IMG/VR virus record: IMGVR_UViG_3300045988_174371 | Location: 296,644-360,643 of that record | Direction: 5' to 3' (one strand) | Length of the DNA: 64,000 nt | Source of the DNA: a virus | Shown here: positions 1-64,000 of the stretch, in pieces | Layout: every line of letters begins with the position of its first letter | Position numbering within the stretch: the first letter of the stretch is position 1 | Program-made: the position numbers and the translations under genes | Notes under the pieces: generated by a model | Told to the model about the DNA's origin: nothing | The model's database searches: none | The model's input: only the letters and a program-made list of their open reading frames with translations

Positions 1-1471
1 TTTTCACCCCCTTAGAGATGCGGTTCTTCCTCTTAGGAGTAGAAGCATTCTTAGTCCTGTCGCGCCCTGGGTGCTTGAGGGATGCCCTAGCAACCGGAGT
101 CTTAAGAGCCGCCTGTGGCTGTAGTGCGCGGTTCTTAGCACGAGTCTTCCTCGCCTTCTCCACCTTCGGCACGGCGCGGGCGGCAATATTAGCGGCGGCA
201 TTAACATCCCTACCCATGTCACCATGCTTGGAGCAAACGGAAACCTTGTGAGTAGGATGAGTAATTTTCTCGCCGCACAGGTGGCAGACCTGCGACGTGT
301 TAGCCGCGTTCACTGACACAACCCAGCCGCCATTCTGCGTGACGTAGTGGGTGAGCCACTGGGTGAACGCGCCGCGATTCCAGCGCCCGTTCTGCATGGT
401 GTTGCTAATCCAACCAAGGTCTTCCACAGCCACAACCGCATTGCCGTAGAAGTGCGACAGGTAAGCAATTTCCTGCGCCGCAACAATCGCCAGCTCCCGT
501 TTCTTCCTAGAAGCGGCTTCACGATGAAGTTGAGCCTCATCAATCGCACACATGTGCGCCTGGCGGTCATAAAGAAGCTTGTCTGCTTTCTTGTTGAGCG
601 CTCGAACCTGACGCTCAGACGCTTTAATAGAGTTCCACAGGGAATGGACGCGCCGTGAGAGGGTGGTTTCATGAACCACACGCCCAGTGGTGGAGTTGCG
701 AACCACAACAGTAGCATAATCATTGATACCAACATCCACACCGACAACGTAATCACCTGAGAACTGCACGATAGGGTTATCAGTAACAATCGTGAAAATG
801 AAGATGGGGTGACCCTTTTCAACCTTGACCAGCGGCAAAGTCACTTTACCCTCAGTGAAACGCACGTTATCGAAATTAAAGATTAGCCGGCACCACTTGC
901 CCCAAATAATCATTTTCAAGATGATTTCACCATTAACAACAGGGTCATTCTCGATGACCGCGTACTGCTTATCTACCGCGCCAAGATTAATGTAGTCCTC
1001 GCCATACGACGGCGCAGAAGCGTTCACAGTGCGCTTCCAACCCTGCGAAACGTACTTACTGCTCTCGCCGCTTGCCGCCGCAATACGCTCCTGCCAGGCG
1101 CGATATTCCGTCACCACGCGATGCCTAAACAGGCGCTCCTTGCGGGACCTGCCCGTCTTGAGTTTGATAGGCTCACCATTCTTATCTGTGAGTGGATTGC
1201 CATCCTCGCCTTTTTTATCAGGCACCAGAAAATCAGGCATAGTGACACCAGCCTGGCGACCAACCTCAGCAGGCGCAGTAGCAGTAGCGGGCGACAGCTC
1301 AGCACCTAGCACCTCATCGTTACGGACAGTATAGGTTGCGTAAGCTGAAAGGTTACGAACCTCAGATGCAAGCTCAGCCATGATGAGCCTAGTATCAAGT
1401 ACCTCACCATCCAGGTCTAGGATGTGGGAAGGGCGCGCCACAAAAGCCCTATAGGTTTGGTTTCTTGCCAA
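1..1471 (-). CDS. tnpB: TnpB-like RNA-guided endonuclease (IS200/IS605-family accessory protein); C-terminus runs off the left edge of the window
   Basis: Own minus-strand translation; absent from the ORF track because no stop lies in the window. RuvC-like GVDVGIND and VAVEDL, zinc finger CHLCG...CSKHG, GRDVNAAANIA. AAGGAG lies 6 nt before TTG at 1471; the first ATG is at 1381. Confidence 0.8.
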   Translation of the reverse strand, partial: MARNQTYRAFVARPSHILDLDGEVLDTRLIMAELASEVRNLSAYATYTVRNDEVLGAELSPATATAPAEVGRQAGVTMPDFLVPDKKGEDGNPLTDKNGEPIKLKTGRSRKERLFRHRVVTEYRAWQERIAAASGESSKYVSQGWKRTVNASAPSYGEDYINLGAVDKQYAVIENDPVVNGEIILKMIIWGKWCRLIFNFDNVRFTEGKVTLPLVKVEKGHPIFIFTIVTDNPIVQFSGDYVVGVDVGINDYATVVVRNSTTGRVVHETTLSRRVHSLWNSIKASERQVRALNKKADKLLYDRQAHMCAIDEAQLHREAASRKKRELAIVAAQEIAYLSHFYGNAVVAVEDLGWISNTMQNGRWNRGAFTQWLTHYVTQNGGWVVSVNAANTSQVCHLCGEKITHPTHKVSVCSKHGDMGRDVNAAANIAARAVPKVEKARKTRAKNRALQPQAALKTPVARASLKHPGRDRTKNASTPKRKNRISKGVK

Positions 1472-1545
1472 CGCACCCTCCTTTCTGGCATCCTTAGTTA
1501 CTGTTAATCCATCTAATGTTACCAATATTACCAATATTAAATCAT
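1..1545 (-). mobile_element. tnpB-only IS200/IS605-type element, upstream (left-end) boundary approximate; no tnpA seen
   Basis: tnpB ORF plus a tandem direct repeat taccaatat/taccaatat at 1520-1540 just upstream of it. The guide-RNA (3') end would lie outside the window. Confidence 0.45.
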
Positions 1546-1802
1546 GGGCGCAATACCAATGAAAGTGGCGACAGTTGTCTAGCCTTAGTATGCCAGGGCT
1601 TCCACTCTTCCCACGTCTGCTCCCTCGAATCCTTGAAGAAGGGCTCGATAGCATCACGAAGCTCCGCCTCATTGGGGGTGTTATCGGGGATGGGATGGGT
1701 CTGGTCTTCGGTCACGGTGCCGCCTTTCTGCTCTTCGAAACGTTGTGATGTACAGCATACCACAGTATTCACCTGGGGCGCAAATACATGAAAAAGGGGC
1801 AC
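1542..1802 (-). CDS. hypothetical acidic protein or gene remnant
   Basis: ORF-track ORF with only GTG starts, wedged between the tnpB upstream end and a hairpin. Could be the 3' remnant of a gene disrupted by the IS. Confidence 0.25.
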   Translation of the reverse strand: MPLFHVFAPQVNTVVCCTSQRFEEQKGGTVTEDQTHPIPDNTPNEAELRDAIEPFFKDSREQTWEEWKPWHTKARQLSPLSLVLRP

Positions 1803-1822
1803 CTTATTTTCAGGTGCCCCTT
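1793..1822 (-). terminator. hairpin terminator aaaggggcacc/ggtgccccttt
   Basis: 11-bp inverted repeat directly downstream of the stop at 1835. Confidence 0.6.
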
Positions 1823-1834
1823 TGTGAAGGAGAG

Positions 1835-2368
1835 CTATTCTGCTACACTCTCTTCCGCATCTGAATCCTCCACCCAGATAACAGTGTCAGTCAGCATGGG
1901 TGCAACATCATAGAGGGAAAGTTGCCAGATGTACGAGATGGCGAGCGCAACGATAGACGATAGTGGCAGGAATGCGTCGGTATTCATTGCCAGAGATAGA
2001 GATGCGCCGCCTACCGTGAGAATTGGGATGATGATAGTGAAGGCTCTGCCGTAATCCAGTGAGTTCCAGAACCCAATTCGAGCGGCATACTGCTTGGGGG
2101 TAAGCTCTTCATCATGACACCGGACGTATCCCTCCGACTTGGAGTATCTATACCTCAAGATATTGATTACCACTATAACCAGAATTAGTAGAGCCGTGCT
2201 GGACATGAAGTAGTCCACTGGTCGAATAGTCGATGACCTGAGGTTACCCAGTTGTAGCCATTGAAGGAAATACCAGAACAAAGTGTTCGCTGTCATGTAC
2301 GCGCCTGCCTTGCGCAGTTTCTTGTTCCGCTCTTCCTTGGTTAGCTGTTTGAAGCTTGGATGAACCAC
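1835..2368 (-). CDS. hypothetical membrane protein (about four hydrophobic segments)
   Basis: AAGGAGG lies 5 nt before in-frame GTG at 2368. The longest ORF (to 2521) would have to be translated through a 14-bp hairpin terminator. Confidence 0.6.
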   Translation of the reverse strand: MVHPSFKQLTKEERNKKLRKAGAYMTANTLFWYFLQWLQLGNLRSSTIRPVDYFMSSTALLILVIVVINILRYRYSKSEGYVRCHDEELTPKQYAARIGFWNSLDYGRAFTIIIPILTVGGASLSLAMNTDAFLPLSSIVALAISYIWQLSLYDVAPMLTDTVIWVEDSDAEESVAE

Positions 2369-2479
2369 CGCGCCCTCCTTGAGGGGGATAGCTTCTCCAG
2401 TTACAGAGTCGATTACTTCCAAAATGTTCCTTTGTTTGCATGTGAATAAGTCGATAACCGTCCTTATCGTACCACAAAA

Positions 2480-2522
2480 GATGCGGCATATAAACTCTTG
2501 GGTTGAGCTTATATGCCGCATC
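2480..2522 (-). terminator. perfect 14-bp hairpin gatgcggcatataa/ttatatgccgcatc followed by TTTTG on the minus strand
   Basis: Inverted repeat read directly; lies 13 nt after the stop at 2536. Confidence 0.6.
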
Positions 2523-2535
2523 TAAGGGCTCATAT

Positions 2536-2766
2536 TTAGAACTTGATTGGGTCGATAAGTGTCGCCCCTCCAACGCCAGTACCTCGCGTCTGAGTACGCG
2601 CCACATCAAGAGTGTTTAGTCGAATGACGCGAGTATCTACCTGACCTGCTCCACCCTCTACAAGGGGGACATCCGAGACTGGCTTCGGGTCTTTACTGAC
2701 CTCCGTAGAATAGCCGCCTTCAGGCTCAGTGGGCTTCTTGAAAATCTTCACTAGTCCAGAGAACAA
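2536..2766 (-). CDS. hypothetical small protein
   Basis: ORF-track ORF, TTG start preceded by AAGGAAAGG. Confidence 0.45.
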   Translation of the reverse strand: MFSGLVKIFKKPTEPEGGYSTEVSKDPKPVSDVPLVEGGAGQVDTRVIRLNTLDVARTQTRGTGVGGATLIDPIKF

Positions 2767-2823
2767 AACGGAACCTTTCCTTGGGTGTTTCGTAGCATGT
2801 ACTACTACTATAGCACCACGCTC

Positions 2824-3408
2824 CTAATAGTCGCTAAGCTGTTTCTTTGCAACTTCAAGCAGGATTGCGTACAGCTTCTCCGTTGCTTCAGGAGTCCCGC
2901 CAAGGGAACTGTGGAGCTTGTTGTACAGGTTGATACCTGCCTGCAACATCTCCTCGAAGGATGCATACTCCTTACCGGACTCGTCAGTCACAGCAACCAT
3001 ACCAATTTCAGCAAAGACGAAAGTGGGGTCTGCGGCAATGCCAAAGTCTCCGCGCTGAGCATACGCTTCCCGAGCAATATCCTCATAGATGCTTGCCATA
3101 GTGTTAGCGTAGGCGTTACCGCCGTGTGCTACCGCCTTGCGGAGGGTATTGGCGTTCTCCTTGATGATGGAGTCGTTGAGTGCATCTACTGCGTCTGCGG
3201 CAACTTCCTCTGAAGCCTGCGGGTAGGTATCCAGGTAACCGTCAATGGTCATAGCTTCCTGCATGTCAGTGTTCAGGGTGGGTTCGGGTGCGATGGGTAG
3301 GCGCATGTCGTTGCTGATTGTCCAGCGGGGGTTCTTGGCGAGGGCTTCCCAGATGCCAGACTTGGCGGCGGGAGCGATGAAAGCATTTGTAATCGAGTTG
3401 GTGTCCAT
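2824..3408 (-). CDS. hypothetical protein
   Basis: Internal ATG at 3408 preceded by TAAGGAG and by the promoter motif at 3454-3464. The ORF-track start at 3465 lies upstream of that promoter. Confidence 0.65.
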   Translation of the reverse strand: MDTNSITNAFIAPAAKSGIWEALAKNPRWTISNDMRLPIAPEPTLNTDMQEAMTIDGYLDTYPQASEEVAADAVDALNDSIIKENANTLRKAVAHGGNAYANTMASIYEDIAREAYAQRGDFGIAADPTFVFAEIGMVAVTDESGKEYASFEEMLQAGINLYNKLHSSLGGTPEATEKLYAILLEVAKKQLSDY

Positions 3409-3453
3409 GTAAAACTCCTTAATCGGGGTTACGTAAAAATATCCTCTAGAAAT

Positions 3454-3464
3454 ATTGTACCACA
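3454..3464 (-). promoter_or_regulatory. extended -10 promoter TGTGGTACAAT
   Basis: Member of the recurrent motif family; about 45 nt upstream of the start at 3408. Confidence 0.55.
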
Positions 3465-3543
3465 CATTTTATGCGAGTTGCAGGTGAAATGGTGGTGCAA
3501 GTTCATTACGCGCCCCTAGTCATAACCAGGCCCACGTTCACCC

Positions 3544-4404
3544 CTATATACAAGGCTCACACTTCACCACAAGATTGTACTTATAGCCAAACCCAAACGT
3601 ATTACCGTATGCTGAAGCCCCATCATCTCCTACCTGTGCTCCAGCGCACGTAACAAGCCATAGTGACCTTGCGCCATCCCTGCGCCACATATCTTCAATG
3701 TCGGTCAGCTGACTCTGAGGAACCGTATACATCTGCGTTACATGCCACTGGGTCACCTTCCCCCCACCGTCAGTCACGAACACCCGCTCACAGCCCTTCA
3801 AGCGATGCAAGTACCCCCACGGGGACAAATAGTAGTTCTGCCTATTGACATGCCCCGCAAGGATTGTTGAGCCCTCTGCGGCTGAAATCCTATTCGACGG
3901 CGAATACCAAATACCGGAACCATCAGTTGTGATAGGTAGAACCATCTTCCCGCTCTGGACACCACTAGGGGTTAGCCTAGTAGAAACACCTAAGGATGGG
4001 ATGCTCCACCCAAAGGCGGGGAGTCCCGCCGGAATATTAGCAGTAATCTTGTTGGCGTCCGCTTCGCAAGTAGGCTCATGCACGGGCTCAGCAGGCTCAG
4101 GGGCGTACAAGGTGTAGTCATCTAGCACAGGCATCTTTTCGTCACCCCCCGCATCTGGCGTAGGCTGATACACCGGCTGACCGGCATCACTCGTCGCAAT
4201 AGGCGTAGCATCCTGATGTGTAGCCGTGTAAGGCACACGAATAGTGTTGTCTTTGCCGACATATGGGCGATATGTAGCCATACCCCACCAAGCGCCGCCA
4301 CCAAGCGCCGCCGCCGCTCCACCAAACACCAGAGCACGCCTAGAAACTAGCGGACTCGACTTATTAGCTTCACTAGATGTAACATTCTCGCTCTGTTTAC
4401 GCAT
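3544..4404 (-). CDS. sortase-family transpeptidase, class-F-like, with N-terminal membrane anchor
   Basis: STILAGHVN (His), LWLVTCAG (Cys), and anchor RRALVFGGAAAALGGGAWW. The position I expect to carry the catalytic Arg reads GYKYNLVV (Lys). Confidence 0.8.
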   Translation of the reverse strand: MRKQSENVTSSEANKSSPLVSRRALVFGGAAAALGGGAWWGMATYRPYVGKDNTIRVPYTATHQDATPIATSDAGQPVYQPTPDAGGDEKMPVLDDYTLYAPEPAEPVHEPTCEADANKITANIPAGLPAFGWSIPSLGVSTRLTPSGVQSGKMVLPITTDGSGIWYSPSNRISAAEGSTILAGHVNRQNYYLSPWGYLHRLKGCERVFVTDGGGKVTQWHVTQMYTVPQSQLTDIEDMWRRDGARSLWLVTCAGAQVGDDGASAYGNTFGFGYKYNLVVKCEPCI

Positions 4405-4418
4405 ACCACTACCATATC

Positions 4419-4427
4419 TGATATTCT
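4419..4427 (+). promoter_or_regulatory. possible extended -10 TGATATTCT for the lipoprotein gene
   Basis: TG-n-TATTCT about 75 nt upstream of the ATG at 4502. Confidence 0.3.
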
Positions 4428-4501
4428 AATAGGAACAGGTGAACACGAAAGAGTACCCCAAAGCAGGGGCACCTCACCTCGAATACTACAAAGGATAACA
4501 C

Positions 4502-5302
4502 ATGAAGAAGCCCGTGGCTCTAACCCTAATCACCCTAACCTTCGCGCTTTCCGCTTGCAGTGCACAGCAGGACGCAAGCAACCATACGACGAACAGCCCC
4601 AGCGCAATGGCAACCGCCACCGCATCTGCCACCCCGACTGCACCAATTACCGTAGAGCCCAGCAAGGACGCTGACCACCCTGAGCGCGCCCAGGGCAACG
4701 ACTACGCCACCGGAATGATTGGCGCAGAGGAGCAGACCCCCGGAACTATCAGCACCGTAGCTCCTGACGCTACCGCCTCCCCTACCTCGAACGTCGTAGT
4801 ACCCAACCCCGACCATAACGCTGTTGCAAGCGACGCAGACAAGCAGAAGCTCACTGACATGCTGAACGCCCTTGAAGGTTCCCCTGTTATCTCAGGGAGG
4901 AATGTCGTCGCCCAGCCTCTACGCGAGTACAAGATTAAGCCCGGCGACAGTAAAGAGCAGAATGGCGAGCTATCAGCCAACAAGTATGCAGAAATCGTCA
5001 TCCTAGATGACGTTAGCGAAGGCGGCGAGGAGTACGCCATCGTCTCCCCGCAAATCAAAGGCAACGAAGCGGACATCCGAGCTAATGGTCTACGCCCCGT
5101 CAGCCTCAACACTGCACGCGAAGCCATCAAGAACGACTATAACACTCGAATCCAGGGCTTCCTGCACTACGAACCGAACGCCACATACACCGGCGAAACC
5201 ATCCTAGTGCTCCACGTGAAGCAGGCTAACCACGGAGCCTACGTCAAGGGCGGCGCAACCGCTGTAGACTCAGCCCCCACCCCCACGAACACCCCTCAGT
5301 AA
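4502..5302 (+). CDS. secreted lipoprotein
   Basis: Signal peptide with lipobox: MKKPVALTLITLTFALSAC. Low-complexity T/A/P-rich linker. AAAGGA before the ATG. Confidence 0.8.
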   Translation: MKKPVALTLITLTFALSACSAQQDASNHTTNSPSAMATATASATPTAPITVEPSKDADHPERAQGNDYATGMIGAEEQTPGTISTVAPDATASPTSNVVVPNPDHNAVASDADKQKLTDMLNALEGSPVISGRNVVAQPLREYKIKPGDSKEQNGELSANKYAEIVILDDVSEGGEEYAIVSPQIKGNEADIRANGLRPVSLNTAREAIKNDYNTRIQGFLHYEPNATYTGETILVLHVKQANHGAYVKGGATAVDSAPTPTNTPQ

Positions 5303-5322
5303 CCAATAAACCCCATCAACTA

Positions 5323-5360
5323 GAAATGCCCCTCACCTCCGAAGAGGTGAGGGGCATTTC
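5323..5360. terminator. bidirectional hairpin gaaatgcccctcacc/ggtgaggggcatttc
   Basis: 15-bp inverted repeat 20 nt after the stop at 5302. Confidence 0.7.
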
Positions 5361-5600
5361 AGCCAGCTACGAGCAAGCACCGCTGGATAGCGAAAGCATT
5401 ACCAATCACAGACGGCGAGGTTGCAACCCCGGAACTAAGAACTCATTGGTGGGGTATACCATTCCATCCACCTGAGGTGTTCCAAGATGCGACAGATACA
5501 CCGAATGCACACCAGCAGAAAACTCAAGCAAGGGCTGAAGACCCTACCGTAACCAATGCCCTAGCAGGCACTTAACATGGTCGGTAGCTAAAACATCAAC
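5361..5600 (-). ncRNA. candidate non-coding transcript antisense-downstream of the lipoprotein gene
   Basis: Bounded by the promoter motif at 5609-5617 and the hairpin at 5323-5360. No ORF of 60 aa or more. Contains ACCTCGCCGTCTGTGA, resembling the H2 motif of the tRNA-linked repeats. Confidence 0.25.
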
Positions 5601-5608
5601 CATTACTT

Positions 5609-5617
5609 ATTATAGCA
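5609..5617 (-). promoter_or_regulatory. extended -10 promoter TGCTATAAT
   Basis: Exact TGnTATAAT on the minus strand, with no downstream ORF. Confidence 0.45.
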
Positions 5618-5620
5618 GAA

Positions 5621-5667
5621 GAAATTCTCCCCCTGCAACCAGAAAAGGTTACTAGGGGGAGAATTTC
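5621..5667 (-). terminator. hairpin gaaattctccccct/agggggagaatttc
   Basis: 14-bp inverted repeat about 100 nt downstream of the adhesin stop (5767). Confidence 0.6.
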
Positions 5668-5766
5668 TTTGTGGCGCTACAGCCCCATATGCGGCTTTAA
5701 ACACTCTACTGCGGAGAACTTATGCCCTGCACAGTAGATGGAGCCGCTAAGAAGCTCCCAGGTGCT

Positions 5767-8475
5767 CTAGGAGGCATCCTCAGCGTTCTTCTTGCGACGC
5801 TTCGTGAAGTACACAGCGCCACCCGCAAGAGCCAGAATACCAATACCGCCAGCAACAGCCACAGTAGTAGCATCCATACCGGTAATACCGTAACCAGTGT
5901 CACCAGTCTCAGCCTTAGCCTTCTCAATAGGCTTAGGCTGTTCAGGCTTAGCAGGCTCAGAAGGCTTCGGGGTCTCGGGGGTTACAGGCGGAGGGGTAAC
6001 CTTGGTGACAGTCATGTCGCAACCGTCAGTGTCTTCATCCACGGTAGCGTTCACCTGGCACTCCTTCGGAGGGGTGGTGGGGGTCGGGTCTTCCGGGGTG
6101 GGGTTATTCGTTAGCACGATAGTGTTGAGAATACCCTCAGAGGCGACACGAGCCATGTCAAGGTCGTTCTTGAGAGTGACCTCAACCTCAAACTCGACAG
6201 TCTCACCCGCCTTAAGCTCACCAATTTCCCAGACATTGCCGTTTACGACACCGCGACCGTTAGTGTTCAGGAACTTCACCGAAGCAACATCGAACTGCGC
6301 GTTATCCGGGAACTCGGAGATAACAGCCTTCTCCATGTCAGCACCGGAGGCGTTCTTAGCCTGAGCCTTCCAACGCAAGGTAGCGCCCGGCTTCACCTCA
6401 GATGCAGGAGTCATCAGCTCCTTATTCACCTGACCAGTAATTTCCTTCACACGGTGGATGGAAGTGACGATAGGCTTATTATTGATGGTCACAACACCAA
6501 GGTCACGCATCTCATCAGCCTTAAAGTCGTTCAGGGACTTAGACTCCACCTTAAGAGAGTAGGCGGAATTAACAGCCAGCTTACCCGGCTCCTTAGCGGT
6601 AGCGGTAACCACGTCAGCAACATGACCGTCAAAGTCGGTGCCAGTACCAGAGACGAGCTTACCCTTCTCAACCTTGATGTCGAAGAGGTTGGTTACGTCC
6701 TTGCCATCAGCGTCCACAACCTTAAGCTTATCCTCAGTAATGGACACCAGAGCACGCCAATTGCCGTCGCCGTCCTTCGCATACTCCACAAGGTCAGTGA
6801 TGGAGAACTGCTCAGGTGCCTTCACGCCGGTATTGCCCGTAACGGTCTGAGTCGGCAAATCGTTACCAGCAGGAATAACAATGTCCTCGTTCGCAACGGT
6901 CTTCTCAGGCGCAACATTAGCCAGCTTAATGACCTTCTTGTTCACCTTAACCTCGGGAACCGGCTTCGGGGCAGGCTTAGCCACCGGAGGAAGCTCAGGG
7001 ACAGGCTTCAGAGGCTTCAGCTGAGGCTTCACCGGAGCAACAGCGGTAGGCGCAACAGTGTTAGCGCTCAACATCAAGTGGTTGTAGGAAGCATCAATGG
7101 AGTAGTCGCTGTAGCGGGAAGCGCCGGTGTTCTGCGGGTCACCAATAACACCGTCAGTGCCAGGCACACCCTCATTGCCAGTGGTGCCGAAGAAGAACGT
7201 GCCACCATTCTCCATCAGGTAAGTGACACCCAGGTACTTCAACGCATCGTCGTTCTCATCAAACACTGCGCCGCCCTGGTTCGAACCAGCCTTGATGTAG
7301 AAGCCACGGTCTACCAGCTGAGAAGCAGTACCGTGAACCTTCTGAGCCTCAGGCGCGATACGAGAGTCCTTATTCACGAACGTAGCAAGGACACCCTTAC
7401 CCGGCGCAGTAATCTCGTAACGAACAGCAGACTCAGTACCATTGTTCTCCTGAGCATTCAGAGAACCAACAGTGTTGTAAATCTTCTTCTCGTACTTCTC
7501 ACCAGTATCACCATAGGTGAAGTACAGCTGAACCTCAGAAGCGTAAGACTTCTGCATAGCCACAATGTCATTGTAAGAAGAATAGACATCGTACATGTTC
7601 TGCCACTTAGGAGAACCATCAGCGCCTACCGGAGAGCCGTTCGGGTTGGATACGAAACGAAGAATCTTCACTTCAACATCCAGAGGACGCTTCGTTTCCT
7701 TGTCAATCGCCACACCCTTGTACTTCATGGTCAAGTTCGGGTTGTTCGGGTCAAGGTTAGTGAAACGGTAGGCGTACTCAGACGACCAGCTATCCGGGAA
7801 GTCGGTACGGTCAGCGGTTGAGCCAGCCGGTGCCTTGCCGTTGATGGTTGCGAGGTTATTCGGGCTATCTACAAGCTCGAAAGGCTGTTCCAGCGCAAGC
7901 TTATCAACGTTGTTGATAGCCTTGTACGGGTTAGCGTTGGATACCTGCTCAGCGTACAGCTTGTCGTAAGCCGCCTTCGCCTCGTTGTACCGCTTGGTAG
8001 CTTCCTCGTTTTCCTTGGTAATCTTCTCGTTCTCAGCCTTGATGTCAGCAATCTGCTTCTCAATCTGAGAGCGGTCAGCATTAGCCTTCTCAGCCTTCTT
8101 AGCGTCAGCCTTATTATCAGCGATGGTCTTTACAGCTTCACGCAACTTGGCAATGGTGGCAGTACTTTCCTTCTTAGCCTCAGCAACCTTAGCCTCAGCC
8201 TCAGCCATAGAAGAAACAGTCACCTCCTGAGTCTCACCAGCAGACACCTTGACACCCTGCGCCTCAGCCGCCTTCACAGCCTCATCAAGCGCAGAATAAT
8301 CAACAGGGATGTCCTGCGTGGTCTTACCGTAAGCCTCAGCAGACACAGCACCCTCATACTTGAGGGGCTTCGCCTCATCGGTCGTGATGGCATTAGCCGC
8401 ACCTGCAACAGAGGTCGTGCCAATAAGTGCAAGACCGACACCAGCGGTCATCTTCTTCATAGAACTCTTAGACAT
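5767..8475 (-). CDS. cell-wall-anchored surface adhesin (Ala-rich coiled coil, globular region, Pro-rich linker, DUF11-like Ig domain, sorting signal)
   Basis: Signal peptide MSKSSMKKMTAGVGLALIGTTSVAGAANA. P-rich APVKPQLKPLKPVPELPPVAKPAPKPVPE. C-terminus AKAETG, then a hydrophobic stretch, then KRRKK (LAxTG-like sorting signal). Confidence 0.85.
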   Translation of the reverse strand: MSKSSMKKMTAGVGLALIGTTSVAGAANAITTDEAKPLKYEGAVSAEAYGKTTQDIPVDYSALDEAVKAAEAQGVKVSAGETQEVTVSSMAEAEAKVAEAKKESTATIAKLREAVKTIADNKADAKKAEKANADRSQIEKQIADIKAENEKITKENEEATKRYNEAKAAYDKLYAEQVSNANPYKAINNVDKLALEQPFELVDSPNNLATINGKAPAGSTADRTDFPDSWSSEYAYRFTNLDPNNPNLTMKYKGVAIDKETKRPLDVEVKILRFVSNPNGSPVGADGSPKWQNMYDVYSSYNDIVAMQKSYASEVQLYFTYGDTGEKYEKKIYNTVGSLNAQENNGTESAVRYEITAPGKGVLATFVNKDSRIAPEAQKVHGTASQLVDRGFYIKAGSNQGGAVFDENDDALKYLGVTYLMENGGTFFFGTTGNEGVPGTDGVIGDPQNTGASRYSDYSIDASYNHLMLSANTVAPTAVAPVKPQLKPLKPVPELPPVAKPAPKPVPEVKVNKKVIKLANVAPEKTVANEDIVIPAGNDLPTQTVTGNTGVKAPEQFSITDLVEYAKDGDGNWRALVSITEDKLKVVDADGKDVTNLFDIKVEKGKLVSGTGTDFDGHVADVVTATAKEPGKLAVNSAYSLKVESKSLNDFKADEMRDLGVVTINNKPIVTSIHRVKEITGQVNKELMTPASEVKPGATLRWKAQAKNASGADMEKAVISEFPDNAQFDVASVKFLNTNGRGVVNGNVWEIGELKAGETVEFEVEVTLKNDLDMARVASEGILNTIVLTNNPTPEDPTPTTPPKECQVNATVDEDTDGCDMTVTKVTPPPVTPETPKPSEPAKPEQPKPIEKAKAETGDTGYGITGMDATTVAVAGGIGILALAGGAVYFTKRRKKNAEDAS

Positions 8476-8600
8476 AGTTCGAATCTCCTCATAGGGGAAG
8501 TGTGAATGAACGAGTTATGCCACTGAACCTAAGCGTTGAACCTAGTCAAACACCCCGGCAGGCAAAGAAACATCACCCCTAGCCAGTGCATATACACAAC

Positions 8601-8609
8601 TATATAGCA
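8601..8609 (-). promoter_or_regulatory. extended -10 promoter TGCTATATA
   Basis: About 125 nt upstream of the adhesin ATG (8475), which carries a GAGGAG RBS. Confidence 0.5.
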
Positions 8610-8747
8610 TCAGCACCCGCCGTGCATACCCCGAAGGCACAGGGAAAATAAAGAACCCCCGAAAATGTTCCCAGGGCACAGAATGAGTGGGGAGCTAATT
8701 CGAACACTCGAACTAACACCCCACTCATTGCCATATTGAGTTATGAG

Positions 8748-8819
8748 AGCCGGTTGTCGGAATCGAACCGACGACTTGCAATTTACGAGATTGCCGCTCT
8801 ACCACTGAGCTAAACCGGC
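8748..8819 (-). tRNA. tRNA-Thr (anticodon CGT)
   Basis: Hand-folded cloverleaf: GCCGGTT..., anticodon loop CTCGTAA, T-loop GGTTCGATTCC. No encoded CCA. Confidence 0.85.
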
Positions 8820-8918
8820 ATGAACAACGAAAAGAGCGAAAACACACCATTGCTCTAAGGATAGTACATGCGTACCATCAATACGTGTAATACAAAGGTT
8901 AGTACTTCTCGTTGCCCG

Positions 8919-8992
8919 TCGGGATGACAGGATTCGAACCTGTGACCCTCTGCTCCCAAAGCAGATGCGCTACCAAACTGCGCCACACCCCG
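8919..8992 (-). tRNA. tRNA-Pro (anticodon TGG)
   Basis: Cloverleaf CGGGGTG..., anticodon loop TTTGGGA, T-loop GGTTCGAATCC. Confidence 0.85.
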
Positions 8993-9074
8993 GAAAGATA
9001 AGCTCTAAGACTGAATGATGAACGCATTCGATAGTGTCCAGCATTCTGACTAGCGCTTACTTTACCAGCTGAAA

Positions 9075-9116
9075 GCTATGAGGCTCTATCCCGCTAGGGG
9101 ACGCTAACCTCATAGC
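9075..9116 (-). terminator. hairpin gctatgagg/cctcatagc
   Basis: 9-bp stem 27 nt after the stop at 9143, followed by TTTC on the minus strand. Confidence 0.5.
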
Positions 9117-9142
9117 CCCAACCGGCTTTGGTCTTAATTATC

Positions 9143-9928
9143 TTACCCCAAGCTTGCAGACAATTGCAAGTCACGAGACTCACTTTCCCGTATGACATGC
9201 ATCACACCAGCCCAGTCAAGCCTGAAAGTCTCTACAGTACATAGCAAACTGTCAAGAGGAATCGGATAGAAGTAAGCCATACAGCACCTCAGGAACTCTG
9301 CTACCAGCGGCAAATCGGCGTTAAGGCAGATGTCGAATAGGTCACGGTTCTCGCCCTCAGCGATGGGTAGGAGCCAGTCGGTTGAGGTGCTCAGGAAGTC
9401 CTCGATAACTTTTCGAGCATGTCCTTCAGGCGTATCCGCCTGCAAGTCCACTTCCTTATTCTTAATAACCTCAACGTCCCCGAAGTCTGCGCCATTCACT
9501 TTAGGGATGACATACAGTTGCAGGAAGTTGTAGATAGGGTTGGAAATCTCTGGTGATAGCAGGAGCGCCCGAGCGTCCGCAGGAACATTCCAGCCCGTAG
9601 CGTCGATAGTTGCCGCCGCTTTCCCAGAAACACCATCGCCCTTTACCGTGGTACCCTCCGCATCATCTCCCTCAGAGTCACCTGTAGTCGTGATACCAGC
9701 TTCCGCTAGGATGTTAGCGAGTGTAAAGTCCTCCTCTGAGGGGATGTACCCCTCAGGTCGGGCGCGCCACAAGAAAATGCCTGTAACATCGAGCACTCTA
9801 TGCCCCGAACTCTCAGCGGAATCTGAAACCGGAGTCATATTCACGATAGGGATACCAGCCAAATACTGAAAGTCCAGACCAGGCTCTTCGGGCTTCGTCG
9901 GACTCAAAGGAGTTGAGTGATTACTCAT
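9143..9928 (-). CDS. hypothetical acidic protein
   Basis: ORF-track ORF. Its ATG overlaps the upstream stop (TAATG), suggesting translational coupling. Confidence 0.6.
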   Translation of the reverse strand: MSNHSTPLSPTKPEEPGLDFQYLAGIPIVNMTPVSDSAESSGHRVLDVTGIFLWRARPEGYIPSEEDFTLANILAEAGITTTGDSEGDDAEGTTVKGDGVSGKAAATIDATGWNVPADARALLLSPEISNPIYNFLQLYVIPKVNGADFGDVEVIKNKEVDLQADTPEGHARKVIEDFLSTSTDWLLPIAEGENRDLFDICLNADLPLVAEFLRCCMAYFYPIPLDSLLCTVETFRLDWAGVMHVIRESESRDLQLSASLG

Positions 9929-10218
9929 TAGAAGGGTGCCTCCTGACGCGCATCAACTAGACCAGCCACATATGAAAGCGCCTCTACAGGGGTAGGAGCC
10001 CGGTTAAGGTTCCTTGAATAAGCGATAGCTTCCACAGCAAGCGCCTCAGCTGGAGTGCCAGAATAATTCCTGCTCCTATATAGCTTCTGCGCCACAGCGG
10101 TCAATGCACCACTCTCATCGGCATTCAGGCGAGCCTGCCAGAACCCCACGGTGAGGGTGGTCATCGGGACACGCCGCAAAGCACCTTGTGTACGGCGAGA
10201 AAACTTATGATAAGCCAT
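9928..10218 (-). CDS. hypothetical protein
   Basis: ATG at 10218 (MAYHKF...) preceded by GGAGGA. The longer ORF-track start lies upstream of the promoter motif. Confidence 0.55.
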   Translation of the reverse strand: MAYHKFSRRTQGALRRVPMTTLTVGFWQARLNADESGALTAVAQKLYRSRNYSGTPAEALAVEAIAYSRNLNRAPTPVEALSYVAGLVDARQEAPF

Positions 10219-10258
10219 ACATCCTCCAAAGGTAGTAGCGAACCTATTAGCACTAAAC

Positions 10259-10267
10259 ATGGTACCA
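10259..10267 (-). promoter_or_regulatory. extended -10 promoter TGGTACCAT
   Basis: Motif family member about 40 nt upstream of the start at 10218. Confidence 0.45.
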
Positions 10268-10318
10268 CTAAACCCACACCCACGCACCTTAACCGGAAAC
10301 ACCTGAGACAAAAAGGAT

Positions 10319-10351
10319 GGGGAACCTAAGCGTGAAAACCTTAGGTTCCCC
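10319..10351 (-). terminator. hairpin ggggaacctaag/cttaggttcccc
   Basis: 12-bp stem 45 nt after the stop at 10396. Confidence 0.65.
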
Positions 10352-10395
10352 ATCCTGTAGTGCCCCTATTCGCTGGCTAGGAGCATCGTCCGAAA

Positions 10396-11826
10396 TTACC
10401 AGACTCGAAGCTTATCGCCGTACCTGTTCTTATCAGAGATTGGCTGAACGTTAAGCGTCTGGTCTTCCATCTCGTAGCGGCGCAACACGTTCTGAATAGC
10501 ATACTCAGAAGTGGTAGCCTGGAAAGCAGTTGCCCTGCTACCGTCAGGGTCACTCAACCTGTCCATCGGCGTAAGGTTCTCACGTATCTGAACCATCAGC
10601 CCCTTCTTATCGTCTACAACGACGTAAGTCTCACGAGTGCCATCCTTATCTGGAGCATTACCAATAATAAGGTTGCCCTTCTCAGCGTCCTCAATCTTCA
10701 CAGACTCAGTGTTCCAGTTCACACGCCTAGATGCCACAGGGTTATGCTCCGTGAGCCTCGGCTCAAACGCGCCCGCGAACTCATCAGCCTGCGCCGTAAT
10801 CATATCGCGCTTACGTCGAGCACTATTCATGATGGATACACGAGTTTCCGGCGAAACGTCAGGGTGCTCACTAAGGATACGCTTCATGTCCTCAGCCTCA
10901 TTGTACTGTTTCACCGGCTCACGCTTAGAAGCCTTAAACTCCTTCGCGTTAGCGTCAAACTCCACCTTACCAGCATCAATCTGCTCCTTGAGGTACTTCC
11001 TCACCTCACGCTTGAGCGCACCTTCGTTACCTGCCTTGAGCGCATTACTGGACTTACTGATGGCGGGCATACCGAACTGCTTGCGGGCAACCTCATAAAG
11101 CTTCCCGGCGTCCATAGAGTCCACACCATCCGCAAGCTCCCTATTGCGGCGAGACTGCTCAGTTAGAGCACTCTCACGTTCCTTAAGGTAGTTCGTCACA
11201 TTATCAAACATCTCCCCATAGGTTCCACTACCTTCATAGGTGCTCACAATACCAGGGTCAGCAGAGCTACGCCCAGCACGGAAATGACCGCCGTTATCGA
11301 GTGCCGCATACTCGTATAGCTCATCCTCATTAGAGTAAACGCGGGCACCGCCTGAGTGAAGCAGGTTCGTACCATCAAGGTCATGCATCGCACCAGTCTT
11401 CAGGTTCACATGACCCCACAACGCCCCATTAGGCGCACGCAGGGAACCGTCTTCCCCAATCTTGTAAACGAGAGCGTCTTGGTCGTTTAGCATGACGTAA
11501 GCGCCAGGCTTGACCTTTGCCTTCAACTTCGCGCCAGCTTCCTTGTGGTAAGCCTTCACAGCTGGCGAAGAATCATGCAGATAGAAGTTCTTACTGATAG
11601 GTGAATTTTTCAGCTGGTCAAGGCTGGAAGTATTGGACTTAATACTTGCCTTAATATCCTCCAGCTTCGCCGGGCCACTCTTTCGCGCCGCCTCATGCTT
11701 TGCATTAGTCGCATCCTTAAGCGCATCACCATACTTCTCAGCGTACAGCTGGTGACGCAACTTATTCAGCTCAACCTCCGGGTTCAACCCAAGCTTGGAC
11801 AGCTCATCAGGCGACACATCCCCCAT
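10396..11826 (-). CDS. family-A paralogue, C-terminal fragment (frame stays open upstream to 11961)
   Basis: Aligns with the C-terminal ~480 aa of the 13016, 15721 and 18237 proteins (PGAYVMLN.QDA.VY, FAGAFEP.LTE.NP..RR, terminal LRVW). Confidence 0.6.
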   Translation of the reverse strand: MGDVSPDELSKLGLNPEVELNKLRHQLYAEKYGDALKDATNAKHEAARKSGPAKLEDIKASIKSNTSSLDQLKNSPISKNFYLHDSSPAVKAYHKEAGAKLKAKVKPGAYVMLNDQDALVYKIGEDGSLRAPNGALWGHVNLKTGAMHDLDGTNLLHSGGARVYSNEDELYEYAALDNGGHFRAGRSSADPGIVSTYEGSGTYGEMFDNVTNYLKERESALTEQSRRNRELADGVDSMDAGKLYEVARKQFGMPAISKSSNALKAGNEGALKREVRKYLKEQIDAGKVEFDANAKEFKASKREPVKQYNEAEDMKRILSEHPDVSPETRVSIMNSARRKRDMITAQADEFAGAFEPRLTEHNPVASRRVNWNTESVKIEDAEKGNLIIGNAPDKDGTRETYVVVDDKKGLMVQIRENLTPMDRLSDPDGSRATAFQATTSEYAIQNVLRRYEMEDQTLNVQPISDKNRYGDKLRVW

Positions 11827-12908
11827 GTAACGCCCCCAAGCCTCACTACTATCAATGCCGTCATTGTGAATGACATCTGCGTTGATATGGTTATAAGCCG
11901 CCTTACGGAAGTATGGGTTAGAGTCCCCGGATACTGAATCATCATATTCTGCATAATTGCGTCATTGACTTGGTTGCCATCTTCACCGTAGTCAGTGATA
12001 GAACGCCAAGCGCGAGTATCGCGCTCACCAGCAACACCATCATACGCCGCGTCAGCCGCCTCATTAAGGAGCTTAAACTCATCCTCATAGTTAGAGGCAA
12101 TAGTCCGCTCCTCAACGTTCAGTTGGTCAGTCTGACCTGTGCGCATAGCCGTCAAAGCTACCCCAAAGTTATGGTACTCACCTTCCAGAGCCTTGTAGTA
12201 ATCGCCGCCCCTGTCCCCATAAGAGTAAGAGTACCCTTGCCTGTCCAATGCAGGCGGAAGCTCCTCAAAGTCGCTCCTAGCAGACATCTTGTAGGTACTG
12301 AGAACTTCCTGGAACTTAGCGAAACCCTCTTCCGTTTCCAGGTCAATGTCTTCCGGCTTAGACCTTTGAACCAGCGGGTGCGTCTCACCTGTCAAAGAGT
12401 CTCGCAATGAAGCCTCTCGCTTAGCCATAAATTCGCCAACAGCTTCACTCATTGACGCGGGAGGCTCATAATCCTCATAATCATCGTCATCCTCCAGGTC
12501 ACCCAAATTAGCGCTCAGCGCTTCTCGAAGTTCCTTCAACCCATCAGACTCAGCCTCAACGGTAGGTTCCTCTGCTACGACATCCTTACCTACGTTCTCG
12601 CGGGCGTACTTCGGGTCAGTCGGCTCACCAGCCAGTAGGTGAGCAATATCTTCAGGGAAGCCCATTTCAACCGCTTCATCGAACGGAATTTTCGACTCGC
12701 CCATAGCCTGAACGTGAATCTGGTACCCTTCCCTTAGGGTGGGTTCAAGAGACTGGAAAGCATTAGAAACTTCTTCCAAGTAGTTGTGCGCTTCCGAAGG
12801 GTCTGCGAAGTGGTTACCGTAAGGGCAACGTCCCTTATCGGCGCGGCATGTACCGCTGGTGAGTTCACCCTTCTTATTGAAACCTACGTGAGTTTTCTGT
12901 GCTGTCAT
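11784..12908 (-). CDS. family-A paralogue, N-terminal fragment
   Basis: MTAQKTHVGFNKKGELTSGTCRADKGRCPYGNHF. Homology to the paralogues ends near ...VNDAIMQNMM; the last ~50 codons are out-of-frame read-through. Confidence 0.6.
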   Translation of the reverse strand: MTAQKTHVGFNKKGELTSGTCRADKGRCPYGNHFADPSEAHNYLEEVSNAFQSLEPTLREGYQIHVQAMGESKIPFDEAVEMGFPEDIAHLLAGEPTDPKYARENVGKDVVAEEPTVEAESDGLKELREALSANLGDLEDDDDYEDYEPPASMSEAVGEFMAKREASLRDSLTGETHPLVQRSKPEDIDLETEEGFAKFQEVLSTYKMSARSDFEELPPALDRQGYSYSYGDRGGDYYKALEGEYHNFGVALTAMRTGQTDQLNVEERTIASNYEDEFKLLNEAADAAYDGVAGERDTRAWRSITDYGEDGNQVNDAIMQNMMIQYPGTLTHTSVRRLITISTQMSFTMTALIVVRLGGVTWGMCRLMSCPSLG

Positions 12909-12941
12909 ATTAGTTATCTATCCTTTTCATTGTTTCAAGTG

Positions 12942-12987
12942 TGCGGTGTGCGCCATGTAAGCAATAAGCCACATGGCGCACACCGCA
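12942..12987 (-). terminator. 17-bp hairpin tgcggtgtgcgccatgt/acatggcgcacaccgca
   Basis: Between the stop at 13016 and the start at 12908. Confidence 0.6.
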
Positions 12988-13015
12988 TATTGCCCTCTAT
13001 CGGGCGAAAAATGTC

Positions 13016-15544
13016 TTACCAGAGAATAAGGTCGTAATCGTTATCACTCTCGTAAGGCATATCCAGGACTTCAAGGCTAGTATCGCCCATCTTGTAGCGG
13101 TTAAGGATGTCAGTGACCGCATAGTCGGAAGTCATAGACTGATGGCTATCAGGAACCAATAGACCCTTAGAGTCGCTAGTGCTCTTCGCGTTCCTATGCT
13201 GTGAAGTGACCGTATGGAGAGGCACCATGCGCCCCTTCTCGCGGTCTACCACAACAAACGTAGGATGCTGGTCTTTCTCCTTATCCACTGAGTTGAACAG
13301 AATGTCGCCAGTTCGAGCATACTTAGGTGCCACACGCTTATTGTCCCAGACCCTACGCCTATGGGCGGATGGGTTGTTCTCAGTGAGCTTAGGCTCAAAA
13401 GCTCCCGCAAACTCATCGCCCTGCGTGGTGACACGGTTACGTGAACGCCTTGCCGCATTGATGATAGACATCTTCGTGGCTACAGGGGTGGTAGTGCCCA
13501 ACAAATCAACAAGAGACTTCTTAGGCTTGTAGTCACTCAACGGCTTACGGTTAGCCTTGACGATACTGCCAGTCTTCGGGTTGTACTTAGCCTTACCGTC
13601 ATTAAACTGCTTCTCCAAGAAATCCTGAACCATGATTTCTTTCTTAAACTGCCCCTCAGCACTATTGTCATCAGCAAGTTCCTTGTCGAAGGCGGGCATC
13701 CCAAACCTTGACGTAGCAACCTTGTACAGCTCGCTAGTGTCCTTGCCGCTAATTGCAGTGCTGTACTCCTGACGGATGGTTGAAGCATGGGCTAGAGCTT
13801 TCTCTTCACGCTTCAAATACTCCAGAGCACGCGCATATTTCTTCGCGTACTTCGGGTCGTCCTCGTAGCGGGAGCGGTAGCCAGGGTCGGAAGAAACAAT
13901 CTCATCGTCAGCCAATCCCGGACGGTCATCAAGCGCCGCATGGCTAATCAGCTCATTCTCATCAGCGTAAACAGTGACACCGCCACTATCTCGCGTAACG
14001 TTCCTACCGTGAGCGTTATACACCTTGCCCGACTTCGTATCCACGTAGCCCCACGTCTTACCATCAGGAGTAATGAGCGCGCCTTCATCGTCAATCTGGT
14101 ACACCTCAGCATCGTGCCCGTGAAGCATGACGTATGCGCCTGGCTTCAGCTTCTCCGCAACACGGCGACCTGACTCCTCATAATAATCGTTCGCAAGGAA
14201 ATTGTCGTCCCTATATGCGAATGGCTTCTCCAAGATGGAGCTATCTACTGACCTGGGGATGGTTCCGTAGGCTTCTATGTTCGCCTTAATCTCATCAACG
14301 TACAAGCCCTTAGCGGTCGCATTCGCGGACTTCTTCGCGCCTGCGTCCTTAGCGAGCATGTCAGTGTACTTATTGATGAACATGCGGTGACGGAACCTAT
14401 TCATCTCAATGTCTGGCTCGTACCCCATCTCAGTAGGAGCACTTCGCGGTATGCCGTAGGGTCCAATGACGCGATGCCAGTCAGCATCCCCTGCTACACC
14501 GTCATTGTGGATAAGGTCGCCGTTAATAGCTTCATCCGCCTGCCTGCGGAGCGACTTGTCTTCCCCTTTCATCTTCCTGAAAAGAGTGTCTTGGGTAATC
14601 AAGTCGTTAATTTCGTTGCCGAACTCGCCATAGTTTGCCATAGTCCTGAACGCTGGCGACCCTGGGAGATATATCCCCTGCGCATCATAGGCTTTACCAG
14701 CCTCATAATCAGTTTCAATATGGCTCAACAGGACATTGTTAATCATGTCTCGACGGGCTTTGTCGCGCTCATCCAGTCGCTCAAGGTTCCCGGTACGAAG
14801 AGCATTAACTGCTCCTGCGTACCTGTGAAGTTCCTTCTTCATCCGGTCACGGTCGCCGTTAGGGTCATGCCCCTCATAGATTGCGTCACGCAAGTAAGGG
14901 GACATTGCTTCAAACTCTTCCCCGTCCGAAAGCCTATAACTGTCCAGTACCTTACGGAAAAGGCGATACCCTTCATCTGTATCCAATTCAATCGGAACCA
15001 TAGGGTACCTATCATGGTCAATCCCTGCGGCACCTATCTCCTCTAGAAGTTTAGCCTTAGGGTTCGAGGCATCCACGGATGCTACCTTAGGTTCCTCCTG
15101 GGGGGGGGTGGGGGCGGCTTCTTTCGACTCAGGTTCAGCTCCCATAGGTGAGCCCTTAGGCTCCTCAACGGGTTCCTCCTTTACCTCTGACACCTCAGAG
15201 ACAGGCTCAGTGGGCTCAACGTCCTTGCCGACGTTCTCGCGCGCGTACTTCGGGTCAGTCGGCTCACCAGCCAGTAGGTGAGCAATATCTTCAGGGAAGC
15301 CCATTTCAACCGCTTCATCGAACGGAATTTTCGACTCGCCCATAGCCTGAACGTGAATCTGGTACCCTTCCCTTAGGGTGGGTTCAATGCTCTGGAATGC
15401 TAGTGAGACCTCCTCAAGGTAGTTATGGGCTTCGGCGGGGTCTGCGAAGTGGTTACCGTAAGGACAACGACCCTTCTCGGCGCGGCATGTACCGCTGGTG
15501 AGTTCACCCTTCTTGTTGAATCCTACGTGGGTTTTCTGTGCCAT
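13016..15544 (-). CDS. family-A large protein (N-terminal His/Cys module, conserved C-terminal region)
   Basis: ATG at 15544 gives MAQKTHVGFNKKGELTSGTCRAEKGRCPYGNHF. The ORF-track start at 15556 is TTG. Ends ...DYDLILW. Confidence 0.8.
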   Translation of the reverse strand: MAQKTHVGFNKKGELTSGTCRAEKGRCPYGNHFADPAEAHNYLEEVSLAFQSIEPTLREGYQIHVQAMGESKIPFDEAVEMGFPEDIAHLLAGEPTDPKYARENVGKDVEPTEPVSEVSEVKEEPVEEPKGSPMGAEPESKEAAPTPPQEEPKVASVDASNPKAKLLEEIGAAGIDHDRYPMVPIELDTDEGYRLFRKVLDSYRLSDGEEFEAMSPYLRDAIYEGHDPNGDRDRMKKELHRYAGAVNALRTGNLERLDERDKARRDMINNVLLSHIETDYEAGKAYDAQGIYLPGSPAFRTMANYGEFGNEINDLITQDTLFRKMKGEDKSLRRQADEAINGDLIHNDGVAGDADWHRVIGPYGIPRSAPTEMGYEPDIEMNRFRHRMFINKYTDMLAKDAGAKKSANATAKGLYVDEIKANIEAYGTIPRSVDSSILEKPFAYRDDNFLANDYYEESGRRVAEKLKPGAYVMLHGHDAEVYQIDDEGALITPDGKTWGYVDTKSGKVYNAHGRNVTRDSGGVTVYADENELISHAALDDRPGLADDEIVSSDPGYRSRYEDDPKYAKKYARALEYLKREEKALAHASTIRQEYSTAISGKDTSELYKVATSRFGMPAFDKELADDNSAEGQFKKEIMVQDFLEKQFNDGKAKYNPKTGSIVKANRKPLSDYKPKKSLVDLLGTTTPVATKMSIINAARRSRNRVTTQGDEFAGAFEPKLTENNPSAHRRRVWDNKRVAPKYARTGDILFNSVDKEKDQHPTFVVVDREKGRMVPLHTVTSQHRNAKSTSDSKGLLVPDSHQSMTSDYAVTDILNRYKMGDTSLEVLDMPYESDNDYDLILW

Positions 15545-15626
15545 AATGTTATCCAATCAAAAGATGCTTTTACTATGGTGTTTGTTATAGGCGGCTTATC
15601 GGTCGTTGATTTCCGCTTATAACACC

Positions 15627-15635
15627 TATATATCA
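15627..15635 (-). promoter_or_regulatory. extended -10 promoter TGATATATA
   Basis: Between the paralogues, preceded by the long inverted repeat ggggcgggtgcctca/tgaggcgcccacccc. Confidence 0.45.
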
Positions 15636-15720
15636 GGGGTGGGCGCCTCATTGCTGAATAGGAATCCCTACAGCACGTGTGAGGCACCCGCCCCTGGAAC
15701 TACATCCGTCACCTATCGCG

Positions 15721-18117
15721 CTACCATAGTTCCAAGTCGTCATTATCTTCAAAGGAGACGTTCTGCACGTTGAGGGATGAATCCTCTACCTGGTGGCGGT
15801 GTTCTATATTCTCAATCGTGTACTCAGAAGCCAGTGCGTTAATTCCGGTTGAGGTGGGGGTGGTGTCCAGCCTATCCACGGGTATCTTGTTGTTGCGGAT
15901 AGCCGCGATACTGCCTTTCTCCCTATCAACTACCACGTAGACATCGCGAGTGCCATCAGGTTTAGCTTTCTTACTGTAGAGCAGATTGCCGTTCTCGGCT
16001 TCACGCAGAGACATCTTCTTAGCGTTACCCCAATTCCTGCGCCTATGCGCCGATGGGTTACTCTCAGAGATTTTCTCCTCAAACATACCAGCAAATCGGT
16101 CTGCCTGAGAAGTGACCATATCGCGTTGCCGCCTTGCCGCATTAACAAGAGAAACCTTCACCTCAATAGGCAAAGACCCGTCTATCGTGTCATAGGGACT
16201 CCCTGTGGGGGCGAAGGACTCCACATTCGGTCGCTTCGCGGGAACGATAGTTTGCCTCTTAGATGAGTAGCGGATAGAGCCCTCGTCAATTTTCTTGTCC
16301 AAGTAATTGTGGAGAGCTCTCCTGCCTGGCTCGTCAAGCTTGCCTCTGAGCTTTGCTATGGGCGGCATCTCAAACCGCTCCACCGCAAGCTTATACATCG
16401 CATCAGGCGTAGGGTGCCCAGCTAGGAGGCTCTTCTCCCTATTGCGGGCGGCACGCTCCCTCGCGGCACGTTCTTTACGGCGGAAGAAGTTCAATACGCG
16501 CTTGAAGGGTCGCTTATACTTTGGCTCTTGCTCATACTTGCTGAAGCGCCCTGGGTCTGCCGAATCCTTACCTGCCTCGTCGTGAGGTGAATCGTCAAGA
16601 GCGGCGTACTGCATCAACTCTGCCTCATTCTCATATACGCGGGCACCACTTGTGGTGAACACTTCGTGACCGTCCTGCCCAATGATAACGCCGGTTTCGT
16701 AGTCCACTCGCCCCCATACACCACCACTGGTTGTTCGCAGGTTACCGTCCTCGTCCAGGCGGTACACTTCAGCGTCTTGCCCATTAAGCATCACAAAAGC
16801 GCCAGGCTTAAGCTTCTCACGGGTGCGCTTAACTGCTGACTGGTAGTACTCTTCGGAGATAACCCTCTTATCTTTACTTACGTAAGATGGTTCCCATTTA
16901 GGGGTTCCAGTGCTTTGGGGAGCCTTAGGGGTAGGCGGTTGGTTCTCAAGCATAGCTTGTTTCCTGAGGGCGGCTTCTTTCCTGAACTTGCTGTCTTGAA
17001 GCTCGCTCAGGTACATCCGTACAGCTCTAGAATGCTTTTCTGTAGCCATAGTGAGCTCAAGCTGTGCCTGTAGCTTCTCGTCACCGTCTTCCATCTTGCC
17101 GATAGCTTTAATGAGCTCATCGTAATTCGGCTTATGTGGGTCTTCTGGTGGTACCCCATATTTTGCCCGCAGTGCCGCCGCAAGGCGCTCACTCTGCCCC
17201 CTAACTGCTTCACGATGAATGAGTTTACCATTGATTGCCTTACGCGCCTCCAGGAACTCGCTATACGTATCGCCATTCGACATCTCCGCAAGCCTATCCT
17301 GAATAAGCCTGTCTTCCAGCTCATGACCATCTTCACCGTAATCAGTGACAAATTTCCACTTGTCATCATCATCGGTCTTCTTCACAGGTATGCCCTGCTC
17401 AGCGGATGCCTGCCTCATGACTTCCTTAAAGTACCTGGCGCGCGCAGTAAGCTCCACCACCCGCTCGGCATCAGCCGAAGAAATCTCGTCAGTCAAACCC
17501 AAACGCATCTTCGCCAAGGTCTTACCGAACCTACGGTATTCCTCAACGAAATTGTCCTTCTTCACGTCACCCTCACCCTCCAAGGTTTTAATGTCTTCGA
17601 GGATATACGGCGGAGGTGAGTCGAAATCTTCCGGCGCTGACACCTTATAGCCCCGCAAGATTGTGTACATCTTGCGGACATCATCAGGGTTATCCAAGTC
17701 CAGCTTAGGGGCTTTGCCGCTACCCTCCTGAAACTCGCTCTCGCTCTCCACAATGAGTGGCGCAGACTCACCCTTAACCTCTGCTTCGACGTACTCTCGG
17801 GCGTACTTCGGGTCGGTAGGCTCACCTGCAAGAAGCTTCGCAACCTCCTCAGGGAAACCCTTAGCTTCAGCAACTTCTAGAGGTATCTTACTGAATCCAC
17901 CTTCCTGCTTCGCCTGCTCATCGATATAGCCTTTAAGCTCCGGGGACAGAGAATTGACAAGCTCTGACGTGCGCTCTAGATAGTCATGAGCATCTGATGG
18001 GTCGGAAAAGTGGTTGCCGTAAGGGCAACGACCCTTCTTCGCGTCGCACTTACCGCTAGTGAGCTCACCCTTCTTATTGAACCCAACGTGAGTTTTGTTT
18101 TCCATAGTGTCTTCCAT
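15721..18117 (-). CDS. family-A large protein
   Basis: MEDTMENKTHVGFNKKGELTSGKCDAKKGRCPYGNHF (alternative ATG at 18105). Ends ...DDLELW. Confidence 0.8.
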   Translation of the reverse strand: MEDTMENKTHVGFNKKGELTSGKCDAKKGRCPYGNHFSDPSDAHDYLERTSELVNSLSPELKGYIDEQAKQEGGFSKIPLEVAEAKGFPEEVAKLLAGEPTDPKYAREYVEAEVKGESAPLIVESESEFQEGSGKAPKLDLDNPDDVRKMYTILRGYKVSAPEDFDSPPPYILEDIKTLEGEGDVKKDNFVEEYRRFGKTLAKMRLGLTDEISSADAERVVELTARARYFKEVMRQASAEQGIPVKKTDDDDKWKFVTDYGEDGHELEDRLIQDRLAEMSNGDTYSEFLEARKAINGKLIHREAVRGQSERLAAALRAKYGVPPEDPHKPNYDELIKAIGKMEDGDEKLQAQLELTMATEKHSRAVRMYLSELQDSKFRKEAALRKQAMLENQPPTPKAPQSTGTPKWEPSYVSKDKRVISEEYYQSAVKRTREKLKPGAFVMLNGQDAEVYRLDEDGNLRTTSGGVWGRVDYETGVIIGQDGHEVFTTSGARVYENEAELMQYAALDDSPHDEAGKDSADPGRFSKYEQEPKYKRPFKRVLNFFRRKERAARERAARNREKSLLAGHPTPDAMYKLAVERFEMPPIAKLRGKLDEPGRRALHNYLDKKIDEGSIRYSSKRQTIVPAKRPNVESFAPTGSPYDTIDGSLPIEVKVSLVNAARRQRDMVTSQADRFAGMFEEKISESNPSAHRRRNWGNAKKMSLREAENGNLLYSKKAKPDGTRDVYVVVDREKGSIAAIRNNKIPVDRLDTTPTSTGINALASEYTIENIEHRHQVEDSSLNVQNVSFEDNDDLELW

Positions 18118-18136
18118 CTTTCAACATGCATTTAGC

Positions 18137-18177
18137 AGTAGTGGGGGTGAAAGTCGAAAACCTTCACCCCCACTACT
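18137..18177 (-). terminator. hairpin agtagtgggggtgaa/ttcacccccactact
   Basis: 15-bp stem between paralogues, immediately downstream of a -10 motif. Either a terminator or a 5'-UTR hairpin. Confidence 0.5.
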
Positions 18178-18180
18178 AAC

Positions 18181-18191
18181 TATATATCGCA
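18181..18191 (-). promoter_or_regulatory. extended -10 promoter TGCGATATATA
   Basis: Motif directly upstream of the 18137-18177 hairpin and of the start at 18117. Confidence 0.4.
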
Positions 18192-18236
18192 TATAACCAG
18201 CGCTATGAAGCACCTACCAGTAAGGTTGTATGTATA

Positions 18237-20690
18237 CTACCAGCGGCGCAACGGTTGCCGCGCCTTATCGTTCTCTTCATCCGTAGGAATCTGCATCACC
18301 GGCAGGTACGGGTCAGCAGACTTGTAACGGTTGATGATGTTCTGAATCGTGTACTCTGATGCAACAGGGTTCGACAAGCCGGAGCCCGTACCCACAATAC
18401 GTGGGTCTAGGTTAGCCTGAGGGGTAAGCCCCTCATTCACAGGAACCATCAGACCCTTATCGCGGTCTACCACAACATATGCGGGGGTAGCGCTCACCAT
18501 GTCGCCAACATTTTCGACTAGTATCTGCCCGTTGCTCGCGCCGCTAATTCGACTACTCGCACCATCTGAACGGCGGTGAGTAACAGCCGCATAGTCATTC
18601 GGTGGAGCGTCCATACCGCCCGCGAACTGGTCAGCCATTCCAGTCTGAAGCTCACGCTTACGCCTTGCCGCATTCACAACTGAAACACGCTCAGTGGGCG
18701 TAAGGTTCTCGGTGCCTGCCACATACATAGCGTCACCCTCAGGCTTGAACGCATCAATGGGCTTACGGTTCGGGTTGTAGAACCCGCCCTTACTTGCGTC
18801 ATATCCCAGCGTACCCGCCTGAACCTTCTTATCGATGTACTTTCGAGTGTAGCTCTTGAGCGCACCCAAGGTTCGCGGGTTTGGGTTGGAGTCGTATGCC
18901 TGAGACCTGGGCATACCAAGCTCAGCTACCGCACGCTCGTACAAGTCTTCGACATCTTGCGAATTGACAGCCTTAGTGACCTCATGGGCACGCTTGGAAC
19001 GCTCAGTGAGGAGAGCTTCCTCCTGCTTCAGATGGTTGTATACATTGGCGAACGCATCCGTGTACTTCGGGTCGCTCTCGTAGCGGCTCTTGTAGCCGGG
19101 GTCAGCAGACGTAACGCCAGGCTCATTGTGGGAGCCGTTATCAAGGGCGGCGTAGCGCATCAGCTCAGCACTGTTCGCGTAGACACGTGCACCGCCAGCA
19201 GACGAGATGTTCTGACCATCAGCCGTGTACATGTTGCCCGACTCAAAATCAACGTAACCCCACAGCTTGCCATCATTAGTGCGAATACCGCCCTCATGGT
19301 CAATCTGATAAGCCTCAGCATCCATACCGCCCATCATGACGCAAGCGCCAGGCTTCAGGATGGACTTAGTGCGCTCTGCCGCACGCTCATAGTACTCCAA
19401 CTCTGCCGGGGTACTTGCGTGAGCGGTGTTGTCGTAGAACGGTGTGCTGTGGACGATGCCTGCGTTGCGCTTCTTAACTGCTTCACGAATCTCTTCAACG
19501 CTATTTGGAACCTTGGCATTAGCCGCCGCCTTAGCCTCACGGGTAGCCCTCAGCATGTCGCTGTATGCGTTGATGTAGTTGTGTTGCTGAAGCTTACGCG
19601 CTTCGCTAGGTGCAAACTTTGCATATCCAATGGGGCGCTTAACGTCAGGGGTTTCGCTCCCCCTATCCTTACCGCCATAAATCTGCACAACCCTGCCATC
19701 AATCGCGTTGTACGCCTCCTCACGGTCTTCAGGTAGCTCGCCCTGAACCTTACGTGAGAGAAGGTCGTGAACAATCTTGTCGTTGAGTTCGTTGCTCTCT
19801 TCGCCGTAATGTTTGAGGTCTGAGCGAACCTTAGTCTCCATCTCTTCATCGGAGTAGTCACCGTTCAGGTCTGCGTCCCTATCAAGCTTCGCCATAGACT
19901 CGACAAGGTACCCGAACTGCTCCTGTTCCTCAGGGGGGAGCTGGTCAAGCATATTGACGCGGTAAGCGGCTAGGGCTTTACCAAAGTTCTGGTAAGCCTC
20001 AAGGGGCGCAGGGTCGCGCTCCTCAGCAGGAGTGAAGATGCCGCCACGTAGAGCCTTCAACTCATCTGGGAGGTTTCCCTCGCTAAAGTCTGCCGGTGAG
20101 GACATCTTGTAGGCGCTCAGAATCTCCTGAAAGCGCTCCATATCCTCAGGAGTATCTAGTGATGCAGGAGGCTCCACAGCTTCAGGCTTAGGCTTCTCCT
20201 GGCGCTTACGTCGGGGCTTCTTCGGCTTCTCCTCAGGAGCAGTCTCCGCCTTTACCTCTGCGACAGACTCAGGTTCGGCTTCTCCAACCTCTTCCACAGG
20301 TTCAGCCTTAGGCTCCTCGGCAGGCTCAGGCGCGACTGGCTCGGGCTTCTCTGCAACAGGCTCAATGTCCTTGCCGACGTTCTCGCGCGCGTACTTCGGG
20401 TCAGTCGGCTCACCCGCAATAAGGTGTGCAATGTCCTCAGGGAAGCCCATATCAACCGCCTCATCGAACGGAATCTTTGACTCACCCATCACTTCCACGT
20501 GGATTTGGTAACCTTCCACCAGCTCAGGCGGGAGCGACTGGAAAGCCTCCGAGACTTCCTCCAGATAGTTGTGTGCTTCGTTGGGGTCAGCAAAGTGGTT
20601 ACCATAAGGGCAACGACCCTTCTTTGCGTCACATTTACCGCTAGTCAGCTGACCATCCTTATTGAAGCCGACGTGGGTTTTCTGCGTCAT
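18237..20690 (-). CDS. family-A large protein
   Basis: MTQKTHVGFNKDGQLTSGKCDAKKGRCPYGNHF. E/P/K-rich linker. Ends ...QPLRRW. Confidence 0.8.
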   Translation of the reverse strand: MTQKTHVGFNKDGQLTSGKCDAKKGRCPYGNHFADPNEAHNYLEEVSEAFQSLPPELVEGYQIHVEVMGESKIPFDEAVDMGFPEDIAHLIAGEPTDPKYARENVGKDIEPVAEKPEPVAPEPAEEPKAEPVEEVGEAEPESVAEVKAETAPEEKPKKPRRKRQEKPKPEAVEPPASLDTPEDMERFQEILSAYKMSSPADFSEGNLPDELKALRGGIFTPAEERDPAPLEAYQNFGKALAAYRVNMLDQLPPEEQEQFGYLVESMAKLDRDADLNGDYSDEEMETKVRSDLKHYGEESNELNDKIVHDLLSRKVQGELPEDREEAYNAIDGRVVQIYGGKDRGSETPDVKRPIGYAKFAPSEARKLQQHNYINAYSDMLRATREAKAAANAKVPNSVEEIREAVKKRNAGIVHSTPFYDNTAHASTPAELEYYERAAERTKSILKPGACVMMGGMDAEAYQIDHEGGIRTNDGKLWGYVDFESGNMYTADGQNISSAGGARVYANSAELMRYAALDNGSHNEPGVTSADPGYKSRYESDPKYTDAFANVYNHLKQEEALLTERSKRAHEVTKAVNSQDVEDLYERAVAELGMPRSQAYDSNPNPRTLGALKSYTRKYIDKKVQAGTLGYDASKGGFYNPNRKPIDAFKPEGDAMYVAGTENLTPTERVSVVNAARRKRELQTGMADQFAGGMDAPPNDYAAVTHRRSDGASSRISGASNGQILVENVGDMVSATPAYVVVDRDKGLMVPVNEGLTPQANLDPRIVGTGSGLSNPVASEYTIQNIINRYKSADPYLPVMQIPTDEENDKARQPLRRW

Positions 20691-20720
20691 TTTCTATTAT
20701 CCTTATCTTCATTTAGTTAC

Positions 20721-20757
20721 AGGTGGAGAGGCGAAGCTATTCTACGCCTCTCCACCT
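20721..20757 (-). terminator. hairpin aggtggagaggcg/cgcctctccacct
   Basis: 13-bp stem between the stop at 20792 and the start at 20690, immediately after a -10 motif. Confidence 0.5.
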
Positions 20758-20759
20758 CA

Positions 20760-20768
20760 TATATATCA
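20760..20768 (-). promoter_or_regulatory. extended -10 promoter TGATATATA
   Basis: Same promoter-then-hairpin arrangement as at 18181 and 58112. Confidence 0.45.
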
Positions 20769-20791
20769 AACAGTCCGCACCACCAGGGAGC

Positions 20792-22213
20792 TTAATGACC
20801 GCCGCCGCGTGCGCCGCCGTAAGGGGCATACCTAACACCCGTATCGTAACGTACCCATCCACATACAGCTGAACCGTTCACAATGTACGCCTGCATGGAG
20901 TGGTCTAGCCCCTCCCATGCGAAGCCTCTTTGTTCGCGAGGGTTCGGGGCGTTATCCCAAAGCTCCTTACATTCGTCAAATACGAGCATGTCAATCCCCG
21001 CATCATGCAGTTTCTTCCAATCGATACTGTATGTGTCTGCCGCTTCATCGTAAGTAATGAACCTATCCTCGAAGAACCTTGCCTCAGTTGGGCTTTTGAT
21101 GTTAAGCACGGTACTGTTGCGGTTAAACACAGGGGCATAGACGTGGGGGGTCTGAATGTAGTCGCCGTTTTGGTCATTCACTCGAAGATGGTCAGTAGTG
21201 ATGGTTGCAGAGTTGTAGTTGTAGAACCCGCCCGTCATCTCAAAAGCACCAGACCTATACGCATTGCCGGTGATGCTTTCTCCAGCCTTTCGGCGCGCCG
21301 CCCACGCCCGCTCCTTATCGTCAGCATCCTTACGGATAAGAGGGGCACTCAGTACGACATCGGGGAAGTCGTAATCTGGGCGGTTCGGTAGCCCGTCCAC
21401 CTTCGGGTTGTCGGCTAGTGTAGGGGTGAAGTATGGGCGGGCACCCCTGTACCCCTGAATGTGCTCTACAGACATGCCGGAAAGTATGGGGTTGTTGTAG
21501 TCACATTCCACCCGGTCGATACGTGCAGGGTTCGATTCGTAGTCTGCGATGAACAGGTACTCTTCGTTCTGGTCTAGGTTGAGGATGCCGCCGTGGTTAG
21601 CTTGAATGAATGGGTCTCGCGTGTAAATAAACACGTCGTGGCTTGCCATGTCTGTAGACGGGGTGCCGGTAATCGCCTGAGATTCGTCTTGGTACTCGTA
21701 ATCCAACGTGTACGCTTCACGCCCGTTATACTGCGTGATAGTGGGCTGTTGCCTCGTCTCAATCTCAATCTTCTTCCTAATCCACTTCTCGGAAGCCTGA
21801 GGGTATTTCATCCTAAGCTCAGCACGTTCCTGCTCATTCTGGAAACGCGGCATAAACTCACCATTTGGTAGCCACGGAGCCCACGGGTCATCATTGGCAT
21901 ACCCTGCGCCTTCCATCTCACGGATAGGTGGATTCGTCTTATCTCTCAGCTTCCGCGTAAGCCACTCTCGGAACTCTGGAGTGTCCAACTTCTGCCCGCT
22001 AGCGGCTAAAGCAGTGCTTTTAGCGGCTATCTCAGCATTCACCGAACCGACGTATTCCATGACGGAAGTCATGAACGCTAGGTCACCGTGAACCTTAGGG
22101 ACACCAACGTTTTCACTATTGAGGTGCTTGTAAGGGCACCCTTCAGGTGATGTGCAGGGGAGCATACGTAGCTCACCCGTCTCTGCGCTAGGGGAAAAAT
22201 GCATGAAAGCCAT
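20792..22213 (-). CDS. hypothetical protein with N-terminal H-C-C-H (CPY) module
   Basis: MAFMHFSPSAETGELRMLPCTSPEGCPYKHL... No purine-rich RBS; GGGTATACT lies just upstream. Confidence 0.75.
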   Translation of the reverse strand: MAFMHFSPSAETGELRMLPCTSPEGCPYKHLNSENVGVPKVHGDLAFMTSVMEYVGSVNAEIAAKSTALAASGQKLDTPEFREWLTRKLRDKTNPPIREMEGAGYANDDPWAPWLPNGEFMPRFQNEQERAELRMKYPQASEKWIRKKIEIETRQQPTITQYNGREAYTLDYEYQDESQAITGTPSTDMASHDVFIYTRDPFIQANHGGILNLDQNEEYLFIADYESNPARIDRVECDYNNPILSGMSVEHIQGYRGARPYFTPTLADNPKVDGLPNRPDYDFPDVVLSAPLIRKDADDKERAWAARRKAGESITGNAYRSGAFEMTGGFYNYNSATITTDHLRVNDQNGDYIQTPHVYAPVFNRNSTVLNIKSPTEARFFEDRFITYDEAADTYSIDWKKLHDAGIDMLVFDECKELWDNAPNPREQRGFAWEGLDHSMQAYIVNGSAVCGWVRYDTGVRYAPYGGARGGGH

Positions 22214-22357
22214 AAAAGTATACCCGCCGTCATAGGAACTAGTTTAAGGAAACCAGCATCCAGCACGGCGGGCACACGAAGCAGAGCTGACCGCCACAAA
22301 GCGCCCAACCCTCACCCAAAACAAAGAGACGGATATATAGACCACAGGGAGCTCATG

Positions 22358-22363
22358 TATAAT
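22358..22363 (+). promoter_or_regulatory. -10 TATAAT inside the inverted repeat gagctcat/atgagctc
   Basis: About 80 nt upstream of the ATG at 22443. The palindrome at 22350-22388 could be an operator. Confidence 0.35.
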
Positions 22364-22442
22364 AGAGGTTCGAGCAAAATGAGCTCACCTGCGCAACCAC
22401 ACACATCCACCATAACCATAGCAACCACAAGAGAGAAAGCTC

Positions 22443-22727
22443 ATGACCGAAGAAACCGAGTTCGTAAACATCCAACCTAACGTCTATGCAGTCATCACGG
22501 CAGGCGACACTACTCACACCGTCACATACCTGCATCTGACCGGCGAGAAAGAAACGCTAATCAGCCACCACCCAGTTATCGATGAAGGCATAAACATTGC
22601 GCATGAGTATGCTGTAGACGCAACACCTGAAATTGTTGCTGACATCCTGCAAAAGACTACCAACGCCATCATTCAGCATTACGCGAACCTAGGCGTAGAA
22701 GTAGAAGTCGATTTCCCCAACGAATAA
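22443..22727 (+). CDS. hypothetical small acidic protein
   Basis: ORF-track ORF; a plus-strand island among minus-strand genes. GAGAGAAAG before the ATG. Confidence 0.6.
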   Translation: MTEETEFVNIQPNVYAVITAGDTTHTVTYLHLTGEKETLISHHPVIDEGINIAHEYAVDATPEIVADILQKTTNAIIQHYANLGVEVEVDFPNE

Positions 22728-22816
22728 GAGCTACCCCAAAGACATGAAGGAAGCCCCTCACAGACATCAAATTGTCTGTGAGGGGCTTCCTTCATGTTAT
22801 AGCTGTTTACTCAAGC

Positions 22817-23692
22817 TTAGTTGGACAGCTCACGCTGTTTAGCGGCAAACTCTGCCGCCGCATCCAACTCCTCAAAGTCAGGCTCCAGCCACTGAGAAAC
22901 CACATAGCCAAGCAACCTGGAGTACTGGTTACGTTCCTCAGGGGTGGACTTCTCACTGTCAGGGATAATCACAGAGAACACCTTAACGGCAGAATCCTCA
23001 TCCACATAGTCCACCTGAGGCTCATACTCCTCAACCATTTCATCAGAGTCACGCTCATAAATGCGGACACGACGCTCAGTGGTGCTCAACAGAGTGGAAG
23101 TAGCCCAGCACGCCATTGCGCCACGGTCGCTCAACTCATCAACAGGCACAGACCTGAAGATGAGCGCGCGAATCTCCGCATCAGTACCATCAGGGGTAAT
23201 GACATGGGAATACAGCACCGTATTACCGTTACCGTGGTCTACAACCGGGGACTCGCCAAAGCCCTCAGCGGCAAGACTGGTGACCAGCCAATGCGCCTCA
23301 AGGTTGTTCATCTCAACATCCATGCCACGCCCCTGAAGGTTCATGGCAAGACCGGGACCAATGACAGGTTCCTTAATGTCAGTAACATTCTCAGGGAAAC
23401 CATCGTAAGGCGTAAGAGCGCTAATGTCAGGAATCTCAATATCCAAGGGTGCCTTCAGTGCACCCAAGAAGTCGTAAACCTCAGCGACAGAGTGGAAGTC
23501 GAAGTCCTCATCCGGTGAATACGAGAGAACGGTGTTGCCAACACGGATAGAGGTAGTGCCGTCTTCGTCACGAATGGGCACACCCTCAGGCAACAGGTCA
23601 TCAACAGCGATGCCCTCAACGGGGTTCTGAGGCGCGTTACGCAGTTCCTCAGACACAGAGTTATCGCGGGGGGAAGTTACGGACTCAGCCAA
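22817..23692 (-). CDS. hypothetical acidic protein
   Basis: ORF-track ORF with coding-like composition. Confidence 0.7.
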   Translation of the reverse strand: MAESVTSPRDNSVSEELRNAPQNPVEGIAVDDLLPEGVPIRDEDGTTSIRVGNTVLSYSPDEDFDFHSVAEVYDFLGALKAPLDIEIPDISALTPYDGFPENVTDIKEPVIGPGLAMNLQGRGMDVEMNNLEAHWLVTSLAAEGFGESPVVDHGNGNTVLYSHVITPDGTDAEIRALIFRSVPVDELSDRGAMACWATSTLLSTTERRVRIYERDSDEMVEEYEPQVDYVDEDSAVKVFSVIIPDSEKSTPEERNQYSRLLGYVVSQWLEPDFEELDAAAEFAAKQRELSN

Positions 23693-23748
23693 GATAGGCT
23701 CCTAACGTAAGGTGAAACTAAAACGTGTTGTGTTGTTGCGACATAGAA

Positions 23749-23757
23749 GATATAGCA
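23749..23757 (-). promoter_or_regulatory. extended -10 promoter TGCTATATC
   Basis: About 55 nt upstream of the start at 23692. Confidence 0.45.
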
Positions 23758-23772
23758 GAACAAACAGAGAAT

Positions 23773-23817
23773 GGGTGTACCCTCCACTAGTCATAAGCGA
23801 CCAGCCGGGGTACACCC
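23773..23817 (-). terminator. hairpin gggtgtaccc/ggggtacaccc
   Basis: Inverted repeat about 50 nt after the stop at 23870. Confidence 0.5.
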
Positions 23818-23869
23818 ATTTTCAAATACACAACACGAATCAGGTTACGTCATAACCAGAGGGGCGACG

Positions 23870-25573
23870 CTACTTCTTCTCAGCTTCACCCTTATCCTTG
23901 TTCTTCTTGTGCGGTGAGACACTGATAGAAGCCTTAGTGTAGGTGAGGTCAGCCAGCTCTTCAGGACTGAACTCCATCTCCATTAGCTCGTAGCTGTATG
24001 CGGCGCTTCGAGTACCGTAGGTGCGTATCAGCGAATCAAACCTGGGACCCAGCACTTCCTTCTGCACAGCCTTAGGTGCAGACTGTTGCCTTGAAGACTG
24101 GACAATGTTCGTGCCAATGTCACCGCTATCAGTGCCCATAATGACGTTCATGTTCGGGGCATACTCTTTCGCCAAGTGCCCCTTAATGGCAGTTGAACCA
24201 GCGCGAACTTCCTTCTCCAAGTCAGCCACAGTCCTACCGCCGGTCTTCTCCTCGAAGTGCTTCGTGGCAGTAGCCAAGTCTCGACACGCATCGTTCAAGG
24301 TGGAGCGGACATCCTTAACCCTGTTGGTAGAGCGGTTTGCAGACGGAGGCGTGAACTTGATGCCAATCTCATTCTCTGCCTGAGCTGATAGGTTCGGAGA
24401 CAGGTAGTTAATCTCGCTCACGTTGCGGGTGACCTGCTGGAACTCTTCCTCGGTGATGTCGCCGTTATCCCTAGCCGCACGCCAGCCATCAATAGTGATG
24501 GAAACCGTGTGAGGCGCGGTAATCCTGTCGCGGACTTCCTTAGGAAGCTTATCAACCTTAGCGGTATCAATCGCGTTGTAATCAAACTGCACCTCGACAA
24601 GCTTGTCATCGTGAACAACAGCAATGTGCTCACCGATACCAGTACCGTTCTTAACGGACGGGTTGCCGGAAATGCTCATGATGTACTGAAGGCGCTTGAC
24701 GGTTGCCTCCTCATTAGCCTTCTGAGCTTCTAGAAGAGCCTTCGTCTCGGAAAGCTCCTGGAAGTCTACGACCTTCTCCGTGCCGCCCTTACCCTTTGCG
24801 GTAACGGAGGTTACAGGGAGGTATACTGAGCCGCGAACCTTGTCGCGCATGTACTCCTTGCCCCTCTTCTTGGGGACAAGGTTGCGCATCTCTCGGTACA
24901 GACCATTGAGCTCTTCACGGCTTGCACCTTCCTCCTTGCGCTTCTGGTACTCAGCCTCAAGCTCCTTGTACTTCGCTTCCTTCTCTTCACGAATCTTAGC
25001 GCGGTCACGCTCATCCTTCTCATTAACAGACCTGCTGTTACTCGGAGCGAGCTGACGGCGCAGGTATTCGTCTGCGGCGAGCTTACGTGCGTTCTCTTCC
25101 TCCAGGTTGCCCCTACGCTCCTGGATGAATGCCTTGTAGCGCTTCGCACCTTCCTCAGGCCCGTGAGCTTCCATATAGCTCTTGGAGTATGCGAGGGTCT
25201 TGCCACCGGCGAGAGCACGCATGACCTTGATGGTTTCACGACCCTCAATCGTCTTTGCGCGGCGGCGGCTACCAGAAACGGACTTGGAAATGTAGTTACG
25301 CAAGATACGCGGCGCAACTGCGTCAGTCTGGAACTTCATCAGCATACGGGTACCAGCGGTAGCCTTCGCGTTTTCCAGAGCCTTATTGATGGCACTCTTG
25401 GGCGGGTAGACGGGCGGGTCGCCTAGGAGCTGTTCCTGCATCTCAGGCGGCAGGTACTCGGTGACGATGTGCATATCCATACCACCGTAGGGGCAGGTGT
25501 CTGCGCCTGCCGCCTTACAGCGACCTACGCCGGGGAACGGGGGGAGGAAGGGGCTAAAGTGTAGACCAGCCAT
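23870..25573 (-). CDS. hypothetical protein with N-terminal H-C-C-H (CPY) module and K/E-rich coiled-coil region
   Basis: MAGLHFSPFLPPFPGVGRCKAAGADTCPYGGMDMH... GGAG RBS. Confidence 0.75.
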   Translation of the reverse strand: MAGLHFSPFLPPFPGVGRCKAAGADTCPYGGMDMHIVTEYLPPEMQEQLLGDPPVYPPKSAINKALENAKATAGTRMLMKFQTDAVAPRILRNYISKSVSGSRRRAKTIEGRETIKVMRALAGGKTLAYSKSYMEAHGPEEGAKRYKAFIQERRGNLEEENARKLAADEYLRRQLAPSNSRSVNEKDERDRAKIREEKEAKYKELEAEYQKRKEEGASREELNGLYREMRNLVPKKRGKEYMRDKVRGSVYLPVTSVTAKGKGGTEKVVDFQELSETKALLEAQKANEEATVKRLQYIMSISGNPSVKNGTGIGEHIAVVHDDKLVEVQFDYNAIDTAKVDKLPKEVRDRITAPHTVSITIDGWRAARDNGDITEEEFQQVTRNVSEINYLSPNLSAQAENEIGIKFTPPSANRSTNRVKDVRSTLNDACRDLATATKHFEEKTGGRTVADLEKEVRAGSTAIKGHLAKEYAPNMNVIMGTDSGDIGTNIVQSSRQQSAPKAVQKEVLGPRFDSLIRTYGTRSAAYSYELMEMEFSPEELADLTYTKASISVSPHKKNKDKGEAEKK

Positions 25574-25728
25574 AGTTATTTTTCTCCATCTTCATATAAT
25601 ATGCCGTGAACCCCTAGTGTGGCTTGCGCCACATCATTCCATTGCGGGGTTCATGTCGAAACTTATCCATATAACACATTCCGTTTCAAACTTAGGGGTT
25701 CTAGTGGTGCAATGGAACTGACGTATAC

Positions 25729-25737
25729 TATATAGCA
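25729..25737 (-). promoter_or_regulatory. extended -10 promoter TGCTATATA
   Basis: Upstream of the start at 25573. Confidence 0.45.
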
Positions 25738-25834
25738 GACAGGAAGGGGGTTCGCCCCAAAATGGAGTGAAGCCCCACTTTTCCGGTGCCAGAGTAATGG
25801 CGGGGAAATGTGGGGCTTCTATAGCTAGAGGCAC

Positions 25835-28318
25835 TTACAGTAGCGAGCCTAGACCGACGCTATCGACAATAATAGCTTCCTGGGTCTTACCCAAAGCCTC
25901 AGCAATAAGCGACAGCGGGACACTCTGTAGGTTCAGCCCAGCGTTAGCGCTAATGAGTGTCTTCATGGCTTCCTGCATCGTGACACCTGCAAGCTGGGGT
26001 ACGGCGGAGAAAGGAATGTTCGGGTCAATCCTCTTCACAAAAGTGCTGAACATCGTGTCCGGGTGAAGACTTACCAGCGCCGCCAGACCCTCAATTGCAG
26101 AGTCCCACCCATGCTCACGGGTAAGAACCGTAACGACATCCATTGCGGAGATGTTCAACATCTGCGCCACTACACTCAGCGGGGCGTTGAGCACCTTCTC
26201 CTCGTTCGCTTCAATGATGCGTTGCATCACCGTGGGTACAGCTCGTGAAGTCTTCACCGAAACGTCGCCAAGAGTAGGACCCGTGTGCTTCGGCGGGGCA
26301 GGTAGCGGCGGGAACGGCGTAGCGCGGGCTACACGTTCTTCCTCCTGCTGGGCGCGGCTGAGTGCTCCGTGGTCGGTATGCTCCTGAATCTCTGGCAGGG
26401 CGAAGTTGATAGCCAGCTTGCTATCGCCAGGGAGCGGCTTGTACACGGTAATCGACTCGTTAAATAGCGACTGCTGACCATCAGCTACGCAATTCTTAGC
26501 CGATAGACTGTTCGCCATTTTCGGCTTCGGTTTTGCGACACGCGGAGTCTCCTGCTTCTTTCCCTGAGTCACCTCAGAAACTTCTTTCTGCGTAGGGAGG
26601 TTCGCGGTGGTGTTCTCCTGCTGGGGTGCTTCCTGCGGGGGTGCTGAAACTCCCTTGAGCACCGTCACCTTCGCGGGCTTCTTCGTGACTAGTCTAACCA
26701 TAGACTCCATAAACTCATCCTTTGTGGCGGCAGGTTTAGCCACCTCATCTACCTGCTGTGAGGAAGTCTCTACAGTCGCTTCCTCATCGTTCTTCACCGG
26801 CGGCTCTTCTTGTTCAGTCTCGACCGTTAGCGGGGCTTCCTCAGGCGTGGGCTTACCCGCCGTGAATGCGGCGTGGAAGTCCCAATCGGTATTGATAGCA
26901 GAGCCGCCCAGAGCGTTTAGGTGCTCATAGTACAAGACGGTCTCAGTTGAGGGGTCATACACTGCTTCAAAGGGCACGGGGTAAGGGCACGGCTCAGTAA
27001 CACACTCCATCTCCTCAGGAGTTCGCTTAGCCTTATCCAGGTAATCCTCGACGGTTACACCTCTGGTAAACCCATTAAAGTCCTTGCTGGGGGTGTATAG
27101 CGCCACGTAGCGGGCAACTTCACGGGCAGGGTAGTTGAGGCTCAACATCTCTAGGTACCTGCGCTCATTCAGGGATACGCCGGTGTAGCGCTGGGTAACG
27201 TTCTCCCACGGTTTGATGGTGTACGACTTGCCGTTACGACCAGTGAAAGAGATGGTCGGCTTGTAGTATACGTTCGGGTGGTATGCCGTGAGTGGTGCCT
27301 TCGAATCAGGTGAGATGTAAGACACTGGCTGTGGCGCGCCCATTCCACCATCACGCCTCGTCTTCACCGTATCGGTCAGCATCTTATTGACATTAGTCAA
27401 GGCAATGCCAAATGAAGCGCCCACCACTTTCTGCGTATACTCTCTCGAAGCGCCACACCAAACCATAGACAGCGTAAGGCTCTGCGGAGTTACCGTATGC
27501 CCTGCGTCGTTAGACAGCTTCTCAGTGTCGATACAGGGGTGCTCCATGCCTTCCATGCGGGAGAGCGCGCTCAGCGCGTGCTCATCCGCTGAGATAGGGA
27601 GAGGGTTATAGAGGTAGGTCGGGTTAATCGCGGTGAACCTGCGGCTAAGCCCAGCCTGCACATAGTCACCATAGGAGAGGACATAAGGGCAGGGCACAGG
27701 CGAGTCATAGTGCTTTTTCGCGCCGCTCTTGACACGAGCATAAGCACGGACACATGACCGCGTTTCCATCGGCGTAAACAGGATGTAATACGCGAGCAAG
27801 TCGGCAGGCATTGACTTGCCAGAGTATTCACTGGAGATGTAGTCCAGGTACGCGAGGTCTTCATCACGCCAGGTACTCCAGCTCATATCCGTATCGATAC
27901 CAAGGTCGTAGAGCGCACCGTGGGAACGGTTCTCTCTGCGCGTCGGGTCATCCGCGCTACGCCTATCATCGGTGTAAGGATAAGGCGGTGGAGCCTGAAT
28001 ACTGTTCTTGTACTCGATACGCATCTCCACCACAGCATTCTGAGACTCGGCGGACTCCTGAATAGCGCGAACCACCTCAGGGCTACAAAGACCATTGAGC
28101 GATTCAGAGATAACCTCAACCGGCAAGCCAATGTAAGTGAAGAAGTCAATCCAACGCTTCTCAAGGAGCGTGCGATTACCCTCCGGGACGTTCTGTGCGA
28201 CTGCCTGCGACACAGCAGTCTGCGCCATAACACTGAAGACAGACTCGGAACTGGGTGAGCCCCAAAGGTTCTTGATGTGCTCACCGTACCTCTGCTGAGG
28301 TTCATAAGTGGGGGACAT
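25835..28318 (-). CDS. hypothetical large protein with two internal CPY motifs
   Basis: ORF-track ORF. Internal HYDSPVPCPYVLSYG and ECVTEPCPYPVPF. P/E/Q-rich central linker. Confidence 0.75.
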   Translation of the reverse strand: MSPTYEPQQRYGEHIKNLWGSPSSESVFSVMAQTAVSQAVAQNVPEGNRTLLEKRWIDFFTYIGLPVEVISESLNGLCSPEVVRAIQESAESQNAVVEMRIEYKNSIQAPPPYPYTDDRRSADDPTRRENRSHGALYDLGIDTDMSWSTWRDEDLAYLDYISSEYSGKSMPADLLAYYILFTPMETRSCVRAYARVKSGAKKHYDSPVPCPYVLSYGDYVQAGLSRRFTAINPTYLYNPLPISADEHALSALSRMEGMEHPCIDTEKLSNDAGHTVTPQSLTLSMVWCGASREYTQKVVGASFGIALTNVNKMLTDTVKTRRDGGMGAPQPVSYISPDSKAPLTAYHPNVYYKPTISFTGRNGKSYTIKPWENVTQRYTGVSLNERRYLEMLSLNYPAREVARYVALYTPSKDFNGFTRGVTVEDYLDKAKRTPEEMECVTEPCPYPVPFEAVYDPSTETVLYYEHLNALGGSAINTDWDFHAAFTAGKPTPEEAPLTVETEQEEPPVKNDEEATVETSSQQVDEVAKPAATKDEFMESMVRLVTKKPAKVTVLKGVSAPPQEAPQQENTTANLPTQKEVSEVTQGKKQETPRVAKPKPKMANSLSAKNCVADGQQSLFNESITVYKPLPGDSKLAINFALPEIQEHTDHGALSRAQQEEERVARATPFPPLPAPPKHTGPTLGDVSVKTSRAVPTVMQRIIEANEEKVLNAPLSVVAQMLNISAMDVVTVLTREHGWDSAIEGLAALVSLHPDTMFSTFVKRIDPNIPFSAVPQLAGVTMQEAMKTLISANAGLNLQSVPLSLIAEALGKTQEAIIVDSVGLGSLL

Positions 28319-28629
28319 ATATAGTTACCATCCTAAAACTTGTAGTACAGGCGGGCTTCCTACCAACATGCGGCATACGGCACCGACCTACTGACACATT
28401 CTACCACAGTTTACGGATGTACTACGGAGTGAACTACCGGCACCACTCACTAAATGTGTGGTAGGCGTATCTAACTGCTTCGATGGGTGCCTAAATGGGC
28501 GACCAAAAGCGGGATGAAGTAACAGAAGCGTGGCGGTGAGCTCAAGTAACCATAATGAGCTCACCGCCACGCTTCTGTGAAAATAAATGCGGAACCCCTA
28601 ACAAGCAGGGGTGGTATTCAGTTGTGAAG

Positions 28630-28718
28630 CGGATAGAGCGGGATTCGAACCCGCGGGGCACCGCTAAGCACCCTCTGGTTTTCAAGACCAGTGCCTTCAG
28701 CCACTCAGCCACCTATCC
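28630..28718 (-). tRNA. tRNA-Ser (anticodon TGA), class II
   Basis: GGATAGG..., anticodon loop CTTGAAA, long variable arm, T-loop GGTTCGAATCC. Confidence 0.85.
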
Positions 28719-28747
28719 AAATACAGCTAAACTGGGTTTAGCTGACG

Positions 28748-28819
28748 CTGAGGCGCTAGGACTCGAACCTAGAACTTCGGCTTCAGAGACCGACGTGTTG
28801 CCAATTACACCACGCCTCA
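28748..28819 (-). tRNA. tRNA-Gln (anticodon CTG)
   Basis: TGAGGCG... (U1-A72), anticodon loop CTCTGAA. Confidence 0.85.
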
Positions 28820-28843
28820 TTAAACCCATATTCAATTATGGTG

Positions 28844-28916
28844 CTGGGGTAACAGGGTTCGAACCTGTAACTTCCGCGTTCAAAGCACGGGGTGTTGCCA
28901 GTTACACCATACCCCA
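28844..28916 (-). tRNA. tRNA-Gln (anticodon TTG)
   Basis: TGGGGTA... (U1-A72), anticodon loop CTTTGAA. Confidence 0.85.
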
Positions 28917-29004
28917 TAGGGGGCTGGCTACTCTGCTCGGCTTGAGAGCACCCAGCCCCACAGTAAGGAATCGTAAGGAAACCTTGGGAAGAATCGCAAT
29001 ATCT

Positions 29005-29013
29005 ACTATAGCA
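29005..29013 (-). promoter_or_regulatory. extended -10 promoter TGCTATAGT for the tRNA trio
   Basis: About 90 nt upstream of the tRNA-Gln 5' end (28916). Confidence 0.45.
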
Positions 29014-29044
29014 GGGATATTGCCAAGATGCAACTCCAGGAGTG

Positions 29045-29458
29045 TTACTTTCGGGAGGTGCTTCTTACTGGTTCCAAGGAACCATCATACACTAGTCGGG
29101 CGCGCTGGCAAATCTCCTTCAAAGTCATCTCAGCAACTTCCACGCTTTCACTAGTGCACAGCTCTGAGACTGTCTCTAGGTCGTCGTCGGCTAGGACGAC
29201 GATACGCCACAGCTCGGGCTTACTGCGAACGTTTGGGTTAGTGCATACATCCTCCAGCGTCCGATAGAGTGAATCCCTATCTGGTGTTGCGCGTTCTCGC
29301 ATCTTGAACATGATGCGGGCTCTTCCTGCAACCGCCTCTAGGGGGATGTCGCCTGTTTCGGACTGTACGGTCACTCCTGGCGCGACAATAACTCTATATG
29401 TTCCAGTTCGCCTATTCTCGTAGGTGAGGGTGATGACGGGGTATGTGTGGCGTGCCAT
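29045..29458 (-). CDS. hypothetical protein
   Basis: ORF-track ORF. Confidence 0.6.
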   Translation of the reverse strand: MARHTYPVITLTYENRRTGTYRVIVAPGVTVQSETGDIPLEAVAGRARIMFKMRERATPDRDSLYRTLEDVCTNPNVRSKPELWRIVVLADDDLETVSELCTSESVEVAEMTLKEICQRARLVYDGSLEPVRSTSRK

Positions 29459-29510
29459 TTCGCGTAATTATTCCTTCTTTCGAATACTTATGGTATCTGT
29501 ATAGCTCACG

Positions 29511-30860
29511 TTAGGTGACTTTAAGCCATCGGTCTTGGAAGCGGATACCTGATTCCTTGGGGAACTGATTGACGGGCTTCCAGTAGGCAGTGACTACCTG
29601 TTGCTGTGGCGGGTCGATACTGAGCACCAGAATAAGGTTGCATTCCTCAGGTGGGGCACCTTTCTCGGGTGCCACGACTCGGCTGTATTCTGATGAGCGG
29701 ATACTAATGGAACGCCCCGACTTGCGCTTATCATCATACTCAGTCACGGAGTACGTTCCAGGGGTGTATGACTGTAGCGTGAAGTAGACATCTTCAGCGG
29801 TGAGCTCTGCAAGCTTTCCGCTATTCAGCTTCTCATACACGTGCCCACTGAACTCTAGGCTCACTGGGTTGATAGCCTTCACGTGCTGATGGAAGCGTTC
29901 AATGGACGCTTCGTCCATCTGTGCGTAGGTGATTTGGCGCTGACCCTTAGTGAGGCGGGGCCAGTGAGCTCGCGTACCCTTTTTGCGTGCTGTTTTCTGC
30001 TTGAAAGCCCAGAGAGCTCGAATCTGAGGGACATCCCACAGTACACCGTTCTTCTCTGCCTGAGCTTTCTCTCGCTCAATCTCGCGGTTAAGCTTGCGTG
30101 CCACATGCGGTGGTGTCTTCGAGTTGCGTATCTTTTCGTCGCGCTCGGTAATGTACCGTGCGCGGTCAAGGTAGATGCGCTGTTTCTCAAGCTCAATAAG
30201 GTACTCTTCCTCAGTCTCAGGGACACGTTCCTTTGGTGACGGGAGGATGTAGGTGCGACCATTTAGCCCGGAAACCCTAATGTCGCCAGGCTGGAGCGGC
30301 GCATCTTCCACAGACTTGACGCTCGGAAGTGTGCGCGGCTTCGGTGGAGGCACTGCGCTAGGGCGAGGCGCGCTTGGCTTCGGGGCGGCTGGCTTCGGAG
30401 AACTTGGCGTAGGTGATGGATTTGGGGTGTTGCCGGAAGTAGGCTTCGGCGGCTGAGGCTCCCTCTTCTGTTCTTGCTCTTTGAGGGATGCCGCTTCGCG
30501 GCGTGCTTTCTGTCTAGCTTCCTTTGGTGTGGTGTACCTATTCTTGGCGCGAGATTCGCTCTCGTCGCTAATGTTCTTAGGGGTTGAAGGCTTCGGCGTG
30601 CCAGTTTGAGGCTCGTTGCCGTTCTTCTGTGCTTTTCGGCGTGCGGCTTTCTCGCGGCGCGCTTTCTGCTTCGCGTACTTTGGGGCGTACTTGGCTTCAG
30701 AGCGTTCCTCGACTACATCGCAGACATGCTCTAGGGAGCCGTGCGGCTCATCGCAGAAGGGGCAGTCTGCTGGGTCTTTCGCGGAGCATTTACCGTATTC
30801 GTCTTGTTTATTGACATGGTACTTGACCGTAGGTGGTCTTACGTTTGCCGTGGTAGACAT
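29511..30860 (-). CDS. hypothetical basic/Pro-rich protein with N-terminal H-C-C-H-like module
   Basis: ...KYHVNKQDEYGKCSAKDPADCPFCDEPHG... Followed by K/R-rich and P-rich tracts. Confidence 0.7.
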   Translation of the reverse strand: MSTTANVRPPTVKYHVNKQDEYGKCSAKDPADCPFCDEPHGSLEHVCDVVEERSEAKYAPKYAKQKARREKAARRKAQKNGNEPQTGTPKPSTPKNISDESESRAKNRYTTPKEARQKARREAASLKEQEQKREPQPPKPTSGNTPNPSPTPSSPKPAAPKPSAPRPSAVPPPKPRTLPSVKSVEDAPLQPGDIRVSGLNGRTYILPSPKERVPETEEEYLIELEKQRIYLDRARYITERDEKIRNSKTPPHVARKLNREIEREKAQAEKNGVLWDVPQIRALWAFKQKTARKKGTRAHWPRLTKGQRQITYAQMDEASIERFHQHVKAINPVSLEFSGHVYEKLNSGKLAELTAEDVYFTLQSYTPGTYSVTEYDDKRKSGRSISIRSSEYSRVVAPEKGAPPEECNLILVLSIDPPQQQVVTAYWKPVNQFPKESGIRFQDRWLKVT

Positions 30861-30927
30861 TTGGGCAGTTATTCTTTCTGTGCTTCATGTATGGCTACAT
30901 TGTGAGTGTAGTTGCTCTGTACATAGC

Positions 30928-30970
30928 AAAAATGGGAACCCTTGCTGGTGAGGCTAAGGGTTCCCATTTT
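30928..30970. terminator. hairpin aaaatgggaaccctt/aagggttcccatttt
   Basis: 15-bp stem flanked by A- and T-runs, inside the divergent intergenic region. Confidence 0.5.
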
Positions 30971-31164
30971 ATTAGCGGGGCGGTACCGACACCTGGGTAT
31001 TCGGGATGGGGTGCGGGTACCGCTTGAGCACTAGCGTCTCGCTGGCTTGGGGTGGGCGAGAAGGGGTGGCTAGTGCTCCAGGTGTGTAGAGGTGGTAGGC
31101 TCTACATATGCCCACGGGTTGAGTGGGCTTCGGGCGACGGTGTTAGTTTCGCCCGTTGATAACC

Positions 31165-31173
31165 AGTATAGCA
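31165..31173 (-). promoter_or_regulatory. extended -10 promoter TGCTATACT
   Basis: Faces the gene starting at 30860 across a ~300-nt hairpin-rich leader. Confidence 0.4.
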
Positions 31174-31353
31174 GTTCCTACCCGTTTAGCAAACTCGACC
31201 GTAAGGTTTTTCGGGTGGTATGCATCACAGCTGTTGGCATGGGTGTTTCGCTTGCCTGGAAGGGGTACTACATCGTATGCTTGTTCTAGAAGTTCAATGT
31301 AAGGCGGCAATGTTACCCAGCTCGGGGAGGTTGCCGCCTTACGTGTCTGAGCG

Positions 31354-31362
31354 TGGTATAAT
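31354..31362 (+). promoter_or_regulatory. extended -10 promoter TGGTATAAT
   Basis: 32 nt upstream of the ATG at 31394. Preceded by the inverted repeat ggcggcaa/ttgccgcc (31304-31340). Confidence 0.5.
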
Positions 31363-31393
31363 GTGTGAAATAATAGTATTTCGAAAGGAAGTA

Positions 31394-32164
31394 ATGGCTG
31401 TTCACTCACGCAAACCGTTTACGGCAGATGAGCCAATGGAGTTTAACTTCGATAATGGTAATTCACTGCTTGTCTCCCCTGCGGGTGGTAATGTGCATGG
31501 CGCGTTCCTAGAGGCAGTTCAGGTCGCCCATCTTGAAGATGAGGATGAGGTGAGCTTTAAGTCTGCTCATATTGTGCTTAGTCCCGTTCAGATTATCGCT
31601 TTTTTCGCATCAGTTATACGTATGACGGGTTATTCTGAGCCTCAGCTTCGCGAGCTTGCCTTTGAGCGTGGGCTTATTGAAGACCCTGACGCGGTAAAGG
31701 AACGTCTCCGCACCTCGCCGCGAAGGAAAGCACCCAAGCCAGGTCGCCCGAAGGATAATTTCTGCAAGTTTACAGACCAGTATGGAGATGTTCTACTGGC
31801 TAAGCCTGTTGCTAATGTGCCAGGTCTTGTAGAGTTTACGTTTAGCGTTGATGGTGAGGATGCTACCTTGATTATCCCTCCAGATATGATAGTCATCCTC
31901 TTCGCGACATGTTGCCGGGTGGTGAACTACACCCCCGAAGAAATGCGTGAGCTTGCTACCCGTGAGGGCTACGTGAAGGTGGACACTCGAAGTGTTCCGG
32001 TTGGGCGTAAGGAAAAGCGCCGCAATGCCCAGCAGTCAAAGAAACAGCCGCAACCTGCTACTGCGTCACCGTCTCTCGCAAGTCTTGTTGCCGGGCGAAC
32101 AGCTGAACTAGGTATCACCTCTAGCAAGCCGTCTATGCCTGTGCGCTCGACGTTCAGCAAATAA
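31394..32164 (+). CDS. hypothetical protein with an internal two-fold repeat
   Basis: ATG at 31394 (MAVHSRKPF) after GAAAGGAAG. The two halves both end in ..Y.E..RELA.ERG / Y.PEEMRELATREG. Confidence 0.65.
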   Translation: MAVHSRKPFTADEPMEFNFDNGNSLLVSPAGGNVHGAFLEAVQVAHLEDEDEVSFKSAHIVLSPVQIIAFFASVIRMTGYSEPQLRELAFERGLIEDPDAVKERLRTSPRRKAPKPGRPKDNFCKFTDQYGDVLLAKPVANVPGLVEFTFSVDGEDATLIIPPDMIVILFATCCRVVNYTPEEMRELATREGYVKVDTRSVPVGRKEKRRNAQQSKKQPQPATASPSLASLVAGRTAELGITSSKPSMPVRSTFSK

Positions 32165-32213
32165 CTCGCTACACCACAGCACACTTAACACATAAGCAAG
32201 AAGGGAAGTAAAC

Positions 32214-33023
32214 ATGCAACAGAACATTGATGGCGTTGAACCTGTACGCCTCACATCCCCTGACTTTGAGAAGTTCACCCAATACATCTTGAAGGACTGC
32301 GCAAGCACCCCCTGGGACTCTTATATGCGCCGCGTCTATCGCCTACTCGGATTCCCGGAAGATATGAGCATCCCCCCGGCTCCTGTAAGTCGCTTCGGTA
32401 AGTATGGTATGTCTCCGGGCATGTGGCATAAGGCGGCTTTGGTGGCGGGCTCATACAGTGTGGCGCTCGAATCTTTGGGTGTAGCAGATGCGTTTAATGT
32501 TGATGCGGGTGTGGAAGCGCTAAAGGAGCTTTCTTTTGCCGCTCACAGTCACCCCCTAGCGCCCGTATTTACTCACGGTGTCCGCAAGTTCACTGCTGAA
32601 CAGCAGGCTACCTTAAACCTTATGGTTTCACCTCACATGCAGAAACTCGTGGAGACTGTCGGCATTAGCGCTCTTCTCGGGTTCTTGCCCGCTGTAGAGT
32701 TTATGGATGGTTACGACTATGCAGACTTGGCTCGCCTCATTGAGGCAGATGGTATTGAGTCTGTAGTTCCTCTGAAGCCGTCTCAGGTTGCAGACTCGCC
32801 GCTAGGTCGGGTACTTGCGGGAGCTTTCGACCGTATGGACTCAGTGTTGGCTGAAATGCTGAGTATGCCTGAGACTGTCGCCCGTGCTGGGTGGCTCCTC
32901 ACTCATGACTCAGGGGAATGGTCTAGCCTGGATGCGCCTATCACTGTCCGAAAAGTCCTGCCCGGTAGTGAGCTTACAGAAGCTCCTGTAGCCGCACATT
33001 TTGTAGACATGGCATTGTTCTAG
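32214..33023 (+). CDS. hypothetical protein
   Basis: ORF-track ORF; GAAGGGAAG RBS. Confidence 0.7.
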   Translation: MQQNIDGVEPVRLTSPDFEKFTQYILKDCASTPWDSYMRRVYRLLGFPEDMSIPPAPVSRFGKYGMSPGMWHKAALVAGSYSVALESLGVADAFNVDAGVEALKELSFAAHSHPLAPVFTHGVRKFTAEQQATLNLMVSPHMQKLVETVGISALLGFLPAVEFMDGYDYADLARLIEADGIESVVPLKPSQVADSPLGRVLAGAFDRMDSVLAEMLSMPETVARAGWLLTHDSGEWSSLDAPITVRKVLPGSELTEAPVAAHFVDMALF

Positions 33024-33045
33024 CAAAATCCTCGCCAAGCGCGGC

Positions 33046-33088
33046 AGAAGCCCCTTAGAACCTTATCTGTGGGTTCTAGGGGGCTTCT
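33046..33088. terminator. bidirectional compound hairpin agaagcccc...ggggcttct
   Basis: Between the convergent genes ending at 33023 (+) and 33104 (-). Confidence 0.6.
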
Positions 33089-33103
33089 TTCTGCTCGTCA
33101 ATC

Positions 33104-33652
33104 TTAAAGTGATGGTGATGGTTGGCTTTCGTGTCCTGCGCTCAAGTCAGACAAGGCAGGGATGTCAATGTCCACCTGCGTGCCAGCCAAGGGGTAGGCA
33201 AACTGGATTCGGTTATATTCAGGCTGGTACATTGCCCAGTAGAAGTTCTCGTAAATCCATGCGTGCCCAGAAATTTCTGAGGTGTGGGCATGGATGCTGT
33301 GAGCTACTGCACGCGGAATAATAGGCTTCACATTGAGGGTGTGTAGGTAGCCGTCTAGGTTCTCGATGGAGTCGCCGGTTGCGTTGTTCGTCACGTCACA
33401 CTTCATACGGTAAGAGTCATCCTCGGTGAGCTCTTCCTCAATACTGGAAATGTTTATCAGTGGGCGAATGAGAGAATTGGGTTCCAGCCCTAGCTCAAAC
33501 GGGAGGTTGCTAGGTAGCTCGATGGTTGCATACAGATACTTGGGCGCATCAATGAGGGCGAGGCGAAGCTCCGCCTCGGAGAATGGAAGCTCTTCGTTCA
33601 AATCATCTTCGTACTCATATTCGAACTCATAGTCGGTGTGGTTTGCTGACAT
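33104..33652 (-). CDS. hypothetical acidic protein
   Basis: ORF-track ORF. Confidence 0.65.
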   Translation of the reverse strand: MSANHTDYEFEYEYEDDLNEELPFSEAELRLALIDAPKYLYATIELPSNLPFELGLEPNSLIRPLINISSIEEELTEDDSYRMKCDVTNNATGDSIENLDGYLHTLNVKPIIPRAVAHSIHAHTSEISGHAWIYENFYWAMYQPEYNRIQFAYPLAGTQVDIDIPALSDLSAGHESQPSPSL

Positions 33653-33763
33653 TGGTTAGCGCCCTTCTGGTCTATACGCAAAAACTTAGGGAAGCTACCA
33701 AGAGAGCTTGTAGGTGCTCAAATTGATAACTTCCCTAAGTTTATAGCGTCCGGCTAGGGGCTT

Positions 33764-34531
33764 CTAAGCGGTGTAGATGCTCTGGGTTGCAACCCAGCCG
33801 TTCAGAGCGTGCATACGTCGCCATTCCAGCGGCGTAATGAAGTTCGAGACGTTGTGCAGGCAGGTGAAGCCACTGTCGCGGAACTCATCGATAGTCGGCT
33901 TGTCCTGCTCGCGCGGCTCTTCTGCTCGGAGGACTCGGAAGGTTCGGGTACCGAAGTTATGCAGGTCGCTGTACGGCTGGATGCGGAGCGGGTTACCACT
34001 GAAGCCGTTCTGTCGAGACTGCCACTCTTCAACGTCCATAAGGTTCAGGTTGCCCGGCTCGTAGGAGATGACGGGCATCAGCTGAACCTCATTGTCTTCA
34101 ATCTTGTAGACAATAGCCTCAACAGTGGTATCCCAGTCGTCGTCCTCATGCCAGTGCTGGTCATCTGCCGGGTACACCTTTACGGTGACCTTACCGCCGA
34201 TGGTATAGGTTCGACCGCCCATGCGGGTGGTATAGAAACCGGCACCAATGCGCTTGGTGTGAACCTTGCGGATTGCAGATTCGATGTGCAGGGGGTGAAC
34301 GTCCAGCGGGAAGTCGAAGTCTTCACTGAGAAGGTCTTCGGTGCTCATACCTAGGTGCGCGGCGATTTCCTCTGCCGTGATACCCATGTCCTTGAGGGTT
34401 TCAAGGGTGGTTTCCTTGGTGATATTGTCGGACTCGCGGACAATAGTCAGGGCTTCGATAAGGTCCTGCGGGCTGTCCGGGGTGATATTGGTCGGCAGGG
34501 TGATGCGGGGTACGTCAATGCTCTTATGCAT
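33764..34531 (-). CDS. hypothetical protein
   Basis: ORF-track ORF. Confidence 0.7.
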   Translation of the reverse strand: MHKSIDVPRITLPTNITPDSPQDLIEALTIVRESDNITKETTLETLKDMGITAEEIAAHLGMSTEDLLSEDFDFPLDVHPLHIESAIRKVHTKRIGAGFYTTRMGGRTYTIGGKVTVKVYPADDQHWHEDDDWDTTVEAIVYKIEDNEVQLMPVISYEPGNLNLMDVEEWQSRQNGFSGNPLRIQPYSDLHNFGTRTFRVLRAEEPREQDKPTIDEFRDSGFTCLHNVSNFITPLEWRRMHALNGWVATQSIYTA

Positions 34532-34637
34532 GTGAAAGAGTAGTTCCTTTCAAAGATAGTGTTTAGTTAAGTAGTGAATGAAACTCAAAGGCACTCGTAA
34601 CTAAGTGTATGGGTGCTCTTTCGAGAGTCATACGATA

Positions 34638-34648
34638 AGTGTAACACA
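34638..34648 (-). promoter_or_regulatory. extended -10 promoter TGTGTTACACT
   Basis: About 105 nt upstream of the start at 34531. Confidence 0.45.
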
Positions 34649-34764
34649 TAATGCAATATTCTGCAAAGAAGTGTACTAGTGCGTTCGGCGCTCTTCGCCA
34701 GTTGCGCCTGCATCCTGTACAATGGCTCTGAATAAACCAGTACACCATTAGAAAGGATTTCATT

Positions 34765-35382
34765 ATGCAGGAACTATCTGGCAACATGACCATCTCAACT
34801 TTCATTGAGGCTACCATTATACCACATACTAAGACCGCAGGCGGCTCAACTAGCCCTGCCCGATACTACAGGGCAATGACACTCAGTGAAGCGCCAGCAA
34901 GCCTAAAGCCTTCACAGTTGCCTGCAACCGCCTCTCAGTCCTTTTACCTTAGCACACACAGCAGTTCAGGTGAGGAGATGGGCATTACAGGGCGCGTCAT
35001 CACCAAAGTAGTCCACAACGAACACCTTGAACACTACCTGAGAGCCGTATTCAATCGGACAGTAGACGACGACCAGCGACTACTAGCTCTCTACCACCAA
35101 GCGAACCCATCCAATGTTCACGTAGTCAAGGAAGTATACACCCTACCTACCGGCGTAACCCCTCATGATGCCGTATGCGCATTCCTTAACGAAACCGCCA
35201 ACACAGAGTCTCCTACCCCGGCAACATGGGCGGAGCTAGTGAGGAAATTTCATGACCTCCTCAGCCCCGCCGCCGTCAAGAGTGTTGAGTGCCCCGGTCT
35301 ACTGGAACGAGTATGTCACGACCCCGCTTATGACCATGTGCCAGGCATGTTAGGCATGTGCCCCTGGCTGGATGACAAGTAG
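34765..35382 (+). CDS. hypothetical protein
   Basis: ORF-track ORF; GAAAGGA 8 nt before the ATG. Confidence 0.65.
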   Translation: MQELSGNMTISTFIEATIIPHTKTAGGSTSPARYYRAMTLSEAPASLKPSQLPATASQSFYLSTHSSSGEEMGITGRVITKVVHNEHLEHYLRAVFNRTVDDDQRLLALYHQANPSNVHVVKEVYTLPTGVTPHDAVCAFLNETANTESPTPATWAELVRKFHDLLSPAAVKSVECPGLLERVCHDPAYDHVPGMLGMCPWLDDK

Positions 35383-35392
35383 CAGAGCCGAC

Positions 35393-35444
35393 GCAAAGAG
35401 AAAGCACCCCGAACCATTGGTTTTGCGGGGTGCTTTCTCTTTGC
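35393..35444. terminator. bidirectional 18-bp hairpin gcaaagagaaagcacccc/ggggtgctttctctttgc
   Basis: Between the convergent genes ending at 35382 (+) and 35467 (-). Confidence 0.7.
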
Positions 35445-35466
35445 GCTCTACGCAATTCAGTTACGG

Positions 35467-36066
35467 TCAGTTGGAGGTCTCATTCAATTCTGGGCGGACG
35501 GATGAGACGTACTTCGTGACAAGGCTGTCTGCAAGGTTGGACTGAACCTGCAAGCTGGTCAGAAACGCGGTCTGGACATTCTCGGAGAGAACGGAGATGC
35601 CGGTTACCTGATGTGCGCGCTGAAGCTTCTCGCTATTATCCTTTGCCCATCCTCGACTTGCAGAGATGAGGTGGCTCAGTTCTGCCTGATGTGTGTTCAC
35701 GAAGTCCTGAACGAATTTAAGGACGGCGGAGCTGTCGGTAATCCAGAGGCTTGCCGCCGTACCACTATGCATACCTCCGTCAAGTAGACCGTCAGCGCCG
35801 CCGCGTCGCTCCTGCGGTTCGCTCTTGAAGAGAATAAAAGTCTTCTTGTAGCCAATGGTGCCGTAAGAGAATGTGTTCGTCACTTGGTATGAGCGTGGCT
35901 TGAAGGTGAACTCGGTGCCGTTAATCAGGCTCGGTATCAGGTTATTGCCTTCTGGGGTTACTGTAACTCGGTCAGTTACCAGCACGCTAACAGATGCTTC
36001 TTTGTCTGAGCTGTCTGCTGGATGGGTTTGCGTAACGGTGTAAACGAACTGGGTGTCTTGAGCCAT
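35467..36066 (-). CDS. hypothetical protein
   Basis: ATG at 36066 (MAQDTQF...) 9 nt after AAGGAG. Confidence 0.7.
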   Translation of the reverse strand: MAQDTQFVYTVTQTHPADSSDKEASVSVLVTDRVTVTPEGNNLIPSLINGTEFTFKPRSYQVTNTFSYGTIGYKKTFILFKSEPQERRGGADGLLDGGMHSGTAASLWITDSSAVLKFVQDFVNTHQAELSHLISASRGWAKDNSEKLQRAHQVTGISVLSENVQTAFLTSLQVQSNLADSLVTKYVSSVRPELNETSN

Positions 36067-36186
36067 ATTTCTGTTCTCCTTATTGGTAGAGTGAATTTCG
36101 ATGCGCCGCATGGCATGAAACTATGAATGATTGCACACCTCTTCTTTTCTGAGGTAAACACAAGTATACCAGAGGCACCTATAGCG

Positions 36187-36223
36187 CCCTAGTGGGAGGA
36201 CTGTGATAATCCTCCCACTAGGG
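36187..36223 (-). terminator. hairpin ccctagtgggagga/tcctcccactaggg
   Basis: 14-bp stem downstream of the small gene ending at 36350. Confidence 0.55.
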
Positions 36224-36349
36224 CAGATGGCTGTAGATGTCTCTTACGCGCTGACGATGACGTAGGTCATACAGGGGCGTTCTACGAAGACCATCAGGGC
36301 TTCATTGAGGCTGTTTCCCTGAGCGGTTCACCCCTTATGCATGGTCGGC

Positions 36350-36508
36350 TTAGTGGTTCCAGATGCCTTCCAGCGCCCAGCGCCCAGTGCCGGGTCGTAG
36401 GGCGGATTCCTTATTGCGTTTAATAACGCCTACCATGTTGCCGTTCTCGTCAATGATTCGGTACATGTTCTTCTGAATGAGCTTGATGCTGTAGCCGTTG
36501 AACTTCAT
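36350..36508 (-). CDS. hypothetical 52-aa protein (below the ORF-track cutoff)
   Basis: Own translation: MKFNGYSIKLIQKNMYRIIDENGNMVGVIKRNKESALRPGTGRWALEGIWNH. GAAGGAG 8 nt before the ATG. Confidence 0.5.
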   Translation of the reverse strand: MKFNGYSIKLIQKNMYRIIDENGNMVGVIKRNKESALRPGTGRWALEGIWNH

Positions 36509-36572
36509 GGTGTGAGCTCCTTCTTTGGCTTGAGTGATGATTGATGGGTCCTGGGTGACTAGTGGGCTGTGC

Positions 36573-36896
36573 TTAGTTGCCCGCTTGCTTGATGGTGTAG
36601 GGGGTGATGAACTCTCGGTAGTTCTGGTAAAGCTCCTTGAGGGTGGTTGCGTGCTGTTCTGCGCGTGCCTTAGCGTCCTGGAGGCGATTCATTGCCTTTT
36701 CGTATGCGGTACGGGCAAGCGCGAGTGCGCGGACACCGATTTCCTGTACGGATTCTAGGGCGGCGTGGTAGGCGCTTTCGGCTTCCTGAAACTTTGCAGT
36801 CCAGTGGGTGACCCAGCCTACGGCTACCTGGAGCAAGCTCTCTTCTTTGGAGACTTCGTTATTCAGTTCTGCTTCGGTTGCGTAGGTTGCGTTCAC
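36573..36896 (-). CDS. hypothetical helical protein
   Basis: ORF-track ORF; GTG start after GGAAGGGG. Confidence 0.6.
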   Translation of the reverse strand: MNATYATEAELNNEVSKEESLLQVAVGWVTHWTAKFQEAESAYHAALESVQEIGVRALALARTAYEKAMNRLQDAKARAEQHATTLKELYQNYREFITPYTIKQAGN

Positions 36897-36938
36897 GATG
36901 CCGCCCCTTCCATAGGTCTAAATCATTGCTACATAAAT

Positions 36939-36949
36939 AGTGTACCACA
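36939..36949 (-). promoter_or_regulatory. extended -10 promoter TGTGGTACACT
   Basis: Consensus copy about 45 nt upstream of the start at 36896. Confidence 0.55.
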
Positions 36950-36993
36950 TATTTTAAGAGCTATGCAAGCGATATGTTTGTGGCGCAAAGAAA

Positions 36994-37031
36994 CCCCCTG
37001 CTTGCAACGACTAACAGTTGCAAGCAGGGGG
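36994..37031 (-). terminator. hairpin ccccctgcttgcaac/gttgcaagcaggggg
   Basis: 15-bp stem 17 nt after the stop at 37048. Confidence 0.65.
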
Positions 37032-37047
37032 TAATACTCAAGCCCTA

Positions 37048-38217
37048 TTAGCTATCCATTTCCAAGGAAGCCCAGAACCTCTCCTTGGAAAGTTCAACAT
37101 CTCCAAAGGAGCTGAAATCTTCCAACCCACAGAACTCGGTAATACGGCTACAAATAGACTCAGGACTCAATCGCGCCCTATCCCACGAAATAGCTGTCAC
37201 ATAGTCACCAGTAAGCATGTATGTGCCACCGAACGTGCGCTCAGTACGTTCAGCAACAAGCCTACGCAAACCATCCTCAATTTGGCGCACAGAAAGGAAC
37301 CTATACGCAGTTGGGATAGCCGACCTAAGACCAGCCTGCCACAAGAAGTAGACAATAGCCAGCGGGTCACCACCAATAAGGAACGGGTAATACAGTCCAC
37401 ACCGACAACCATCCTCAAGATGCACACTAGGCGCAATGCAGAACTCTTGAATATGCGCCCCAGTAGCCAGTAGCGATGCGGAGCGAATCAAAGTCCGCGC
37501 AATGTTGCTAGATAGCAAATCATCAATGCGCTTACCCGCAGTACCCACCCTCAGCTCCTCATCTGACATGGACAGAAACGCAGAGGGCACATACCAGACT
37601 TCACCCGAAGTTCCTACGGTAGCAGGCTTAACACCGCCACCAAACACGCTATCTCCAGCCCGGAAATAATCCGCCGGGTCATCAATCTTAAACGAGCCTT
37701 CCCCTACAAAGGTTGCCCTGAGGAGTGAGAAATTGCCAGAGAGCGTGAACTCGCTCTTTGGGCTGACCTTACAGGAGTCAAGCTGAACATCCCCAAAGGT
37801 ACTAAGGCTCGAATTGTCCATCAAGGTCACCTTGTGCGCATCCCCACCAAAGCCGCTATAGGTAGCGCCACTATGCAGTGTCAGCGATTCAACATTCGAG
37901 TTATGTAGTGTTAGCTTCACACCGTCATGCACGGTCACACCTGAGGCGTTACTATTTTTCAGGTCGAGGGTGATTCCTGAACCTTCTGCTGTGGCATCAG
38001 AGACAATCTGGACACCATCAACGCTACTATCTTCAATATGCACATCAACTGCCCCCTGAAAATTGCCAGGCTGAGAAACCTTATCCAAAGAGCTGTTGAT
38101 GATTTCTCCTGAGCAGTGAAGCTGAACATCGTCACCAAACGAACAGCCACTCACCACCACATCTCCAGTTAGCAGATTACCGTCATGTAGCCCACTCGGT
38201 TTTTCATGCGTAGCCAT
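37048..38217 (-). CDS. family-B protein: beta-helix-like repeats plus C-terminal C-H-C-C domain
   Basis: ATG at 38217 after GAAAGG. Repeats such as VSGCSFGDDVQLHCSGEIINSSL. C-terminal FCIAPSVHLEDGCRCGLYYPFLIGGDPLAIVYFLWQAG. Confidence 0.8.
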   Translation of the reverse strand: MATHEKPSGLHDGNLLTGDVVVSGCSFGDDVQLHCSGEIINSSLDKVSQPGNFQGAVDVHIEDSSVDGVQIVSDATAEGSGITLDLKNSNASGVTVHDGVKLTLHNSNVESLTLHSGATYSGFGGDAHKVTLMDNSSLSTFGDVQLDSCKVSPKSEFTLSGNFSLLRATFVGEGSFKIDDPADYFRAGDSVFGGGVKPATVGTSGEVWYVPSAFLSMSDEELRVGTAGKRIDDLLSSNIARTLIRSASLLATGAHIQEFCIAPSVHLEDGCRCGLYYPFLIGGDPLAIVYFLWQAGLRSAIPTAYRFLSVRQIEDGLRRLVAERTERTFGGTYMLTGDYVTAISWDRARLSPESICSRITEFCGLEDFSSFGDVELSKERFWASLEMDS

Positions 38218-38236
38218 AAACACCTTTCAGTAGCGA

Positions 38237-39796
38237 TTAGTCCTCAGAGCCCAGGAACCCCTTGTCGGGTGCACTGAGATACTGGGCGGGAGTGGAATCC
38301 GTGAGAGAGCCAGCGAATCGCTCAAAATCACTCACGCCGCAGAACTCGAAGATGCGCTCCCTCACGGAGGTGAAGTTACACTCATCCGTCCAGTAAAGCT
38401 CAGTGAGACTCCATAGGTCGTAAATGTTCGATGCGCTCAAAATGGCTTCCTTCACCATATGGGTAAGCTCAGCGTCGCTGTAGGCGTTATGTTCATCCGA
38501 CGCAGAGCTTGACATACCGGCGGCTCGCAAGAAGTACAGGATGCCCACTGAATGACCAGCAAGTAGCAGGGGGTACGCAAGACCGCAGACACAGCCACTA
38601 TTGGCGTGAATATCGGGCGCAACACAGAACTTGTGTACCGTTGCGCCAACACTCAACAAACGCGCGCTGAGACGGTACGCGTCGTTGGCGGTCTGGCGGA
38701 TAATCTCACCCTGCTCAGCGGAGGTTAGAGATTCCCCTGGATGGTGCTTGAGGATGCGCGAAAGGGTGTAGGGGATACGGGCTTGGGTGTTGATGGTCAT
38801 TACCTTACCCTCTGCCTTACCCCACCATGCGGCAACCAAATCGTCTAGGCACATGCTGTGGTGAACATCTAGCGACATTGCGCCTACAAAGCTACTTGCA
38901 CTAATGGAGAGCTTGCCTCGAATGTCGAAAGTGCCAGAATTAAACACGGACTTGAAGATAGCTACCGACCCATCAACCTTAACCGAAGCGCCATTGCGGA
39001 CATATGCCGTATCAATGCTAGGCTTAGTGCCCTTCGCTTCCAGCTTGCCACCCTGCAAGTATAGGTGGTTGATTTTAGTATTCTCGCAAACGAGGGCATT
39101 GGGTAGCTCATGAGAAGACGCGCCCAGGTAGCAAAGCTTACTGTTACGCGCATCCAGCGTACTGAAATGCTCTAGTGTGTAGCTATTCCGCACGTCAGTG
39201 TTCTGGACAGTAATCTCCTGCTTGCCCATTGCGGGTGAGCTCTGGAATCCAGACCCGTTCAATCGAGAGTTCTTGAAGTGCCCGCTGTAGAGGTTAATGC
39301 CGTAGTCCATCTTTACAGTGGACGGGTCTACCACAGCGTTACCTGCAATGACGTTGCCACCAAGAAGATTGTGAGCCTTCTTCGCAGGGACGATAAGCAC
39401 ATCCTCCACACCATCAATGGGTGAAAAGGAATCCAACAGAGTAGGTACGTTTACCTGAACGTCCTCAATGAGAGTGGGGGCATCTTCTTGCAAGGTTCGC
39501 TCAACGCCTGCAACAATATCCCTCTCCCACTTGCGCAAAGGCTGGGTAGCATCGTTCAGGTGGTTATTCCAGCCGCGATACAGCACATACTGGAACTTGT
39601 TACCATGTTCGCGGATAAACTCATGCATATTAGAGGGGAAAGCGTTACGCACCTTAGCTGGGTGGGTTCGCCAAAGAAGCTCGCCGTCGGGGGATAGGCG
39701 GGGCGTAGGTAGTCGCGTATCGAGGTTTACGCCGTCGGTCTTGTAGAGTAGGTAGAAGCGCTCCTTGGGCTCCTGCCAAATGTTCTTGTGGGTCAT
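38237..39796 (-). CDS. family-B protein
   Basis: FCVAPDIHANSGCVCGLAYPLLLAGHSVGILYFLRAAG. N-terminal LLGGNVIAGNAVVDPSTV repeats. Confidence 0.8.
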   Translation of the reverse strand: MTHKNIWQEPKERFYLLYKTDGVNLDTRLPTPRLSPDGELLWRTHPAKVRNAFPSNMHEFIREHGNKFQYVLYRGWNNHLNDATQPLRKWERDIVAGVERTLQEDAPTLIEDVQVNVPTLLDSFSPIDGVEDVLIVPAKKAHNLLGGNVIAGNAVVDPSTVKMDYGINLYSGHFKNSRLNGSGFQSSPAMGKQEITVQNTDVRNSYTLEHFSTLDARNSKLCYLGASSHELPNALVCENTKINHLYLQGGKLEAKGTKPSIDTAYVRNGASVKVDGSVAIFKSVFNSGTFDIRGKLSISASSFVGAMSLDVHHSMCLDDLVAAWWGKAEGKVMTINTQARIPYTLSRILKHHPGESLTSAEQGEIIRQTANDAYRLSARLLSVGATVHKFCVAPDIHANSGCVCGLAYPLLLAGHSVGILYFLRAAGMSSSASDEHNAYSDAELTHMVKEAILSASNIYDLWSLTELYWTDECNFTSVRERIFEFCGVSDFERFAGSLTDSTPAQYLSAPDKGFLGSED

Positions 39797-39819
39797 GATT
39801 TACTTTCTCTTAGGGTGCG

Positions 39820-39865
39820 GGGTGGGGCGCTCCGCCGTATTGGTATCGGTCAGAGCGCCCCACCC
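39820..39865 (-). terminator. hairpin gggtggggcgctc/gagcgccccaccc
   Basis: 13-bp stem between the stop at 39883 and the start at 39796. Confidence 0.55.
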
Positions 39866-39882
39866 TCAACTATAGGTTGTGC

Positions 39883-41424
39883 TTAGCGGATGCCCAGAAG
39901 GTCAGCCGGGGCAACATGGTACTTGGAGGCAATGTGCTCGTTCCATGCTTCGTGGTCGTAGATGTCGTTTCGCTCCTGCCAGATGGTGTAGTGTGCGGCG
40001 CTTCCACCACGTGCAAGGCGGCTACCAAGCTCGGCGGTCTCATGGTTGAGAACCTGTTCCAGCTCAACCCAGCTCTTGCCCTTGTGCTCCTCTGGGATGT
40101 GGTTCTCCAGCCCGTTTGCCTTGAGGTAGTAGGTTACCGCAAGCGGGTTGCCGAACAGTAGCACGGGATAGTAGAGTGCGCAGAGGCAATTGTCTCGCTT
40201 GTGAACCTTCGGCAAGGCACAGAATCGCTCCATCTTAAAGCCGCCCTCAATCATCTTACTGCTGGTGATAAGGGTGCTGTCTGCGCTTTCCGTGAAGTCC
40301 ACATTCTCCACCTTACCGTGGTTCTTCCGTACTCGGTACTCGAACTTCGGCTTGAGCAGGAGAGGAAGCAGGTAGAAGCCGGTAAGGTCAGACATAGGGG
40401 TATGTGATTCTAGTGCTTTGAGGTCGAACCAGCCACCAAAGTTGCTGTCCTTAATGTGTGCATCACCGCTAATGGAGATGTCGCCGCCACTGAAGAATAC
40501 CTTGTCTAGTAGAACATTTCCACTGAGGTTTAGGTTGGCTCCCATGCGAACATGGACGTTGGTCAGCTCGCCGCCAGTAACAGAAATATTCGGAGAATCT
40601 GCCTTGCGGTGAACGCCAGTAAATTCACTGTGACTAACGGTGGTGTCGCGCAGGGTAAGGTTCAGTTCGCCAGTGGTGAAGACACCCTCGATGGTGCTGT
40701 CTTCTACTAGGGTGTTGCCAGTCAGTTCCGCCGTGTGGTAGATGCCGCTATTGCGAACGGTGGTGTCACCTGCAATGATGATGCGACTTTCGCCCTCGTG
40801 TGAAGAGTGAGTCAGCTTATGACCCTCAGTGGGCATATGCTCCTTGGTGATAAGACCACTTTCGACATTCGCGGAGCCAGAGATACGACACTCTGCATCT
40901 CGCATGTCCACATGGCGAGGGTCTACAGTTGCGTAGTCGAAAATGTGATTACCACCCAGAAGGTTCTCAGCACATTCCGGGAGTGCGTACACGCTATCGT
41001 ACTTGTAGAGCACGCTCTGCATCTCACCGAAGATGGTTGGGATGTTGAGCTCGGGGAACTGGATGAAAGTCTTCTTCGGCTGACTCTTATCCATCTCAAT
41101 CTTGCCAGTCTCGCGGTTGAAGACTCCTGAGGTGCTGTAAAGTACGGAGCTGTAAGGAACCTTCCTACTGCCGAAGGGGTCGTTCTCACCCCAATTGTTC
41201 GACTTCGGGTATTTGAAAGCACTGTACCACTTCTCCCAAAGAGCTCCGTTAAGGGGGACGCGCCACACGCTATCGAGGGTTCGCTGGTTTCGAGTGGTCT
41301 TCTTGGGGAGAGAGACGCTATTGGAGTCATGTACCCAGATGGGGACGGTGGTTGCAGGGGTGATGTATTCAGGGGTGTTGAGGTGCTTGAGAAGCACACT
41401 GACATTCTGTGGCTTGTCGGTCAT
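39883..41424 (-). CDS. family-B protein
   Basis: ATG at 41424 (MTDKPQNV) after GAAAGG and the promoter at 41461. FCALPKVHKRDNCLCALYYPVLLFGNPLAVTYYLKANG. Confidence 0.8.
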   Translation of the reverse strand: MTDKPQNVSVLLKHLNTPEYITPATTVPIWVHDSNSVSLPKKTTRNQRTLDSVWRVPLNGALWEKWYSAFKYPKSNNWGENDPFGSRKVPYSSVLYSTSGVFNRETGKIEMDKSQPKKTFIQFPELNIPTIFGEMQSVLYKYDSVYALPECAENLLGGNHIFDYATVDPRHVDMRDAECRISGSANVESGLITKEHMPTEGHKLTHSSHEGESRIIIAGDTTVRNSGIYHTAELTGNTLVEDSTIEGVFTTGELNLTLRDTTVSHSEFTGVHRKADSPNISVTGGELTNVHVRMGANLNLSGNVLLDKVFFSGGDISISGDAHIKDSNFGGWFDLKALESHTPMSDLTGFYLLPLLLKPKFEYRVRKNHGKVENVDFTESADSTLITSSKMIEGGFKMERFCALPKVHKRDNCLCALYYPVLLFGNPLAVTYYLKANGLENHIPEEHKGKSWVELEQVLNHETAELGSRLARGGSAAHYTIWQERNDIYDHEAWNEHIASKYHVAPADLLGIR

Positions 41425-41460
41425 GATGGTTGCCTTTCTATAGCTAAAATATCTACAAAA

Positions 41461-41471
41461 AGTGTACCACA
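41461..41471 (-). promoter_or_regulatory. extended -10 promoter TGTGGTACACT
   Basis: Consensus copy 37 nt upstream of the ATG at 41424. Confidence 0.55.
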
Positions 41472-41541
41472 TAATCTGTGGGTATTGCAATGCCCCGACA
41501 CGCGAAGGGAAAACGCTTGCCAGGGGCATTGCTTTCAGTGG

Positions 41542-42537
41542 TTATGGCGTGGGGTCTTGCCCGGTCAGTCTCCTGTAGTGAGCCAGCCAACTCTCAGGTA
41601 GTTGTCTAATATACTTCTCCCACGTCAGATGGTCTTCCGGCTTGAAGTCTTCCTTAACCATATGGAATACCTCAGATGAGCTAATGTATACCGGCTGTAT
41701 ATGCTGAGTGAACTCAAGAATGATGTTATTGACCCACTTCAAAGGCTCCCCCTCCCTCCGATATTCAGCATGGTAAACACCCCAGGGGTGAAGCTCCCTA
41801 TTCCGGGATGCCAACTCGTTGTACGGGGACTCAATGAGTGACCTCACCTTCCCTGCAAGCGCATTCTCTAGCATTGTCCAGCTGAGCGTGCTGAGCGGGT
41901 TGCGGACAGTCCCATCTAGTGCTGGATAGTCTGAATTGCGAATACCTGACTGAATAAGTCCCTCTACTCTGAAGAGGTAATGTAGGGCTACAGGATTACC
42001 TGTAAGCATTAGAGGGTACCAAAGGAGACAATGGCAGTGCGGGTTTACTTGCAGGTGGGTGGAAGCCTTGAGACACATGGTGGAGTCGCGCCAGGCAGGG
42101 TGCTTAATGAGCCCATAGGTAGCTACGGCAGTACGCAGTATTCCCGCGCTTGGAGACACGAAGCTACTGTCACTCACCGTGTCTGGGTATTCAGGATGCG
42201 GCATGATGTCATAGAAGGCGTAGCGCAGGGATTCGCAATCCCCAGCCTCAGTGTCAATAACGGCAGAAAGCGCCATAGGCGGCTCTAAGTCATTAGGTAC
42301 ATCAATTAGCACGCCTCCATCAAGTGAGACTTTCTGGAGGCGTATAGAGCCTCTTACGGTGGCGTTGCCACGCATCTTTAGACGGTAACTCCACGAGTTG
42401 CCAGCAATAACAGTATCATCACCAGCGTCTAGGTAGTGATGCTGTCCACCCAATATTTGCGCGTTCCCCTTGAGTGACTTGAGCCCAGACAGCTCAACTT
42501 TCTCACCAATAATAACGCCTGACGCTTCGCCCTGCAT
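41542..42537 (-). CDS. family-B protein (short repeat region)
   Basis: MCLKASTHLQVNPHCHCLLWYPLMLTGNPVALHYLFRVEG. GGAAGGAG RBS. Confidence 0.8.
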   Translation of the reverse strand: MQGEASGVIIGEKVELSGLKSLKGNAQILGGQHHYLDAGDDTVIAGNSWSYRLKMRGNATVRGSIRLQKVSLDGGVLIDVPNDLEPPMALSAVIDTEAGDCESLRYAFYDIMPHPEYPDTVSDSSFVSPSAGILRTAVATYGLIKHPAWRDSTMCLKASTHLQVNPHCHCLLWYPLMLTGNPVALHYLFRVEGLIQSGIRNSDYPALDGTVRNPLSTLSWTMLENALAGKVRSLIESPYNELASRNRELHPWGVYHAEYRREGEPLKWVNNIILEFTQHIQPVYISSSEVFHMVKEDFKPEDHLTWEKYIRQLPESWLAHYRRLTGQDPTP

Positions 42538-42552
42538 AGCTAAAACTCCTTC

Positions 42553-43269
42553 CTAATTGGGTGTGGCGATATTTAGGCACAAGTCAGTCTGACCAGTCAC
42601 CCGGCACCAATGGTTATACCAGATAGTGCGAGATAGCGGGACAGGGATATTGTCATCTCGCGGGATGTAGGACTTAATCTCGCTCTCCCACTTGCGGTAG
42701 TTCAGCTTCGCAAAGCCGCCACGATACTCAGGAAGATAGCTCTTGGCATCAGCATAGCCGTCAGTGAATACTTCAACGATTCGCTGACGCATACTCTCCT
42801 CCAGAACAGATAGGGATAGTATTGAGTATGGGTTTCGCGGCGACTTTTCCAGGTGAATAGTAGGCGCTTTACCTAGAGGCTGTAGAAGCCCCTCTGCGCG
42901 GAAGAAGTAGTGCATTGCAATAGGGTTCCCCATGAGGTACAGCGGATACCAGAGAAGGCAACGGCAGGTATGCATTGTCCCACGATGCTTCTCATAGTCC
43001 AGGCACCACGTGCCAGTCATGGCGGCAGAATCTTCCAACACCTGCATGGTTAGTTTAGCCATTGCAAACAAACTGTCCCGACGAAAAGATTTCCCGTCGT
43101 TAAAGAACTTCTTTGTCTTCAGATTCGGCTTCGTTTCGCGCATATTATAGACAAGACTAGCACCGCCCACATTAAGCATGAGTGGTGTTTCTCGTTCAGG
43201 AATGATGATGCGGGCTTCTTTCCCCAGCTTAGCGCTATTGATGGTCACGCTATCTGTACTATAGTTCAT
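42553..43269 (-). CDS. family-B protein (mainly the C-terminal domain)
   Basis: WCLDYEKHRGTMHTCRCLLWYPLYLMGNPIAMHYFFRAEG. AGGAGAG RBS. Confidence 0.8.
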   Translation of the reverse strand: MNYSTDSVTINSAKLGKEARIIIPERETPLMLNVGGASLVYNMRETKPNLKTKKFFNDGKSFRRDSLFAMAKLTMQVLEDSAAMTGTWCLDYEKHRGTMHTCRCLLWYPLYLMGNPIAMHYFFRAEGLLQPLGKAPTIHLEKSPRNPYSILSLSVLEESMRQRIVEVFTDGYADAKSYLPEYRGGFAKLNYRKWESEIKSYIPRDDNIPVPLSRTIWYNHWCRVTGQTDLCLNIATPN

Positions 43270-43298
43270 GATTCTCTCCTAAATAAGTAAGTAAAATC

Positions 43299-43309
43299 AG
43301 TGTACCACA
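43299..43309 (-). promoter_or_regulatory. extended -10 promoter TGTGGTACACT
   Basis: Consensus copy 30 nt upstream of the ATG at 43269. Confidence 0.55.
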
Positions 43310-43338
43310 CAAAATAGCTACTATGTAGTTCCAGTGCA

Positions 43339-44202
43339 TCACCTCCCCATGTACGGGGTTCCTAGAGCCCGCTCAAGGAAGCAATGCCAGTCGCTCAGCT
43401 GATACTCTTTGCTGGTCTCTTCCTTACTAAAAAGCTCTTCGATGCCGTGGCTAGAACAGTTTGCTTGAAGGATTTTGCGGGGTGCCAGCCAGTAGTCCTT
43501 GAGAATCTTGTCCAGTGATACGCGCATCAGTTTTTCAAGGCGGGTGGCGCTAAATGCGTAGTAGGGATTACGGAGGGTGCCTTCGGCATAGATGCTTCGA
43601 TGCGTATCACCGTGCGGCTTGAGTCTCCCCTCTGCGCGTAGGAAGTAAAATGTGGCGGCAGGGTCGCCTAGGAGGATAAGCGGGAGCCAGAGGGCGCAAC
43701 GACAGCGCGGCATATTCTGCGAGTGAACTTCACCGTTGAGACAGAAGCGAATATTGACATACTCGGGGTGCTTATCCATGAGGTTTGCGGCGAATGTAGC
43801 TACCGACTGGAATGTCTGATTGGTGATAGCCGTATCTTCGGTGATGAGTCGAGAGATGTCAGTCATGATGGGGGTGTTCCAGTAGCTATTGATGCTTACT
43901 GTCTCCGGCAGGGCGTTGAAGTCGTGGAGCTCAAATTTTCCGCCGTATTCGCCGCCAATGATATGGAAATTACCCTTCACGGTAGCGTTGCCGGTAAAGG
44001 TTGCAGTAAGGTCGGTTTCTCGGCAGGCGACATGGGCATTGTCAGATGCTCGCAGTATGTAGTGCGTTCCACCTTCAACGTATGCGTTATCGCGAACCTC
44101 GCAGGCGGTTAGTTCCGCGTCGTGGACACGGGCGTTGTCGCTGATGCGGTTCATGTCGCCATGAAGGACGCTGTTTCCGGTCACGTTATCGACATTTTTC
44201 AC
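43339..44202 (-). CDS. family-B protein
   Basis: GTG start after AGGAAG. FCLNGEVHSQNMPRCRCALWLPLILLGDPAATFYFLRAEG. N-terminal NA.V..... repeats. Confidence 0.8.
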   Translation of the reverse strand: MKNVDNVTGNSVLHGDMNRISDNARVHDAELTACEVRDNAYVEGGTHYILRASDNAHVACRETDLTATFTGNATVKGNFHIIGGEYGGKFELHDFNALPETVSINSYWNTPIMTDISRLITEDTAITNQTFQSVATFAANLMDKHPEYVNIRFCLNGEVHSQNMPRCRCALWLPLILLGDPAATFYFLRAEGRLKPHGDTHRSIYAEGTLRNPYYAFSATRLEKLMRVSLDKILKDYWLAPRKILQANCSSHGIEELFSKEETSKEYQLSDWHCFLERALGTPYMGR

Positions 44203-44250
44203 GGGTTTCTTCCTGAGTGTGAGTAGTGCATGATTTTCATTAAGATTTAG

Positions 44251-44318
44251 GGGTAAAACCGTACCAATTTAAGGGTTTTCACTTAGTGTTTTGCCTTAAA
44301 TTGGTACGGTTTTAGGGG
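44251..44318 (-). terminator. long (~22 bp) hairpin ggtaaaaccgtaccaatttaagg/ccttaaattggtacggttttagg
   Basis: Inverted repeat 13 nt after the MoxR stop (44331). Confidence 0.65.
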
Positions 44319-44330
44319 TGATGGTGGCGG

Positions 44331-45896
44331 CTACATTTCGTTGTTGCCTACCGCGAAGAGCGCGGGGTAGAGTCGGGCACTTAGAGCACCTGCAATGGTT
44401 AGCGGGTTGTGCTCCAAAGACTCAAGGTGGCTATCCAACTTTTCCTGCTGGCTACTAGTGGTAGGATGCAGGTTAATCGACTTAGGCAGACCCAGCTCTT
44501 CAGTAGAGAACGCCTTCAGTAGACCCTCGCTGTGGCTCTTGGAGAGCATCTTGTGAGGAACCATAACCATAGGGTCATCCACACCACCGCCCGTAATGTC
44601 GGTACGGTTAGTGATGCTGTTGATAAGGTACTCCAGGACTGCGTGTAGCGGCGCGCGGAACACGCGGTTGCAATACGGCGACTCTTCATCCACTAACTCC
44701 GAAATAAGGTTCGTCACATTGACGATACCTTCCAGCAGGCGCGCCTTAGCTTCCTCATCAGGGGCAGTATCGGACTTCTCTGGGAGGAAGTCATCAATAT
44801 AGGTGTTTAGGCGCTCTGCAAGGCGGGAGGCATTGTCCTGGTCGTTCTCTGCGGTAGTTCGAGAGACCTTCTCAGGGTTCTCGAAAATTTCCGTAAGCGA
44901 CATGGTTGCAATGGCAGAACCGCCGCCGGTAAGGGAGTCCGCATAGTTCTTGAGTGCGTCAGCAAAGGCGTTGTATCCGTCAAAGCCGATGGTCATCTGG
45001 GTAAAGTGAATCGCCAGGTCGTAGAACTTCTTCGGTTCTTCGGTGGGAAGCGAAGCAAGAAGGTCTGCGAGGTTTTCCCAGCTTCGCGGGGAGCGCCATG
45101 CGTAAGTTGCCGCGTCACGGCAGTTCTCATCCATGCTCTCTGCGAAGCGTTCAATGCGGGCATCACGGTTCATCTCATACAGGGTTCTGTCAGTGCGCTT
45201 GTCGAGATAGGTCGCAATCATCTCTCGGATGCGGCGCTCGTTATCAGTCATAGGCTTACCCCAGGCGACCTTGAAGCCTTCCAGCCAGTCACCAATCGGC
45301 TGGTGGACAGGAATCCAGGTGACGCGGTTCTGCGTGGGCGGCGCAATGGGAGTGGGGTTCACGGAACTAGCCATTGAGTTAGTTGCCAAGACGATAACCG
45401 TCTCAGTAGGGATGGGGGTGCCATCAGGGAAGCGGCGCTCGTTAAAGATGTACAGCATAGCCGCCTGAACGCTCTCGTTCGAGTTGCTGTATTCATCCAG
45501 CAGGAGAATGACCTTGCGGTGCTTGAGGATGCGTACCTGGAACGGTTCGTTGAGGTAGGTCGTAGACGGAACCTCGGTGAAGTTACCTTCTTCGTCAATG
45601 ATGGTGGTAGAGCCTACGGAAGGGATACCCCCGATGGATTCAGGGGAAAGCTGAGCGCCAACAAGCACTTCTACGCTGTGGTAACCCATTTCGTCCTTGA
45701 GGGCGTGGATGGATGCGGTCTTGCCGATGCCGGGGCTACCGATGAGTCCGATAGATTTGCCGGGCTTCAGCTCACCGTTTGCGCCCATATGGGGGAATGC
45801 GCCGTACTTCACTAGTTCCATTGCGGTACTCAGAGATACGGGGGTGACGTTAATTGCGCCGGTGGGCTTTTCGTCTGTCATTACTGCATTAGACAT
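44331..45896 (-). CDS. MoxR-type AAA+ ATPase
   Basis: Walker A GSPGIGKT, Walker B VILLLDEY. GAAGGAG RBS. Immediately downstream of a VWA gene. Confidence 0.9.
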   Translation of the reverse strand: MSNAVMTDEKPTGAINVTPVSLSTAMELVKYGAFPHMGANGELKPGKSIGLIGSPGIGKTASIHALKDEMGYHSVEVLVGAQLSPESIGGIPSVGSTTIIDEEGNFTEVPSTTYLNEPFQVRILKHRKVILLLDEYSNSNESVQAAMLYIFNERRFPDGTPIPTETVIVLATNSMASSVNPTPIAPPTQNRVTWIPVHQPIGDWLEGFKVAWGKPMTDNERRIREMIATYLDKRTDRTLYEMNRDARIERFAESMDENCRDAATYAWRSPRSWENLADLLASLPTEEPKKFYDLAIHFTQMTIGFDGYNAFADALKNYADSLTGGGSAIATMSLTEIFENPEKVSRTTAENDQDNASRLAERLNTYIDDFLPEKSDTAPDEEAKARLLEGIVNVTNLISELVDEESPYCNRVFRAPLHAVLEYLINSITNRTDITGGGVDDPMVMVPHKMLSKSHSEGLLKAFSTEELGLPKSINLHPTTSSQQEKLDSHLESLEHNPLTIAGALSARLYPALFAVGNNEM

Positions 45897-45935
45897 GGTG
45901 GTTAGTCTCCTTCTTAGGTGGTGTAGAGATGTTGC

Positions 45936-47723
45936 TTAGTGTGCAACTCGGATGATGGTTGGTTTGTAGTTTGCTGGTAGCGACTTGAAATATTCATGCA
46001 TATGCAGGATGTCCTTGTCGCTATGCTTGGAGGTTAGAACGATAGCCAGCCCGTAGTTATGCTTGCACTTAAGGGCGTTGGCTACGTTCTGCCAGTCGAT
46101 GTATCCGTCGGTAATGAGGATGCCCAGTGCGGCGGGAGGGTTCTTCTTCTCTCGGCTCGTCTCATACTCGTTGAGAGCGTTGATGAAAGGAGTCATGGCG
46201 GTACCGCCGCCACCCTTAAACACCACGTCAGATAGTTTCTTCACCGGCTGGAAATCGCCTAGAACAGTGTCAATAGCGCTAATGCGTAGGTCTGCTCGGT
46301 TCTTGAAACTATCAATAATGCGCTCAATATTACCTAGCACACGCCCACTATCTTCCCTGGTATGCATGGAGCCAGAGGTATCCACTCCAATGTACACGGT
46401 CGGCTTGACTGCATAACGAGTTGGAAGTAGCACTCGCTTATCTGGCAGGGCGGCGTTTAGTCGGTTGAACCTACGGAAGGTGCGGTGAGTACTGCCGGTG
46501 GTTCGGTGAGAAGACGCAATAGTGAGAACCTTCTTGAGCTGTGTAGACCATACGACATAGTTGCCTGCGTCAATCTTGAGCACCCAGTTAAGAATGTTGT
46601 CCAGGTGGGTGTTGCCGATAGACTTACGCATCTGCTCTGCACGTACTAGGGCGAGCATGTCGTTACGGCTTTCACGTTTGATAAGCTCGTCAGCCGCCTG
46701 GATACCCAGCGCGTCCATGAGGCTCTGAAGCATTTCAGCAGTAACAAACTGGTCGGTCATCTCGGTAAACTTCCCCTGCTGGGTATTGCTCTCGGGGGAA
46801 CCTGCTTCGCCGGGGGTGCCACCATTGCCGCCAGAAGCTCCCTTATCGCTGTCACTAGTGCTATTGCCCTGCTGGTCACCATTGCTGGGATTTGCGCCGC
46901 TATTGGAGCCGCTGGTGTCGCTATCAGAGTTACCACTGGAGGTATCGCTGGAGCCGGTATCCTCATTATTGGTATTAGAGGTGCCGTCACCTTCTTCACT
47001 GTTCTTATCGTCGCTACCGCCATCATTACTGAGGCTTGAGCGCTGAGAGGCACCATTATTCGATTTAACATCAGAGCTATTATCCCCCTGCGGTTCGCCG
47101 GTAGGCGAAGCAGACTCATTGCTCTGCGGCTTACTTTCAGCAGAGCCGCTACCTCCACCAGAGCCTTGCTGTCCTAGGGCTTCTGCGTCATCCCTAAGCG
47201 CGTTGTGGAACTCCTCTGCGATGCCGCTGGCGGGGAGGTTGTAGTCTGCGGGAACAAAGTCAATGCCGGGAGTGAGGCGGAAGCGACCGGAGATGCCACT
47301 GATGCGCTGGTTAATTTCAAGGTCGAATGCCAGGCGGGTAATCTCGTCATCTTTGTAGCCTCGGGTAGCAACGCGCTTATCCTGTAGGATGATGATTCGC
47401 AAAATTTCACGGAGCGCCACCTTGAGGGTTTCCGCGTTGCGATAGGTGTCTAGAGAGCCCTCAGGGAGGCTGATGCGCCAGTCCTTGTCGATGCTTGCCT
47501 GCTTGGAGTTGATGATTGCAGGGCGCACCTGTCGAATGATGGGTGCAAAGTATGGTGAGATGCTTGTCAGCTCGTCCGTGAGGTGAATGAACACGTCAAG
47601 CTCTTTAGGGGTGAGCTTACGTAGCATGATGGGCACTTTCTTAGGGCTATTTGCCGGTAGCCCAGTAATGCTGTTTACAGCGGGCGCGCCGGGCGGCGGT
47701 GCCATCTGAATAATAGGGAGCAT
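45936..47723 (-). CDS. VWA-domain protein with MIDAS motif, N-terminal DUF2201-like (putative metallopeptidase-like) region and an S/G/D/N-rich linker
   Basis: ATG at 47723 (MLPIIQMAPPPG) 8 nt after AAGGAGGGG. YIGVDTSGSMH (DxSxS). Linker of about 130 aa. Confidence 0.85.
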   Translation of the reverse strand: MLPIIQMAPPPGAPAVNSITGLPANSPKKVPIMLRKLTPKELDVFIHLTDELTSISPYFAPIIRQVRPAIINSKQASIDKDWRISLPEGSLDTYRNAETLKVALREILRIIILQDKRVATRGYKDDEITRLAFDLEINQRISGISGRFRLTPGIDFVPADYNLPASGIAEEFHNALRDDAEALGQQGSGGGSGSAESKPQSNESASPTGEPQGDNSSDVKSNNGASQRSSLSNDGGSDDKNSEEGDGTSNTNNEDTGSSDTSSGNSDSDTSGSNSGANPSNGDQQGNSTSDSDKGASGGNGGTPGEAGSPESNTQQGKFTEMTDQFVTAEMLQSLMDALGIQAADELIKRESRNDMLALVRAEQMRKSIGNTHLDNILNWVLKIDAGNYVVWSTQLKKVLTIASSHRTTGSTHRTFRRFNRLNAALPDKRVLLPTRYAVKPTVYIGVDTSGSMHTREDSGRVLGNIERIIDSFKNRADLRISAIDTVLGDFQPVKKLSDVVFKGGGGTAMTPFINALNEYETSREKKNPPAALGILITDGYIDWQNVANALKCKHNYGLAIVLTSKHSDKDILHMHEYFKSLPANYKPTIIRVAH

Positions 47724-47752
47724 ACAGCAACCCCTCCTTTCTTTCAAAGAAT

Positions 47753-47763
47753 AGTGTATCACA
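47753..47763 (-). promoter_or_regulatory. extended -10 promoter TGTGATACACT
   Basis: 30 nt upstream of the ATG at 47723. Confidence 0.55.
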
Positions 47764-47816
47764 TATATTGCAGGCTAACAAGAACCTGCAACATTTTCTC
47801 CACAATAAGAGAAAAC

Positions 47817-47865
47817 ACCTGAGGTGCATGTTGGTCATAGCCTTAACCAACATGCACCTCAGGTG
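47817..47865 (-). terminator. 19-bp hairpin cacctgaggtgcatgttgg/ccaacatgcacctcaggtg
   Basis: 15 nt after the stop at 47880. Confidence 0.65.
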
Positions 47866-47879
47866 TTGAGCGCTAATCG

Positions 47880-48143
47880 TTATTCGCCGCTGAAGCCACA
47901 GTCCGAAGAGCCAGAATCCGACGAAGAGTAAGAAGAAGAGGAGCAAGAATCGCTGTAGCTACTGCTCGAAGAATAGCTATCTGAACTGCTACTCGTAGAG
48001 TAGTCGTAACCGCTGTCTACGTCGCGTGCGTCGTCAAAAACAGTAGAGTTGCTAGTGCTTGACGAAGTGCCTACACCCGCCGATGCGCTCGAACGACGCA
48101 GGGATTCCTTCTTCTTTGCGCGAAGCTTGCCAAAAGAAAACAT
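47880..48143 (-). CDS. hypothetical Ser/Asp/Tyr-rich low-complexity protein
   Basis: ORF-track ORF. Basic N-terminus, then STSSSSDSYSSSSSYSDSCSSSSYSSSDSGSSDCGFSGE. Confidence 0.5.
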   Translation of the reverse strand: MFSFGKLRAKKKESLRRSSASAGVGTSSSTSNSTVFDDARDVDSGYDYSTSSSSDSYSSSSSYSDSCSSSSYSSSDSGSSDCGFSGE

Positions 48144-48165
48144 GTAAGGTCCTAACTAGGTATAC

Positions 48166-48528
48166 CTACGGTGAGGTAGTGTTCAAATCTTCGTACAGCA
48201 GAAACCCGCAATACCTAGAGTAGGTCACCCCAAGGCTACGGCTCTCCGTGTAGGGAATCGATTGAGATACCCGATGCCCAACACTCTTATATCTTACCTT
48301 CCCAGGCGCAGGGTAGGCAACCCAGCTCTCCTTCTTACTCCTAGAGTTCTTACGCATAATGTGCGCCACTGGCTTAGGTGGCTCTACTGACCTATTAACC
48401 ACTGTATAGATTTTCGGGTTGCCGGTAGTCATTAGCGCTGTGTTAGTTTCGTAGTTCGTGGCGACCGCCTGCCATTCAGACGCACCCATAACAATATGGT
48501 CTACATCCTCAGCTTTCATAGTACCCAT
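48166..48528 (-). CDS. hypothetical protein
   Basis: ORF-track ORF. Confidence 0.6.
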   Translation of the reverse strand: MGTMKAEDVDHIVMGASEWQAVATNYETNTALMTTGNPKIYTVVNRSVEPPKPVAHIMRKNSRSKKESWVAYPAPGKVRYKSVGHRVSQSIPYTESRSLGVTYSRYCGFLLYEDLNTTSP

Positions 48529-48536
48529 AACAGCCC

Positions 48537-48986
48537 CTAACGCCTATTACCAGTAGCGATAAGGTTATATGCCTGCAACATGCAGTCCTTACCGCCATCT
48601 TGAGCCTCTGCAATAGAGGCGAACATGGCAACTTTCATGCCGCGCTGGTGTGCTTCTCGCGCGAAGTTAGCCGCACCTACTCCTACAGATACCGCAAGGG
48701 ATAGCCCGCTATCCTGCAACTCTGCCAATACCGACGGGTGGGGGATGGCAACAATCGTATCTGGCAAACCAGGTTCCATAGGCATAACCGTAAATAGAGA
48801 GGGGGCTTTACTGTGCATGGCTGAGGATAGTTCCTCAATGGTGGTTGCATGACGGAATGGCTCCAGTATGGGCTCTGTGCGATGCAGGTCATACTGTGAG
48901 GCACTAATGAAGAACGGTAAGTAGCTGTCCTCCAGGCGGTATGTCTGGACGGGTGTCCAGTTCGGGTTGTTTTCAAAACGGGGCAT
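48537..48986 (-). CDS. hypothetical protein
   Basis: ATG at 48986 (MPRFENNPNW) downstream of the stop at 48998. The longer ORF-track start overlaps the upstream gene. Confidence 0.6.
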   Translation of the reverse strand: MPRFENNPNWTPVQTYRLEDSYLPFFISASQYDLHRTEPILEPFRHATTIEELSSAMHSKAPSLFTVMPMEPGLPDTIVAIPHPSVLAELQDSGLSLAVSVGVGAANFAREAHQRGMKVAMFASIAEAQDGGKDCMLQAYNLIATGNRR

Positions 48987-48997
48987 GGGTCGTACCT

Positions 48998-50170
48998 TTA
49001 TGCATGGTCTGGTTTGATGTTGGTAAGTCGAAGAATCTTGTTCACCCATTCCTCTTTGCTGGCGGGAATGTCGTGAAGGGATGAATGTTCTTCCCATGTT
49101 TTGCGAAGCTCAGCTTTGAGGGCGACTTCAAGCTGAGGAATCGTTAGGAAGTTGTAGGGGTGCCCTGCGGGAAGTTTAGAGACCCTGCTTCCCGATAGCG
49201 CCATATACTGCACCGCCGCCGGAGTCCCCATGATGTAGAGCGGGAAATAGAGTGCACAGCGGCAGGGACGGCGATGGCGGGTGGAATCGAGGCAGAACTC
49301 CCATTCTCCTGTGCTCCAACCCAATGCCTCACAGCTTATCTCTAGAAGATGCTGAATGGAACTGGGTTGAATTAGGGTTTCACCGTTCAGGTGGTTGATA
49401 AAGTCGGAAACGTAGTATGCATCATCAACACAGACTTTCGTCTCATCGCTTGAGGCGACTTCATGCAGGGCATTGAAGTTCCCGCTCATGAAAACGTCGC
49501 CTTCAAGGGTGACGTTTCTTAGCATTGCGAAATGCACAGAGATATTTCCTCCCAAGTGGCACCCTGCAAGATATGAATCATCTCCAACGTATATGTCTCC
49601 GCCATGTAGCGTAGTATTACTGACGGTTGCGTAGCCAATGTCTACCTTACCACTGGTGAACACGCCGCCTTCAATTAGTGCGCCATCATGTACGTGCGTG
49701 TCATCACGAAGGATGCACTCAGGGGTTCCCTCGTTGCCGCTATCTGTATGAGTGATAGCGCGTGGCGGTTTGAATGACCTTGGGGACTCAATACAGCTTC
49801 GGTCAAGCACTAGCACCGTGGGCGACTGCCAGCCAGTAGAGGTTATTTCTACAGTTTCGCTTACTTCCGCTTCCCCTTCCTGAATTTTTCCAGGTTCCTT
49901 AGGGTGTGTCGCGTCTGCTTCATCCATTGTTAGCCAAGGTGCCTGCCATTCAGGGTCACTGTATAGGGCGCAATGAATTTTCTTTGCGCGCTTACCTGTG
50001 CGCTTATCCAGCTGTTCGTGGGTCAGATAGGTGAGGTTTACCTTTTTGTCTGCTAGAGCGTACAGTTCTTCCTTAATCCTGTCGCCGGGGAAAGTGTAGG
50101 TGTTGAGGATATGTCGGGCGGTTGCCACCGTATATGTGGTTTTCTGCTCGATACTGGGGGTGAACGCCAT
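48998..50170 (-). CDS. family-B protein
   Basis: AAGGAG RBS. FCLDSTRHRRPCRCALYFPLYIMGTPAAVQYMALSG. Repeats such as GDIYVGDDSYLAGCHLGGNISVHF. Confidence 0.8.
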   Translation of the reverse strand: MAFTPSIEQKTTYTVATARHILNTYTFPGDRIKEELYALADKKVNLTYLTHEQLDKRTGKRAKKIHCALYSDPEWQAPWLTMDEADATHPKEPGKIQEGEAEVSETVEITSTGWQSPTVLVLDRSCIESPRSFKPPRAITHTDSGNEGTPECILRDDTHVHDGALIEGGVFTSGKVDIGYATVSNTTLHGGDIYVGDDSYLAGCHLGGNISVHFAMLRNVTLEGDVFMSGNFNALHEVASSDETKVCVDDAYYVSDFINHLNGETLIQPSSIQHLLEISCEALGWSTGEWEFCLDSTRHRRPCRCALYFPLYIMGTPAAVQYMALSGSRVSKLPAGHPYNFLTIPQLEVALKAELRKTWEEHSSLHDIPASKEEWVNKILRLTNIKPDHA

Positions 50171-50432
50171 GATGATACTCCTTGTAGGGCGCTAGGTTAG
50201 GTGCCTAGTTCGTGGACGGTTAGGATAGCTAATGTGGCGATAATAATGAATGCTACGTAGTGGTGGTGGCGGTGGTGTTTGCTTTCTGAATGGGGCTCTT
50301 CTCGGGTGTACCTATTGTTAAGCATGTATTTACCTTCTTGGTGTTGGGTTAGTGCGAGCCGCCCCTCAGCCCCCGTCTTTAATGATGTAGGGGTTGAGGG
50401 GCGGCTCATGTAGAGTATTTGGTTCTTGTGTG

Positions 50433-50506
50433 TACGCCGTGTGGGGATTGAACCCACGACCTAGGGATTATGAGTCCCTTGCTCTAACCTGCTGAGCTAA
50501 CGGCGC
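50433..50506 (-). tRNA. tRNA-Met (anticodon CAT; initiator / elongator / Ile2 not resolved)
   Basis: GCGCCGT..., anticodon loop CTCATAA, T-loop GGTTCAATCC, G1-U72 first pair. Confidence 0.8.
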
Positions 50507-50528
50507 ATATGCGGCGGAGTGTCCGTCA

Positions 50529-50547
50529 CATGTACCACTTTACCACA
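50529..50547 (-). promoter_or_regulatory. two overlapping extended -10 motifs (TGTGGTAAAGT, TGGTACATG)
   Basis: 20-40 nt upstream of the tRNA-Met 5' end. Confidence 0.45.
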
Positions 50548-50572
50548 TATCGACTGGCGGCGCAAAACGCAC

Positions 50573-51094
50573 TTACTGGTGGGTGTAGTAGGCGCTCTGG
50601 GTTACGGGCTCATCAGAGGCATACAGAGGGTTTTCCGTGTAGGTGCCTGCCGAAATGGTGATGTCGCGGATGTCGCGGTATGTGCCGCTAACCATAGCGC
50701 CGCCCGTAATGTGCGTGTAGCCGCCTAGCGAACTGTTGCCGCCGGTCTGACTGTACCCATACTGCTGAGCCTCACCAGTCAGAGTGGAGCTTCCTCGGTG
50801 AACTGCATATTCATATAGCATTGCGTTGCCGGTAACAAGGGCGTTTACCATGCATACAGCATTGTCGAATACCTTACCTTCGCCTGCTACCCAAGCATTA
50901 TTTCCCTGCGTAAGGTTGTGTTCAGATTCAATCCATCCGCCTAGCTGACCTGCAATGACATTATGCTCGGGAATGTCGCGGGTCGCCTTGATGCGGTGTA
51001 CGGTAACTTCCCGTCCTTGCCAGCGGGGGTGGGGGAAAGTCGCCGTCTTATCGGTGAGTACGTACTTGCGGTTCTTATTGAAAGTATTGCTCAT
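50573..51094 (-). CDS. hexapeptide/bactofilin-like beta-helix repeat protein (no C-H-C-C domain)
   Basis: ATG at 51094 (MSNTFNKNRKY) downstream of the promoter at 51148. NNAWVAGEGKVFDNAVCMVNALVTGNAMLYEYAV repeats. Confidence 0.65.
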   Translation of the reverse strand: MSNTFNKNRKYVLTDKTATFPHPRWQGREVTVHRIKATRDIPEHNVIAGQLGGWIESEHNLTQGNNAWVAGEGKVFDNAVCMVNALVTGNAMLYEYAVHRGSSTLTGEAQQYGYSQTGGNSSLGGYTHITGGAMVSGTYRDIRDITISAGTYTENPLYASDEPVTQSAYYTHQ

Positions 51095-51147
51095 TCTATG
51101 GTTCTTTCTGGAAATATTCTGCACCCAAAAAGCTGGGCTTGATGGTA

Positions 51148-51158
51148 AGTGTACCATA
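51148..51158 (-). promoter_or_regulatory. extended -10 promoter TATGGTACACT
   Basis: About 55 nt upstream of the ATG at 51094. Confidence 0.5.
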
Positions 51159-51192
51159 GATTTAAGGCGGCTTTTGCACCCCATCAGGGGCA

Positions 51193-51201
51193 TGGTAAAC
51201 T
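51193..51201 (+). promoter_or_regulatory. extended -10 promoter TGGTAAACT
   Basis: 37 nt upstream of the ATG at 51238; divergent from 51148. Confidence 0.4.
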
Positions 51202-51237
51202 TAAACTCCCAAGCGAAACAACCTATTGAAAGGAAAT

Positions 51238-51600
51238 ATGAACCCCCAAAAGAAACACATGAAGAAACACCTGACCACTGCCGCGCTCGCACTTGGCTTC
51301 AATTTGCCGGGCATCATGTTCGCCGCATACCTCATCCTCGCCAACTCTCTGCGCTCAGTCCCCGGAGACATACACCTAATCACCACCGCCACAGGTCAGG
51401 ACATCAATCTTATCGCCCTAGGAGCCGCATGGTTCATTGGAGAGAGTATTGCGGCAGTCATCGCCGTAGTAGCAATCACTGCAAAGGAAGCCGCCGTCAT
51501 CGCCTATGGCAAGTCCCGACAGGCGCTTACTATCACCAAGAGAGCCCTTGTACGCTTCCTTGGGGTTGAAGTACACGAGAACCCACTGAGGAGCCGATAA
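51238..51600 (+). CDS. hypothetical membrane protein
   Basis: ATG at 51238 after GAAAGGAAAT; three hydrophobic segments. Confidence 0.6.
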   Translation: MNPQKKHMKKHLTTAALALGFNLPGIMFAAYLILANSLRSVPGDIHLITTATGQDINLIALGAAWFIGESIAAVIAVVAITAKEAAVIAYGKSRQALTITKRALVRFLGVEVHENPLRSR

Positions 51601-51657
51601 GCACTCAGAGGGGCTATAGAAGCCCGCACAGTAGTAAAAGCTTACCCATGTAAGACA

Positions 51658-51703
51658 TGGAAGAGGGGCGGAGGTGTAGTCGATACACCTCCGCCCCTCT
51701 CTT
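51658..51703. terminator. bidirectional hairpin agaggggcggaggtgta/tacacctccgcccctct
   Basis: 17-bp stem between the convergent genes ending at 51600 (+) and 51719 (-). Confidence 0.7.
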
Positions 51704-51718
51704 TAGACACATATAGAG

Positions 51719-52678
51719 CTACAAACCAAACATGAACCTAAAGAACTTAGAGCCAAACGACTCTTTCTGCTCCTCAACCTCAATCGCATCTTCAGTCTCT
51801 TCAGTCATCAATTCCACCTCCTCACTGAACTGCGTAGGCGACACATCGCCGTGTGTTTCCATTGCCCGCTCCTCCATATCCCAAAACCACTTTTCTAGCA
51901 TGGGATAGCGCCCATGCGTTACATCTTCTCTCTGGAACACCCTTGGAATATGGTCTGACAAACCCATAGGTGGAAGCATCTTATACCGTCTACCCGAAGT
52001 ATCCATCCGCTCTAAGATGCGCTCCCGCACATCCGCCATATACGACAGATACGGAATAGTAATTGTCACCACAGGTTTCTCACCGAACAGTATCGCCGGA
52101 GTACGCCCCGTCAAGGCATCTATCGCAACACAGTAGCCCAGCTTTTCCAACCTGCGACTCAATGCGTCCATCTCAGCATAGTTATCCCGCGCCACAACCA
52201 TAGGGACATCGAACCCGTCACCCGTCCCAGCCCGCGCCTCCACCTCAGGATACTCAAGATGCTTAAATAGAAGTAGGTCACCGTCAGTACCGTAAGCATC
52301 CTCACGCGGCGGCTTACCAAGCAGATATGCCGACGCATCTAACCCCGACACCTCAATCACACAATGCGTATAGCTCTTCCAAAGAAGTATGCACGTATCG
52401 CACTCCTGTGATGCGCAGGTATGCGCCTGTAACTGCAAAGATACTTGCGCGCTCTGCTTTTCGAGCTTGTCGAAAGTCCTCCGGGATAAGTACTGATTGG
52501 GGAGGTGACGTTTCTTCTCCTTGCTCTCCTGCGTGGCAACGTGGAGAAAACCGTCTTTAGAGTGGGCTTCATTAGCGGCACTCACCCATTCCCAATGATT
52601 CAGCATCATCTCAAGGGAATCAAGCATCCGCATGTAGTCGGTCATACTGTTCGGTGTCATAGCTCGTTCATCATGCAT
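51719..52678 (-). CDS. hypothetical protein, candidate leaderless mRNA
   Basis: ORF-track ORF. No RBS; TAGAAT ends 6 nt before the ATG. Confidence 0.7.
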   Translation of the reverse strand: MHDERAMTPNSMTDYMRMLDSLEMMLNHWEWVSAANEAHSKDGFLHVATQESKEKKRHLPNQYLSRRTFDKLEKQSAQVSLQLQAHTCASQECDTCILLWKSYTHCVIEVSGLDASAYLLGKPPREDAYGTDGDLLLFKHLEYPEVEARAGTGDGFDVPMVVARDNYAEMDALSRRLEKLGYCVAIDALTGRTPAILFGEKPVVTITIPYLSYMADVRERILERMDTSGRRYKMLPPMGLSDHIPRVFQREDVTHGRYPMLEKWFWDMEERAMETHGDVSPTQFSEEVELMTEETEDAIEVEEQKESFGSKFFRFMFGL

Positions 52679-52684
52679 GAGAAG

Positions 52685-52690
52685 ATTCTA
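52685..52690 (-). promoter_or_regulatory. -10 TAGAAT positioned for transcription to start at the A of the ATG at 52678
   Basis: Minus strand reads TAGAAT-cttctc-ATG. Confidence 0.4.
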
Positions 52691-52718
52691 CCGCATTTGA
52701 TGGCATATACGGAAACGT

Positions 52719-52760
52719 GGCATGGACACTAGAGGTTCTTATATCTCTAGTGCCCATGCC
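52719..52760 (-). terminator. hairpin ggcatggacactagag/ctctagtgcccatgcc
   Basis: 16-bp stem 18 nt after the stop at 52778. Confidence 0.65.
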
Positions 52761-52777
52761 ACATCTGTCTATGCGTG

Positions 52778-53557
52778 TTATGCGTCAGTGCGGCGCGAGA
52801 GAGTCACCCACACAGGGTAAGCGAGAACCGTGCCGTCGTCGTAACTCTGAACCTCAAAGCCTTCTTCGTGGTTGGCGGCTACGCTACTGAAATGAGTCCC
52901 TGCGGCGAAGGGGTTGCTACCCTTCACATCCTCAATTTCCTGTGCGTGGACAAGTTCGCGGAGCTTACCTGCATCGTCAAAGAGCGCTCGGTGAGGTAGG
53001 CTGTTCGTAATGCGAATAATTGGGCTGTGGATTGCTCCACCAGCGGCGGGCGGCGCACCCAAAGCCACAAAAGTATTATGAGTGTCTTTCTGCTCGGTGT
53101 CACAAACAACCCAGCCAGATAGAGTGAGTGCATCCTTCTTTACGTAAGGGGCTACAGTGACCTTCACAGGGGTGATGAACACCAAGTCGCCTTCGCGGTA
53201 GAACTTCTCATTGATGGTTACGGAACCTGTCGTGTCAAGAGGTCGCGGGTCATAGGAACCTACGACGCGGGCGACGACGGAAGCGCCAGAATGGATGATG
53301 CCGCCCGTGGAGAAGGTAATCGTCTTTACGATTCGCTTAATCTGCTCTTCCAGGTCGTCGTTGCTGTCCATCCTGCCTGCCTGCAACATCATGCCCGTGG
53401 GACGGATAGGTGCAATGACTGAAGCGTTACTATCTGCCGCATCAGGAAGTGCTAGAAGGTGTTTCTTCACAACATACCCTACACCAATCTCTTTCGGGGT
53501 GATTACGGTGAGAACGGCGGCTTCCTTGGGAGAAATAGTCTCAATTTCGAAACTCAT
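52778..53557 (-). CDS. hypothetical protein
   Basis: ORF-track ORF in a tightly packed operon. Confidence 0.7.
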   Translation of the reverse strand: MSFEIETISPKEAAVLTVITPKEIGVGYVVKKHLLALPDAADSNASVIAPIRPTGMMLQAGRMDSNDDLEEQIKRIVKTITFSTGGIIHSGASVVARVVGSYDPRPLDTTGSVTINEKFYREGDLVFITPVKVTVAPYVKKDALTLSGWVVCDTEQKDTHNTFVALGAPPAAGGAIHSPIIRITNSLPHRALFDDAGKLRELVHAQEIEDVKGSNPFAAGTHFSSVAANHEEGFEVQSYDDGTVLAYPVWVTLSRRTDA

Positions 53558-53559
53558 GG

Positions 53560-54207
53560 CTAGTTACCTGCTTCCTGCTCGTCAAAGTACTTGTTCATGG
53601 CGGCTACTAGTTCCTTAGTGATGACCAGTGCGTCGCTCCATTCCTTATGGAAGCCGTACACAGGCTCAAGACCTAGGTCTGCTCTGACCTTCCCCGCGTA
53701 AGAAACGCCTTCAAGGACATCATCGACGCGGTACAGTGAGCCTGCTAGACCCTGTGCGCCAATCTTGCAGTACACAGGGTGAAGGTTCATCGATTCCCAC
53801 ATCCTTGAACGGTAATTGTTCGTGGAGTCCTTCGGCGGGTAAGAAATATAGTTGTTGCTCAGGGCAGTAGGAACGACAAGTAGCTCAGGCTCCTTACCAG
53901 CACTCGAAGGTAGTGGCTTAGGGTATGCCTGAGCGATAGCTTTAGCGGTGTCCTCAGACCATAGCATCGGAGGCATGGTTCGTTTATTGCCTCTGCTCAT
54001 GCGTAGGGTAACTGCGTCTGGTCGGTAGGTTGCTGAGAGACTGTCTGCGGTTAGGTTGGTGTCGCCGCGCAAGTCTTCACGTTTGTCCTTAATGTAGTCT
54101 ACAAGACCCTTAGGGTTGTACATCTTGGGTAGCGCCGCAATCTTGTCGCGGTCTACGGGTGGCTTGCGGTTCGGCGGGGTGGTGACGTTCTCGTCTAGGA
54201 AACCCAT
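53560..54207 (-). CDS. hypothetical protein
   Basis: ORF-track ORF; 2-nt gap to the next gene. Confidence 0.7.
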   Translation of the reverse strand: MGFLDENVTTPPNRKPPVDRDKIAALPKMYNPKGLVDYIKDKREDLRGDTNLTADSLSATYRPDAVTLRMSRGNKRTMPPMLWSEDTAKAIAQAYPKPLPSSAGKEPELLVVPTALSNNYISYPPKDSTNNYRSRMWESMNLHPVYCKIGAQGLAGSLYRVDDVLEGVSYAGKVRADLGLEPVYGFHKEWSDALVITKELVAAMNKYFDEQEAGN

Positions 54208-54223
54208 TTGTTCTCCTTCGTGC

Positions 54224-54499
54224 TTATTTCTTAGTGGGGTGGGTTACGGTCTTGTTGGGCAGAGGGGCGAAGCAGAACTCTGCCATGTCCTCGTAGACAT
54301 ATTCGGCTACTCGGTTGAGGCTATCTTCAACGGCTTTAGCGGCTACTGAAATTTGGTGCTCAACTGGCTTATTGACGTTTATGCGTTTTAGCTGTTGAGC
54401 AAGTAACGGTGCGGACTTCTTGCAATCCAGGATGTAATGGTGGCGTATAGTTGCCGCGCGGAGAGTGTGCTCCACGTTGCTGACGTTATTCTCAGTCAT
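54224..54499 (-). CDS. hypothetical protein
   Basis: ORF-track ORF; its start overlaps the upstream stop. Confidence 0.6.
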   Translation of the reverse strand: MTENNVSNVEHTLRAATIRHHYILDCKKSAPLLAQQLKRINVNKPVEHQISVAAKAVEDSLNRVAEYVYEDMAEFCFAPLPNKTVTHPTKK

Positions 54500-54867
54500 T
54501 AGGACACTGCACCTTCCTGCGTGGAGGCTACTTCAAAGAGTACTCGGTGGTGAGTCTCGCCACCTGCCCCAGCTTTCTCCTGGTGGTATACGGGGGTCAT
54601 CTTATACTTCCCCCCAGTTTTCACACTGAAAGCGTCAGTGAGCTCATGTACGGTGTAGTCGAAATTGTAGCTAGGTGCCTCAGTCCCTACCGACCACGTG
54701 CCTTTGAATGCGCTGTATGCTTCTGCGTAGACTTCGCGGGGTAGCTTTGAAGTGACACCAGCGGTAGGGGCGCATTCTTCGAAGCGGGCACTCTTAACAT
54801 ACATGTGTGAGCCTACGATGCATTCTGCTACAACGTAGTTGATGAAGTTGATTTTACTGGTTGCCAT
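54499..54867 (-). CDS. hypothetical protein
   Basis: ORF-track ORF; overlaps the upstream gene by 14 nt. Confidence 0.65.
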   Translation of the reverse strand: MATSKINFINYVVAECIVGSHMYVKSARFEECAPTAGVTSKLPREVYAEAYSAFKGTWSVGTEAPSYNFDYTVHELTDAFSVKTGGKYKMTPVYHQEKAGAGGETHHRVLFEVASTQEGAVS

Positions 54868-55492
54868 TGTGGGTTTCCTCCTTAACCTTCTTCCAGGTCT
54901 CCCTTGCGGCTTCAGTTTGAGCCTTCAATACCGCAGACGCATTGACTACAGCTTCACGGAGTACCTTCTCTGCGGCAATCAAGCCCTCAGTAGTGTTTCC
55001 GGTATGCACCGCCTCAGCGATAAGGGACTCAATATTCTTCGTCTCCTCGCGGGTTACACCTCGCTCCTGTAGAGCTACAGCTCGGGAGCGCCAGGTGGCG
55101 AGGCGGTTCTGAACGACAAGTTCTGAGATGCACTTATCTAGTAGAGCGATACACTCCTCCACGGTCTCGGTTTCGAAGACATAAGTGGTCAGGATAGTGG
55201 TTTCACTCTCCGGGTTGGACGTTCGGAACAGCAGGAAGTAATTGCCGTTACGTTCCTTCTTCGTCGCCAAAGTTCCAACCACTTCACCGTCGTCAGTTGT
55301 CTGCACGGTAGTGCCATCAGGGGTGTATAGTAGCGTAGGGTAGCGCTCCTTCCCTGAGCTGGTGAGGTGGCGGGCGAACATCTCCTGAATGTTTTCAGGC
55401 ATCTTGTATGAGATGTTTTCTGCACGGAATGCAATGTAGCTCCCTGCGGGAATTTTCGTCTCCTCGCGGGTCGCAATTGGGATAGTCTGCAT
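54854..55492 (-). CDS. hypothetical protein
   Basis: ORF-track ORF; first gene after the promoter at 55546. Confidence 0.7.
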   Translation of the reverse strand: MQTIPIATREETKIPAGSYIAFRAENISYKMPENIQEMFARHLTSSGKERYPTLLYTPDGTTVQTTDDGEVVGTLATKKERNGNYFLLFRTSNPESETTILTTYVFETETVEECIALLDKCISELVVQNRLATWRSRAVALQERGVTREETKNIESLIAEAVHTGNTTEGLIAAEKVLREAVVNASAVLKAQTEAARETWKKVKEETHNGNQ

Positions 55493-55545
55493 GGGTTGAG
55501 CTGTAGCTCCTTTCTATGGGTATAGAGACCTTAAATTACAAGTTC

Positions 55546-55556
55546 AGTATAGCACA
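55546..55556 (-). promoter_or_regulatory. extended -10 promoter TGTGCTATACT (hybrid of both motif variants)
   Basis: About 55 nt upstream of the ATG at 55492. Confidence 0.5.
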
Positions 55557-55574
55557 TAACAAACCGGGTTGCAT

Positions 55575-55621
55575 ACTTATGCCACGGGGTGAGTTGCAAA
55601 TGCTCATCCCGTGGCATAAGT
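55575..55621 (-). terminator. hairpin acttatgccacggg/cccgtggcataagt
   Basis: 14-bp stem about 50 nt after the stop at 55673. Confidence 0.6.
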
Positions 55622-55672
55622 GGTTACATATTCAGCTACCTGGCACCCCCTGCATGGGAATACGGTGGGCGC

Positions 55673-56272
55673 TTACTTCGAGTTGTTAGCGCCACGCTTG
55701 AGCTTGCTAACTCGTCGCTGTGCGCCAGACTTCGGGTAAAGCGCCAGATGTAGACGGTAGGCACTTTCAGTTAGAGCCTTGTCACCAGACTTGCCTGCCA
55801 TAATGGGGGTCTCAATGCGCATTACTTCAGTTCGATTAGCCAGCGCAACCTTGTCAAGCACACCACTAAAAGCGGAAAGCTCATAGGGCGCTTCGCGACC
55901 GTGGTCTGCAACCGAAGTGTAAGGGTTGGTAGTGAACTTAATGGGGTAGCTCACTCCAGCCACCCGTGCAGTAAGTAGGCTATTTCGCTTGTTCTTGACA
56001 CGCAGGCTGATAGTATAGCGGTTACTGTATGCATTGTATGCGGCAGTATAGGTAAGCTTACTGCCTTTCTCCTTCACCTGCTTAAGGGTTTCTAGCACGG
56101 CGAGGAAATACTCACGCTTGTTATGCCCAGCATACCAGTCAGGGTATGCCAGAGTTGCCTCTACCCCAAGCTCTCGGGGCTTCTTGGAAGACTTACTGCC
56201 ATACTGAGGGCGAGTCTTGGGCGGTCGAGGCTTAGGGGTGCTATTTGCCATAATTCGGGGCGTAGGGGTCAT
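55673..56272 (-). CDS. hypothetical basic protein
   Basis: AAGGAGGAG RBS; K/R/P-rich N-terminus. Confidence 0.65.
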   Translation of the reverse strand: MTPTPRIMANSTPKPRPPKTRPQYGSKSSKKPRELGVEATLAYPDWYAGHNKREYFLAVLETLKQVKEKGSKLTYTAAYNAYSNRYTISLRVKNKRNSLLTARVAGVSYPIKFTTNPYTSVADHGREAPYELSAFSGVLDKVALANRTEVMRIETPIMAGKSGDKALTESAYRLHLALYPKSGAQRRVSKLKRGANNSK

Positions 56273-56362
56273 TATTCTCCTCCTTGTGTTTACGATTATT
56301 GATTACTTCCAGCTGTAATGTAGGGGGTAGAGGCTGGAATCTCTACCTGAAACAATAAACTA

Positions 56363-56373
56363 ATTATACCACA
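56363..56373 (-). promoter_or_regulatory. extended -10 promoter TGTGGTATAAT
   Basis: About 90 nt upstream of the ATG at 56272. Confidence 0.5.
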
Positions 56374-56468
56374 TAATTTCAGGCTATGAAAACGGGGATG
56401 CTGAGTTAGCGACACCCAACATCCCCGCTCAATAGCCTTCAAGGGAGCCCCTATCCAACTACTAGGAA

Positions 56469-57698
56469 CTAAAGACCCTTGCCGGTCAGCTCCTTAAAAA
56501 TAGCATCGGCAGTCTTCTTCGTATACATCAAGCTAGGAAGCTTCAGCGGCTCAACACGCTTACGATTAAAGCGAACAATCTTCACCATCTCAGCCTTATG
56601 CTTACGAAGCGCATCAACAACACGCTCCTCATCACCATTACCAGCCATAGTAATAAGCGGACGACTCAGACCATACATAGTAGTGGGCTTCTTGGCAGGG
56701 AACACCTCACGAGCACGCTTAACCCAATCAGTAGACGGCTCCACCTTATCACCCTCAGCACGAATCCAAGAGCGAATCATAGTGTACTGCTCAGCAGTAT
56801 ACAGCGGAGAGTTCTCCACACCCTTACGCCACGTAAAGTCATAAGTCAAAGAACGACCCGCCGCCTTCAACAGCGCCGCAATACGCGGACGAACATCAGC
56901 CGCCAAAAACGGAACAGGCTTACCACTCGGATACCCCAACTGTCGCGCACGCTCAGGCGACAAATACAGAGAACGACAAAGAAGCTCATTACTGTACACC
57001 ACAACAGGCTCATCCACAACAGTCCCCTCAAGCGAAGGCACTACAGAGAAATCAGCAGGCGGAACATCACTCTTAGGAGCCTCCAGCATAATCGAACGGA
57101 AACCCATAGGCTGAGACTCAACAAACTTGAAGAAACCCTCAAGCTCACCCTTCTCAATAACATTCTTAAAGCCAGGATGAGCCTCACGATACAGCGAAAC
57201 GAAACTACCAACCATAGACTCACCACCAAGCTTCTCATAATGAGAAGCAAGATAACCAATGCTGTAGAATACCTTCGGCTTCACCGGCGCATAAAAAATA
57301 CTCCGCCCAGTACCAAACAGGTAGCTCTCATCAACGCTATTAAGGTCAATGAAATGCTTCATAGCTCCAGTAGCACCCGTAACAACCTGAGCAGTGATAG
57401 GCGCACCCTCAATAATAACCGGACGCTCCTGCGAAGCATTGCGCGTCAAATGCGCAACCAAAGCAGGATTCAATGGACGCTGACTAGTAGACGCATAATG
57501 ATTAACATCAACAGTTGCATAGGTCTGCGTCGGATTAGCGACGGTATGAGGTAGACCCAAAAGCTCCTTATAATAGACAGGCAAGCCAACAAAGCTAGTA
57601 CCGTTATCCTGCGCTTCACGAGCGGCAACAATGCGTGCACGCACACCCGCATCCAGCGGAGTGGAAGTCGTTCGAGTAGCCTTAGTGTTGTTGTCCAT
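56469..57698 (-). CDS. hypothetical protein
   Basis: ATG at 57698 (MDNNTKATR) 9 nt after GAAGGA. The ORF-track start at 57770 would lie in a 5'-UTR hairpin (ctctctgc/gcagagag). Confidence 0.75.
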   Translation of the reverse strand: MDNNTKATRTTSTPLDAGVRARIVAAREAQDNGTSFVGLPVYYKELLGLPHTVANPTQTYATVDVNHYASTSQRPLNPALVAHLTRNASQERPVIIEGAPITAQVVTGATGAMKHFIDLNSVDESYLFGTGRSIFYAPVKPKVFYSIGYLASHYEKLGGESMVGSFVSLYREAHPGFKNVIEKGELEGFFKFVESQPMGFRSIMLEAPKSDVPPADFSVVPSLEGTVVDEPVVVYSNELLCRSLYLSPERARQLGYPSGKPVPFLAADVRPRIAALLKAAGRSLTYDFTWRKGVENSPLYTAEQYTMIRSWIRAEGDKVEPSTDWVKRAREVFPAKKPTTMYGLSRPLITMAGNGDEERVVDALRKHKAEMVKIVRFNRKRVEPLKLPSLMYTKKTADAIFKELTGKGL

Positions 57699-57781
57699 GT
57701 AAATAAATCCTTCGATAGAGATGGGTGGTAAGACGCTCTCTGCAACCAGCAGAGAGTCCATATACCGCATAATTTACTTAC

Positions 57782-57792
57782 AGTATATCACA
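57782..57792 (-). promoter_or_regulatory. extended -10 promoter TGTGATATACT
   Basis: About 85 nt upstream of the ATG at 57698. Confidence 0.5.
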
Positions 57793-57811
57793 TAATGCGG
57801 GAAATGCAAAT

Positions 57812-57843
57812 GCGGTACCCCTACAGATAAGTAGGGGTACCGC
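57812..57843 (-). terminator. hairpin gcggtacccctac/gtaggggtaccgc
   Basis: 13-bp stem closing the RNA island on its downstream (minus-sense) side. Confidence 0.6.
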
Positions 57844-57850
57844 AAAACAC

Positions 57851-57963
57851 CGCACATACACCGCCGCAACCCAGCTAGGCATTGGTAATGTCCTTTTATT
57901 TCAACCACCTCTCCCGTTTCTCACAGGCGAGGTGAGCACACACCCTATAGAGTGTGCGTTGCG
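57851..57963 (-). repeat. tRNA-trailer structured element, copy L (truncated)
   Basis: Starts right after tRNA-Leu(CAA): CGCAAC, H1 GCACAC..GTGTGC, H2 CACCTCGCCTGTGAGAAACGGGAGAGGTG, GAAATAAAAGG. Confidence 0.7.
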
Positions 57964-58043
57964 TGCGCCCGGTGGGACTCGAACCCACACTCCGAAGAAC
58001 CTGATTTTGAGTCAGGCGCGTCTGCCAATTCCGCCACAAGCGC
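57964..58043 (-). tRNA. tRNA-Leu (anticodon CAA), class II
   Basis: GCGCTTG..., anticodon loop CTCAAAA, long variable arm. Confidence 0.85.
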
Positions 58044-58111
58044 TAGGTTGAGGGGAAGGAGTGTAAGCCCCATACGAGAAGCCCTGTGCGCTCCCCTCAA
58101 CGTATAAAACA

Positions 58112-58122
58112 ATCGTACCACA
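58112..58122 (-). promoter_or_regulatory. extended -10 promoter TGTGGTACGAT followed by the hairpin at 58048-58100
   Basis: Promoter-then-hairpin-then-tRNA arrangement. Confidence 0.45.
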
Positions 58123-58183
58123 CAGTCTACGAATTTAAAAGCTCAGACGAGTGAGTGCCCTGTGATGCTCATCCCGCCCAGCT

Positions 58184-58679
58184 TTAATCCTTGTTCACCA
58201 TGAAGATTTTTCCGGTATTGCGCGGAGCCTCAATGATGATAGGCATGTAGTATACGCCTGACTCTGCATCGTAGGCGAAACGCCCGCCTTCAAATAGTGC
58301 GCCGCCAATGGTGAACTCATCACCATTACCTGTGAACGTACCGTCCTGCACGATAGACATGAACGCCGCACCCACCGAATTAACATCAGAAGAAAGCGAC
58401 TCCACCATCCTCACAAAAACGTCCTTAAATGCAGGAACAAGCGACACAAACGGGGCAGAGCCAACCTCACCCAACGGCTCCCCAAAACCAAACCCCAACT
58501 CAAGACCAACCCCACCATCAACACTCCACTGCAACCACCCCCGGCTCCCTCACAAAATGCCCAGTATCCACCAAATCAATATTACCCAAATCCTCCACAG
58601 GCGACACCACCGGCGAAACACCCACAGGAACAGGCGCAGAAGAAGCAGAAGCAGAGCCACGACCAGCAGAACCACGCAT
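58184..58679 (-). CDS. hypothetical protein, apparently split by a +1 frame change at a G5 run (58538-58542)
   Basis: MRGSAGRGSAS...VREPG (frame 1) continues as WLQWSVDGGVGLELG...MVNKD (ORF 58184..58534) if one G is removed. Confidence 0.4.
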
Positions 58680-58804
58680 AAACGACAACAACAAAACCTC
58701 CAAATAAAGAAAACCCCCACCACAAGCAACCAACAAAGGCAACAAGTAGCAGGGGAAAGGTAAAGCAAAAAAGAGCCTAGACAACCAAGCCAAGGGAAGG
58801 CATA

Positions 58805-59083
58805 AAAGGTAGCGCCTAGCAGAGCCCCCCACGTGTCCAGGGAAGGTGCTTCCCGGCTAGGGTAAACACCCCGAATACACATGAAGCGCCTTCGGTTTCC
58901 CACGCAGTTAGGCAAGTCAAAGGCTCTCTCTGCTGGCAACCAGCCAGCCAGCAGATGCCAGCCTTCATAGTCTTTACACCGCCGCCACTCAACCGAGCTT
59001 TAGCAATGTCCGTTTAGTTTAGAAACCTCTCCCAGTCTATCACAGGCGAGGCTGGTAACGCACCCCCAAAGGGGTGTGCTACG
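58805..59083 (-). repeat. tRNA-trailer structured element, copy B
   Basis: Follows tRNA-Arg(CCT): CGTAGC, H1 GCACACCCC..GGGGGTGCG, H2 AGCCTCGCCTGTGATAGACTGGGAGAGGTT. The tail shares AAGGCGCTTCAT and GGGTGTTTACCCTAG with copy A. Confidence 0.7.
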
Positions 59084-59156
59084 TGCCCTAGACAGGATTC
59101 GAACCTGTGACCCTCCGCTTAGGAGGCGGATGCTCTATCCACTGAGCTACTAGGGC
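59084..59156 (-). tRNA. tRNA-Arg (anticodon CCT)
   Basis: GCCCTAG..., anticodon loop CTCCTAA. Confidence 0.85.
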
Positions 59157-59310
59157 TAAAAGTTAGTCGCGAAACACATCAGAAGATGCCGTCTGCCCGC
59201 GCCTAACCTAAAGGCAAACATGTAACCTGCGCAACCTTGCTAAACTCAAAGCCTAAGAAATGCAGGAATGCCTGAGCTGACACAGCCAAGCCTCATCTGA
59301 AGACTTAGCG

Positions 59311-59385
59311 TGCCCCCTGTGGGGCTCGAACCCACGACCCACGGATTAAAAGTCCGTTGCTCTAAACCAACTGAGCTAAAGGGGC
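59311..59385 (-). tRNA. tRNA-Lys (anticodon TTT)
   Basis: GCCCCTT..., anticodon loop CTTTTAA. Confidence 0.85.
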
Positions 59386-59597
59386 GAAACATAAATAAAT
59401 GGACGAGAGTGCCCACAAACGGGGCACCCGCTTTGCACTATGGGCGGGTTGCCGATGACTAGAGCCACTACCCCATATAAGGGGAAGAGGCTTCCTGGTC
59501 TTGGAACCAACTGAAGGCAATCTCCGTTTATTTCGGTCACCTCTACCAGTCTATCACAGGCGAGGTGAGTAAAACACACTGCAAAGAGCGTGTTACG
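59386..59597 (-). repeat. tRNA-trailer structured element, copy D
   Basis: CGTAAC, H1, H2 CACCTCGCCTGTGATAGACTGGTAGAGGTG, GAAATAAACGG, TCCAAGACCAGGAAG. Confidence 0.7.
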
Positions 59598-59674
59598 TGC
59601 GCCCTGCGGGACTCGAACCCGCGACACTTGACCCACTTGGCTAAAGCAGGGCTCTACCACTGAGCTAAAGGCGC
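59598..59674 (-). tRNA. atypical tRNA-like gene: Lys-type acceptor, D and T arms, aberrant anticodon arm and a 10-nt variable region
   Basis: GCGCCTT TA GCTC AGTGGTA GAGC C CTGCT TTAGCCA AGTGG GTCAAGTGTC GCGGG TTCGAGT CCCGC AGGGCGC A. The best fold gives anticodon AGC with two G-U pairs; an alternative has a 9-nt loop. Confidence 0.5.
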
Positions 59675-59979
59675 TACCGCACCCTATGGAGCCAACCCAA
59701 GGGTGCACCCGAAGGCTCATGACAACCTCCAGGGAGACATCCGTGTGCATAGAAGCTACCCACCCCCCCGGCAGAGGCGCTACCTCTGCAAAGCCTATGG
59801 AATGGGGCTGATACAGCACAGATGAGCCAAGGCTTCAATCCTTGACAGCGACCATCCAGACAGCCGAAGCTACCCTTCCTGGTCTTGACACCACCTGAAA
59901 GTGATACCCGTTTAATTTAGCCACCTCTCCATCCTCTCAATAGGCGAGGTGAGCAACACACCGCAAAGAGTGCGTTACG
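59675..59979 (-). repeat. tRNA-trailer structured element, copy C
   Basis: CGTAAC, H1, H2 CACCTCGCCTATTGAGAGGATGGAGAGGTG, AAATTAAACGG, GGTGTCAAGACCAGGAAGG. The tail shares CCTTGGCTCATCT with copy A. Confidence 0.7.
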
Positions 59980-60065
59980 TGCGCCCGGTGGGACTCGAAC
60001 CCACACGCCCACAAGGGACAACGGAGCTTAAATCCGTCGCGTGCTACCAATTTCGCCACAAGCGC
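59980..60065 (-). tRNA. tRNA-Leu (anticodon TAA), class II
   Basis: GCGCTTG..., anticodon loop TTTAAGC, long variable arm. Confidence 0.85.
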
Positions 60066-60069
60066 GCAA

Positions 60070-60078
60070 AGTATACCA
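60070..60078 (-). promoter_or_regulatory. extended -10 promoter TGGTATACT ending 4 nt before tRNA-Leu(TAA) position 1
   Basis: Minus strand reads TGGTATACT-ttgc-GCGCTTG. Confidence 0.45.
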
Positions 60079-60221
60079 GTATAGCCAGCATAGTTTGGTT
60101 GTACCCCGTAGGAATGGGGTGAGAATTTAAGAAGCCCGAGGGACACCTCATCTATAGGCGTACCCTAAAGAGTCCCCCTATAAGGTTAAGCCCTCGAACC
60201 GGCTTTAAAATCGGCGCATTA

Positions 60222-60293
60222 GTGGGGCTCTGCCAATTGAGCTACCAACAGCTTTGTGAGGTGCTGGACGGGATTCGAACCCGCATCTCCCAC
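60222..60293 (-). ncRNA. circularly permuted tRNA-like module 2
   Basis: Order on the minus strand: GTGGG, AGAT, GCGGG-TTCGAAT-CCCGT, CCAGCA-loop-TGTTGG, TA, GCTC-AATTGGCA-GAGC, CCCAC. Flanks pair GGCGC/GCGCC. Confidence 0.65.
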
Positions 60294-60338
60294 CTAGCGC
60301 CGAGTAACACAGAATAAATGAACCTATCCTACGTTACG

Positions 60339-60411
60339 TGCCCTAGGCAGGATTTGAACCTGCGACTCTCCGCTTAGAAGGCGGTTGCTCTATCCGCTGA
60401 ACTACTAGGGC
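60339..60411 (-). tRNA. tRNA-Arg (anticodon TCT)
   Basis: GCCCTAG..., anticodon loop CTTCTAA. Confidence 0.85.
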
Positions 60412-60686
60412 TAAAAAGTTATGAAGGAACCATCTCCCGCATACGGGGAAGCCGCTTCATAACTAGGGTAAACACCCAGTCAGCATATGAAGCGCCTTTT
60501 GGTTCCCCAAGGCGGTTAGATGAGCCAAGGATTCGCCTTTGATGGTATCCCTCCGGCTGGCAAACGTCAGCCTTATTGGTCTTGACACCACCGCAACCCA
60601 GCTAGGCATTGGTAATGTCCATTTATTTCAACCACCCCTCCCGCCTCTCGCAGGTGAGGTGAGCGCGCGCCCGAAAGCGCACTATG
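60412..60686 (-). repeat. tRNA-trailer structured element, copy A (full length)
   Basis: H1 GTGCGC..GCGCGC, H2 CACCTCACCTGCGAGAGGCGGGAGGGGTG, GAAATAAATGG, GGTGTCAAGACCAATAAGG, hairpin GGCTGACGTTTGCCAGCC. The terminal hairpin plus TTTTTA abuts the next tRNA. Confidence 0.7.
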
Positions 60687-60758
60687 TATCCCCGACGGGA
60701 ATCGAACCCGCGCCTCCGCCTTGAAAGGGCGGTATCCTAGCCGTTAGACCACGGGGAC
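60687..60758 (-). tRNA. tRNA-Glu (anticodon TTC)
   Basis: GTCCCCG..., anticodon loop CTTTCAA, G1-U72. Confidence 0.8.
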
Positions 60759-60788
60759 GTATTGTGTGGTTCTACGGAAAGTAGAGCG

Positions 60789-60863
60789 TGCTCCCCGCAG
60801 GATTTGAACCTGCGACCCCGACGTTCGTAGCGTCGTACTCTATCCAGGCTGAGCTAGGGGAGC
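60789..60863 (-). tRNA. tRNA-Arg (anticodon ACG)
   Basis: GCTCCCC..., anticodon loop CTACGAA. Confidence 0.85.
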
Positions 60864-60865
60864 GG

Positions 60866-60937
60866 GGTGAGTGACGGGAATCGAACCCGCTAATACTTGC
60901 GCCACAAGCAAGCGCCGCACCGTTTGGCTTCACTCAC
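60866..60937 (-). tRNA. tRNA-His (anticodon GTG)
   Basis: GTGAGTG..., anticodon loop TTGTGGC, discriminator C. No G-1 encoded (T at -1). Confidence 0.8.
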
Positions 60938-60939
60938 AG

Positions 60940-61013
60940 TGCCCTTGGGTGGACTTGAACCACCGACCTCCGCTTTATCAGAGCGACGCGCTAACCAACT
61001 GCGCTACAAGGGC
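60940..61013 (-). tRNA. tRNA-Ile (anticodon GAT)
   Basis: GCCCTTG..., anticodon loop CTGATAA. Confidence 0.85.
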
Positions 61014-61025
61014 TAGAATAATAGA

Positions 61026-61034
61026 ATTGTAACA
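61026..61034 (-). promoter_or_regulatory. extended -10 promoter TGTTACAAT for the Ile-His-Arg-Glu tRNA block
   Basis: 12 nt upstream of the tRNA-Ile 5' end. Confidence 0.5.
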
Positions 61035-61216
61035 TAATGTCATATGTGTAAGGAAGATGGCATGGAGCCCCTAGATGTCTAACCACCCTAACAAAATGAA
61101 GACACCTAGTGAAGCCAACCTACATGCGTCGGAAAGCGAACTCCGAAGCCACCTACCCGTTTTCACTCTCTCATTTTCCATAGATGAGAGAAGGCGTAGC
61201 TAATAAAAGCTATGCG

Positions 61217-61292
61217 CGGTCTGTACGGGGCTCGAACCCGCGACCTCCGCCGTGACAGGGCGGCACTCTAACCAACACTGAGCTAACAGACC
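61217..61292 (-). tRNA. tRNA-Asp (anticodon GTC)
   Basis: GGTCTGT..., anticodon loop CTGTCAC. Confidence 0.85.
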
Positions 61293-61402
61293 ATGAGAGT
61301 GCCCCCGCTAAGAGACACTATACATCCTACAAGACAGCCGGGGAGCTACCCCTATGGAAGTGTGTAGGGCACTTCCCCTGTGTGCGGCTTAAACCGGCAC
61401 CA

Positions 61403-61473
61403 ACCAGACGCTCTAAACACTGAGCTACACGTGCAATGTGGCACATGACAGGATTTTAACCTGCGACCTTCTG
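61403..61473 (-). ncRNA. circularly permuted tRNA-like module 1
   Basis: CCAGA, AGGTC, GCAGG-TTAAAAT-CCTGT, CATGTGC-CACATT-GCACGTG, TA, GCTC-AGTGTTTA-GAGC, G, TCTGG. Flanks form the imperfect helix TTACGCCGG/CCGGTTTAA. Confidence 0.7.
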
Positions 61474-61527
61474 GATAGTATATATCCGGCGTAACACGAA
61501 AGGATTAGCTACACCCTCTCAAGCTAC

Positions 61528-61602
61528 GTGCGCCCTGTGGGGCTCGAACCCACGACCCACGGATTAAGAGTCCGTTGCTCTAACCATCTGAGCTAAAGGC
61601 GC
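61528..61602 (-). tRNA. tRNA-Lys (anticodon CTT)
   Basis: GCGCCTT..., anticodon loop CTCTTAA. Confidence 0.85.
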
Positions 61603-61639
61603 TTAACACACACCTGAACGCCTAAAACAGGTGTGTGCG

Positions 61640-61712
61640 TGGACGGTACGGGACTTGAACCCGTAACCTCCTGTGTGCAAAACAGGTGCTCTCCCAATTG
61701 AGCTAACCGCCC
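61640..61712 (-). tRNA. tRNA-Ala (anticodon TGC)
   Basis: GGGCGGT..., G3-U70 identity pair, anticodon loop TTTGCAC. Confidence 0.85.
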
Positions 61713-61764
61713 TAAACCTTGACAAAAGCCAAGAAATCCGTATCACCCATATAGGTAATACAAG

Positions 61765-61838
61765 CTCCCCCGGAAGGACTCGAACCTTCAACCTAGCGAT
61801 TAACAGTCGCTCGCATCTGCCAATTGAGCTACGAGGGA
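61765..61838 (-). tRNA. tRNA-Asn (anticodon GTT)
   Basis: TCCCTCG..., anticodon loop CTGTTAA. One extra T in the 3' strand of the D-stem. Confidence 0.75.
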
Positions 61839-61869
61839 ATACACCTCCCCAGTAGGGGAAGCTTAAGCC

Positions 61870-61900
61870 CGCCTGTGGGCTACCAATTTCGCCACAGGCG
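61870..61900 (-). ncRNA. tRNA-Leu-derived mini-helix (acceptor strand plus D-loop closed on itself)
   Basis: CGCCTGTGG-CGAAATTGGTAGC-CCACAGGCG. The loop matches the D-loop of the Leu tRNAs in this array. Confidence 0.4.
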
Positions 61901-61920
61901 ATTAAAACGTAAGTACGACA

Positions 61921-61929
61921 ATCATACCA
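61921..61929 (-). promoter_or_regulatory. extended -10 promoter TGGTATGAT for the Asn-Ala-Lys block
   Basis: Downstream of the terminator-like hairpin at 61961-61985. Confidence 0.45.
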
Positions 61930-61960
61930 CGCCAACACTCAATCTCGCAAAAGAATGAGT

Positions 61961-61985
61961 GATAAAAGCCAGAAGCCCGAAGGCT
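61961..61985 (-). terminator. AGCC-TTCG-GGCT hairpin followed by CTTTTAT
   Basis: Ends the transcript that carries permuted module 3. Confidence 0.45.
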
Positions 61986-62065
61986 CCCCTATTGCAATAA
62001 GGGTGCCCCAATAGGTTACCCTAATGAGGCTGAATCCTCGAACCGGACTCAACACCGGCACATCG

Positions 62066-62136
62066 GTGAGGCTCCGCCTATTGAGCTACCAGCGACTCAT
62101 TCGTCGCTGGGCGGGATTCGAACCCACACCTCTCAC
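62066..62136 (-). ncRNA. circularly permuted tRNA-like module 3
   Basis: GTGAG, AGGT, GTGGG-TTCGAAT-CCCGC, CCAGCGAC-GAATGA-GTCGCTGG, TA, GCTC-AATAGGCG-GAGC, C, CTCAC. Flanks pair TCCTCG/CGAGGA. Confidence 0.7.
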
Positions 62137-62194
62137 CTAGTACTACTTATACGACCGAGGAACATAAACACGTGTACATCATGCTTACGTTACG

Positions 62195-62274
62195 TGCTTC
62201 CGACCGGATTTGAACCGGCGCGCGGGCACTCTCATGCACCGCAAGCGCTCCCATAGCCGTTATGTGCAGAAGGC
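62195..62274 (-). tRNA. atypical tRNA-like gene, anticodon undetermined
   Basis: Canonical T arm GCCGG-TTCAAAT-CCGGT, acceptor CCTTCTG/CGGAAGC and a CGTAAC trailer. The central 45 nt does not fold into D and anticodon arms. Confidence 0.4.
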
Positions 62275-62346
62275 TCATGAAAGACGCTCCCCTTAACCTA
62301 GCTTGGATACGGAAGCGGGCACCCACATGCACTTGTGGACACCAAG

Positions 62347-62428
62347 TACGCCCGGTGGGACTCGAACCCACATGCCGTGAGGCACAGGAACCTAAATCCT
62401 GCGTGTCTGCCAGTTTCACCACGGGCGC
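62347..62428 (-). tRNA. tRNA-Leu (anticodon TAG), class II
   Basis: GCGCCCG..., anticodon loop TTTAGGT, G1-U72. Confidence 0.8.
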
Positions 62429-62481
62429 TTAACTATCTAACTACTAAATAGCTAACACAAAGAAAAATCTCTTTGCGCGAG

Positions 62482-62552
62482 AGGCGCACACGGGAATCGA
62501 ACCCGTGACAACTGCTTGGAAGGCAGAGGTTTTACCACTAAACTAGTGCGCC
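62482..62552 (-). tRNA. tRNA-Gly (anticodon TCC)
   Basis: GGCGCAC..., anticodon loop CTTCCAA. Confidence 0.85.
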
Positions 62553-62570
62553 AAGGTTATGACTACGACA

Positions 62571-62579
62571 ACTATATCA
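62571..62579 (-). promoter_or_regulatory. extended -10 promoter TGATATAGT
   Basis: About 20 nt upstream of the tRNA-Gly 5' end. Confidence 0.45.
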
Positions 62580-62627
62580 TAGGGTACGTAGAAGCTATAG
62601 CCGAACATATTACTTAGATGTGTTACG

Positions 62628-62711
62628 TGCCGCCGGAGGGATTTGAACCCCCAAAACCATAATGGTGACAGATTTACAGTCTGCTTCCTTCGCCAATAGG
62701 AGTGCAACGGC
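62628..62711 (-). tRNA. tRNA-Tyr (anticodon GTA), class II, copy 1
   Basis: GCCGTTG..., anticodon loop CTGTAAA, long variable arm. Confidence 0.85.
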
Positions 62712-62793
62712 TTATATTGAATAGTTTGTTCTATATGGTTATCAATGAGCTTTACGTCGGCGGCTTTTTCGAACCCCCGCGTCTTATATATCA

Positions 62794-62804
62794 AGTGTAC
62801 CACA
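62794..62804 (-). promoter_or_regulatory. extended -10 promoter TGTGGTACACT
   Basis: Consensus copy about 80 nt upstream of tRNA-Tyr copy 1. Confidence 0.5.
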
Positions 62805-62959
62805 TGTTTTTCGTGGTATGCAACTCGATATGGCGTTATCTGTGCCACAATGACTTCCCCGTGTGCATGAGAAAACCCTTGCCTATCTAGGGCAGACACC
62901 CTAATAGGGGACGAAAAACATTCGCAACGCTTTCCCTCACACGGATTGGTTCTGGCATT

Positions 62960-63099
62960 TTATCAGACGGTGACCCTCAAGCCAGCTACCTAACTATCCC
63001 GGTCTTGACATGTAACCGAAGCTACCCGACCGTTTATACTCGCTCCCGTCTCTCACAGGCGGGAGGTGCCCGCCTATTGAAAGAATAGGCGGGTTTACG
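62960..63099 (-). repeat. tRNA-trailer structured element, copy F
   Basis: Follows tRNA-Phe: CGTAAA, H1 CCCGCCTATTC..GAATAGGCGGG, CCTCCCGCCTGTGAGAGACGGGAG, TATAAACGG, ATGTCAAGACCGG. Confidence 0.65.
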
Positions 63100-63172
63100 T
63101 GTCCCCTGCCAGGCTTGCACTGGCGACCTCCTGCTCTTCAGGCAGGCGCTCTACTATCTGAGCTAAAGAGAC
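63100..63172 (-). tRNA. tRNA-Phe (anticodon GAA)
   Basis: GTCTCTT..., anticodon loop CTGAAGA, unusual T-loop TGCAAGC. Confidence 0.8.
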
Positions 63173-63201
63173 CCAACACCCCTACAAGAGGGCGTTTAAA
63201 G

Positions 63202-63276
63202 TGGTTCGTGAGGGATTTGAACCCCCGACCTCCGCCGTGTAAAGGCGTTGCTCTGACCAGACTGAGCTAACGAACC
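63202..63276 (-). tRNA. tRNA-Val (anticodon TAC)
   Basis: GGTTCGT..., anticodon loop TTTACAC. Confidence 0.85.
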
Positions 63277-63315
63277 TAAAAAGATGAATCCCCCGGCTGG
63301 ACTTCACACCAGCAA

Positions 63316-63470
63316 CCTGTGTGGGTGCGCTACCAATTACGCTACAAGACAGCCAGGTGCTTGTACAGGGCACGCTGGCATACTAAGGTCTTGACCGGAC
63401 TCGAACCGGCACCTCCCTGCCCATGTTTTTAAGCCAAACAGTCGTTCAGCTAATGACTTTACACCACAGG
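63316..63470 (-). ncRNA. expanded permuted tRNA-like module 4
   Basis: Outer helix CCTGTG(G)TG/CACACAGG encloses T arm GCCGG-TTCGAGT-CCGGT, acceptor CAAGAC...GTCTTG closed by a ~37-nt loop, and D arm GCGT-AATTGGTA-GCGC. Confidence 0.5.
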
Positions 63471-63509
63471 GGAGCACGCTAGAGAGTGTACAGCTCCCTA
63501 ACGGCTACG

Positions 63510-63597
63510 TGCGCATGGCAGGAGTTGCACCTGCTATCTGTCTTGCTTCGCCTCTACAGGACGGCTCAGGACTTACTACTTCGTCCACATCATGCAC
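63510..63597 (-). tRNA. atypical class-II-sized tRNA-like gene, anticodon undetermined
   Basis: Acceptor GTGCATG/CATGCGC, T arm GCAGG-TGCAACT-CCTGC, CGTAGC trailer. No canonical anticodon arm found in the central region. Confidence 0.4.
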
Positions 63598-63603
63598 TTT
63601 AAG

Positions 63604-63675
63604 CACCCATCGCCGGACTTGAACCAGCATCCTGCGGTTTTGGAGACCGCCCGCTTTACAATAAGCTAGATGGGC
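63604..63675 (-). tRNA. tRNA-Trp (anticodon CCA)
   Basis: GCCCATC..., anticodon loop CTCCAAA, G1-U72. Confidence 0.8.
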
Positions 63676-63910
63676 TTAGGGGAGCCGTGAGGCATCCCGC
63701 ATGTATGGGAGAGTTGCTACTGCGCCTCCCCCGTATGTGAGGTAGGTCAGGGATTCTCCTGACAGTGACCCTCCAGCTGGCAAACGTCAGCCTTCCTGGT
63801 CTTGACACCACCGCCGCCCAATCGGGGCTTGGCAATGTCCGCTTACTTCACCCACCTCGCCCAGCATCTCTACAGGCGAGGTGGCGACACACCGCTTGGG
63901 GTGTGTTGCG
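63676..63910 (-). repeat. tRNA-trailer structured element, copy E
   Basis: CGCAAC, H1 ACACCCC..GGTGTGT, H2 perfect 10 bp CCACCTCGCC/GGCGAGGTGG, GGTGTCAAGACCAGGAAGG, GGCTGACGTTTGCCAGC. Confidence 0.7.
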
Positions 63911-63994
63911 TGCCGCCGGAGGGATTTGAACCCCCAAAACCATAATGGTGACAGATTTACAGTCTGCTTCCTTCGCCAATAGGAGTGCAACGGC
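63911..63994 (-). tRNA. tRNA-Tyr (anticodon GTA), copy 2
   Basis: Identical by eye to 62628-62711, including 6 nt of 5' leader. Confidence 0.85.
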
Positions 63995-64000
63995 TTATAT

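Follow-up and report, generated by a model that had tools for sequence, protein, structure and literature searches.

The window analysed here, the whole 64,000-nucleotide stretch of the IMG/VR record, carries on its minus strand three intact and one frameshifted paralogous gene arranged head to tail, as judged by ORF calls and alignment. Copy A (18237..20690), the first gene of the array, is intact and encodes 817 aa, and exactly this protein is present on five contigs, including a 360,715-bp oral metagenome contig. Copy B (15721..18117) encodes 798 aa, or 794 aa with the MENK start at window position 18105 used in the public gene call, and copy C (13016..15544; 842 aa) is intact in the window and bears a poly-C tract. 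Copy D (10396..12908) is disrupted into a 374-aa N-terminal ORF (11784-12908) and a 476-aa C-terminal ORF (10396-11826), and both fragment products are on record from three to four contigs. The paralogy of the copies is far beyond chance (BLASTP E-values of 1e-46 to 1e-164), and within the window the four proteins match only one another. The tandem array described in the initial annotation is therefore real and lies where it was placed, but it consists of four copies rather than five; the annotation's own coordinates list just three intact genes and a split copy. Every copy ends in tryptophan, as had been noticed, and W817 is retained without exception across 16 diverse members of the family. 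The array is always preceded by a conserved gene for a 473-aa protein (20792..22213, minus strand; motif scan and synteny). This neighbour shares with the family just a knuckle-like N-terminal motif, MHF...GEL...C-x5-CPY, found by motif scan; profile-profile comparison by hhalign was weak (E 0.011, probability 3.7%) and its AF2 model was poor (pLDDT 49.5). Five homologue clusters of the neighbour were found, all in Logan or ENA assemblies.

Each copy had been proposed to possess its own -10 motif and hairpin. A strong hairpin is indeed present in every intergenic gap, with z-scores of -3.0 to -7.8. The motif GATATATA occurs six times in the window, where 0.85 sites would be expected, and in the gaps upstream of A, B and C it lies ahead of the hairpin; upstream of D, however, the motif is degenerate (CAATATGC), and a generic sigma-70 promoter and terminator scan returned nothing in the array gaps. 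Reading along the minus strand, the gap upstream of A (20691..20791) contains GATATATA at 20760-20767 followed by a hairpin with a 13-bp stem (~20721-20757), and the gap upstream of B (18118..18236) contains the motif at 18181-18188 followed by a hairpin with a 19-bp stem (~18137-18177; z -6.0). Upstream of C (15545..15720) the motif at 15627-15634 is followed by a hairpin at ~15583-15624, with a second hairpin further upstream, and the gap upstream of D (12909..13015) holds a hairpin of ~20 bp (~12942-12987; z -7.8). These gaps of 100-180 bp between the copies contain no ORF of at least 80 aa, leaving no immunity-type genes between them.

The proteins are built of four parts, an N-terminal module of ~108 aa, an acidic linker, an all-helical domain, and a conserved C-terminal alpha/beta core. 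The N-module spans residues 1-108 of copy A (20367..20690), where it ends in GEPTDPKYARE, and is encoded at 17782-18117 in B, 15221-15544 in C and 12582-12908 in D, all on the minus strand. Its description as near-identical between copies holds for A, C and D, which are 85-95% identical in this region and 23-38% in their bodies, but not for B, whose module is the most deviant of the four and only 64-65% identical to the others, A and C included. Residues H6, C20, C27 and H32 are invariant across sets of 27, 12 and 16 sequences. In the AF2 model of copy A the module comprises three strands and four helices, and these four residues are placed on or beside the three short strands, so that sequence and model together present the four conserved ligand residues in a small beta structure that characterize a zinc knuckle or ribbon. 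No known zinc-finger family was matched; nevertheless, the N-module probably combines four helices with a zinc knuckle, which would bind the metal. In L032 and P0089 the module, 65-70% identical, is joined to an unrelated body of ~190 aa. In the lineage of the window and in that of L004 the module is closed by A-R-E (residues 101-103), which has the form of the S/A/G-X-E motif at which the prohead protease removes propeptides in the phiKZ/SPN3US head paralogues; distant members, in which the equivalent residues are ERD, TRE or absent, do not conserve it.

The linker is acidic, rich in Pro and Glu, and disordered, with residues 109-170 disordered in the AF2 model. The middle regions had been called acidic and highly divergent, and both properties were borne out: their net charge is -10 to -24, with Asp and Glu making up 20-21% of residues, and they are the most divergent part of the proteins (21-30% aa identity), the internal all-helical domain being the fast-diverging, variable part. 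The motif blocks quoted for the conserved C-terminus are present, but its ~390 aa are just 35-38% identical between copies. Thirteen residues of this region are invariant in 16 members, the invariant polar residues of the core being D457, D530, S535, E538, R706 and R707, and D742 is kept in at least 90% of members. The AF2 model of copy A is confident (pLDDT 79.2, pTM 0.70), mainly helical and globular. No transmembrane segment, signal peptide or sorting signal is apparent in the family (maximum 19-residue hydropathy 1.25), and the proteins look soluble and acidic.

Profile searches and structure prediction, which the initial annotation had suggested, recovered no known structural or enzymatic family. 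The family has no match in Pfam, PHROGs, NCBIfam, PADLOC or PDB sequences; Pfam yielded no family at E <= 0.1 for any copy, and the separate domains gave nothing relevant at E <= 10. Foldseek likewise found no match for the copy A model in PDB or BFVD (best E 0.64 and 0.79, respectively, with TM-scores of at most 0.2 for the top-ranked). Scanned exhaustively with HMMER, 1.84 billion proteins yielded just 26 relatives. Those with a listed source all derive from metagenome assemblies, on contigs of up to ~380 kb, and representative genomes of 185,579 species contain no member of the family. The array has been assembled independently in many samples, and in three lineages of these elements it occupies the same gene neighbourhood. 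Across 32 loci an array contains one to four intact copies, and this number differs even among close relatives. We tentatively take the array to encode modular accessory proteins that form a lineage-restricted family, carried by one clade of oral phage-like elements of ~300-380 kb.

Trees of the two ends of the protein differ. The C-terminal tree groups by gene type and resolves four old types, common to two lineages, whereas the N-terminal tree groups by genome. Between lineages the type D N-module is 54% identical compared to 72-85% for its body, and the N-modules of C and D show an identity of 0.77 at four-fold sites compared to 0.26-0.47 elsewhere. Copy A of the window and that of L003 are 99% identical save in the N-module (89% at the amino acid level; dS 0.56 versus 0.05), and among near-identical strains the N type is uncoupled from the body type. 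As judged from the sequences, the N-module has clearly been exchanged among the copies while the four gene types stayed old. Comparison of contigs further demonstrates the apparent removal of intervening copies by recombination within the N-modules; a fragment in L005, in which a B-type start is fused to a D-type middle, is the expected leftover of such a deletion. Single copies are also repeatedly broken in relatives, and contig comparison shows that changes in the length of homopolymer runs disrupt reading frames.

With one copy frameshifted in the window and copies often split in relatives, the array might be taken for an assembly artefact or for decaying pseudogenes. This is very improbable. 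Outside the N-terminus the copies are only 39-52% identical at the DNA level, in agreement with the earlier view that they are not assembly duplicates, and the same array was assembled in many samples. Decay is refuted by the confident AF2 model and by dN/dS values of 0.05-0.13 in the folded domains of close orthologues (0.25-0.6 in the linker), which indicate selection on each gene type. In these alignments, purifying selection on close orthologues is strong. The dN/dS analysis, proposed as a check on an arms-race family, thus lends no support to 'diversifying' in the sense of positive selection, and type D has changed little from one lineage to another (79-93%). The family does outpace its syntenic neighbours: types A and C are 43-46% identical to those of the L014 lineage, against 76-90% for the 473-aa protein, the adhesin and the sortase, and towards a distant lineage the corresponding values are 26-29% and 56-69%. 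Between sub-lineages that retain 94-96% identity in A, C and D, the body of copy B reaches only ~62%. The variation in copy number, the broken copies and the hypermutable-looking poly-C tract also agree with the arms-race description.

The poly-C tract of copy C is a C9 homopolymer (15100..15108, minus strand; G9 on the plus strand) near codon 146, in the part of the gene that encodes the disordered linker. It is the sole G/C run of at least 8 in the 64-kb window, in which the next longest is 7, and it stays pure despite synonymous alternatives; 27 genes of the window contain 51 Pro-Pro pairs, and the pair in this tract is the only one encoded by CCCCCC. As would be expected of a phase-variable locus, tract length tracks the reading frame of copy C in seven independent contigs. 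The ORF is intact with C9 in the window contig (L001), L010 and L008, and split with C10 in L011, L009 and L007 (113-156 aa plus 686 or 717 aa) and with C8 in L003 (157 plus 686 aa), these differences being read from consensus assemblies of different samples. Among the cluster members listed, 686-aa forms of copy C occur on at least 18 contigs and ~840-aa forms on at least 21. Since the tract sits in the linker, the frameshift parts the N-module from the body, and a change from C9 to C8 or C10 cuts off a product of ~155 aa containing the module. The tract is thus a candidate for an ON/OFF switch operating by slipped-strand mispairing. In copy D, DNA alignment located the frameshift at 11925..11928 (minus strand), where a single G has been lost, with G4 in place of the G5 of L010, L003, L008 and L011; the orthologues in these four contigs are intact (834-840 aa).

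The initial annotation had taken the DNA for a phage genome. Two IMG/VR viral contigs bearing the family, 25 tRNA genes in the 64-kb window and the recurrence of family-bearing contigs of ~300-380 kb agree with this, but no capsid, portal, terminase, protease or tail gene was recognisable in the window, which represents 64 kb of ~360 kb and of which ~35 proteins were compared with Pfam and 20 with PHROGs. In PHROGs these 20 proteins gave no structural-protein hit, the matches in the window being an AAA ATPase, a VWA-type protein and one marginal tail-sheath match (E 0.004). The element also bears a sortase, a sortase-anchored cell-wall adhesin and, ~14 kb outside the window edge, a SecA homologue, genes that would suit a resident, plasmid-like element no less than a phage. 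On an alternative reading the family would belong to a giant resident plasmid-like element, not to a lytic phage, and act in host physiology, or be exported unconventionally, e.g., via this SecA homologue, together with adhesin and sortase. The neighbourhood of family, adhesin and sortase, which is conserved in all lineages, would favour this, as would the lack of structural-protein hits in PHROGs and the existence of Inocles, giant extrachromosomal elements of oral Streptococcus with sortase and LPXTG-type proteins and a GC content of 24-32% (PMC12340149). The element resembles Inocles, compared here by description, in its source in the human mouth, its size class (~350-400 kb), its mostly uncharacterised genes, and its sortase and sortase-anchored surface protein. 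The window nevertheless differs in its GC content of 52% (range 49-56%), which fails the Inocle range, in its density of tRNA genes and in having relatives in IMG/VR. As the family is moreover devoid of signal peptides, sorting signals and transmembrane segments and absent from the representative genomes, we consider a plasmid-like role rather improbable.

Constant modules joined to variable parts are well known from other arrays. In LXG, Rhs and CDI effector arrays, as in the tailspikes TSP1-4 of CBA120, the N-terminal module for trafficking or anchoring stays constant while the parts downstream of it vary, the module boundary is a site of recombination, and tandem paralogues or cassettes are found. 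The array described here shares the constant N-module, the module exchange and the tandem paralogues; unlike in those systems, its C-terminal ~390 aa are conserved and not variable, and neither a toxin nor a tailspike fold was detected by Foldseek against PDB and BFVD. A polymorphic toxin system was rejected on account of this conserved C-terminus and of the gaps lacking an ORF of at least 80 aa. Multi-tailspike phages typically combine a conserved, exchangeable N-terminal anchor with tandem paralogues, and the copies could by analogy be receptor-binding or tail-accessory proteins on the virion surface, anchored as alternatives to one baseplate or adaptor site, with poly-C slippage varying host range as polyG tracts would in Campylobacter phages. 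The variation in copy number between relatives would suit such a role, and hypermutable polyG tracts are known from Campylobacter phage genes (Sorensen et al. 2021, Cell Rep 35:109214, as cited in PMC10877375). As in those phages, a long G/C homopolymer inside the coding sequence controls through its length whether a full protein results, generating variants within a lineage. The Campylobacter case reportedly concerns receptor-binding proteins of ~130-kb phages of a Gram-negative host, whereas copy C looks non-fibrous, its tract lies in a disordered linker, and consensus assemblies are compared here. The AF2 model is helical and globular, lacking a fibre, beta-helix or beta-sandwich head, Foldseek gave no tail protein match and PHROGs no hit, and no tail gene is recognisable nearby. 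With the conserved part C-terminal and the variable part internal, the arrangement is also the reverse of that in receptor-binding proteins. A position on the virion surface therefore seems doubtful at best.

Alternatively, the proteins might be cytoplasmic host-takeover or anti-defence proteins, made after infection and not packaged, whose N-module would dock to a common hub encoded by host or phage; ON/OFF switching and copy loss would then serve to evade hosts in which an abortive-infection system recognises one particular copy. Soluble acidic proteins without export signals, divergence faster than that of the neighbours, individual dispensability of the copies, and a promoter-like motif and hairpin in the upstream gap of each of A, B and C are all in line with this, as is the link between poly-C length and reading frame. 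No PADLOC or known anti-defence family was matched, however, and a host hub predicts an N-module conserved across lineages sharing a host, whereas that of type D is its most lineage-specific part (54% versus 72-85%). We therefore consider such a role possible but on balance unlikely.

Our tentatively preferred reading is that the copies are interchangeable accessory proteins, which would dock to a single phage partner via the shared module and might be packaged and ejected. The N-module would serve as a shared docking or address domain binding one element-encoded partner; if all copies bind this partner, their modules must match within a genome, and recombination between copies would maintain the match. 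The most likely outcome of docking would be that the proteins enter the virion and are delivered along with the DNA; the C-terminal core, being conserved, would perform a common activity and the variable helical domain would set target specificity, possibly in a conflict-related role. By analogy, packaging is suggested by the head paralogue families of giant phages, among which gp93/94/95/162/163 of phiKZ and gp53/gp54 of SPN3US (PF12699) are candidate inner-body or ejection proteins, and which comprise two to seven members, varying between related phages (PMC5694885). Like these, the array belongs to a very large genome, is without enzymatic annotation and varies in paralogue number. The copies differ in having neither a PF12699 sequence match nor a BFVD structural match. 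In SPN3US, gp53 and gp54 have identical N-terminal propeptide residues and the two processed paralogues are ~31 kDa (PMC5694885), whereas the shared N-terminus of the array is a folded 108-aa His/Cys module and not a short cleaved propeptide, and the array proteins, known here from genes alone, have ~800 aa. Several points count against packaging, namely the lack of conservation of A-R-E in distant members, the lack of recognisable structural genes in the window and the fact that capsid-targeting sequences are, to our knowledge, short peptides or cleaved propeptides and not folded 108-aa domains.

A more far-reaching proposal, which we consider improbable, is a cassette system new to viruses, in which the N-module would be a universal loading or delivery tag. 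In this oral huge phage clade a portable His-Cys-Cys-His tag would serve interchangeable cargo proteins, recombination would reshuffle the tag among them, and the hypermutable poly-C tract in the linker would reversibly separate tag from cargo. If this were true, each burst would give rise to virions or infections with differing effector sets.

The array consists of four paralogues lying head-to-tail on the minus strand: copy A (18237-20690, 817 aa), copy B (15721-18117, 798 aa, with a public gene call of 794 aa), copy C (13016-15544, 842 aa) and copy D (10396-12908), which is split into 374 and 476 aa. The initial annotation had counted five paralogues, but its own coordinates give three intact genes and one split gene. 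In BLASTP comparisons among the window proteins the copies matched each other only (E values of 1e-46 to 1e-164), and since their DNA identity outside the N-terminus is 0.39-0.52, they are not assembly duplicates. The sequence motifs and the terminal tryptophan quoted at that stage were found in the copies, and the middle regions are indeed acidic, with net charges of -10 to -24 and 20-21% Asp plus Glu; no transmembrane segment is predicted in the family proteins. Each gene had also been credited with its own -10 motif and hairpin. Every intergenic gap has a strong hairpin, which upstream of A, B and C is preceded on its 5′ side by the motif GATATATA. A generic sigma-70 promoter and terminator scan made no call in the intergenic gaps. 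GATATATA occurs six times in the window compared to 0.85 expected occurrences (15627, 18181, 20760, 61479 and 62785 on the minus strand, 22332 on the plus strand), three sites being located 5′ of family copies and two inside a tRNA array. In a distant related lineage, a CTGATATATA motif is located after the stop codon of the 473-aa gene, the conserved neighbour upstream of the array (20792-22213 in the window). The GATATATA/CTGATATATA motif is a candidate element-specific promoter.

Profile and structure-library searches of the family matched nothing known, and no catalytic motif had been recognised in the initial annotation. Neither the family nor its seven nearest neighbours had a match in Pfam, PHROGs, NCBIfam or PADLOC, and profiles of the whole family and of the ~108-aa N-terminal module (N-module) found none among the PDB sequences. 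The family was absent from GenBank phages and PLSDB plasmids in megablast and tblastn searches, as well as from representative genomes of 185,579 species, where the sortase encoded near the array was likewise unmatched. A word-indexed search of 5.8 billion proteins yielded 40 clusters on contigs of up to 380 kb, all derived from ENA, Logan or JGI assemblies save one NCBI record, and an exhaustive HMMER scan of 1.84 billion representatives yielded 26 relatives. The AF2 model, built with 27 sequences, was confident (pLDDT 79.2, pTM 0.70) and predicts three short strands and four helices in residues 1-100, a disordered stretch (109-170), an all-helical domain (181-444), a small beta-barrel (450-504) and, in the C-terminal remainder, more helices and a sheet including the last strand. 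Foldseek searches with this model returned nothing meaningful, the best E values being 0.64 (PDB) and 0.79 (BFVD) and the TM-scores of the top-ranked matches at most 0.2. By sequence and by the structure libraries PDB and BFVD, the family is thus an orphan outside every known family. Residues invariant in 16 diverse members are K4, H6, G13, C20, C27, H32 and E44 in the N-terminal part and P447, G448, D457, Y461, G467, G492, D530, G532, S535, E538, R706, R707 and W817 in the rest. The His-Cys-Cys-His set suggests a putative zinc knuckle, and the polar invariants of the C-terminal core suggest a common, likewise putative, binding or catalytic site.

A tree of the C-terminal 390 aa separated four old gene types, with A, C and D each represented in both the window lineage and the related L004 lineage, whereas a tree of the N-terminal 105 aa grouped the sequences by genome instead of gene type. 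Between these two lineages type D shows 54% amino acid identity in the N-module compared to 72-85% in the rest of the protein (the body), and within the window A, C and D share 85-95% in the N-module compared to 23-38% in the rest; the near-identical N-terminus initially ascribed to all copies holds for these three. Four-fold-site identity between C and D is 0.77 in the N-module and 0.26-0.47 in the rest. Copy A of the window and of the related contig L003 shows 89% amino acid identity in the N-module and 99% in the rest, with dS values of 0.56 and 0.05, respectively. Separate typing of N-module and body demonstrated that the two are decoupled in near-identical strains. One strain (L005 and L006, 9908-11443) has its array cut down to copy A and a 255-aa chimeric N-terminal fragment, in which, on L005, a B-type start is joined to a D-type middle; this is the remnant that a deletion via recombination within N-modules would be expected to leave. 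The fragment is followed by an unrelated basic 222-aa ORF without a Pfam match. Furthermore, an N-module with 65-70% identity was found on an unrelated body of ~190 aa in a different neighbourhood (L032, 6896-7879, and protein P0089), a fusion that adjoins membrane-protein genes. A profile search with the N-module only returned just short fragments of the same family. Another protein (P0090, 425 aa) has only the knuckle in common with the family (E 7.8e-4); its Lys/Asn-rich sequence suggests a low-GC source, and no match to it was obtained in GenBank phages and PLSDB plasmids by megablast or tblastn. Both the existence of a modular orphan protein family and the exchange of its N-module between copies, as well as the presence of this module on other cargo, are firmly supported.

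The order of the neighbourhood is constant in the 32 related loci collected (827 aa, 567 aa, 291 aa, 473 aa, array, 96/141 aa, 261 aa, adhesin, 266 aa, sortase). Four intact copies are present in the related contigs L008 and L010, two to four in the L004 lineage, three in the distant lineage (26-30% identity) wherever the contig covers the whole array, and one intact copy plus the chimeric fragment in L005; that the array gains, loses and breaks copies is firmly supported. The family diverges faster than its neighbours: compared to the distant lineage it is 26-29% identical versus 56-69% for the 291-aa and 473-aa proteins, adhesin and sortase, and types A and C reach 43-46% identity with the L014 lineage, versus 76-90% for the 473-aa protein, adhesin and sortase. 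Type D is conserved in the latter comparison (79-93%). The description as a diversifying family is borne out in this respect, but dN/dS analysis revealed purifying selection on close orthologues, with values of 0.05-0.13 in the folded domains and 0.25-0.6 in the linker. The 473-aa neighbour has five homologue clusters only, its AF2 model is poor (pLDDT 49.5), and hhalign gave a weak match to the family. That the evolutionary behaviour of the array is unusual is well supported.

The split of copy D is due to the loss of a single G from a G5 run, as judged by four related contigs with an intact gene, and the products of both fragments are recorded from three to four contigs. Within its linker (12474-12483) an in-frame 9-nt repeat, GATTATGAG (Asp-Tyr-Glu), differs in number among related contigs. 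Copy C carries a C9 tract on its coding strand (15100-15108, ~codon 146, in the linker), the sole G/C run of at least 8 in the 64-kb window. With C9 the frame is intact (842-846 aa; window contig, L010 and L008), with C10 it is split into 113-156 aa plus 686 or 717 aa (L011, L009 and L007), and with C8 into 157 and 686 aa (L003). Among the cluster members listed, forms of 686 aa are recorded from at least 18 contigs and those of ~840 aa from at least 21. Among 27 window genes with a total of 51 Pro-Pro pairs, the copy C tract is the only place where such a pair is encoded by CCCCCC. In L016, a C13 run is located in the linker of an intact copy, and a different copy is split at a C8 run. Such a pattern of length and frame is the one expected from a slipped-strand contingency locus, and the simple-sequence tract of copy C may act as a switch. 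At 15074-15099 (minus strand), AGGAGG directly follows C9 on its 3′ side and AAGG lies 8 nt 5′ of the in-frame GTG (~15074-15076) opening the 686-aa ORF of the C8 and C10 alleles, so that the body lacking the N-module might still be translated. Poly-C runs of 8, 9, 10 or 12 were also observed in L019-L031, ~55-65 nt upstream of the first family copy, and in L004 (15250-15260). Located in the stretch that separates the 473-aa gene from the array, these runs supply the 3′ arm of a hairpin, and a T run comes next; the predicted energies of -22 to -31 kcal/mol vary with run length. Since they represent one arm of a terminator-like hairpin, the upstream runs of the distant lineage were taken neither as an indication of phase variation nor as switches. 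Across 537 kb of related loci, G/C runs of at least 8 are almost confined to the family and its immediate surroundings. Hypermutable tracts are well known in bacteria; to our knowledge they have been recorded in very few phages, a precedent in phage genes reportedly having been described by Sorensen et al. in 2021.

The window, which lies on a human oral metagenome contig of 360,715 bp, has a GC content of 52%. It contains 25 tRNA genes in 64 kb (8747-8992, 28629-28916, 50432-50506 and 57963-63675), 19 of them within one 5.7-kb array. Two relatives, contigs of 307 and 319 kb, are listed in IMG/VR, and a survey of oral phages reported thousands of poorly annotatable genomes larger than 200 kb, with Actinobacteriota as the predicted hosts of some (PMC12297358). 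On these grounds we consider the element a putative huge phage. An Inocle was ruled out by the GC content, which is 24-32% in Inocles (PMC12340149). Scanning ~35 window proteins with Pfam and 20 with PHROGs gave matches solely to a sortase, an antigen I/II-type adhesin, an AAA ATPase, a VWA-type protein and, marginally, a tail-sheath family (PHROGs, E 0.004); no phage hallmark gene was seen among these proteins or in the flank beyond one window edge. Sortase (3544-4404) and adhesin (5767-8475) are kept in all lineages examined (64-90% identity), and the 902-aa adhesin ends in a KAETG motif, a hydrophobic stretch and a basic tail. A 535-aa Cas12f1-like/TnpB protein (PF07282) and a C5 DNA methylase (PF00145) are encoded at or just past the window start (1-1471, minus strand, cut by the edge; L033 10952-14347), and a SecA homologue of 1,167 aa ~14 kb past the window edge (L033 16157-19660). 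Phages do not usually carry a cargo of sortase, adhesin and SecA. Alternatively, the element might have a plasmid-like lifestyle, in which case the family would have a role within a plasmid-like element. Seven other genes (238-548 aa; 37048-44202 and 48998-50170, minus strand) form another family of paralogues, on either side of an AAA/MoxR-type ATPase (44331-45896) and a VWA/DUF2201 protein (45936-47762). The members of this second family are 22-51% identical over local BLASTP matches of 27-375 aa and had no match in Pfam, nor in PHROGs for the five members scanned.

The N-module is matched within a genome, lineage-specific and portable, which fits docking to a single element-encoded partner; this would be the simplest reading of the sequence comparisons. 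As to function, we tentatively favour loading of the family proteins into the virion and their co-delivery, by analogy with the paralogue families of giant-phage heads (PMC5694885), as a possible role that may well prove wrong. Alternatively, the proteins might serve in takeover or anti-defence without being packaged, or might act at the virion surface. The array resembles giant-phage paralogue families, modular effectors and phage homopolymer switches, yet it is not a member of any of these.

The human mouth commonly harbours huge phages and phage-like elements, the majority of whose genes are uncharacterised. The locus is a concrete example, amenable to testing, of how a huge phage-like element diversifies a set of accessory proteins, combining an orphan fold, a common domain kept matched among copies via recombination and a possible simple-sequence switch. 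If the N-module is a packaging or delivery tag, it would provide a handle for finding further cargo proteins in such genomes, and foreign proteins could be loaded with it. Even if the proteins turn out to have an ordinary structural role, the locus would remain a record of module exchange between viral paralogues.

Follow-up and report, generated by a model that had tools for sequence, protein, structure and literature searches.

A small N-terminal His/Cys head, probably zinc-binding, on many unrelated proteins of very large uncultivated phages

In the window, that is, the whole stretch of 64,000 nucleotides of viral DNA analysed here, at most seven ORFs, all on the minus strand, begin with a small head in which ligand-type residues follow the order His, Cys, Cys, His with the spacing H-x9-13-C-x5-7-C-x1-10-H. 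Four of these ORFs are paralogues, here called family A, and the other three encode proteins of 449, 567 and 473 aa (Table 1). Six heads have their first His at residue 5-7; in the 449-aa protein it comes at residue 15. The preliminary description of this DNA spoke of at least eight headed proteins; all peptides quoted in it were found in place, and the count comes to six or seven.

A six-frame scan of the window with a relaxed pattern, H-x8-16-C-x4-8-C-P-[YFWLH]-x1-8-H, gave exactly seven matches, each at the start of a genuine long ORF; shuffled windows averaged 0.22-0.40 matches and never gave more than 4. The pattern originally proposed holds in this relaxed form; taken literally it fits the 567-aa protein only, because its spacings are too tight for the other heads. 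In ORFs of 150 aa or more the tripeptide CP[YF] was counted 9 times, where composition predicts 0.9. We also used a profile from which all window and family-A sequences were left out (the independent HMM); in 20 shuffles its top scores ranged over 5.0-11.4 bits. By its bits the support for the window heads is graded, falling from family A through the 449-aa and 567-aa proteins to the 473-aa protein. No window protein had a significant match among curated domain families.

Table 1. Headed ORFs of the window and the neighbouring gene with internal CPY tripeptides; positions are counted from the first nucleotide of the window
Feature	Location	Strand	HCCH core or motif	Independent HMM
Family-A paralogue, 817 aa (head residues 1-~50, nt ~20541-20690)	18237..20690	(-)	20595-20675: HVGFNKDGQLTSGKCDAKKGRCPYGNH	39.3 bits
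Family-A paralogue, 798 aa as listed	15721..18117	(-)	18010-18090	38.6 bits
Family-A paralogue, 846 aa from TTG	13016..15556	(-)	15449-15529	39.1 bits
Fourth family-A copy, split	10396..12908	(-)	12810-12890	40.0 bits
Split copy, headed ORF, 374 aa	11784-12908	(-)		
Split copy, headless ORF, 476 aa	10396-11826	(-)		
449-aa protein	29511..30860	(-)	30741-30818: HVNKQDEYGKCSAKDPADCPFCDEPH	28.4 bits, E 9e-8
567-aa protein, divergent head	23870..25573	(-)	25469-25561: HFSPFLPPFPGVGRCKAAGADTCPYGGMDMH	13.8 bits
473-aa protein, head-like N-terminus	20792..22213	(-)	22124-22201: HFSPSAETGELRMLPCTSPEGCPYKH	6.3 bits
827-aa protein, two internal CPY tripeptides	25835..28318	(-)	residues 210 and 444	no match

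Within family A, the 817-aa and 846-aa proteins share 38% identity, and H, C, C and H are kept in 29 of 29 sequences, down to 25% identity. The 846-aa protein likely has its true start at the ATG at 15544 (MAQKTHV…), and the 798-aa protein likely at the ATG at 18105 (MENKTHV…), which matches database homologues. The fourth copy is intact, with 837 aa, in a sister genome about 98% identical (L016). Alignment to this intact copy shows that the window copy misses one G at about 11930, and this deletion of a single nucleotide has split the ORF. What had been counted as a fifth family-A gene is the headless C-terminal part of this frame-split copy.

The remaining three proteins had been presented as unrelated proteins with the same head, which stands for the 449-aa protein and, by the HMM, for the 567-aa protein, and fails as firm membership for the 473-aa protein. 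In the 449-aa protein an extension of 11-13 residues precedes the head, and an alternative start codon was looked for and not found; a long low-complexity stretch rich in Lys, Arg and Pro follows behind the head. H, C, C and H are retained in its 65% identical orthologue, as they are in the 58% identical orthologues of the 567-aa protein, whose divergent head scores above the shuffle maximum. The 473-aa head matches the relaxed pattern, but its HMM score is at chance level, inside the shuffle range, and in its 87% identical orthologues CPYKH is replaced by CPYKN with loss of the fourth ligand. It has the start MA-x-[ML]-HFSP in common with the 567-aa head, and against Pfam it gave a sub-threshold Nab2-like CCCH match (E=0.46, 10.8 bits, cutoff 27). 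This protein may be called a doubtful or degenerate member of the family. The internal CPY tripeptides of the 827-aa protein, mentioned along with the heads in the preliminary description, were rejected as copies of the module: of the two sites, nothing but PCP[YF] from the second survives in its 49%-identical orthologues, and the upstream partner Cys is gone.

Outside the window, a profile search of 1.84 billion (1.84e9) proteins found 161 clusters at 50% identity (E<=1e-3). The proposal that otherwise unrelated large proteins share a small zinc-knuckle-like module at their N-terminus holds far beyond this locus. Nearly all matches begin at residue 1, and the first His lies at residue 3-7 in 130 of 133 of them; the first column of the profile is Met, which mildly favours N-terminal matches. 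With the spacing H-x9/10-C-x5/6-C-x4-10-H, the residues H, C, C and H are invariant across 121 aligned heads, and the consensus reads M-x-K-[YF]-H-[VI]-N-x3-4-G-x2-G-x-C-x-A-x3-4-C-P-[FY]-G-x3-8-H-[FY]-x-[ST]-x2-E-A-x3-[YF]-E. A few proteins carry a second copy of the module, in tandem or near the C-terminus, and module-linker-module proteins of about 150 aa exist.

The head is absent from Pfam, NCBIfam, PDB and GenBank phages and plasmids, and 129 headed proteins compared with Pfam-A, NCBIfam and PHROGs had no common family apart from C-terminal domains. It is almost missing from cellular genomes and common on metagenomic contigs of 240-830 kb. Several of these contigs are catalogued as viral by IMG/VR, with lengths of 240-325 kb. 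Seven of the ten IMG/VR loci with the head lie on contigs of 244-325 kb, and head arrays are also present on 573- and 828-kb contigs. As many as 13 headed genes can stand within 21 kb. Judged from these searches, the head is an undescribed domain family almost confined to metagenome-assembled contigs. That a Cys/His pattern was merely picked by eye in a paralogue-rich window, as the four paralogues among seven matches, the literal pattern fitting one ORF alone and the chance-range score of the 473-aa head might suggest, has a negligible probability: shuffled windows gave 0.2-0.4 matches, an HMM from foreign sequences alone recovers the heads of family A and of the 449-aa and 567-aa proteins, and the database clusters match nearly always from residue 1, so that chance resemblance is ruled out for these proteins and could apply to the 473-aa protein only.

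If the head is so well conserved, then we can ask: Is it the protein or the DNA that is kept alike? The family-A heads have 5-11 synonymous and 1-5 non-synonymous codon differences per 31 codons, and among the eleven heads of one array (L025) on average 26% of codons differ synonymously and 35% non-synonymously. Because synonymous differences are many while Cys, His, Gly and Pro are fixed, the head protein is under purifying selection. The alternative, in which recombination or gene conversion keeps the 5′ ends alike by cassette-swapping, as in polymorphic toxin loci, and the peptide has no function, would agree with the tandem arrays of headed genes with unrelated bodies and with the motifs common to upstream regions within an array. 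However, the codon analysis largely rules it out, since heads of the same genome differ at many synonymous sites with the four residue types constant, and the ligand residues do not vary over 121 distant heads; we consider it highly improbable.

The structure of the head was predicted with AlphaFold. Alone it gave a hairpin and a 16-residue helix (pLDDT 83). In the 846-aa family-A protein the head had strands at residues 8-13, 19-24 and 35-37 and a helix at 40-55, followed by helices to about residue 95, a segment with pLDDT <50 at residues 112-177 and a large body, which had no PDB match. As their pattern and the predicted model suggest, the four invariant ligand-type residues probably bind one metal ion, most likely Zn2+. 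The view that the head is not catalytic agrees with this 45-residue beta-beta-(beta)-alpha unit, which is followed by low-confidence or low-complexity linkers. The head profile had 0 matches to PDB sequences at E<=10, and the best Foldseek match in PDB, an MbtH-like protein, was not significant (E=2.0). In charge the head is dipolar: the knuckle, counted from Met1 through the last ligand, is slightly basic (mean +1.1), and the helix is acidic, averaging -1.9.

The bodies behind the head are very diverse. BLASTP among the four headed families of the window found no similarity apart from the head, and 116 database tails fell into 94 BLAST groups, so there are at least 94 unrelated bodies; one 21-kb array has 12 tails with one related pair only. 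About 85% of the partner bodies have no annotation. The recognisable ones are mostly nucleic-acid enzymes: RNA ligases, Zeta/AAA_33 PNK-like kinases and nucleotidyltransferases, to which DEDD, RecE and YqaJ exonucleases, polymerase-related families and HTH domains can be added. At one locus (L006) the head is found both on a PNK-like kinase and on a T4 Rnl1-type RNA ligase encoded ~2.3 kb away. Other partners target proteins or small molecules instead (Alt-like ADP-ribosyltransferases, GNAT, ApbE, HEAT), and the partner PHROGs include ones named 'minor head protein' and 'head maturation protease'.

This repertoire overlaps that of MuF-fused or polyvalent effectors, whose early-effector domains, in the passages of PMC5512222 on polyvalent proteins, include ADP-ribosyltransferases, nucleotidyltransferases, kinases and RNA-directed enzymes; those passages describe no such head. 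In contrast to such effectors, each headed protein has a single body joined to a small His/Cys head, without a MuF, portal or metallopeptidase domain.

What could one head lend to so many bodies? It might serve for oligomerisation or docking on a hub: heads would bind one another, or a single shared protein of phage or host, and so gather the accessory proteins in one complex or place. The ~150-aa module-linker-module proteins resemble bivalent connectors or competitors, and the dipolar charge and the membership of both headed L006 enzymes in one RNA-repair pathway point the same way. The ZAD of insect C2H2 proteins provides a precedent, being described in the abstract of PMC7913770 as an N-terminal zinc-coordinating domain that dimerises and has expanded in one lineage. 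The head has no sequence or fold match to ZAD, and the headed bodies are mutually unrelated, whereas ZAD proteins all bear C2H2 arrays. ZAD itself is eukaryotic, with four Cys ligands in about 80 residues. The top fold neighbour of the head is a protein-binding fold, that of the MbtH-like proteins, but this match (E=2) is not significant, and no conserved partner gene was found. We hold such a hub to be unlikely.

A real possibility, though an improbable one, is that the head is a tag for virion loading or ejection, docking effector bodies on a scaffold, inner-body or portal component. The large capsid would then take up the bodies, which would be delivered along with the DNA, and the head would be functionally equivalent to the capsid targeting sequence (CTS) of T4, but in the form of a folded metal-binding domain. 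In T4-type phages a conserved N-terminal element is the sole common feature of highly diverse accessory proteins encoded at variable loci (PMC3012670); the heads of the window and the database are likewise N-terminal elements on otherwise unrelated proteins, with an Alt-like ADP-ribosyltransferase among the partners. Unlike the CTS, the head is a predicted folded His/Cys domain of ~45 residues, has no sequence similarity to the CTS and is sometimes duplicated or C-terminal. In T4 the CTS is short, a linear peptide of ~10 residues that the prohead protease cleaves away.

The strictly Met-proximal position of the head argues for such a tag: its near-absolute preference for the N-terminus fits a targeting signal and is not demanded by nucleic-acid binding. 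The Alt-like partners and the two PHROG names, the enrichment of the head on very large contigs and the linker with pLDDT <50 behind the family-A head are also consistent with it. However, a capsid, portal or protease gene was looked for in the window and none was recognisable, and the PHROG matches may stem from ADP-ribosyltransferase domains. A pure N-terminal signal is weakened by the second copies in tandem or near the C-terminus, which, like the module-only proteins, would be odd for a leader. A stably folded metal domain must, moreover, unfold for passage through the tail, and we know of no RNA-repair enzymes that are virion cargo.

We tentatively prefer, with a probability of roughly 40%, to see the head as an autonomous, probably zinc-binding, tethered adaptor domain, with nucleic acid slightly favoured as its target. 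The N-terminal ~45 residues would fold alone, as a beta-hairpin, a short third strand and a helix around one metal ion, and a flexible or low-complexity linker would tie them to each body. Placed in front of a wide range of unrelated accessory proteins, whose genes often form arrays, such an adaptor would lend all bodies one common interaction and no catalysis. We regard the domain as autonomous because some proteins carry two copies, including the module-linker-module proteins. The target may be RNA, tRNA or DNA ends, the basic Cys knuckle and the conserved aromatics tethering the body to its substrate.

We lean to nucleic acid because the recognisable partners are mostly enzymes of this kind, the two headed enzymes of L006 are close neighbours, the knuckle is slightly basic and a Lys/Arg-rich stretch trails the 449-aa head. 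Against this, the head overall is not strongly basic and some partners have protein or small-molecule substrates; the bias of the annotated partners may reflect which phage proteins are recognisable and nothing more. The adaptor resembles CCHC zinc knuckles and CCCH fingers as a tiny Cys/His site, where the metal of the head is probable, with conserved aromatic and basic residues and now and then two copies per protein. It differs from them in the order and spacing of its ligands, H-x9-13-C-x5-7-C-x2-10-H against C-x2-C-x4-H-x4-C or C-x7-8-C-x5-C-x3-H, and in its predicted hairpin and 16-residue helix; except for the sub-threshold Nab2-like CCCH match, CCHC and CCCH profiles matched nothing significantly in the window or in the 129 headed proteins.

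Among large DNA viruses and phages, the Bro-N and KilA-N domains are also small N-terminal domains on many unrelated bodies. Iyer, Koonin and Aravind reportedly described them in 2002 as strictly N-terminal small domains with many unrelated C-terminal regions, forming multigene families within a viral genome. They are larger than the head, lack metal and bind DNA, and Pfam matches to them were absent from the 129 headed proteins and from the window proteins. The head seen in the window is thus far an undescribed domain, placed also at the front of hundreds of unrelated proteins that very large genomes of uncultivated phages encode.

The head, a His-Cys-Cys-His (HCCH) mini-domain of about 45 residues, is a conserved, autonomous N-terminal domain that precedes unrelated bodies and is under strong purifying selection, and the genes carrying it have expanded into arrays on very large contigs. 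In the window, the region 10.4-30.9 kb is a succession of minus-strand ORFs. All peptides quoted in the preliminary description are present in the window, and its regular expression proved too tight as written. Because the literal form matched one ORF only, that of the 567-aa protein, we relaxed its spacing to H-x8-16-C-x4-8-C-P-[YFWLH]-x1-8-H. Translated in six frames, the 64-kb window matches this pattern exactly seven times, always on the minus strand and at the start of a long ORF (see the table). The motif is thus not at chance frequency, since 100 mononucleotide shuffles gave a mean of 0.22 matches (maximum 3) and 100 codon-block shuffles a mean of 0.40 (maximum 4). In window ORFs no shorter than 150 aa, composition predicts 0.9 occurrences of CP[YF], and nine are present.

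At most seven ORFs, in four families, are therefore headed, and not at least eight proteins as first counted, because ORF 10396-11826 is headless and the 827-aa protein is not a carrier. Between families, beyond family A, BLASTP gives only short, low-identity matches (E >= 0.003). Family A had been described as five headed genes; four headed copies stand. In alignments with the other copies, the fifth ORF, 10396-11826, covers the C-terminal half and 11784-12908 the N-terminal half; their frames join near 11930. A sister genome with about 98% identity across this gene has one extra G there, and its copy is intact (837 aa). The 827-aa protein had been credited with two internal CPY motifs; the head HMM gives it no match, and the pairing Cys is replaced in its orthologues, which at 49% identity keep only PCP[YF] at the second site.

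The window heads were also scored with an independent HMM of 112 foreign heads, from which all window sequences and family-A relatives were left out. The four family-A heads reached 38.6-40.0 bits, the head of the 449-aa protein 28.4 bits (E 9e-8), that of the 567-aa protein 13.8 bits and that of the 473-aa protein 6.3 bits; the best score per shuffled window (n=20) was 5.0-11.4 bits. The Cys and His positions are conserved in orthologues of three families, and the 473-aa protein fails in part. Here, all 29 family-A sequences, with identities as low as 25%, share K8, H10, V11, G17, L19, G22, C24, A26, C31, H36 and F37; they include a distant clade in which the head reads HVRPNGELGKCSAKIKCDF…HF and has no CPY. 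H, C, C and H are retained in an orthologue of the 449-aa protein at 65% identity and in orthologues of the 567-aa protein at 58%, while orthologues of the 473-aa protein read CPYKN. The start MA-x-[ML]-HFSP is common to the 473-aa and 567-aa heads. We do not count the 473-aa head as a member; it may be a degenerate relative. An alternative GTG start, which would cut off the N-terminal extension of the 449-aa protein, was rejected, since the codon is GTC.

The C-terminal end of family A is also constant: Trp is the last residue in 29 of 29 aligned proteins (…L-x-[VL]-W-stop), including in the window the ends of the 13016, 15721, 18237 and 10396 copies, and may be a C-terminal recognition element. 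Three related genomes each contain one disrupted family-A copy, with a different lesion each time; assembly errors, pseudogenisation in progress or phase variation could explain them. In the sister genome (L016) a TnpB / Cas12f1-like_TNB gene, at 20540-22090, is inserted beside the family-A block and is absent at the matching place in the window.

Features of the window and of related loci (window coordinates unless a locus is named; L001 and L016, relatives of the window; L006 and L025, other loci with headed genes)
Feature	Location	Strand	Remarks
902-aa surface-adhesin-like protein	5767-8475	-	Adhesin_P1_N, DUF11, sub-threshold AgI/II C2 match
tRNA genes	8747-8992, 28629-28916, 50432-50506, 57963-63675	-	
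Family-A paralogue, N-terminal part, pattern carrier	11784-12908	-	relaxed pattern
Family-A paralogue, pattern carrier	13016-15556	-	relaxed pattern
Family-A paralogue, pattern carrier	15721-18117	-	relaxed pattern
Family-A paralogue, pattern carrier	18237-20690	-	relaxed pattern
473-aa protein, pattern carrier	20792-22213	-	relaxed pattern
567-aa protein, pattern carrier	23870-25573	-	relaxed pattern
449-aa protein, pattern carrier	29511-30860	-	relaxed pattern
Regions upstream of headed genes, examples	20691-20810, 18118-18237, 12909-13028, 25574-25693, 30861-30980		
MoxR-type AAA_5 ATPase and adjoining VWA-like (DUF2201) protein	44331-45896 and 45936-47762	-	
Family-A lesion, window	10396-12908, about 11930		1-nt deletion in fourth copy
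Family-A lesion, L016	15141-17670		C9-to-C10 change, poly-C tract of another copy
Family-A lesion, L001	10223-10225		in-frame TAG; relative has Gln
Headed PNK-like P-loop kinase (Zeta/AAA_33) and headed T4 Rnl1-type RNA ligase	L006 2294-3340 and 5635-7137		about 2.3 kb apart
Protein with two tandem heads	L025 2844-3674		

How far does the head extend beyond these genomes? A profile of 13 sequences (window heads and close relatives), run with HMMER against 1.84 billion representative proteins, matched 161 clusters at E<=1e-3, nearly all from target residue 1 to about 45. Met is the first column of the profile and creates a small bias to N-terminal matches; internal copies are still found where present. 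The match to protein P0064 was taken as a false positive, this being a Cys-rich repeat protein with partial profile matches in 13 separate stretches. The consensus is M-x-K-[YF]-H-[VI]-N-x3-4-G-x2-G-x-C-x-A-x3-4-C-P-[FY]-G-x3-8-H-[FY]-x-[ST]-x2-E-A-x3-[YF]-E. Among 133 database heads the first His lies at residue 3-7 in 130, and the spacing is H-x9/10-C in 126 and C-x5/6-C in 130, followed by C-x4-10-H. H, C, C and H are invariant in 121 aligned heads, and G, A, P and A nearly so. By reasoning, an ATCUN-type N-terminal metal site was discarded, as after Met removal the His is at position 4-6, not 3.

A full-length alignment of 129 headed proteins was too divergent for scanning loci. No Pfam-A, NCBIfam or PHROG family spans the head in these 129 proteins, so that it belongs to none of the curated families tested; the PDB holds no sequence match to the head profile at E<=10, and we found no description of an HCCH head in the literature. 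The HCCH head is a widespread, undescribed domain.

Its carriers come from uncultivated material. Family A was found solely on metagenomic contigs, up to 371 kb. IMG/VR contains a 306,861-bp UViG, which shares the window's 473-aa and 449-aa proteins at 99% identity, and a 319-kb relative; seven of ten head loci from IMG/VR lie on contigs of 244-325 kb. Among 185,579 GTDB species genomes only four loci were confirmed, all on short MAG contigs, in a scan of limited sensitivity because it used only two narrow peptide patterns. The consensus head (tblastn, run at E<=1e-3 and at E<=10) and two real heads had no true match in 50,697 GenBank phage records, nor did one real head in 72,556 plasmids (tblastn), and megablast of the family-A block against GenBank phages gave no match.

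The bodies behind the heads are mostly unrelated to each other: 116 tails of at least 60 aa form 94 groups (single-linkage BLASTP, E<=1e-3), and the 12 tails of the array on L025, an 828-kb contig, include a single related pair. If the heads alone are alike, then we can ask: Has gene conversion kept them so? Between family-A heads of the window, 5-11 of 31 codons differ synonymously and 1-5 non-synonymously, and eleven L025 heads have on average 39% identical codons, 26% synonymous and 35% non-synonymous differences. Given these codon differences, the conservation of the heads is not due to gene conversion but to purifying selection on the peptide.

Annotation is present for only about 15% of bodies. 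It includes ADP-ribosyltransferases (exoenzyme and Alt-like), Zeta/AAA_33 P-loop kinases, GNATs, T4 Rnl1-type and DRB0094-type RNA ligases, DEDD, RecE and YqaJ exonucleases, nucleotidyltransferases, a RelA/SpoT-like protein, ApbE, HEAT and HTH domains. In L006 (IMG/VR UViG_3300036946_000238) a PNK-like kinase and a T4 Rnl1-type RNA ligase, both headed, lie about 2.3 kb apart. In phage T4, Pnk and Rnl1 jointly repair cleaved tRNA. The L006 enzymes together would form an RNA-repair pair.

Headed genes occur in pairs at several loci, as four consecutive genes on a 3.5-kb contig (L002), as six within 21 kb on a 573-kb contig, and as thirteen ORFs within 21 kb on L025, one of them with two tandem heads. 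A small family of proteins of about 150 aa (P0072, P0088, P0109) has two heads joined by a linker of about 55 residues. The module can therefore function away from the N-terminus. Genes neighbouring the arrays on the 573- and 828-kb contigs have no Pfam matches. L025 (JGI contig 3300062451|Ga0540622_0000002) is notable in itself, being made almost entirely of ORFans. Most of the 11 headed genes considered there carry [GT]TTAGA[GA]A some 25-38 nt ahead of their start codon, and in several of them a hairpin comes first; the motif may be a shared phage promoter, in which case the array genes would be co-regulated. In the window, a strong GC-rich stem-loop lies ahead of every headed gene, with an AG-rich ribosome-binding region between the two. 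The three intact family-A copies also have (T/C)GATATATA about 70-80 nt upstream; this motif, TGATATATA, is not enriched window-wide (10 observed vs 7.6 expected).

Almost no window proteins are recognisable, and comparison with Pfam and PHROGs gave nothing significant for the headed ones. The MoxR-type ATPase and the VWA-like protein are among the very few recognisable genes. The minus strand carries all 25 tRNA genes, in arrays flanking the headed-gene block, and no suppressor tRNA was seen among them. In syntenic relatives a sortase gene adjoins the adhesin-like gene (L001 14470-17184 and 18471-19379); the two annotations suggest a Gram-positive host and an element decorating the host surface.

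AlphaFold2, given the 121-head alignment, predicts a confident small domain (pLDDT 83): residues 5-9 and 15-19 pair as a beta-hairpin, 32-33 form a short strand and 36-51 a helix. The four ligand-type residues are located in strand 1, just past the end of strand 2, in the next loop and in the short strand just before the helix. We infer that the head would bind one Zn2+ and act as a common adaptor for the bodies. Foldseek of the head found nothing significant in the PDB (best, an MbtH-like protein, E=2) and only weak matches in BFVD, where the top three plausible ones are proteins of uncultured phage ctHip2, one named Zeta toxin. The head shows the same elements in a full-length family-A model (pLDDT 77.8, pTM 0.69), which continues with helices to about 95, a segment of pLDDT <50 at 112-177 and a large body, for which Foldseek gave no significant PDB neighbour. 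Low-confidence or low-complexity sequence follows the head both in family A and in the 449-aa protein.

To what would such an adaptor bind? A nucleic-acid target is our leading, still tentative, reading (probability about 0.35-0.4). It is consistent with a Cys knuckle bearing recurrent Lys/Arg and conserved aromatic residues, with the long basic stretch after the head of the 449-aa protein, with the resemblance of two-head proteins to bivalent knuckle proteins, and with the heads on both L006 RNA-repair enzymes. Nucleic-acid enzymes are the majority of recognisable partners, but annotation bias is likely here, and the net charge is modest (knuckle +1.1, helix -1.9). Loading into the virion, by analogy with the T-even internal proteins, is unlikely; the parallel is close, and the Alt-like partners agree with it, as does a position that is N-terminal almost without exception, but tandem or C-terminal copies do not fit. 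Quite unlikely is docking of heads on each other or on a hub, which would resemble ZAD (PMC7913770). The head behaves similarly to T4 CTS, Bro-N/KilA-N and ZAD as an N-terminal address or adaptor module, the first two in viral multigene families, but size, ligand chemistry, fold or host range set it apart from each.

A broader proposal, which we consider improbable, makes the head a general cargo address of very large phages: a folded, metal-dependent tag docking dozens of unrelated effectors per genome on one receptor. Candidates for this receptor would be the capsid interior or inner body, or else a compartment or hub that the phage builds. If true, whole effector arsenals would be co-delivered or co-localised, and the head would in effect be a phage secretion-signal domain whose copy number rises with genome size.

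What makes the head interesting is how broadly it occurs, that it is restricted to uncultivated very large genomes (several catalogued as viral in IMG/VR), and that it offers a handle on many genes of unknown function. It merits a curated profile, because Pfam, NCBIfam and the PDB hold nothing for it. Should the head be a loading or localisation tag, engineered phages could use it to address cargo; should it be a new RNA- or DNA-binding knuckle, it would be a new class of metal finger and would link RNA-repair enzymes and unknown effectors to one substrate. Very large phages have hundreds of genes without homologues, and one small domain that labels a large, otherwise unclassifiable subset of them is a way into this dark matter: as many as 13 headed genes lie within 21 kb, and the top matches have at least 94 unrelated bodies. 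Whatever its nature, the binding target of the head marks one pathway common to all headed proteins.

Follow-up and report, generated by a model that had tools for sequence, protein, structure and literature searches.

Several MoxR-VWA pairs, in which an AAA+ ATPase works with a VWA protein, act in the maturation of metal centres, including NorQ/NorD, CoxD/CoxE and the chelatase pairs with their partner enzymes. Viruses also encode such pairs. In jumbo phages, published MoxR-vWA pairs are fused to a peptidase, and a role as chaperones of virion assembly has been proposed for them (Iyer et al., 2021; PMC7824862), while one phage pair has been termed a 'MoxR-type metalloprotein chaperonin' (PMC2147016). 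In Acidianus two-tailed virus (ATV), the MoxR protein p618 binds the VWA protein p892 as well as three virion proteins (PMC4124505). Bacterial 'ternary' conflict systems add to the MoxR-vWA core a third partner, which can be of the VMAP, iSTAND, FtsH or beta-propeller type (PMC7159879). Here we describe a locus of an uncultivated jumbo phage in which a MoxR-VWA pair is accompanied by seven minus-strand genes that encode one shared C-terminal domain, referred to below as the CHCC domain for its three cysteines and one histidine. The locus lies within a 64,000-nucleotide stretch of the viral record IMGVR_UViG_3300045988_174371, hereafter the window.

Results

Organization of the locus

The VWA gene (45936..47762; 608 aa) is located 39 nt upstream of the ATPase gene (44331..45896; 521 aa) on the same strand, and six of the seven family genes directly follow the pair. 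In order of transcription, these are g6 (43339..44202; 287 aa), which has a GTG start and encodes a short solenoid and a CHCC domain (43342-43893); g5 (42553..43269; 238 aa), the shortest, in which about 55 residues of short strands lead into the domain (42556-43155); g4 (41542..42537; 331 aa), with a short solenoid and a domain that carries a long C-terminal tail (41545-42225); g3 (39883..41424; 513 aa) and g2 (38237..39796; 519 aa), which share a three-part architecture of an alpha/beta N-terminal domain (about residues 11-160 in g2), a solenoid and the CHCC domain (39886-40371 and 38240-38776, respectively); and g1 (37048..38223; 391 aa; probable ATG start at 38217), with a long beta-solenoid before the domain (about 37051-37590). 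Just past the stop codon of g1 is a terminator-like hairpin (36993..37032, minus strand) with a 16-bp stem and a T-rich tail. The seventh gene, g7 (48998..50170; 390 aa), lies 1.2 kb upstream of the pair and encodes an N-terminal domain, a solenoid and a CHCC domain (49001-49444). The family had originally been described as bracketing the pair, which is generous wording, as the other six members are all downstream. The start positions proposed for the seven genes are consistent with gene calls on related contigs (389-391, 513 and 287 aa).

Three small genes and a second terminator-like hairpin (47817..47864, minus strand; 20-bp stem) lie between g7 and the pair, with the hairpin separating the small genes from the VWA gene. 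Two conserved small ORFs within this interval (47880..48528, minus strand) encode a Ser/Asp-rich protein of 87 aa (47880-48143) and a protein of 120 aa (48166-48528), and both also precede the VWA gene in a second lineage (L001 473-832 and 844-1140). The genes are tightly packed, with gaps of 12-128 nt on a single strand, and in the window they are bounded by the two strong hairpins. An eighth protein is encoded farther upstream on the same strand (50573..51094). The window also contains genes for an adhesin-like protein with Ig-like repeats and for paralogues of a different family, about 800 aa each.

A CHCC domain with invariant Cys and His positions

All seven ORFs were present, and their alignment shows the motif pattern that had been predicted for a common C-terminal domain. 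The C, H, C, C, L, P, G and Y columns are invariant, with a signature in the window of C-x5-H-x(3-6)-C-x-C and an invariant Tyr, as in CIAPSVHLEDGCRC of g1 and CLDSTRHRRPCRC of g7. Pairwise BLASTP comparisons among the seven gave E values of 1e-6 to 1e-22, and a profile built from homologues outside the window matched exactly these seven window ORFs (E 1e-26 to 1e-32) and nothing else within it. Searched exhaustively with a profile, 1.84 billion representatives yielded about 50 clusters of the family. The C/H/C/C/Y positions are invariant over 47-58 members despite a mean column identity of 12-19%, and every sequence that spans the motif region (55/55) carries the motif; no full-length homologue departs from the Cys/His/Cys/Cys/Tyr set. 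Across the family, the loop between the His and the CxC can be 3 to 8 residues long and the ligand positions do not change, which is typical of a chelating loop. An acidic-aromatic-TG[IV] motif in the C-terminal helix, considered as a candidate docking peptide, is complete in only 14 of 58 members.

The domain could not be assigned to a family when it was first noted, and it has no match to an established family in the libraries searched (Pfam, PHROGs, NCBIfam, PADLOC, PDB and BFVD). Sequence searches of Pfam, PHROGs, NCBIfam and PADLOC gave no match; a profile search of the core against PDB sequences reached a best E of 1; and Foldseek with the AlphaFold model of the core reached a best E of 2.9 against PDB and 1.4 against BFVD. 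In the same libraries, the Cys-His-Cys-Cys core matched no known zinc-finger or metal-binding family by sequence or fold, and a tblastn search with g4 found no match among 50,697 phage records.

The domain spans about 130-200 residues and is predicted to be mostly helical. In AlphaFold models of g5 and g2, the core has pLDDT values above 90 and consists of a strand, a short helix and then further helices; the g5 model has a mean pLDDT of 76.5, with blocks of residues 71-160 at 88-97. As modelled, one Cys would end a strand, the His would lie in the next turn and the Cys-x-Cys would start a helix. A linker before the last helix of g5 is predicted to be disordered, and this segment may offer a grip for an AAA+ machine.

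Beta-solenoid N-terminal parts

The N-terminal parts of the family had been called beta-helix-like, and three lines of evidence support that description. Hydrophobic autocorrelation peaks at lags of 6, 11 and 17 (0.047-0.070; shuffle sd 0.010, maximum 0.041), the Bactofilin (DUF583) Pfam model and LbH and YdcK-repeat models give weak matches (for Bactofilin in 4 of 58 members, best E 7.7e-4), and the g3 solenoid is similar to E. coli YdcK (26% identity over 191 aa; BLASTP E 3e-4). These regions are YdcK/bactofilin-like beta-solenoids with a period of 17 residues. The eighth protein, which had been listed as a beta-helix protein without the domain, is likewise a YdcK-like solenoid in which the CHCC domain is absent; it matches NCBIfam YdcK_fam (1.1e-10) and phrog_5070 (1.5e-24) and is 33% identical to the N-terminus of E. 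coli YdcK (BLASTP E 4e-10). However, the YdcK_fam and B_solenoid_ydck cut-offs were missed by the eighth protein (41 bits versus 350), by g3 (14 bits) and by g6 (14.2 versus 30). This combination of pairwise similarity and sub-threshold scores indicates that the eighth protein and g3 are related to YdcK but are not equivalogs.

The ATPase and its VWA partner

The assignment of the ATPase to the MoxR group of AAA+ proteins is supported by its translation, which contains the Walker A sequence GSPGIGKT and the Walker B sequence LLLDEY (within VILLLDEY), and by a Pfam AAA_5 (MoxR/dynein-related) score of 28.6 bits against a 22-bit cut-off (E 1.6e-6); it also matches phrog_1297 (1.1e-22). Scores against the MoxR-specific Pfam models were below the cut-off of 27 (14.7 for AAA_3 and 15.5 for bpMoxR), so that placement in the MoxR group is loose and runs through AAA_5 alone. 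Both Walker motifs are conserved in three lineages. Orthologues in other lineages are 46-52% identical, and the best match in the set of 50,697 phage records reaches about 25% identity.

The predicted VWA/MIDAS protein proved to have a complete MIDAS (VDTSGSM, GGGGTAM and ILITDGY), of which DTSGSM is also conserved in L001. It scored 25.9 bits against Pfam DUF2201, just below the cut-off of 26.4 (E 1.2e-5), its orthologues in other lineages have precomputed DUF2201 matches, and residues 79-557 match phrog_1314 (3e-16); a single weak match was found in the 50,697 phage records. The protein contains a long linker rich in Ser, Gly and Asp. Its N-terminal region resembles the peptidase-like DUF2201_N by eye only, as Pfam did not detect DUF2201_N and no HExxH occurs anywhere in the protein; at the place where one would expect it by eye, the window has REILR and L001 has REALR.

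Conservation and selection

Homologues of the domain co-localise with MoxR and VWA genes in all lineages with a recognisable pair. The order VWA, MoxR and tandem array is kept in three diverged lineages on phage contigs of 260–371 kb, in which the ATPase is 100%, 52% and 46% identical to that of the window. The array reaches about 15 members in one of these lineages and has 6–7 in the other two. Every locus with enough flanking sequence has 6-10 or more members, the first of which begins 60-250 nt past the ATPase gene. A VWA gene also lies beside the ATPase gene in L001, L003 and L008, and one or two members occur upstream of the pair in other lineages as well. In the most distant lineage, the ATPase and the members remain adjacent although the flanking genes show no other conservation. 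The original prediction had named beforehand three outcomes that would speak against it: a hit to an established family, unconserved Cys/His positions and homologues that never lie near the pair. Instead, the domain is unmatched in the searched libraries, its Cys and His are invariant and its homologues lie beside the pair.

Other loci are less regular. A fourth lineage has a degenerate ATPase that has lost Walker B, no detectable VWA and only two members, and in L005, also with two members, no MoxR lies within 21 kb. In L003, the g2 orthologue is split by a TnpB insertion, and such insertions, which split or separate members, show that single copies are dispensable. The hairpins are placed differently in the second lineage, with one of them inside the array.

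All seven genes of the window are under purifying selection (ω 0.11-0.22; 0.11-0.12 for g1). Substitution rates are moderate, with no excess of change in the N-terminal parts and no hypervariable tips. Together, these results count against a rapidly diversifying set of receptors or effectors.

Discussion

We tentatively favour a reading, which we consider quite possible although short of probable, in which the phage pair acts as chaperone and co-chaperone with the family members as its clients, and the Cys/His site binds a structural metal, probably zinc. The block would then be a three-component system specific to jumbo phages, composed of a VWA co-chaperone with an intact MIDAS and a degenerate peptidase-like N-terminus, a MoxR-like ATPase and a tandem family of clients. 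The three Cys and the His would coordinate a structural metal ion, zinc being the most likely, and this ion would fix the small core. The conserved domain could serve as a common handle by which the VWA protein captures each paralogue, which the ATPase would next remodel, oligomerise or install, while the variable solenoids would supply each paralogue with a different surface. Final roles may include fibres or structural appendages, as in ATV, intracellular scaffolds or host-directed factors. Ligand invariance, the variable His-to-CxC loop with its fixed ligands, the confidently modelled core, co-linearity, gene packing, the complete MIDAS, the possible AAA+ grip in g5, viral MoxR-VWA precedents and purifying selection support the client reading, and we count in its favour that copy number covaries with the pair, as the lineage without Walker B and a detectable VWA has two members. 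Against it weigh the absence of a nearby MoxR in L005, the shifting hairpins, the dispensable copies, the loose placement of the ATPase in the MoxR group and the small number of members with the candidate docking motif, and gene adjacency may simply be inherited.

That last point leads to the alternative that the family expanded in these phages beside the pair by chance and is held there by descent, with no functional link. The loci all belong to a single clade of related phages, which indicates that the conserved synteny partly reflects shared ancestry, and the members of L005 have no ATPase nearby. However, the gene order persists down to 46% ATPase identity despite array sizes of 2 to about 15 and mobile-element insertions, and in the most distant lineage the ATPase-member adjacency outlasts flanking-gene conservation, which makes an accidental neighbourhood improbable. 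Phage fibres and spikes often contain beta-solenoids, and the family could be a set of alternative tail or head fibres with solenoid shafts and a C-terminal anchor or trimerisation module assembled by the pair; this would be the client model with its end use specified. The ATV appendage (PMC4124505) and the virion-assembly proposal for jumbo phages (PMC7824862) offer precedents, and the adhesin-like protein and the 800-aa paralogues of the window would be in keeping with it. We nevertheless consider such fibres unlikely: neither the members nor their neighbours match PHROG or Pfam families for tail fibres, spikes or baseplate attachment, a single weak sheath match (E 0.004) lies elsewhere in the window, and substitution is moderate and purifying without hypervariable tips. 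In addition, virion anchors are usually N-terminal, and the conserved end here is C-terminal.

Two further alternatives assign the Cys and His residues an active role. In one, the pair would load each paralogue with a metal or cofactor at its Cys3His site, which would then be a functional site, redox or Fe-S (e.g., with 3Cys-1His ligation), and not just a structural one. The invariance of the four residues, the strict linkage of the members to the pair and the precedents for metal-centre maturation fit this model. However, the four ligands fall within 13-17 residues of a small, knuckle-like element, and this has the look of a structural zinc site that assembles by itself; there are no further conserved polar residues suggestive of an active site; Pfam and PHROG searches detected no cofactor-biosynthesis genes nearby; and neither CDGSH nor other Fe-S families are homologous to the domain. 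We therefore regard metallochaperone activity as very doubtful. In the other, the domain would be a thiol-dependent catalytic module (a Cys/His dyad and CxC) on a target-binding solenoid, directed at the host and independent of the ATPase. The invariant Cys, His and Tyr would suit catalysis too, and NleL and SopA, which are effectors that combine a beta-helix with a HECT-like domain, are the only structures of beta-helix-plus-C-terminal-domain type in the Foldseek list (ranks 5 and 34). Those matches are not significant, however (E 0.44 and 3.2; TM 0.11-0.14), the conserved core is small (about 60 residues), with mostly hydrophobic positions around the ligands, Pfam gives no peptidase, ligase or transferase match, and positive selection was not seen in the seven genes, which leaves an enzyme highly improbable.

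Some helical or treble-clef-like zinc modules mix Cys and His ligands. Among them, the HCCC sites of TAZ domains and Pfam zf-CHCC cluster three Cys and one His where a strand or loop meets the N-terminus of a helix, and the putative site of the CHCC domain would resemble them in this; its order and spacing, C-x5-H-x(3-8)-C-x-C, matches none of the searched families. The N-terminal parts are like YdcK and bactofilins in their 17-residue coil period and in a weak, consistent similarity, but YdcK and bactofilins do not carry the Cys-His-Cys-Cys domain and the window proteins score far below the family cut-offs.

Among MoxR-VWA systems, the pair of the window is like that of Iyer et al. (PMC7824862) in that a phage genome of more than 200 kb places an AAA_5/MoxR-like ATPase beside a DUF2201-like VWA whose N-terminal region resembles a peptidase. 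The published pair is fused to a metallopeptidase, whereas the pair of the window is very diverged and its VWA has REILR in place of HExxH; a tandem array of a novel family after the pair is not mentioned in that survey. ATV likewise has a viral MoxR-VWA pair, which physically engages several viral proteins and builds a structure. ATV is, however, an archaeal virus whose partners p387, p653 and p800 share no relationship with one another or with the CHCC family, and it has neither a paralogue array nor a Cys/His domain. Ternary conflict systems share with the window a MoxR-vWA core that has its own third component, in which the C-terminal domain is conserved and the remainder varies. We rejected the block as a member of that class: no VMAP, iSTAND or PADLOC match was found, bpMoxR was below threshold, and the gene order is VMAP-MoxR-vWA in ternary systems and VWA-MoxR-array in the window. 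Ternary systems also serve cellular defence with one partner each, whereas the lineages described here have 7-15 tandem paralogues in phage. The original prediction that this arrangement is undescribed is thus too broad for the pair, as MoxR-vWA pairs of jumbo phages and of ATV and bacterial ternary systems are published, and it stands for the CHCC domain and its tandem arrays, for which we found no description. The novelty lies in the third component and in its amplification into tandem arrays.

A small family of solenoid proteins shares an invariant Cys-His-Cys-Cys signature

The original prediction described seven related genes with a common C-terminal motif, and alignment of the seven proteins (g1 to g7) bears this out: the C, H, C, C, L, P, G and Y positions do not vary and fall in the pattern claimed. 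A profile from outside homologues, run over every window ORF of 60 or more codons, matched these seven alone (E 1e-26 to 1e-32), and the start sites proposed for them agree with those called in related contigs. In an exhaustive HMMER search, 51 of 1.84 billion cluster representatives scored E ≤ 1e-3, including one false positive, which indicates that the family is small. In contrast to this productive profile search, a word-indexed homologue search with a 47-sequence alignment recovered just 4 fragments. The anticipated conservation of the Cys/His/Cys/Cys positions extends to the homologues: among the retrieved sequences, each of the 55 that cover the motif region has C-x(4-6)-H-x(3-8)-C-x-C. 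Across alignments of 47-58 members, which have a mean column identity of 12-19%, no columns are invariant except those of the three Cys, the His and one Tyr. Relatedness extends to the N-terminal regions (46 of 51 fall in one BLAST cluster), which indicates that the proteins are whole-gene paralogues and not products of domain shuffling.

We found no match to g4 by tblastn among 50,697 phage records. A scan of 185,579 bacterial and archaeal species genomes (GTDB) with a profile of the linked ATPase detected no ATPase relative and no family member, and the lack of an ATPase relative leaves no prophage or host clue in that set. The family is restricted to one clade of uncultivated phages.

Predicted structure of the solenoid and the C-terminal domain

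The N-terminal parts show hydrophobic autocorrelation peaks at lags of 6, 11 and 17, a pattern characteristic of a triangular beta-solenoid whose coils comprise about 17 residues each. They match Bactofilin, LbH and YdcK-repeat models weakly, and g3 aligns with the solenoid of E. coli YdcK at 26% over 191 aa. Longer members carry an extra N-terminal alpha/beta domain of about 150 residues. An eighth protein, which lacks the C-terminal domain and had been called a beta-helix, is a homologue of the YdcK N-terminus.

The shortest member, g5, was modelled with AlphaFold2 on a 58-sequence alignment, and its core (residues 71-160) reached pLDDT values of 88-97 in 10-residue blocks. In the predicted core, an opening helix is followed by a short strand with the first Cys at its end, and the His closes a one-turn helix; a variable loop then leads to a helix starting with Cys-x-Cys, a G-x-P turn and a helix bearing the invariant Tyr. 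Beyond this the model has a long helix, then a disordered linker before a terminal helix. In g5 the candidate ligands are C89, H95, C102 and C104, and the domain covers approximately residues 60-170. The g2 model is consistent with that of g5 for the Cys-His-Cys-Cys domain, and its solenoid was poorly modelled (pLDDT below 50). With four candidate ligands within 13-17 residues, absolutely conserved and separated by a length-variable loop, the arrangement looks like a small structural zinc site, a prediction drawn from sequence.

As originally proposed, the domain matches no established family: a PDB profile search gave a best E of 1, and Pfam, NCBIfam, PHROGs and PADLOC gave none, with PADLOC returning no match for any of the ten proteins submitted. 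Foldseek searches with two models against PDB and one against BFVD likewise yielded no significant match (best E = 0.24). The domain is thus a new family without relatives in any of these resources. An NleL/SopA fold likeness among the Foldseek rows was rejected because the matches were insignificant. We also discarded a candidate docking peptide, since the full acidic-aromatic-TG[IV] C-terminal motif occurs in just 14 of 58 members, and a DNA-mimic or anti-restriction role, since the proteins are not uniformly acidic (pI 4.7 to 9.1).

The family lies beside a diverged VWA-MoxR pair

The minus strand is the only coding strand across 36.9-51.3 kb of the window, and all features of the block lie on it. 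First in transcription order is the YdcK-like solenoid gene (51094-50573), followed by a tRNA-Met gene (50506-50432), g7 (50170-48998), three small ORFs and a hairpin with a perfect 20-bp stem and a T-rich tail (47864-47817). The genes for the VWA protein (608 aa, 47762-45936) and the AAA+ ATPase (521 aa, 45896-44331) come next, then the six members g6 to g1 (44202-37048), with intergenic gaps of 12-128 nt, and a hairpin with a perfect 16-bp stem and a T-rich tail (37032-36993). Both hairpins are unusually long, and in the window they flank the stretch from the VWA gene to g1. Long hairpins in a second lineage occupy other positions, one of them within the array, which indicates that hairpin "operon boundaries" are not conserved there. 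A small ORF (87-98 aa) with an extreme content of Ser, Asp and Tyr, just upstream of the VWA gene, is kept in the two lineages (window 47880-48143, minus strand; L001, the second-lineage locus, 844-1140).

Both assignments made for the pair were upheld. The ATPase matches AAA_5 above threshold as well as phrog_1297; the VWA protein scores half a bit below threshold for DUF2201, yet its MIDAS is complete and it matches phrog_1314. Against the 50,697 phage records, the ATPase found matches of about 25% identity only, in unrelated contexts, and the VWA protein one weak match; neither had a specific match among PDB sequences. The pair is a diverged representative of a known kind.

Linkage between pair and array recurs across lineages

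Loci were retrieved via an ATPase alignment, not via the family; the family profile was applied to them afterwards. Wherever the flank was long enough, the VWA gene is followed by the ATPase gene and then by 6-10 or more members, the first of them 60-250 nt after the ATPase, and one or two more members lie 3-8 kb upstream. This order is found in three lineages with ATPase identities to the window protein of 97-100%, 52% and 46%, which speaks clearly for the suggested co-localization with MoxR/VWA and against its absence in homologues. In the third lineage, one contig holds 13 complete members and the start of a fourteenth among 16 consecutive genes, and in a composite of two overlapping strains the ATPase is followed by about 15 members. 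Mid-array, this lineage encodes a pair of paralogous multi-pass membrane proteins (L007 7298-9325 and L008 10993-13014). A homologue of them is found near both members of another locus (L005, 6052-6939), and no counterpart occurs in the window.

In a fourth lineage, which is more distant (locus L033, on a 278-kb contig), an ATPase homologue (6261-7679) keeps Walker A (GASGIGKT) and has LYILKGFN in place of Walker B (hhhhDE). Just two family members lie directly downstream, and no VWA protein was detected at this locus. The two members of L005 have no ATPase within 21 kb. Copy number changes are large and lineage-specific (2, then 7-8, then about 15) and appear to track the integrity of the pair, with four lineages being too few for statistics.

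Members are constrained, and individual copies are dispensable

Members are 87-96% identical to those of strains with a 98% identical ATPase. All seven show ω of 0.11-0.22 in both gene halves, and the solenoid parts have no excess of non-synonymous change; ω is 0.07 for the ATPase and 0.16-0.18 for the VWA protein. The seven members are functional genes under constraint and not a hypervariable receptor set. On these values we rejected the idea of diversifying selection in a receptor arms race.

TnpB insertions and one frameshifted member show that individual copies are dispensable. In a related phage, the g2 orthologue is interrupted by a TnpB gene (Cas12f1-like_TNB; L003 8482-10038), which leaves fragments of 390 aa and 151 aa, and another TnpB gene lies within the second-lineage array (L001 6215-7822). 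A g3-like member of the latter array (L001 12248-13848) is frameshifted, with the Cys-His-Cys-Cys motif in the second frame (13357-13848), upstream of a called 108-aa gene; its orthologue is intact in other contigs (533 aa, P0019).

Genomic setting

The window appears to come from a very large phage that is uncharacterized almost throughout. A nucleotide search with the 13-kb block found no match among the 50,697 phage records, and near-identical DNA is present in contigs between 262 and 307 kb long, one of them a 306,861-bp IMG/VR viral contig. A preprint (10.1101/2020.07.06.186817) reports jumbo phages on the tongue dorsum that are circular and exceed 300 kb, which together with sample names (FERR18, DAIW19, VALL22, SPIRE style; loci L003, L005, L035 and others) suggests a possible human oral origin. 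The 25 tRNA genes of the window all lie on the minus strand, within 8747-63675, with 18 crowded into 57963-63675. PHROG or Pfam scans of about 30 other ORFs gave essentially no matches and no structural or replication context. The sole scanned ORF outside the block with above-threshold Pfam matches encodes a 902-aa adhesin-like protein (5767-8475, minus strand) bearing Adhesin_P1_N and DUF11 (Ig-like repeat) domains. An unrelated second paralogue family (10396-20690, minus strand) has three intact genes of about 800-850 aa (13016-15556, 15721-18117 and 18237-20690; 33-39% mutual identity) and a fourth copy split into two ORFs (11784-12908 and 10396-11826) that are 35-47% identical to the intact genes; no copy has a Pfam or PHROG match.

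Discussion

MoxR-VWA pairs are widespread, and to our knowledge their clients are known in a handful of cases only and are essentially unknown in phages. The reading best supported here is a chaperone-client system in which the family members would be the clients and the Cys-His-Cys-Cys domain a structural metal site, to which we give a little less than an even chance. By analogy with characterized MoxR-VWA pairs, the client would be captured through an acidic residue or peptide by the MIDAS of the VWA protein and then remodelled by the ATPase ring, following the general mechanism summarized in PMC7159879. In the sole viral case studied, p618 (MoxR) and p892 (VWA) of Acidianus two-tailed virus, the pair binds several virion proteins and is implicated in tail building (PMC4124505), and virion-assembly roles have been proposed for jumbo-phage MoxR-vWA-peptidase pairs by Aravind's group (PMC7824862). 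The peptidase motif of the VWA protein is gone, which makes processing unlikely and leaves capture and remodelling possible.

A more specific form of this model, in which the members are fibres or receptors, is unlikely in our estimate. The invariant candidate ligands could also belong to a site into which the pair inserts metal, or to a catalytic effector domain; we regard the former as improbable and the latter as having a similarly slim chance. Mere inherited adjacency of array and pair, to be weighed against an order shared by three lineages, seems no more probable than either. Extending the chaperone-client reading, an admittedly doubtful proposal is that an unknown metal-binding fold defines a jumbo-phage family, amplified to 7-15 or more tandem copies, whose members serve as the obligate client set of one VWA-MoxR remodelling machine. 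Such a "one chaperone, many solenoids" system might build combinatorial appendages or intracellular scaffolds without counterpart in cultured phages.

The clade gives an unusually clear genetic pointer to a client family of a phage MoxR-VWA pair. The partners bear a short, invariant and tractable signature, namely four candidate metal ligands, the minimal member being 238 aa long, and the question of what phage MoxR-VWA chaperones act on becomes directly testable. The clade also displays copy-number change in jumbo phages of roughly 300 kb that are entirely dark in other respects. Overall, the original observation is upheld and its interpretation finds partial support.

The original prediction that the arrangement is undescribed stands for the Cys-His-Cys-Cys domain, for the joining of this domain to solenoids and for its expansion in tandem behind the pair, none of which was found in the sequence libraries or literature searched, but not for the pair itself. 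The solenoids, being YdcK/bactofilin-like, are of a known type, and the general logic of a MoxR-VWA pair plus partner is already established.
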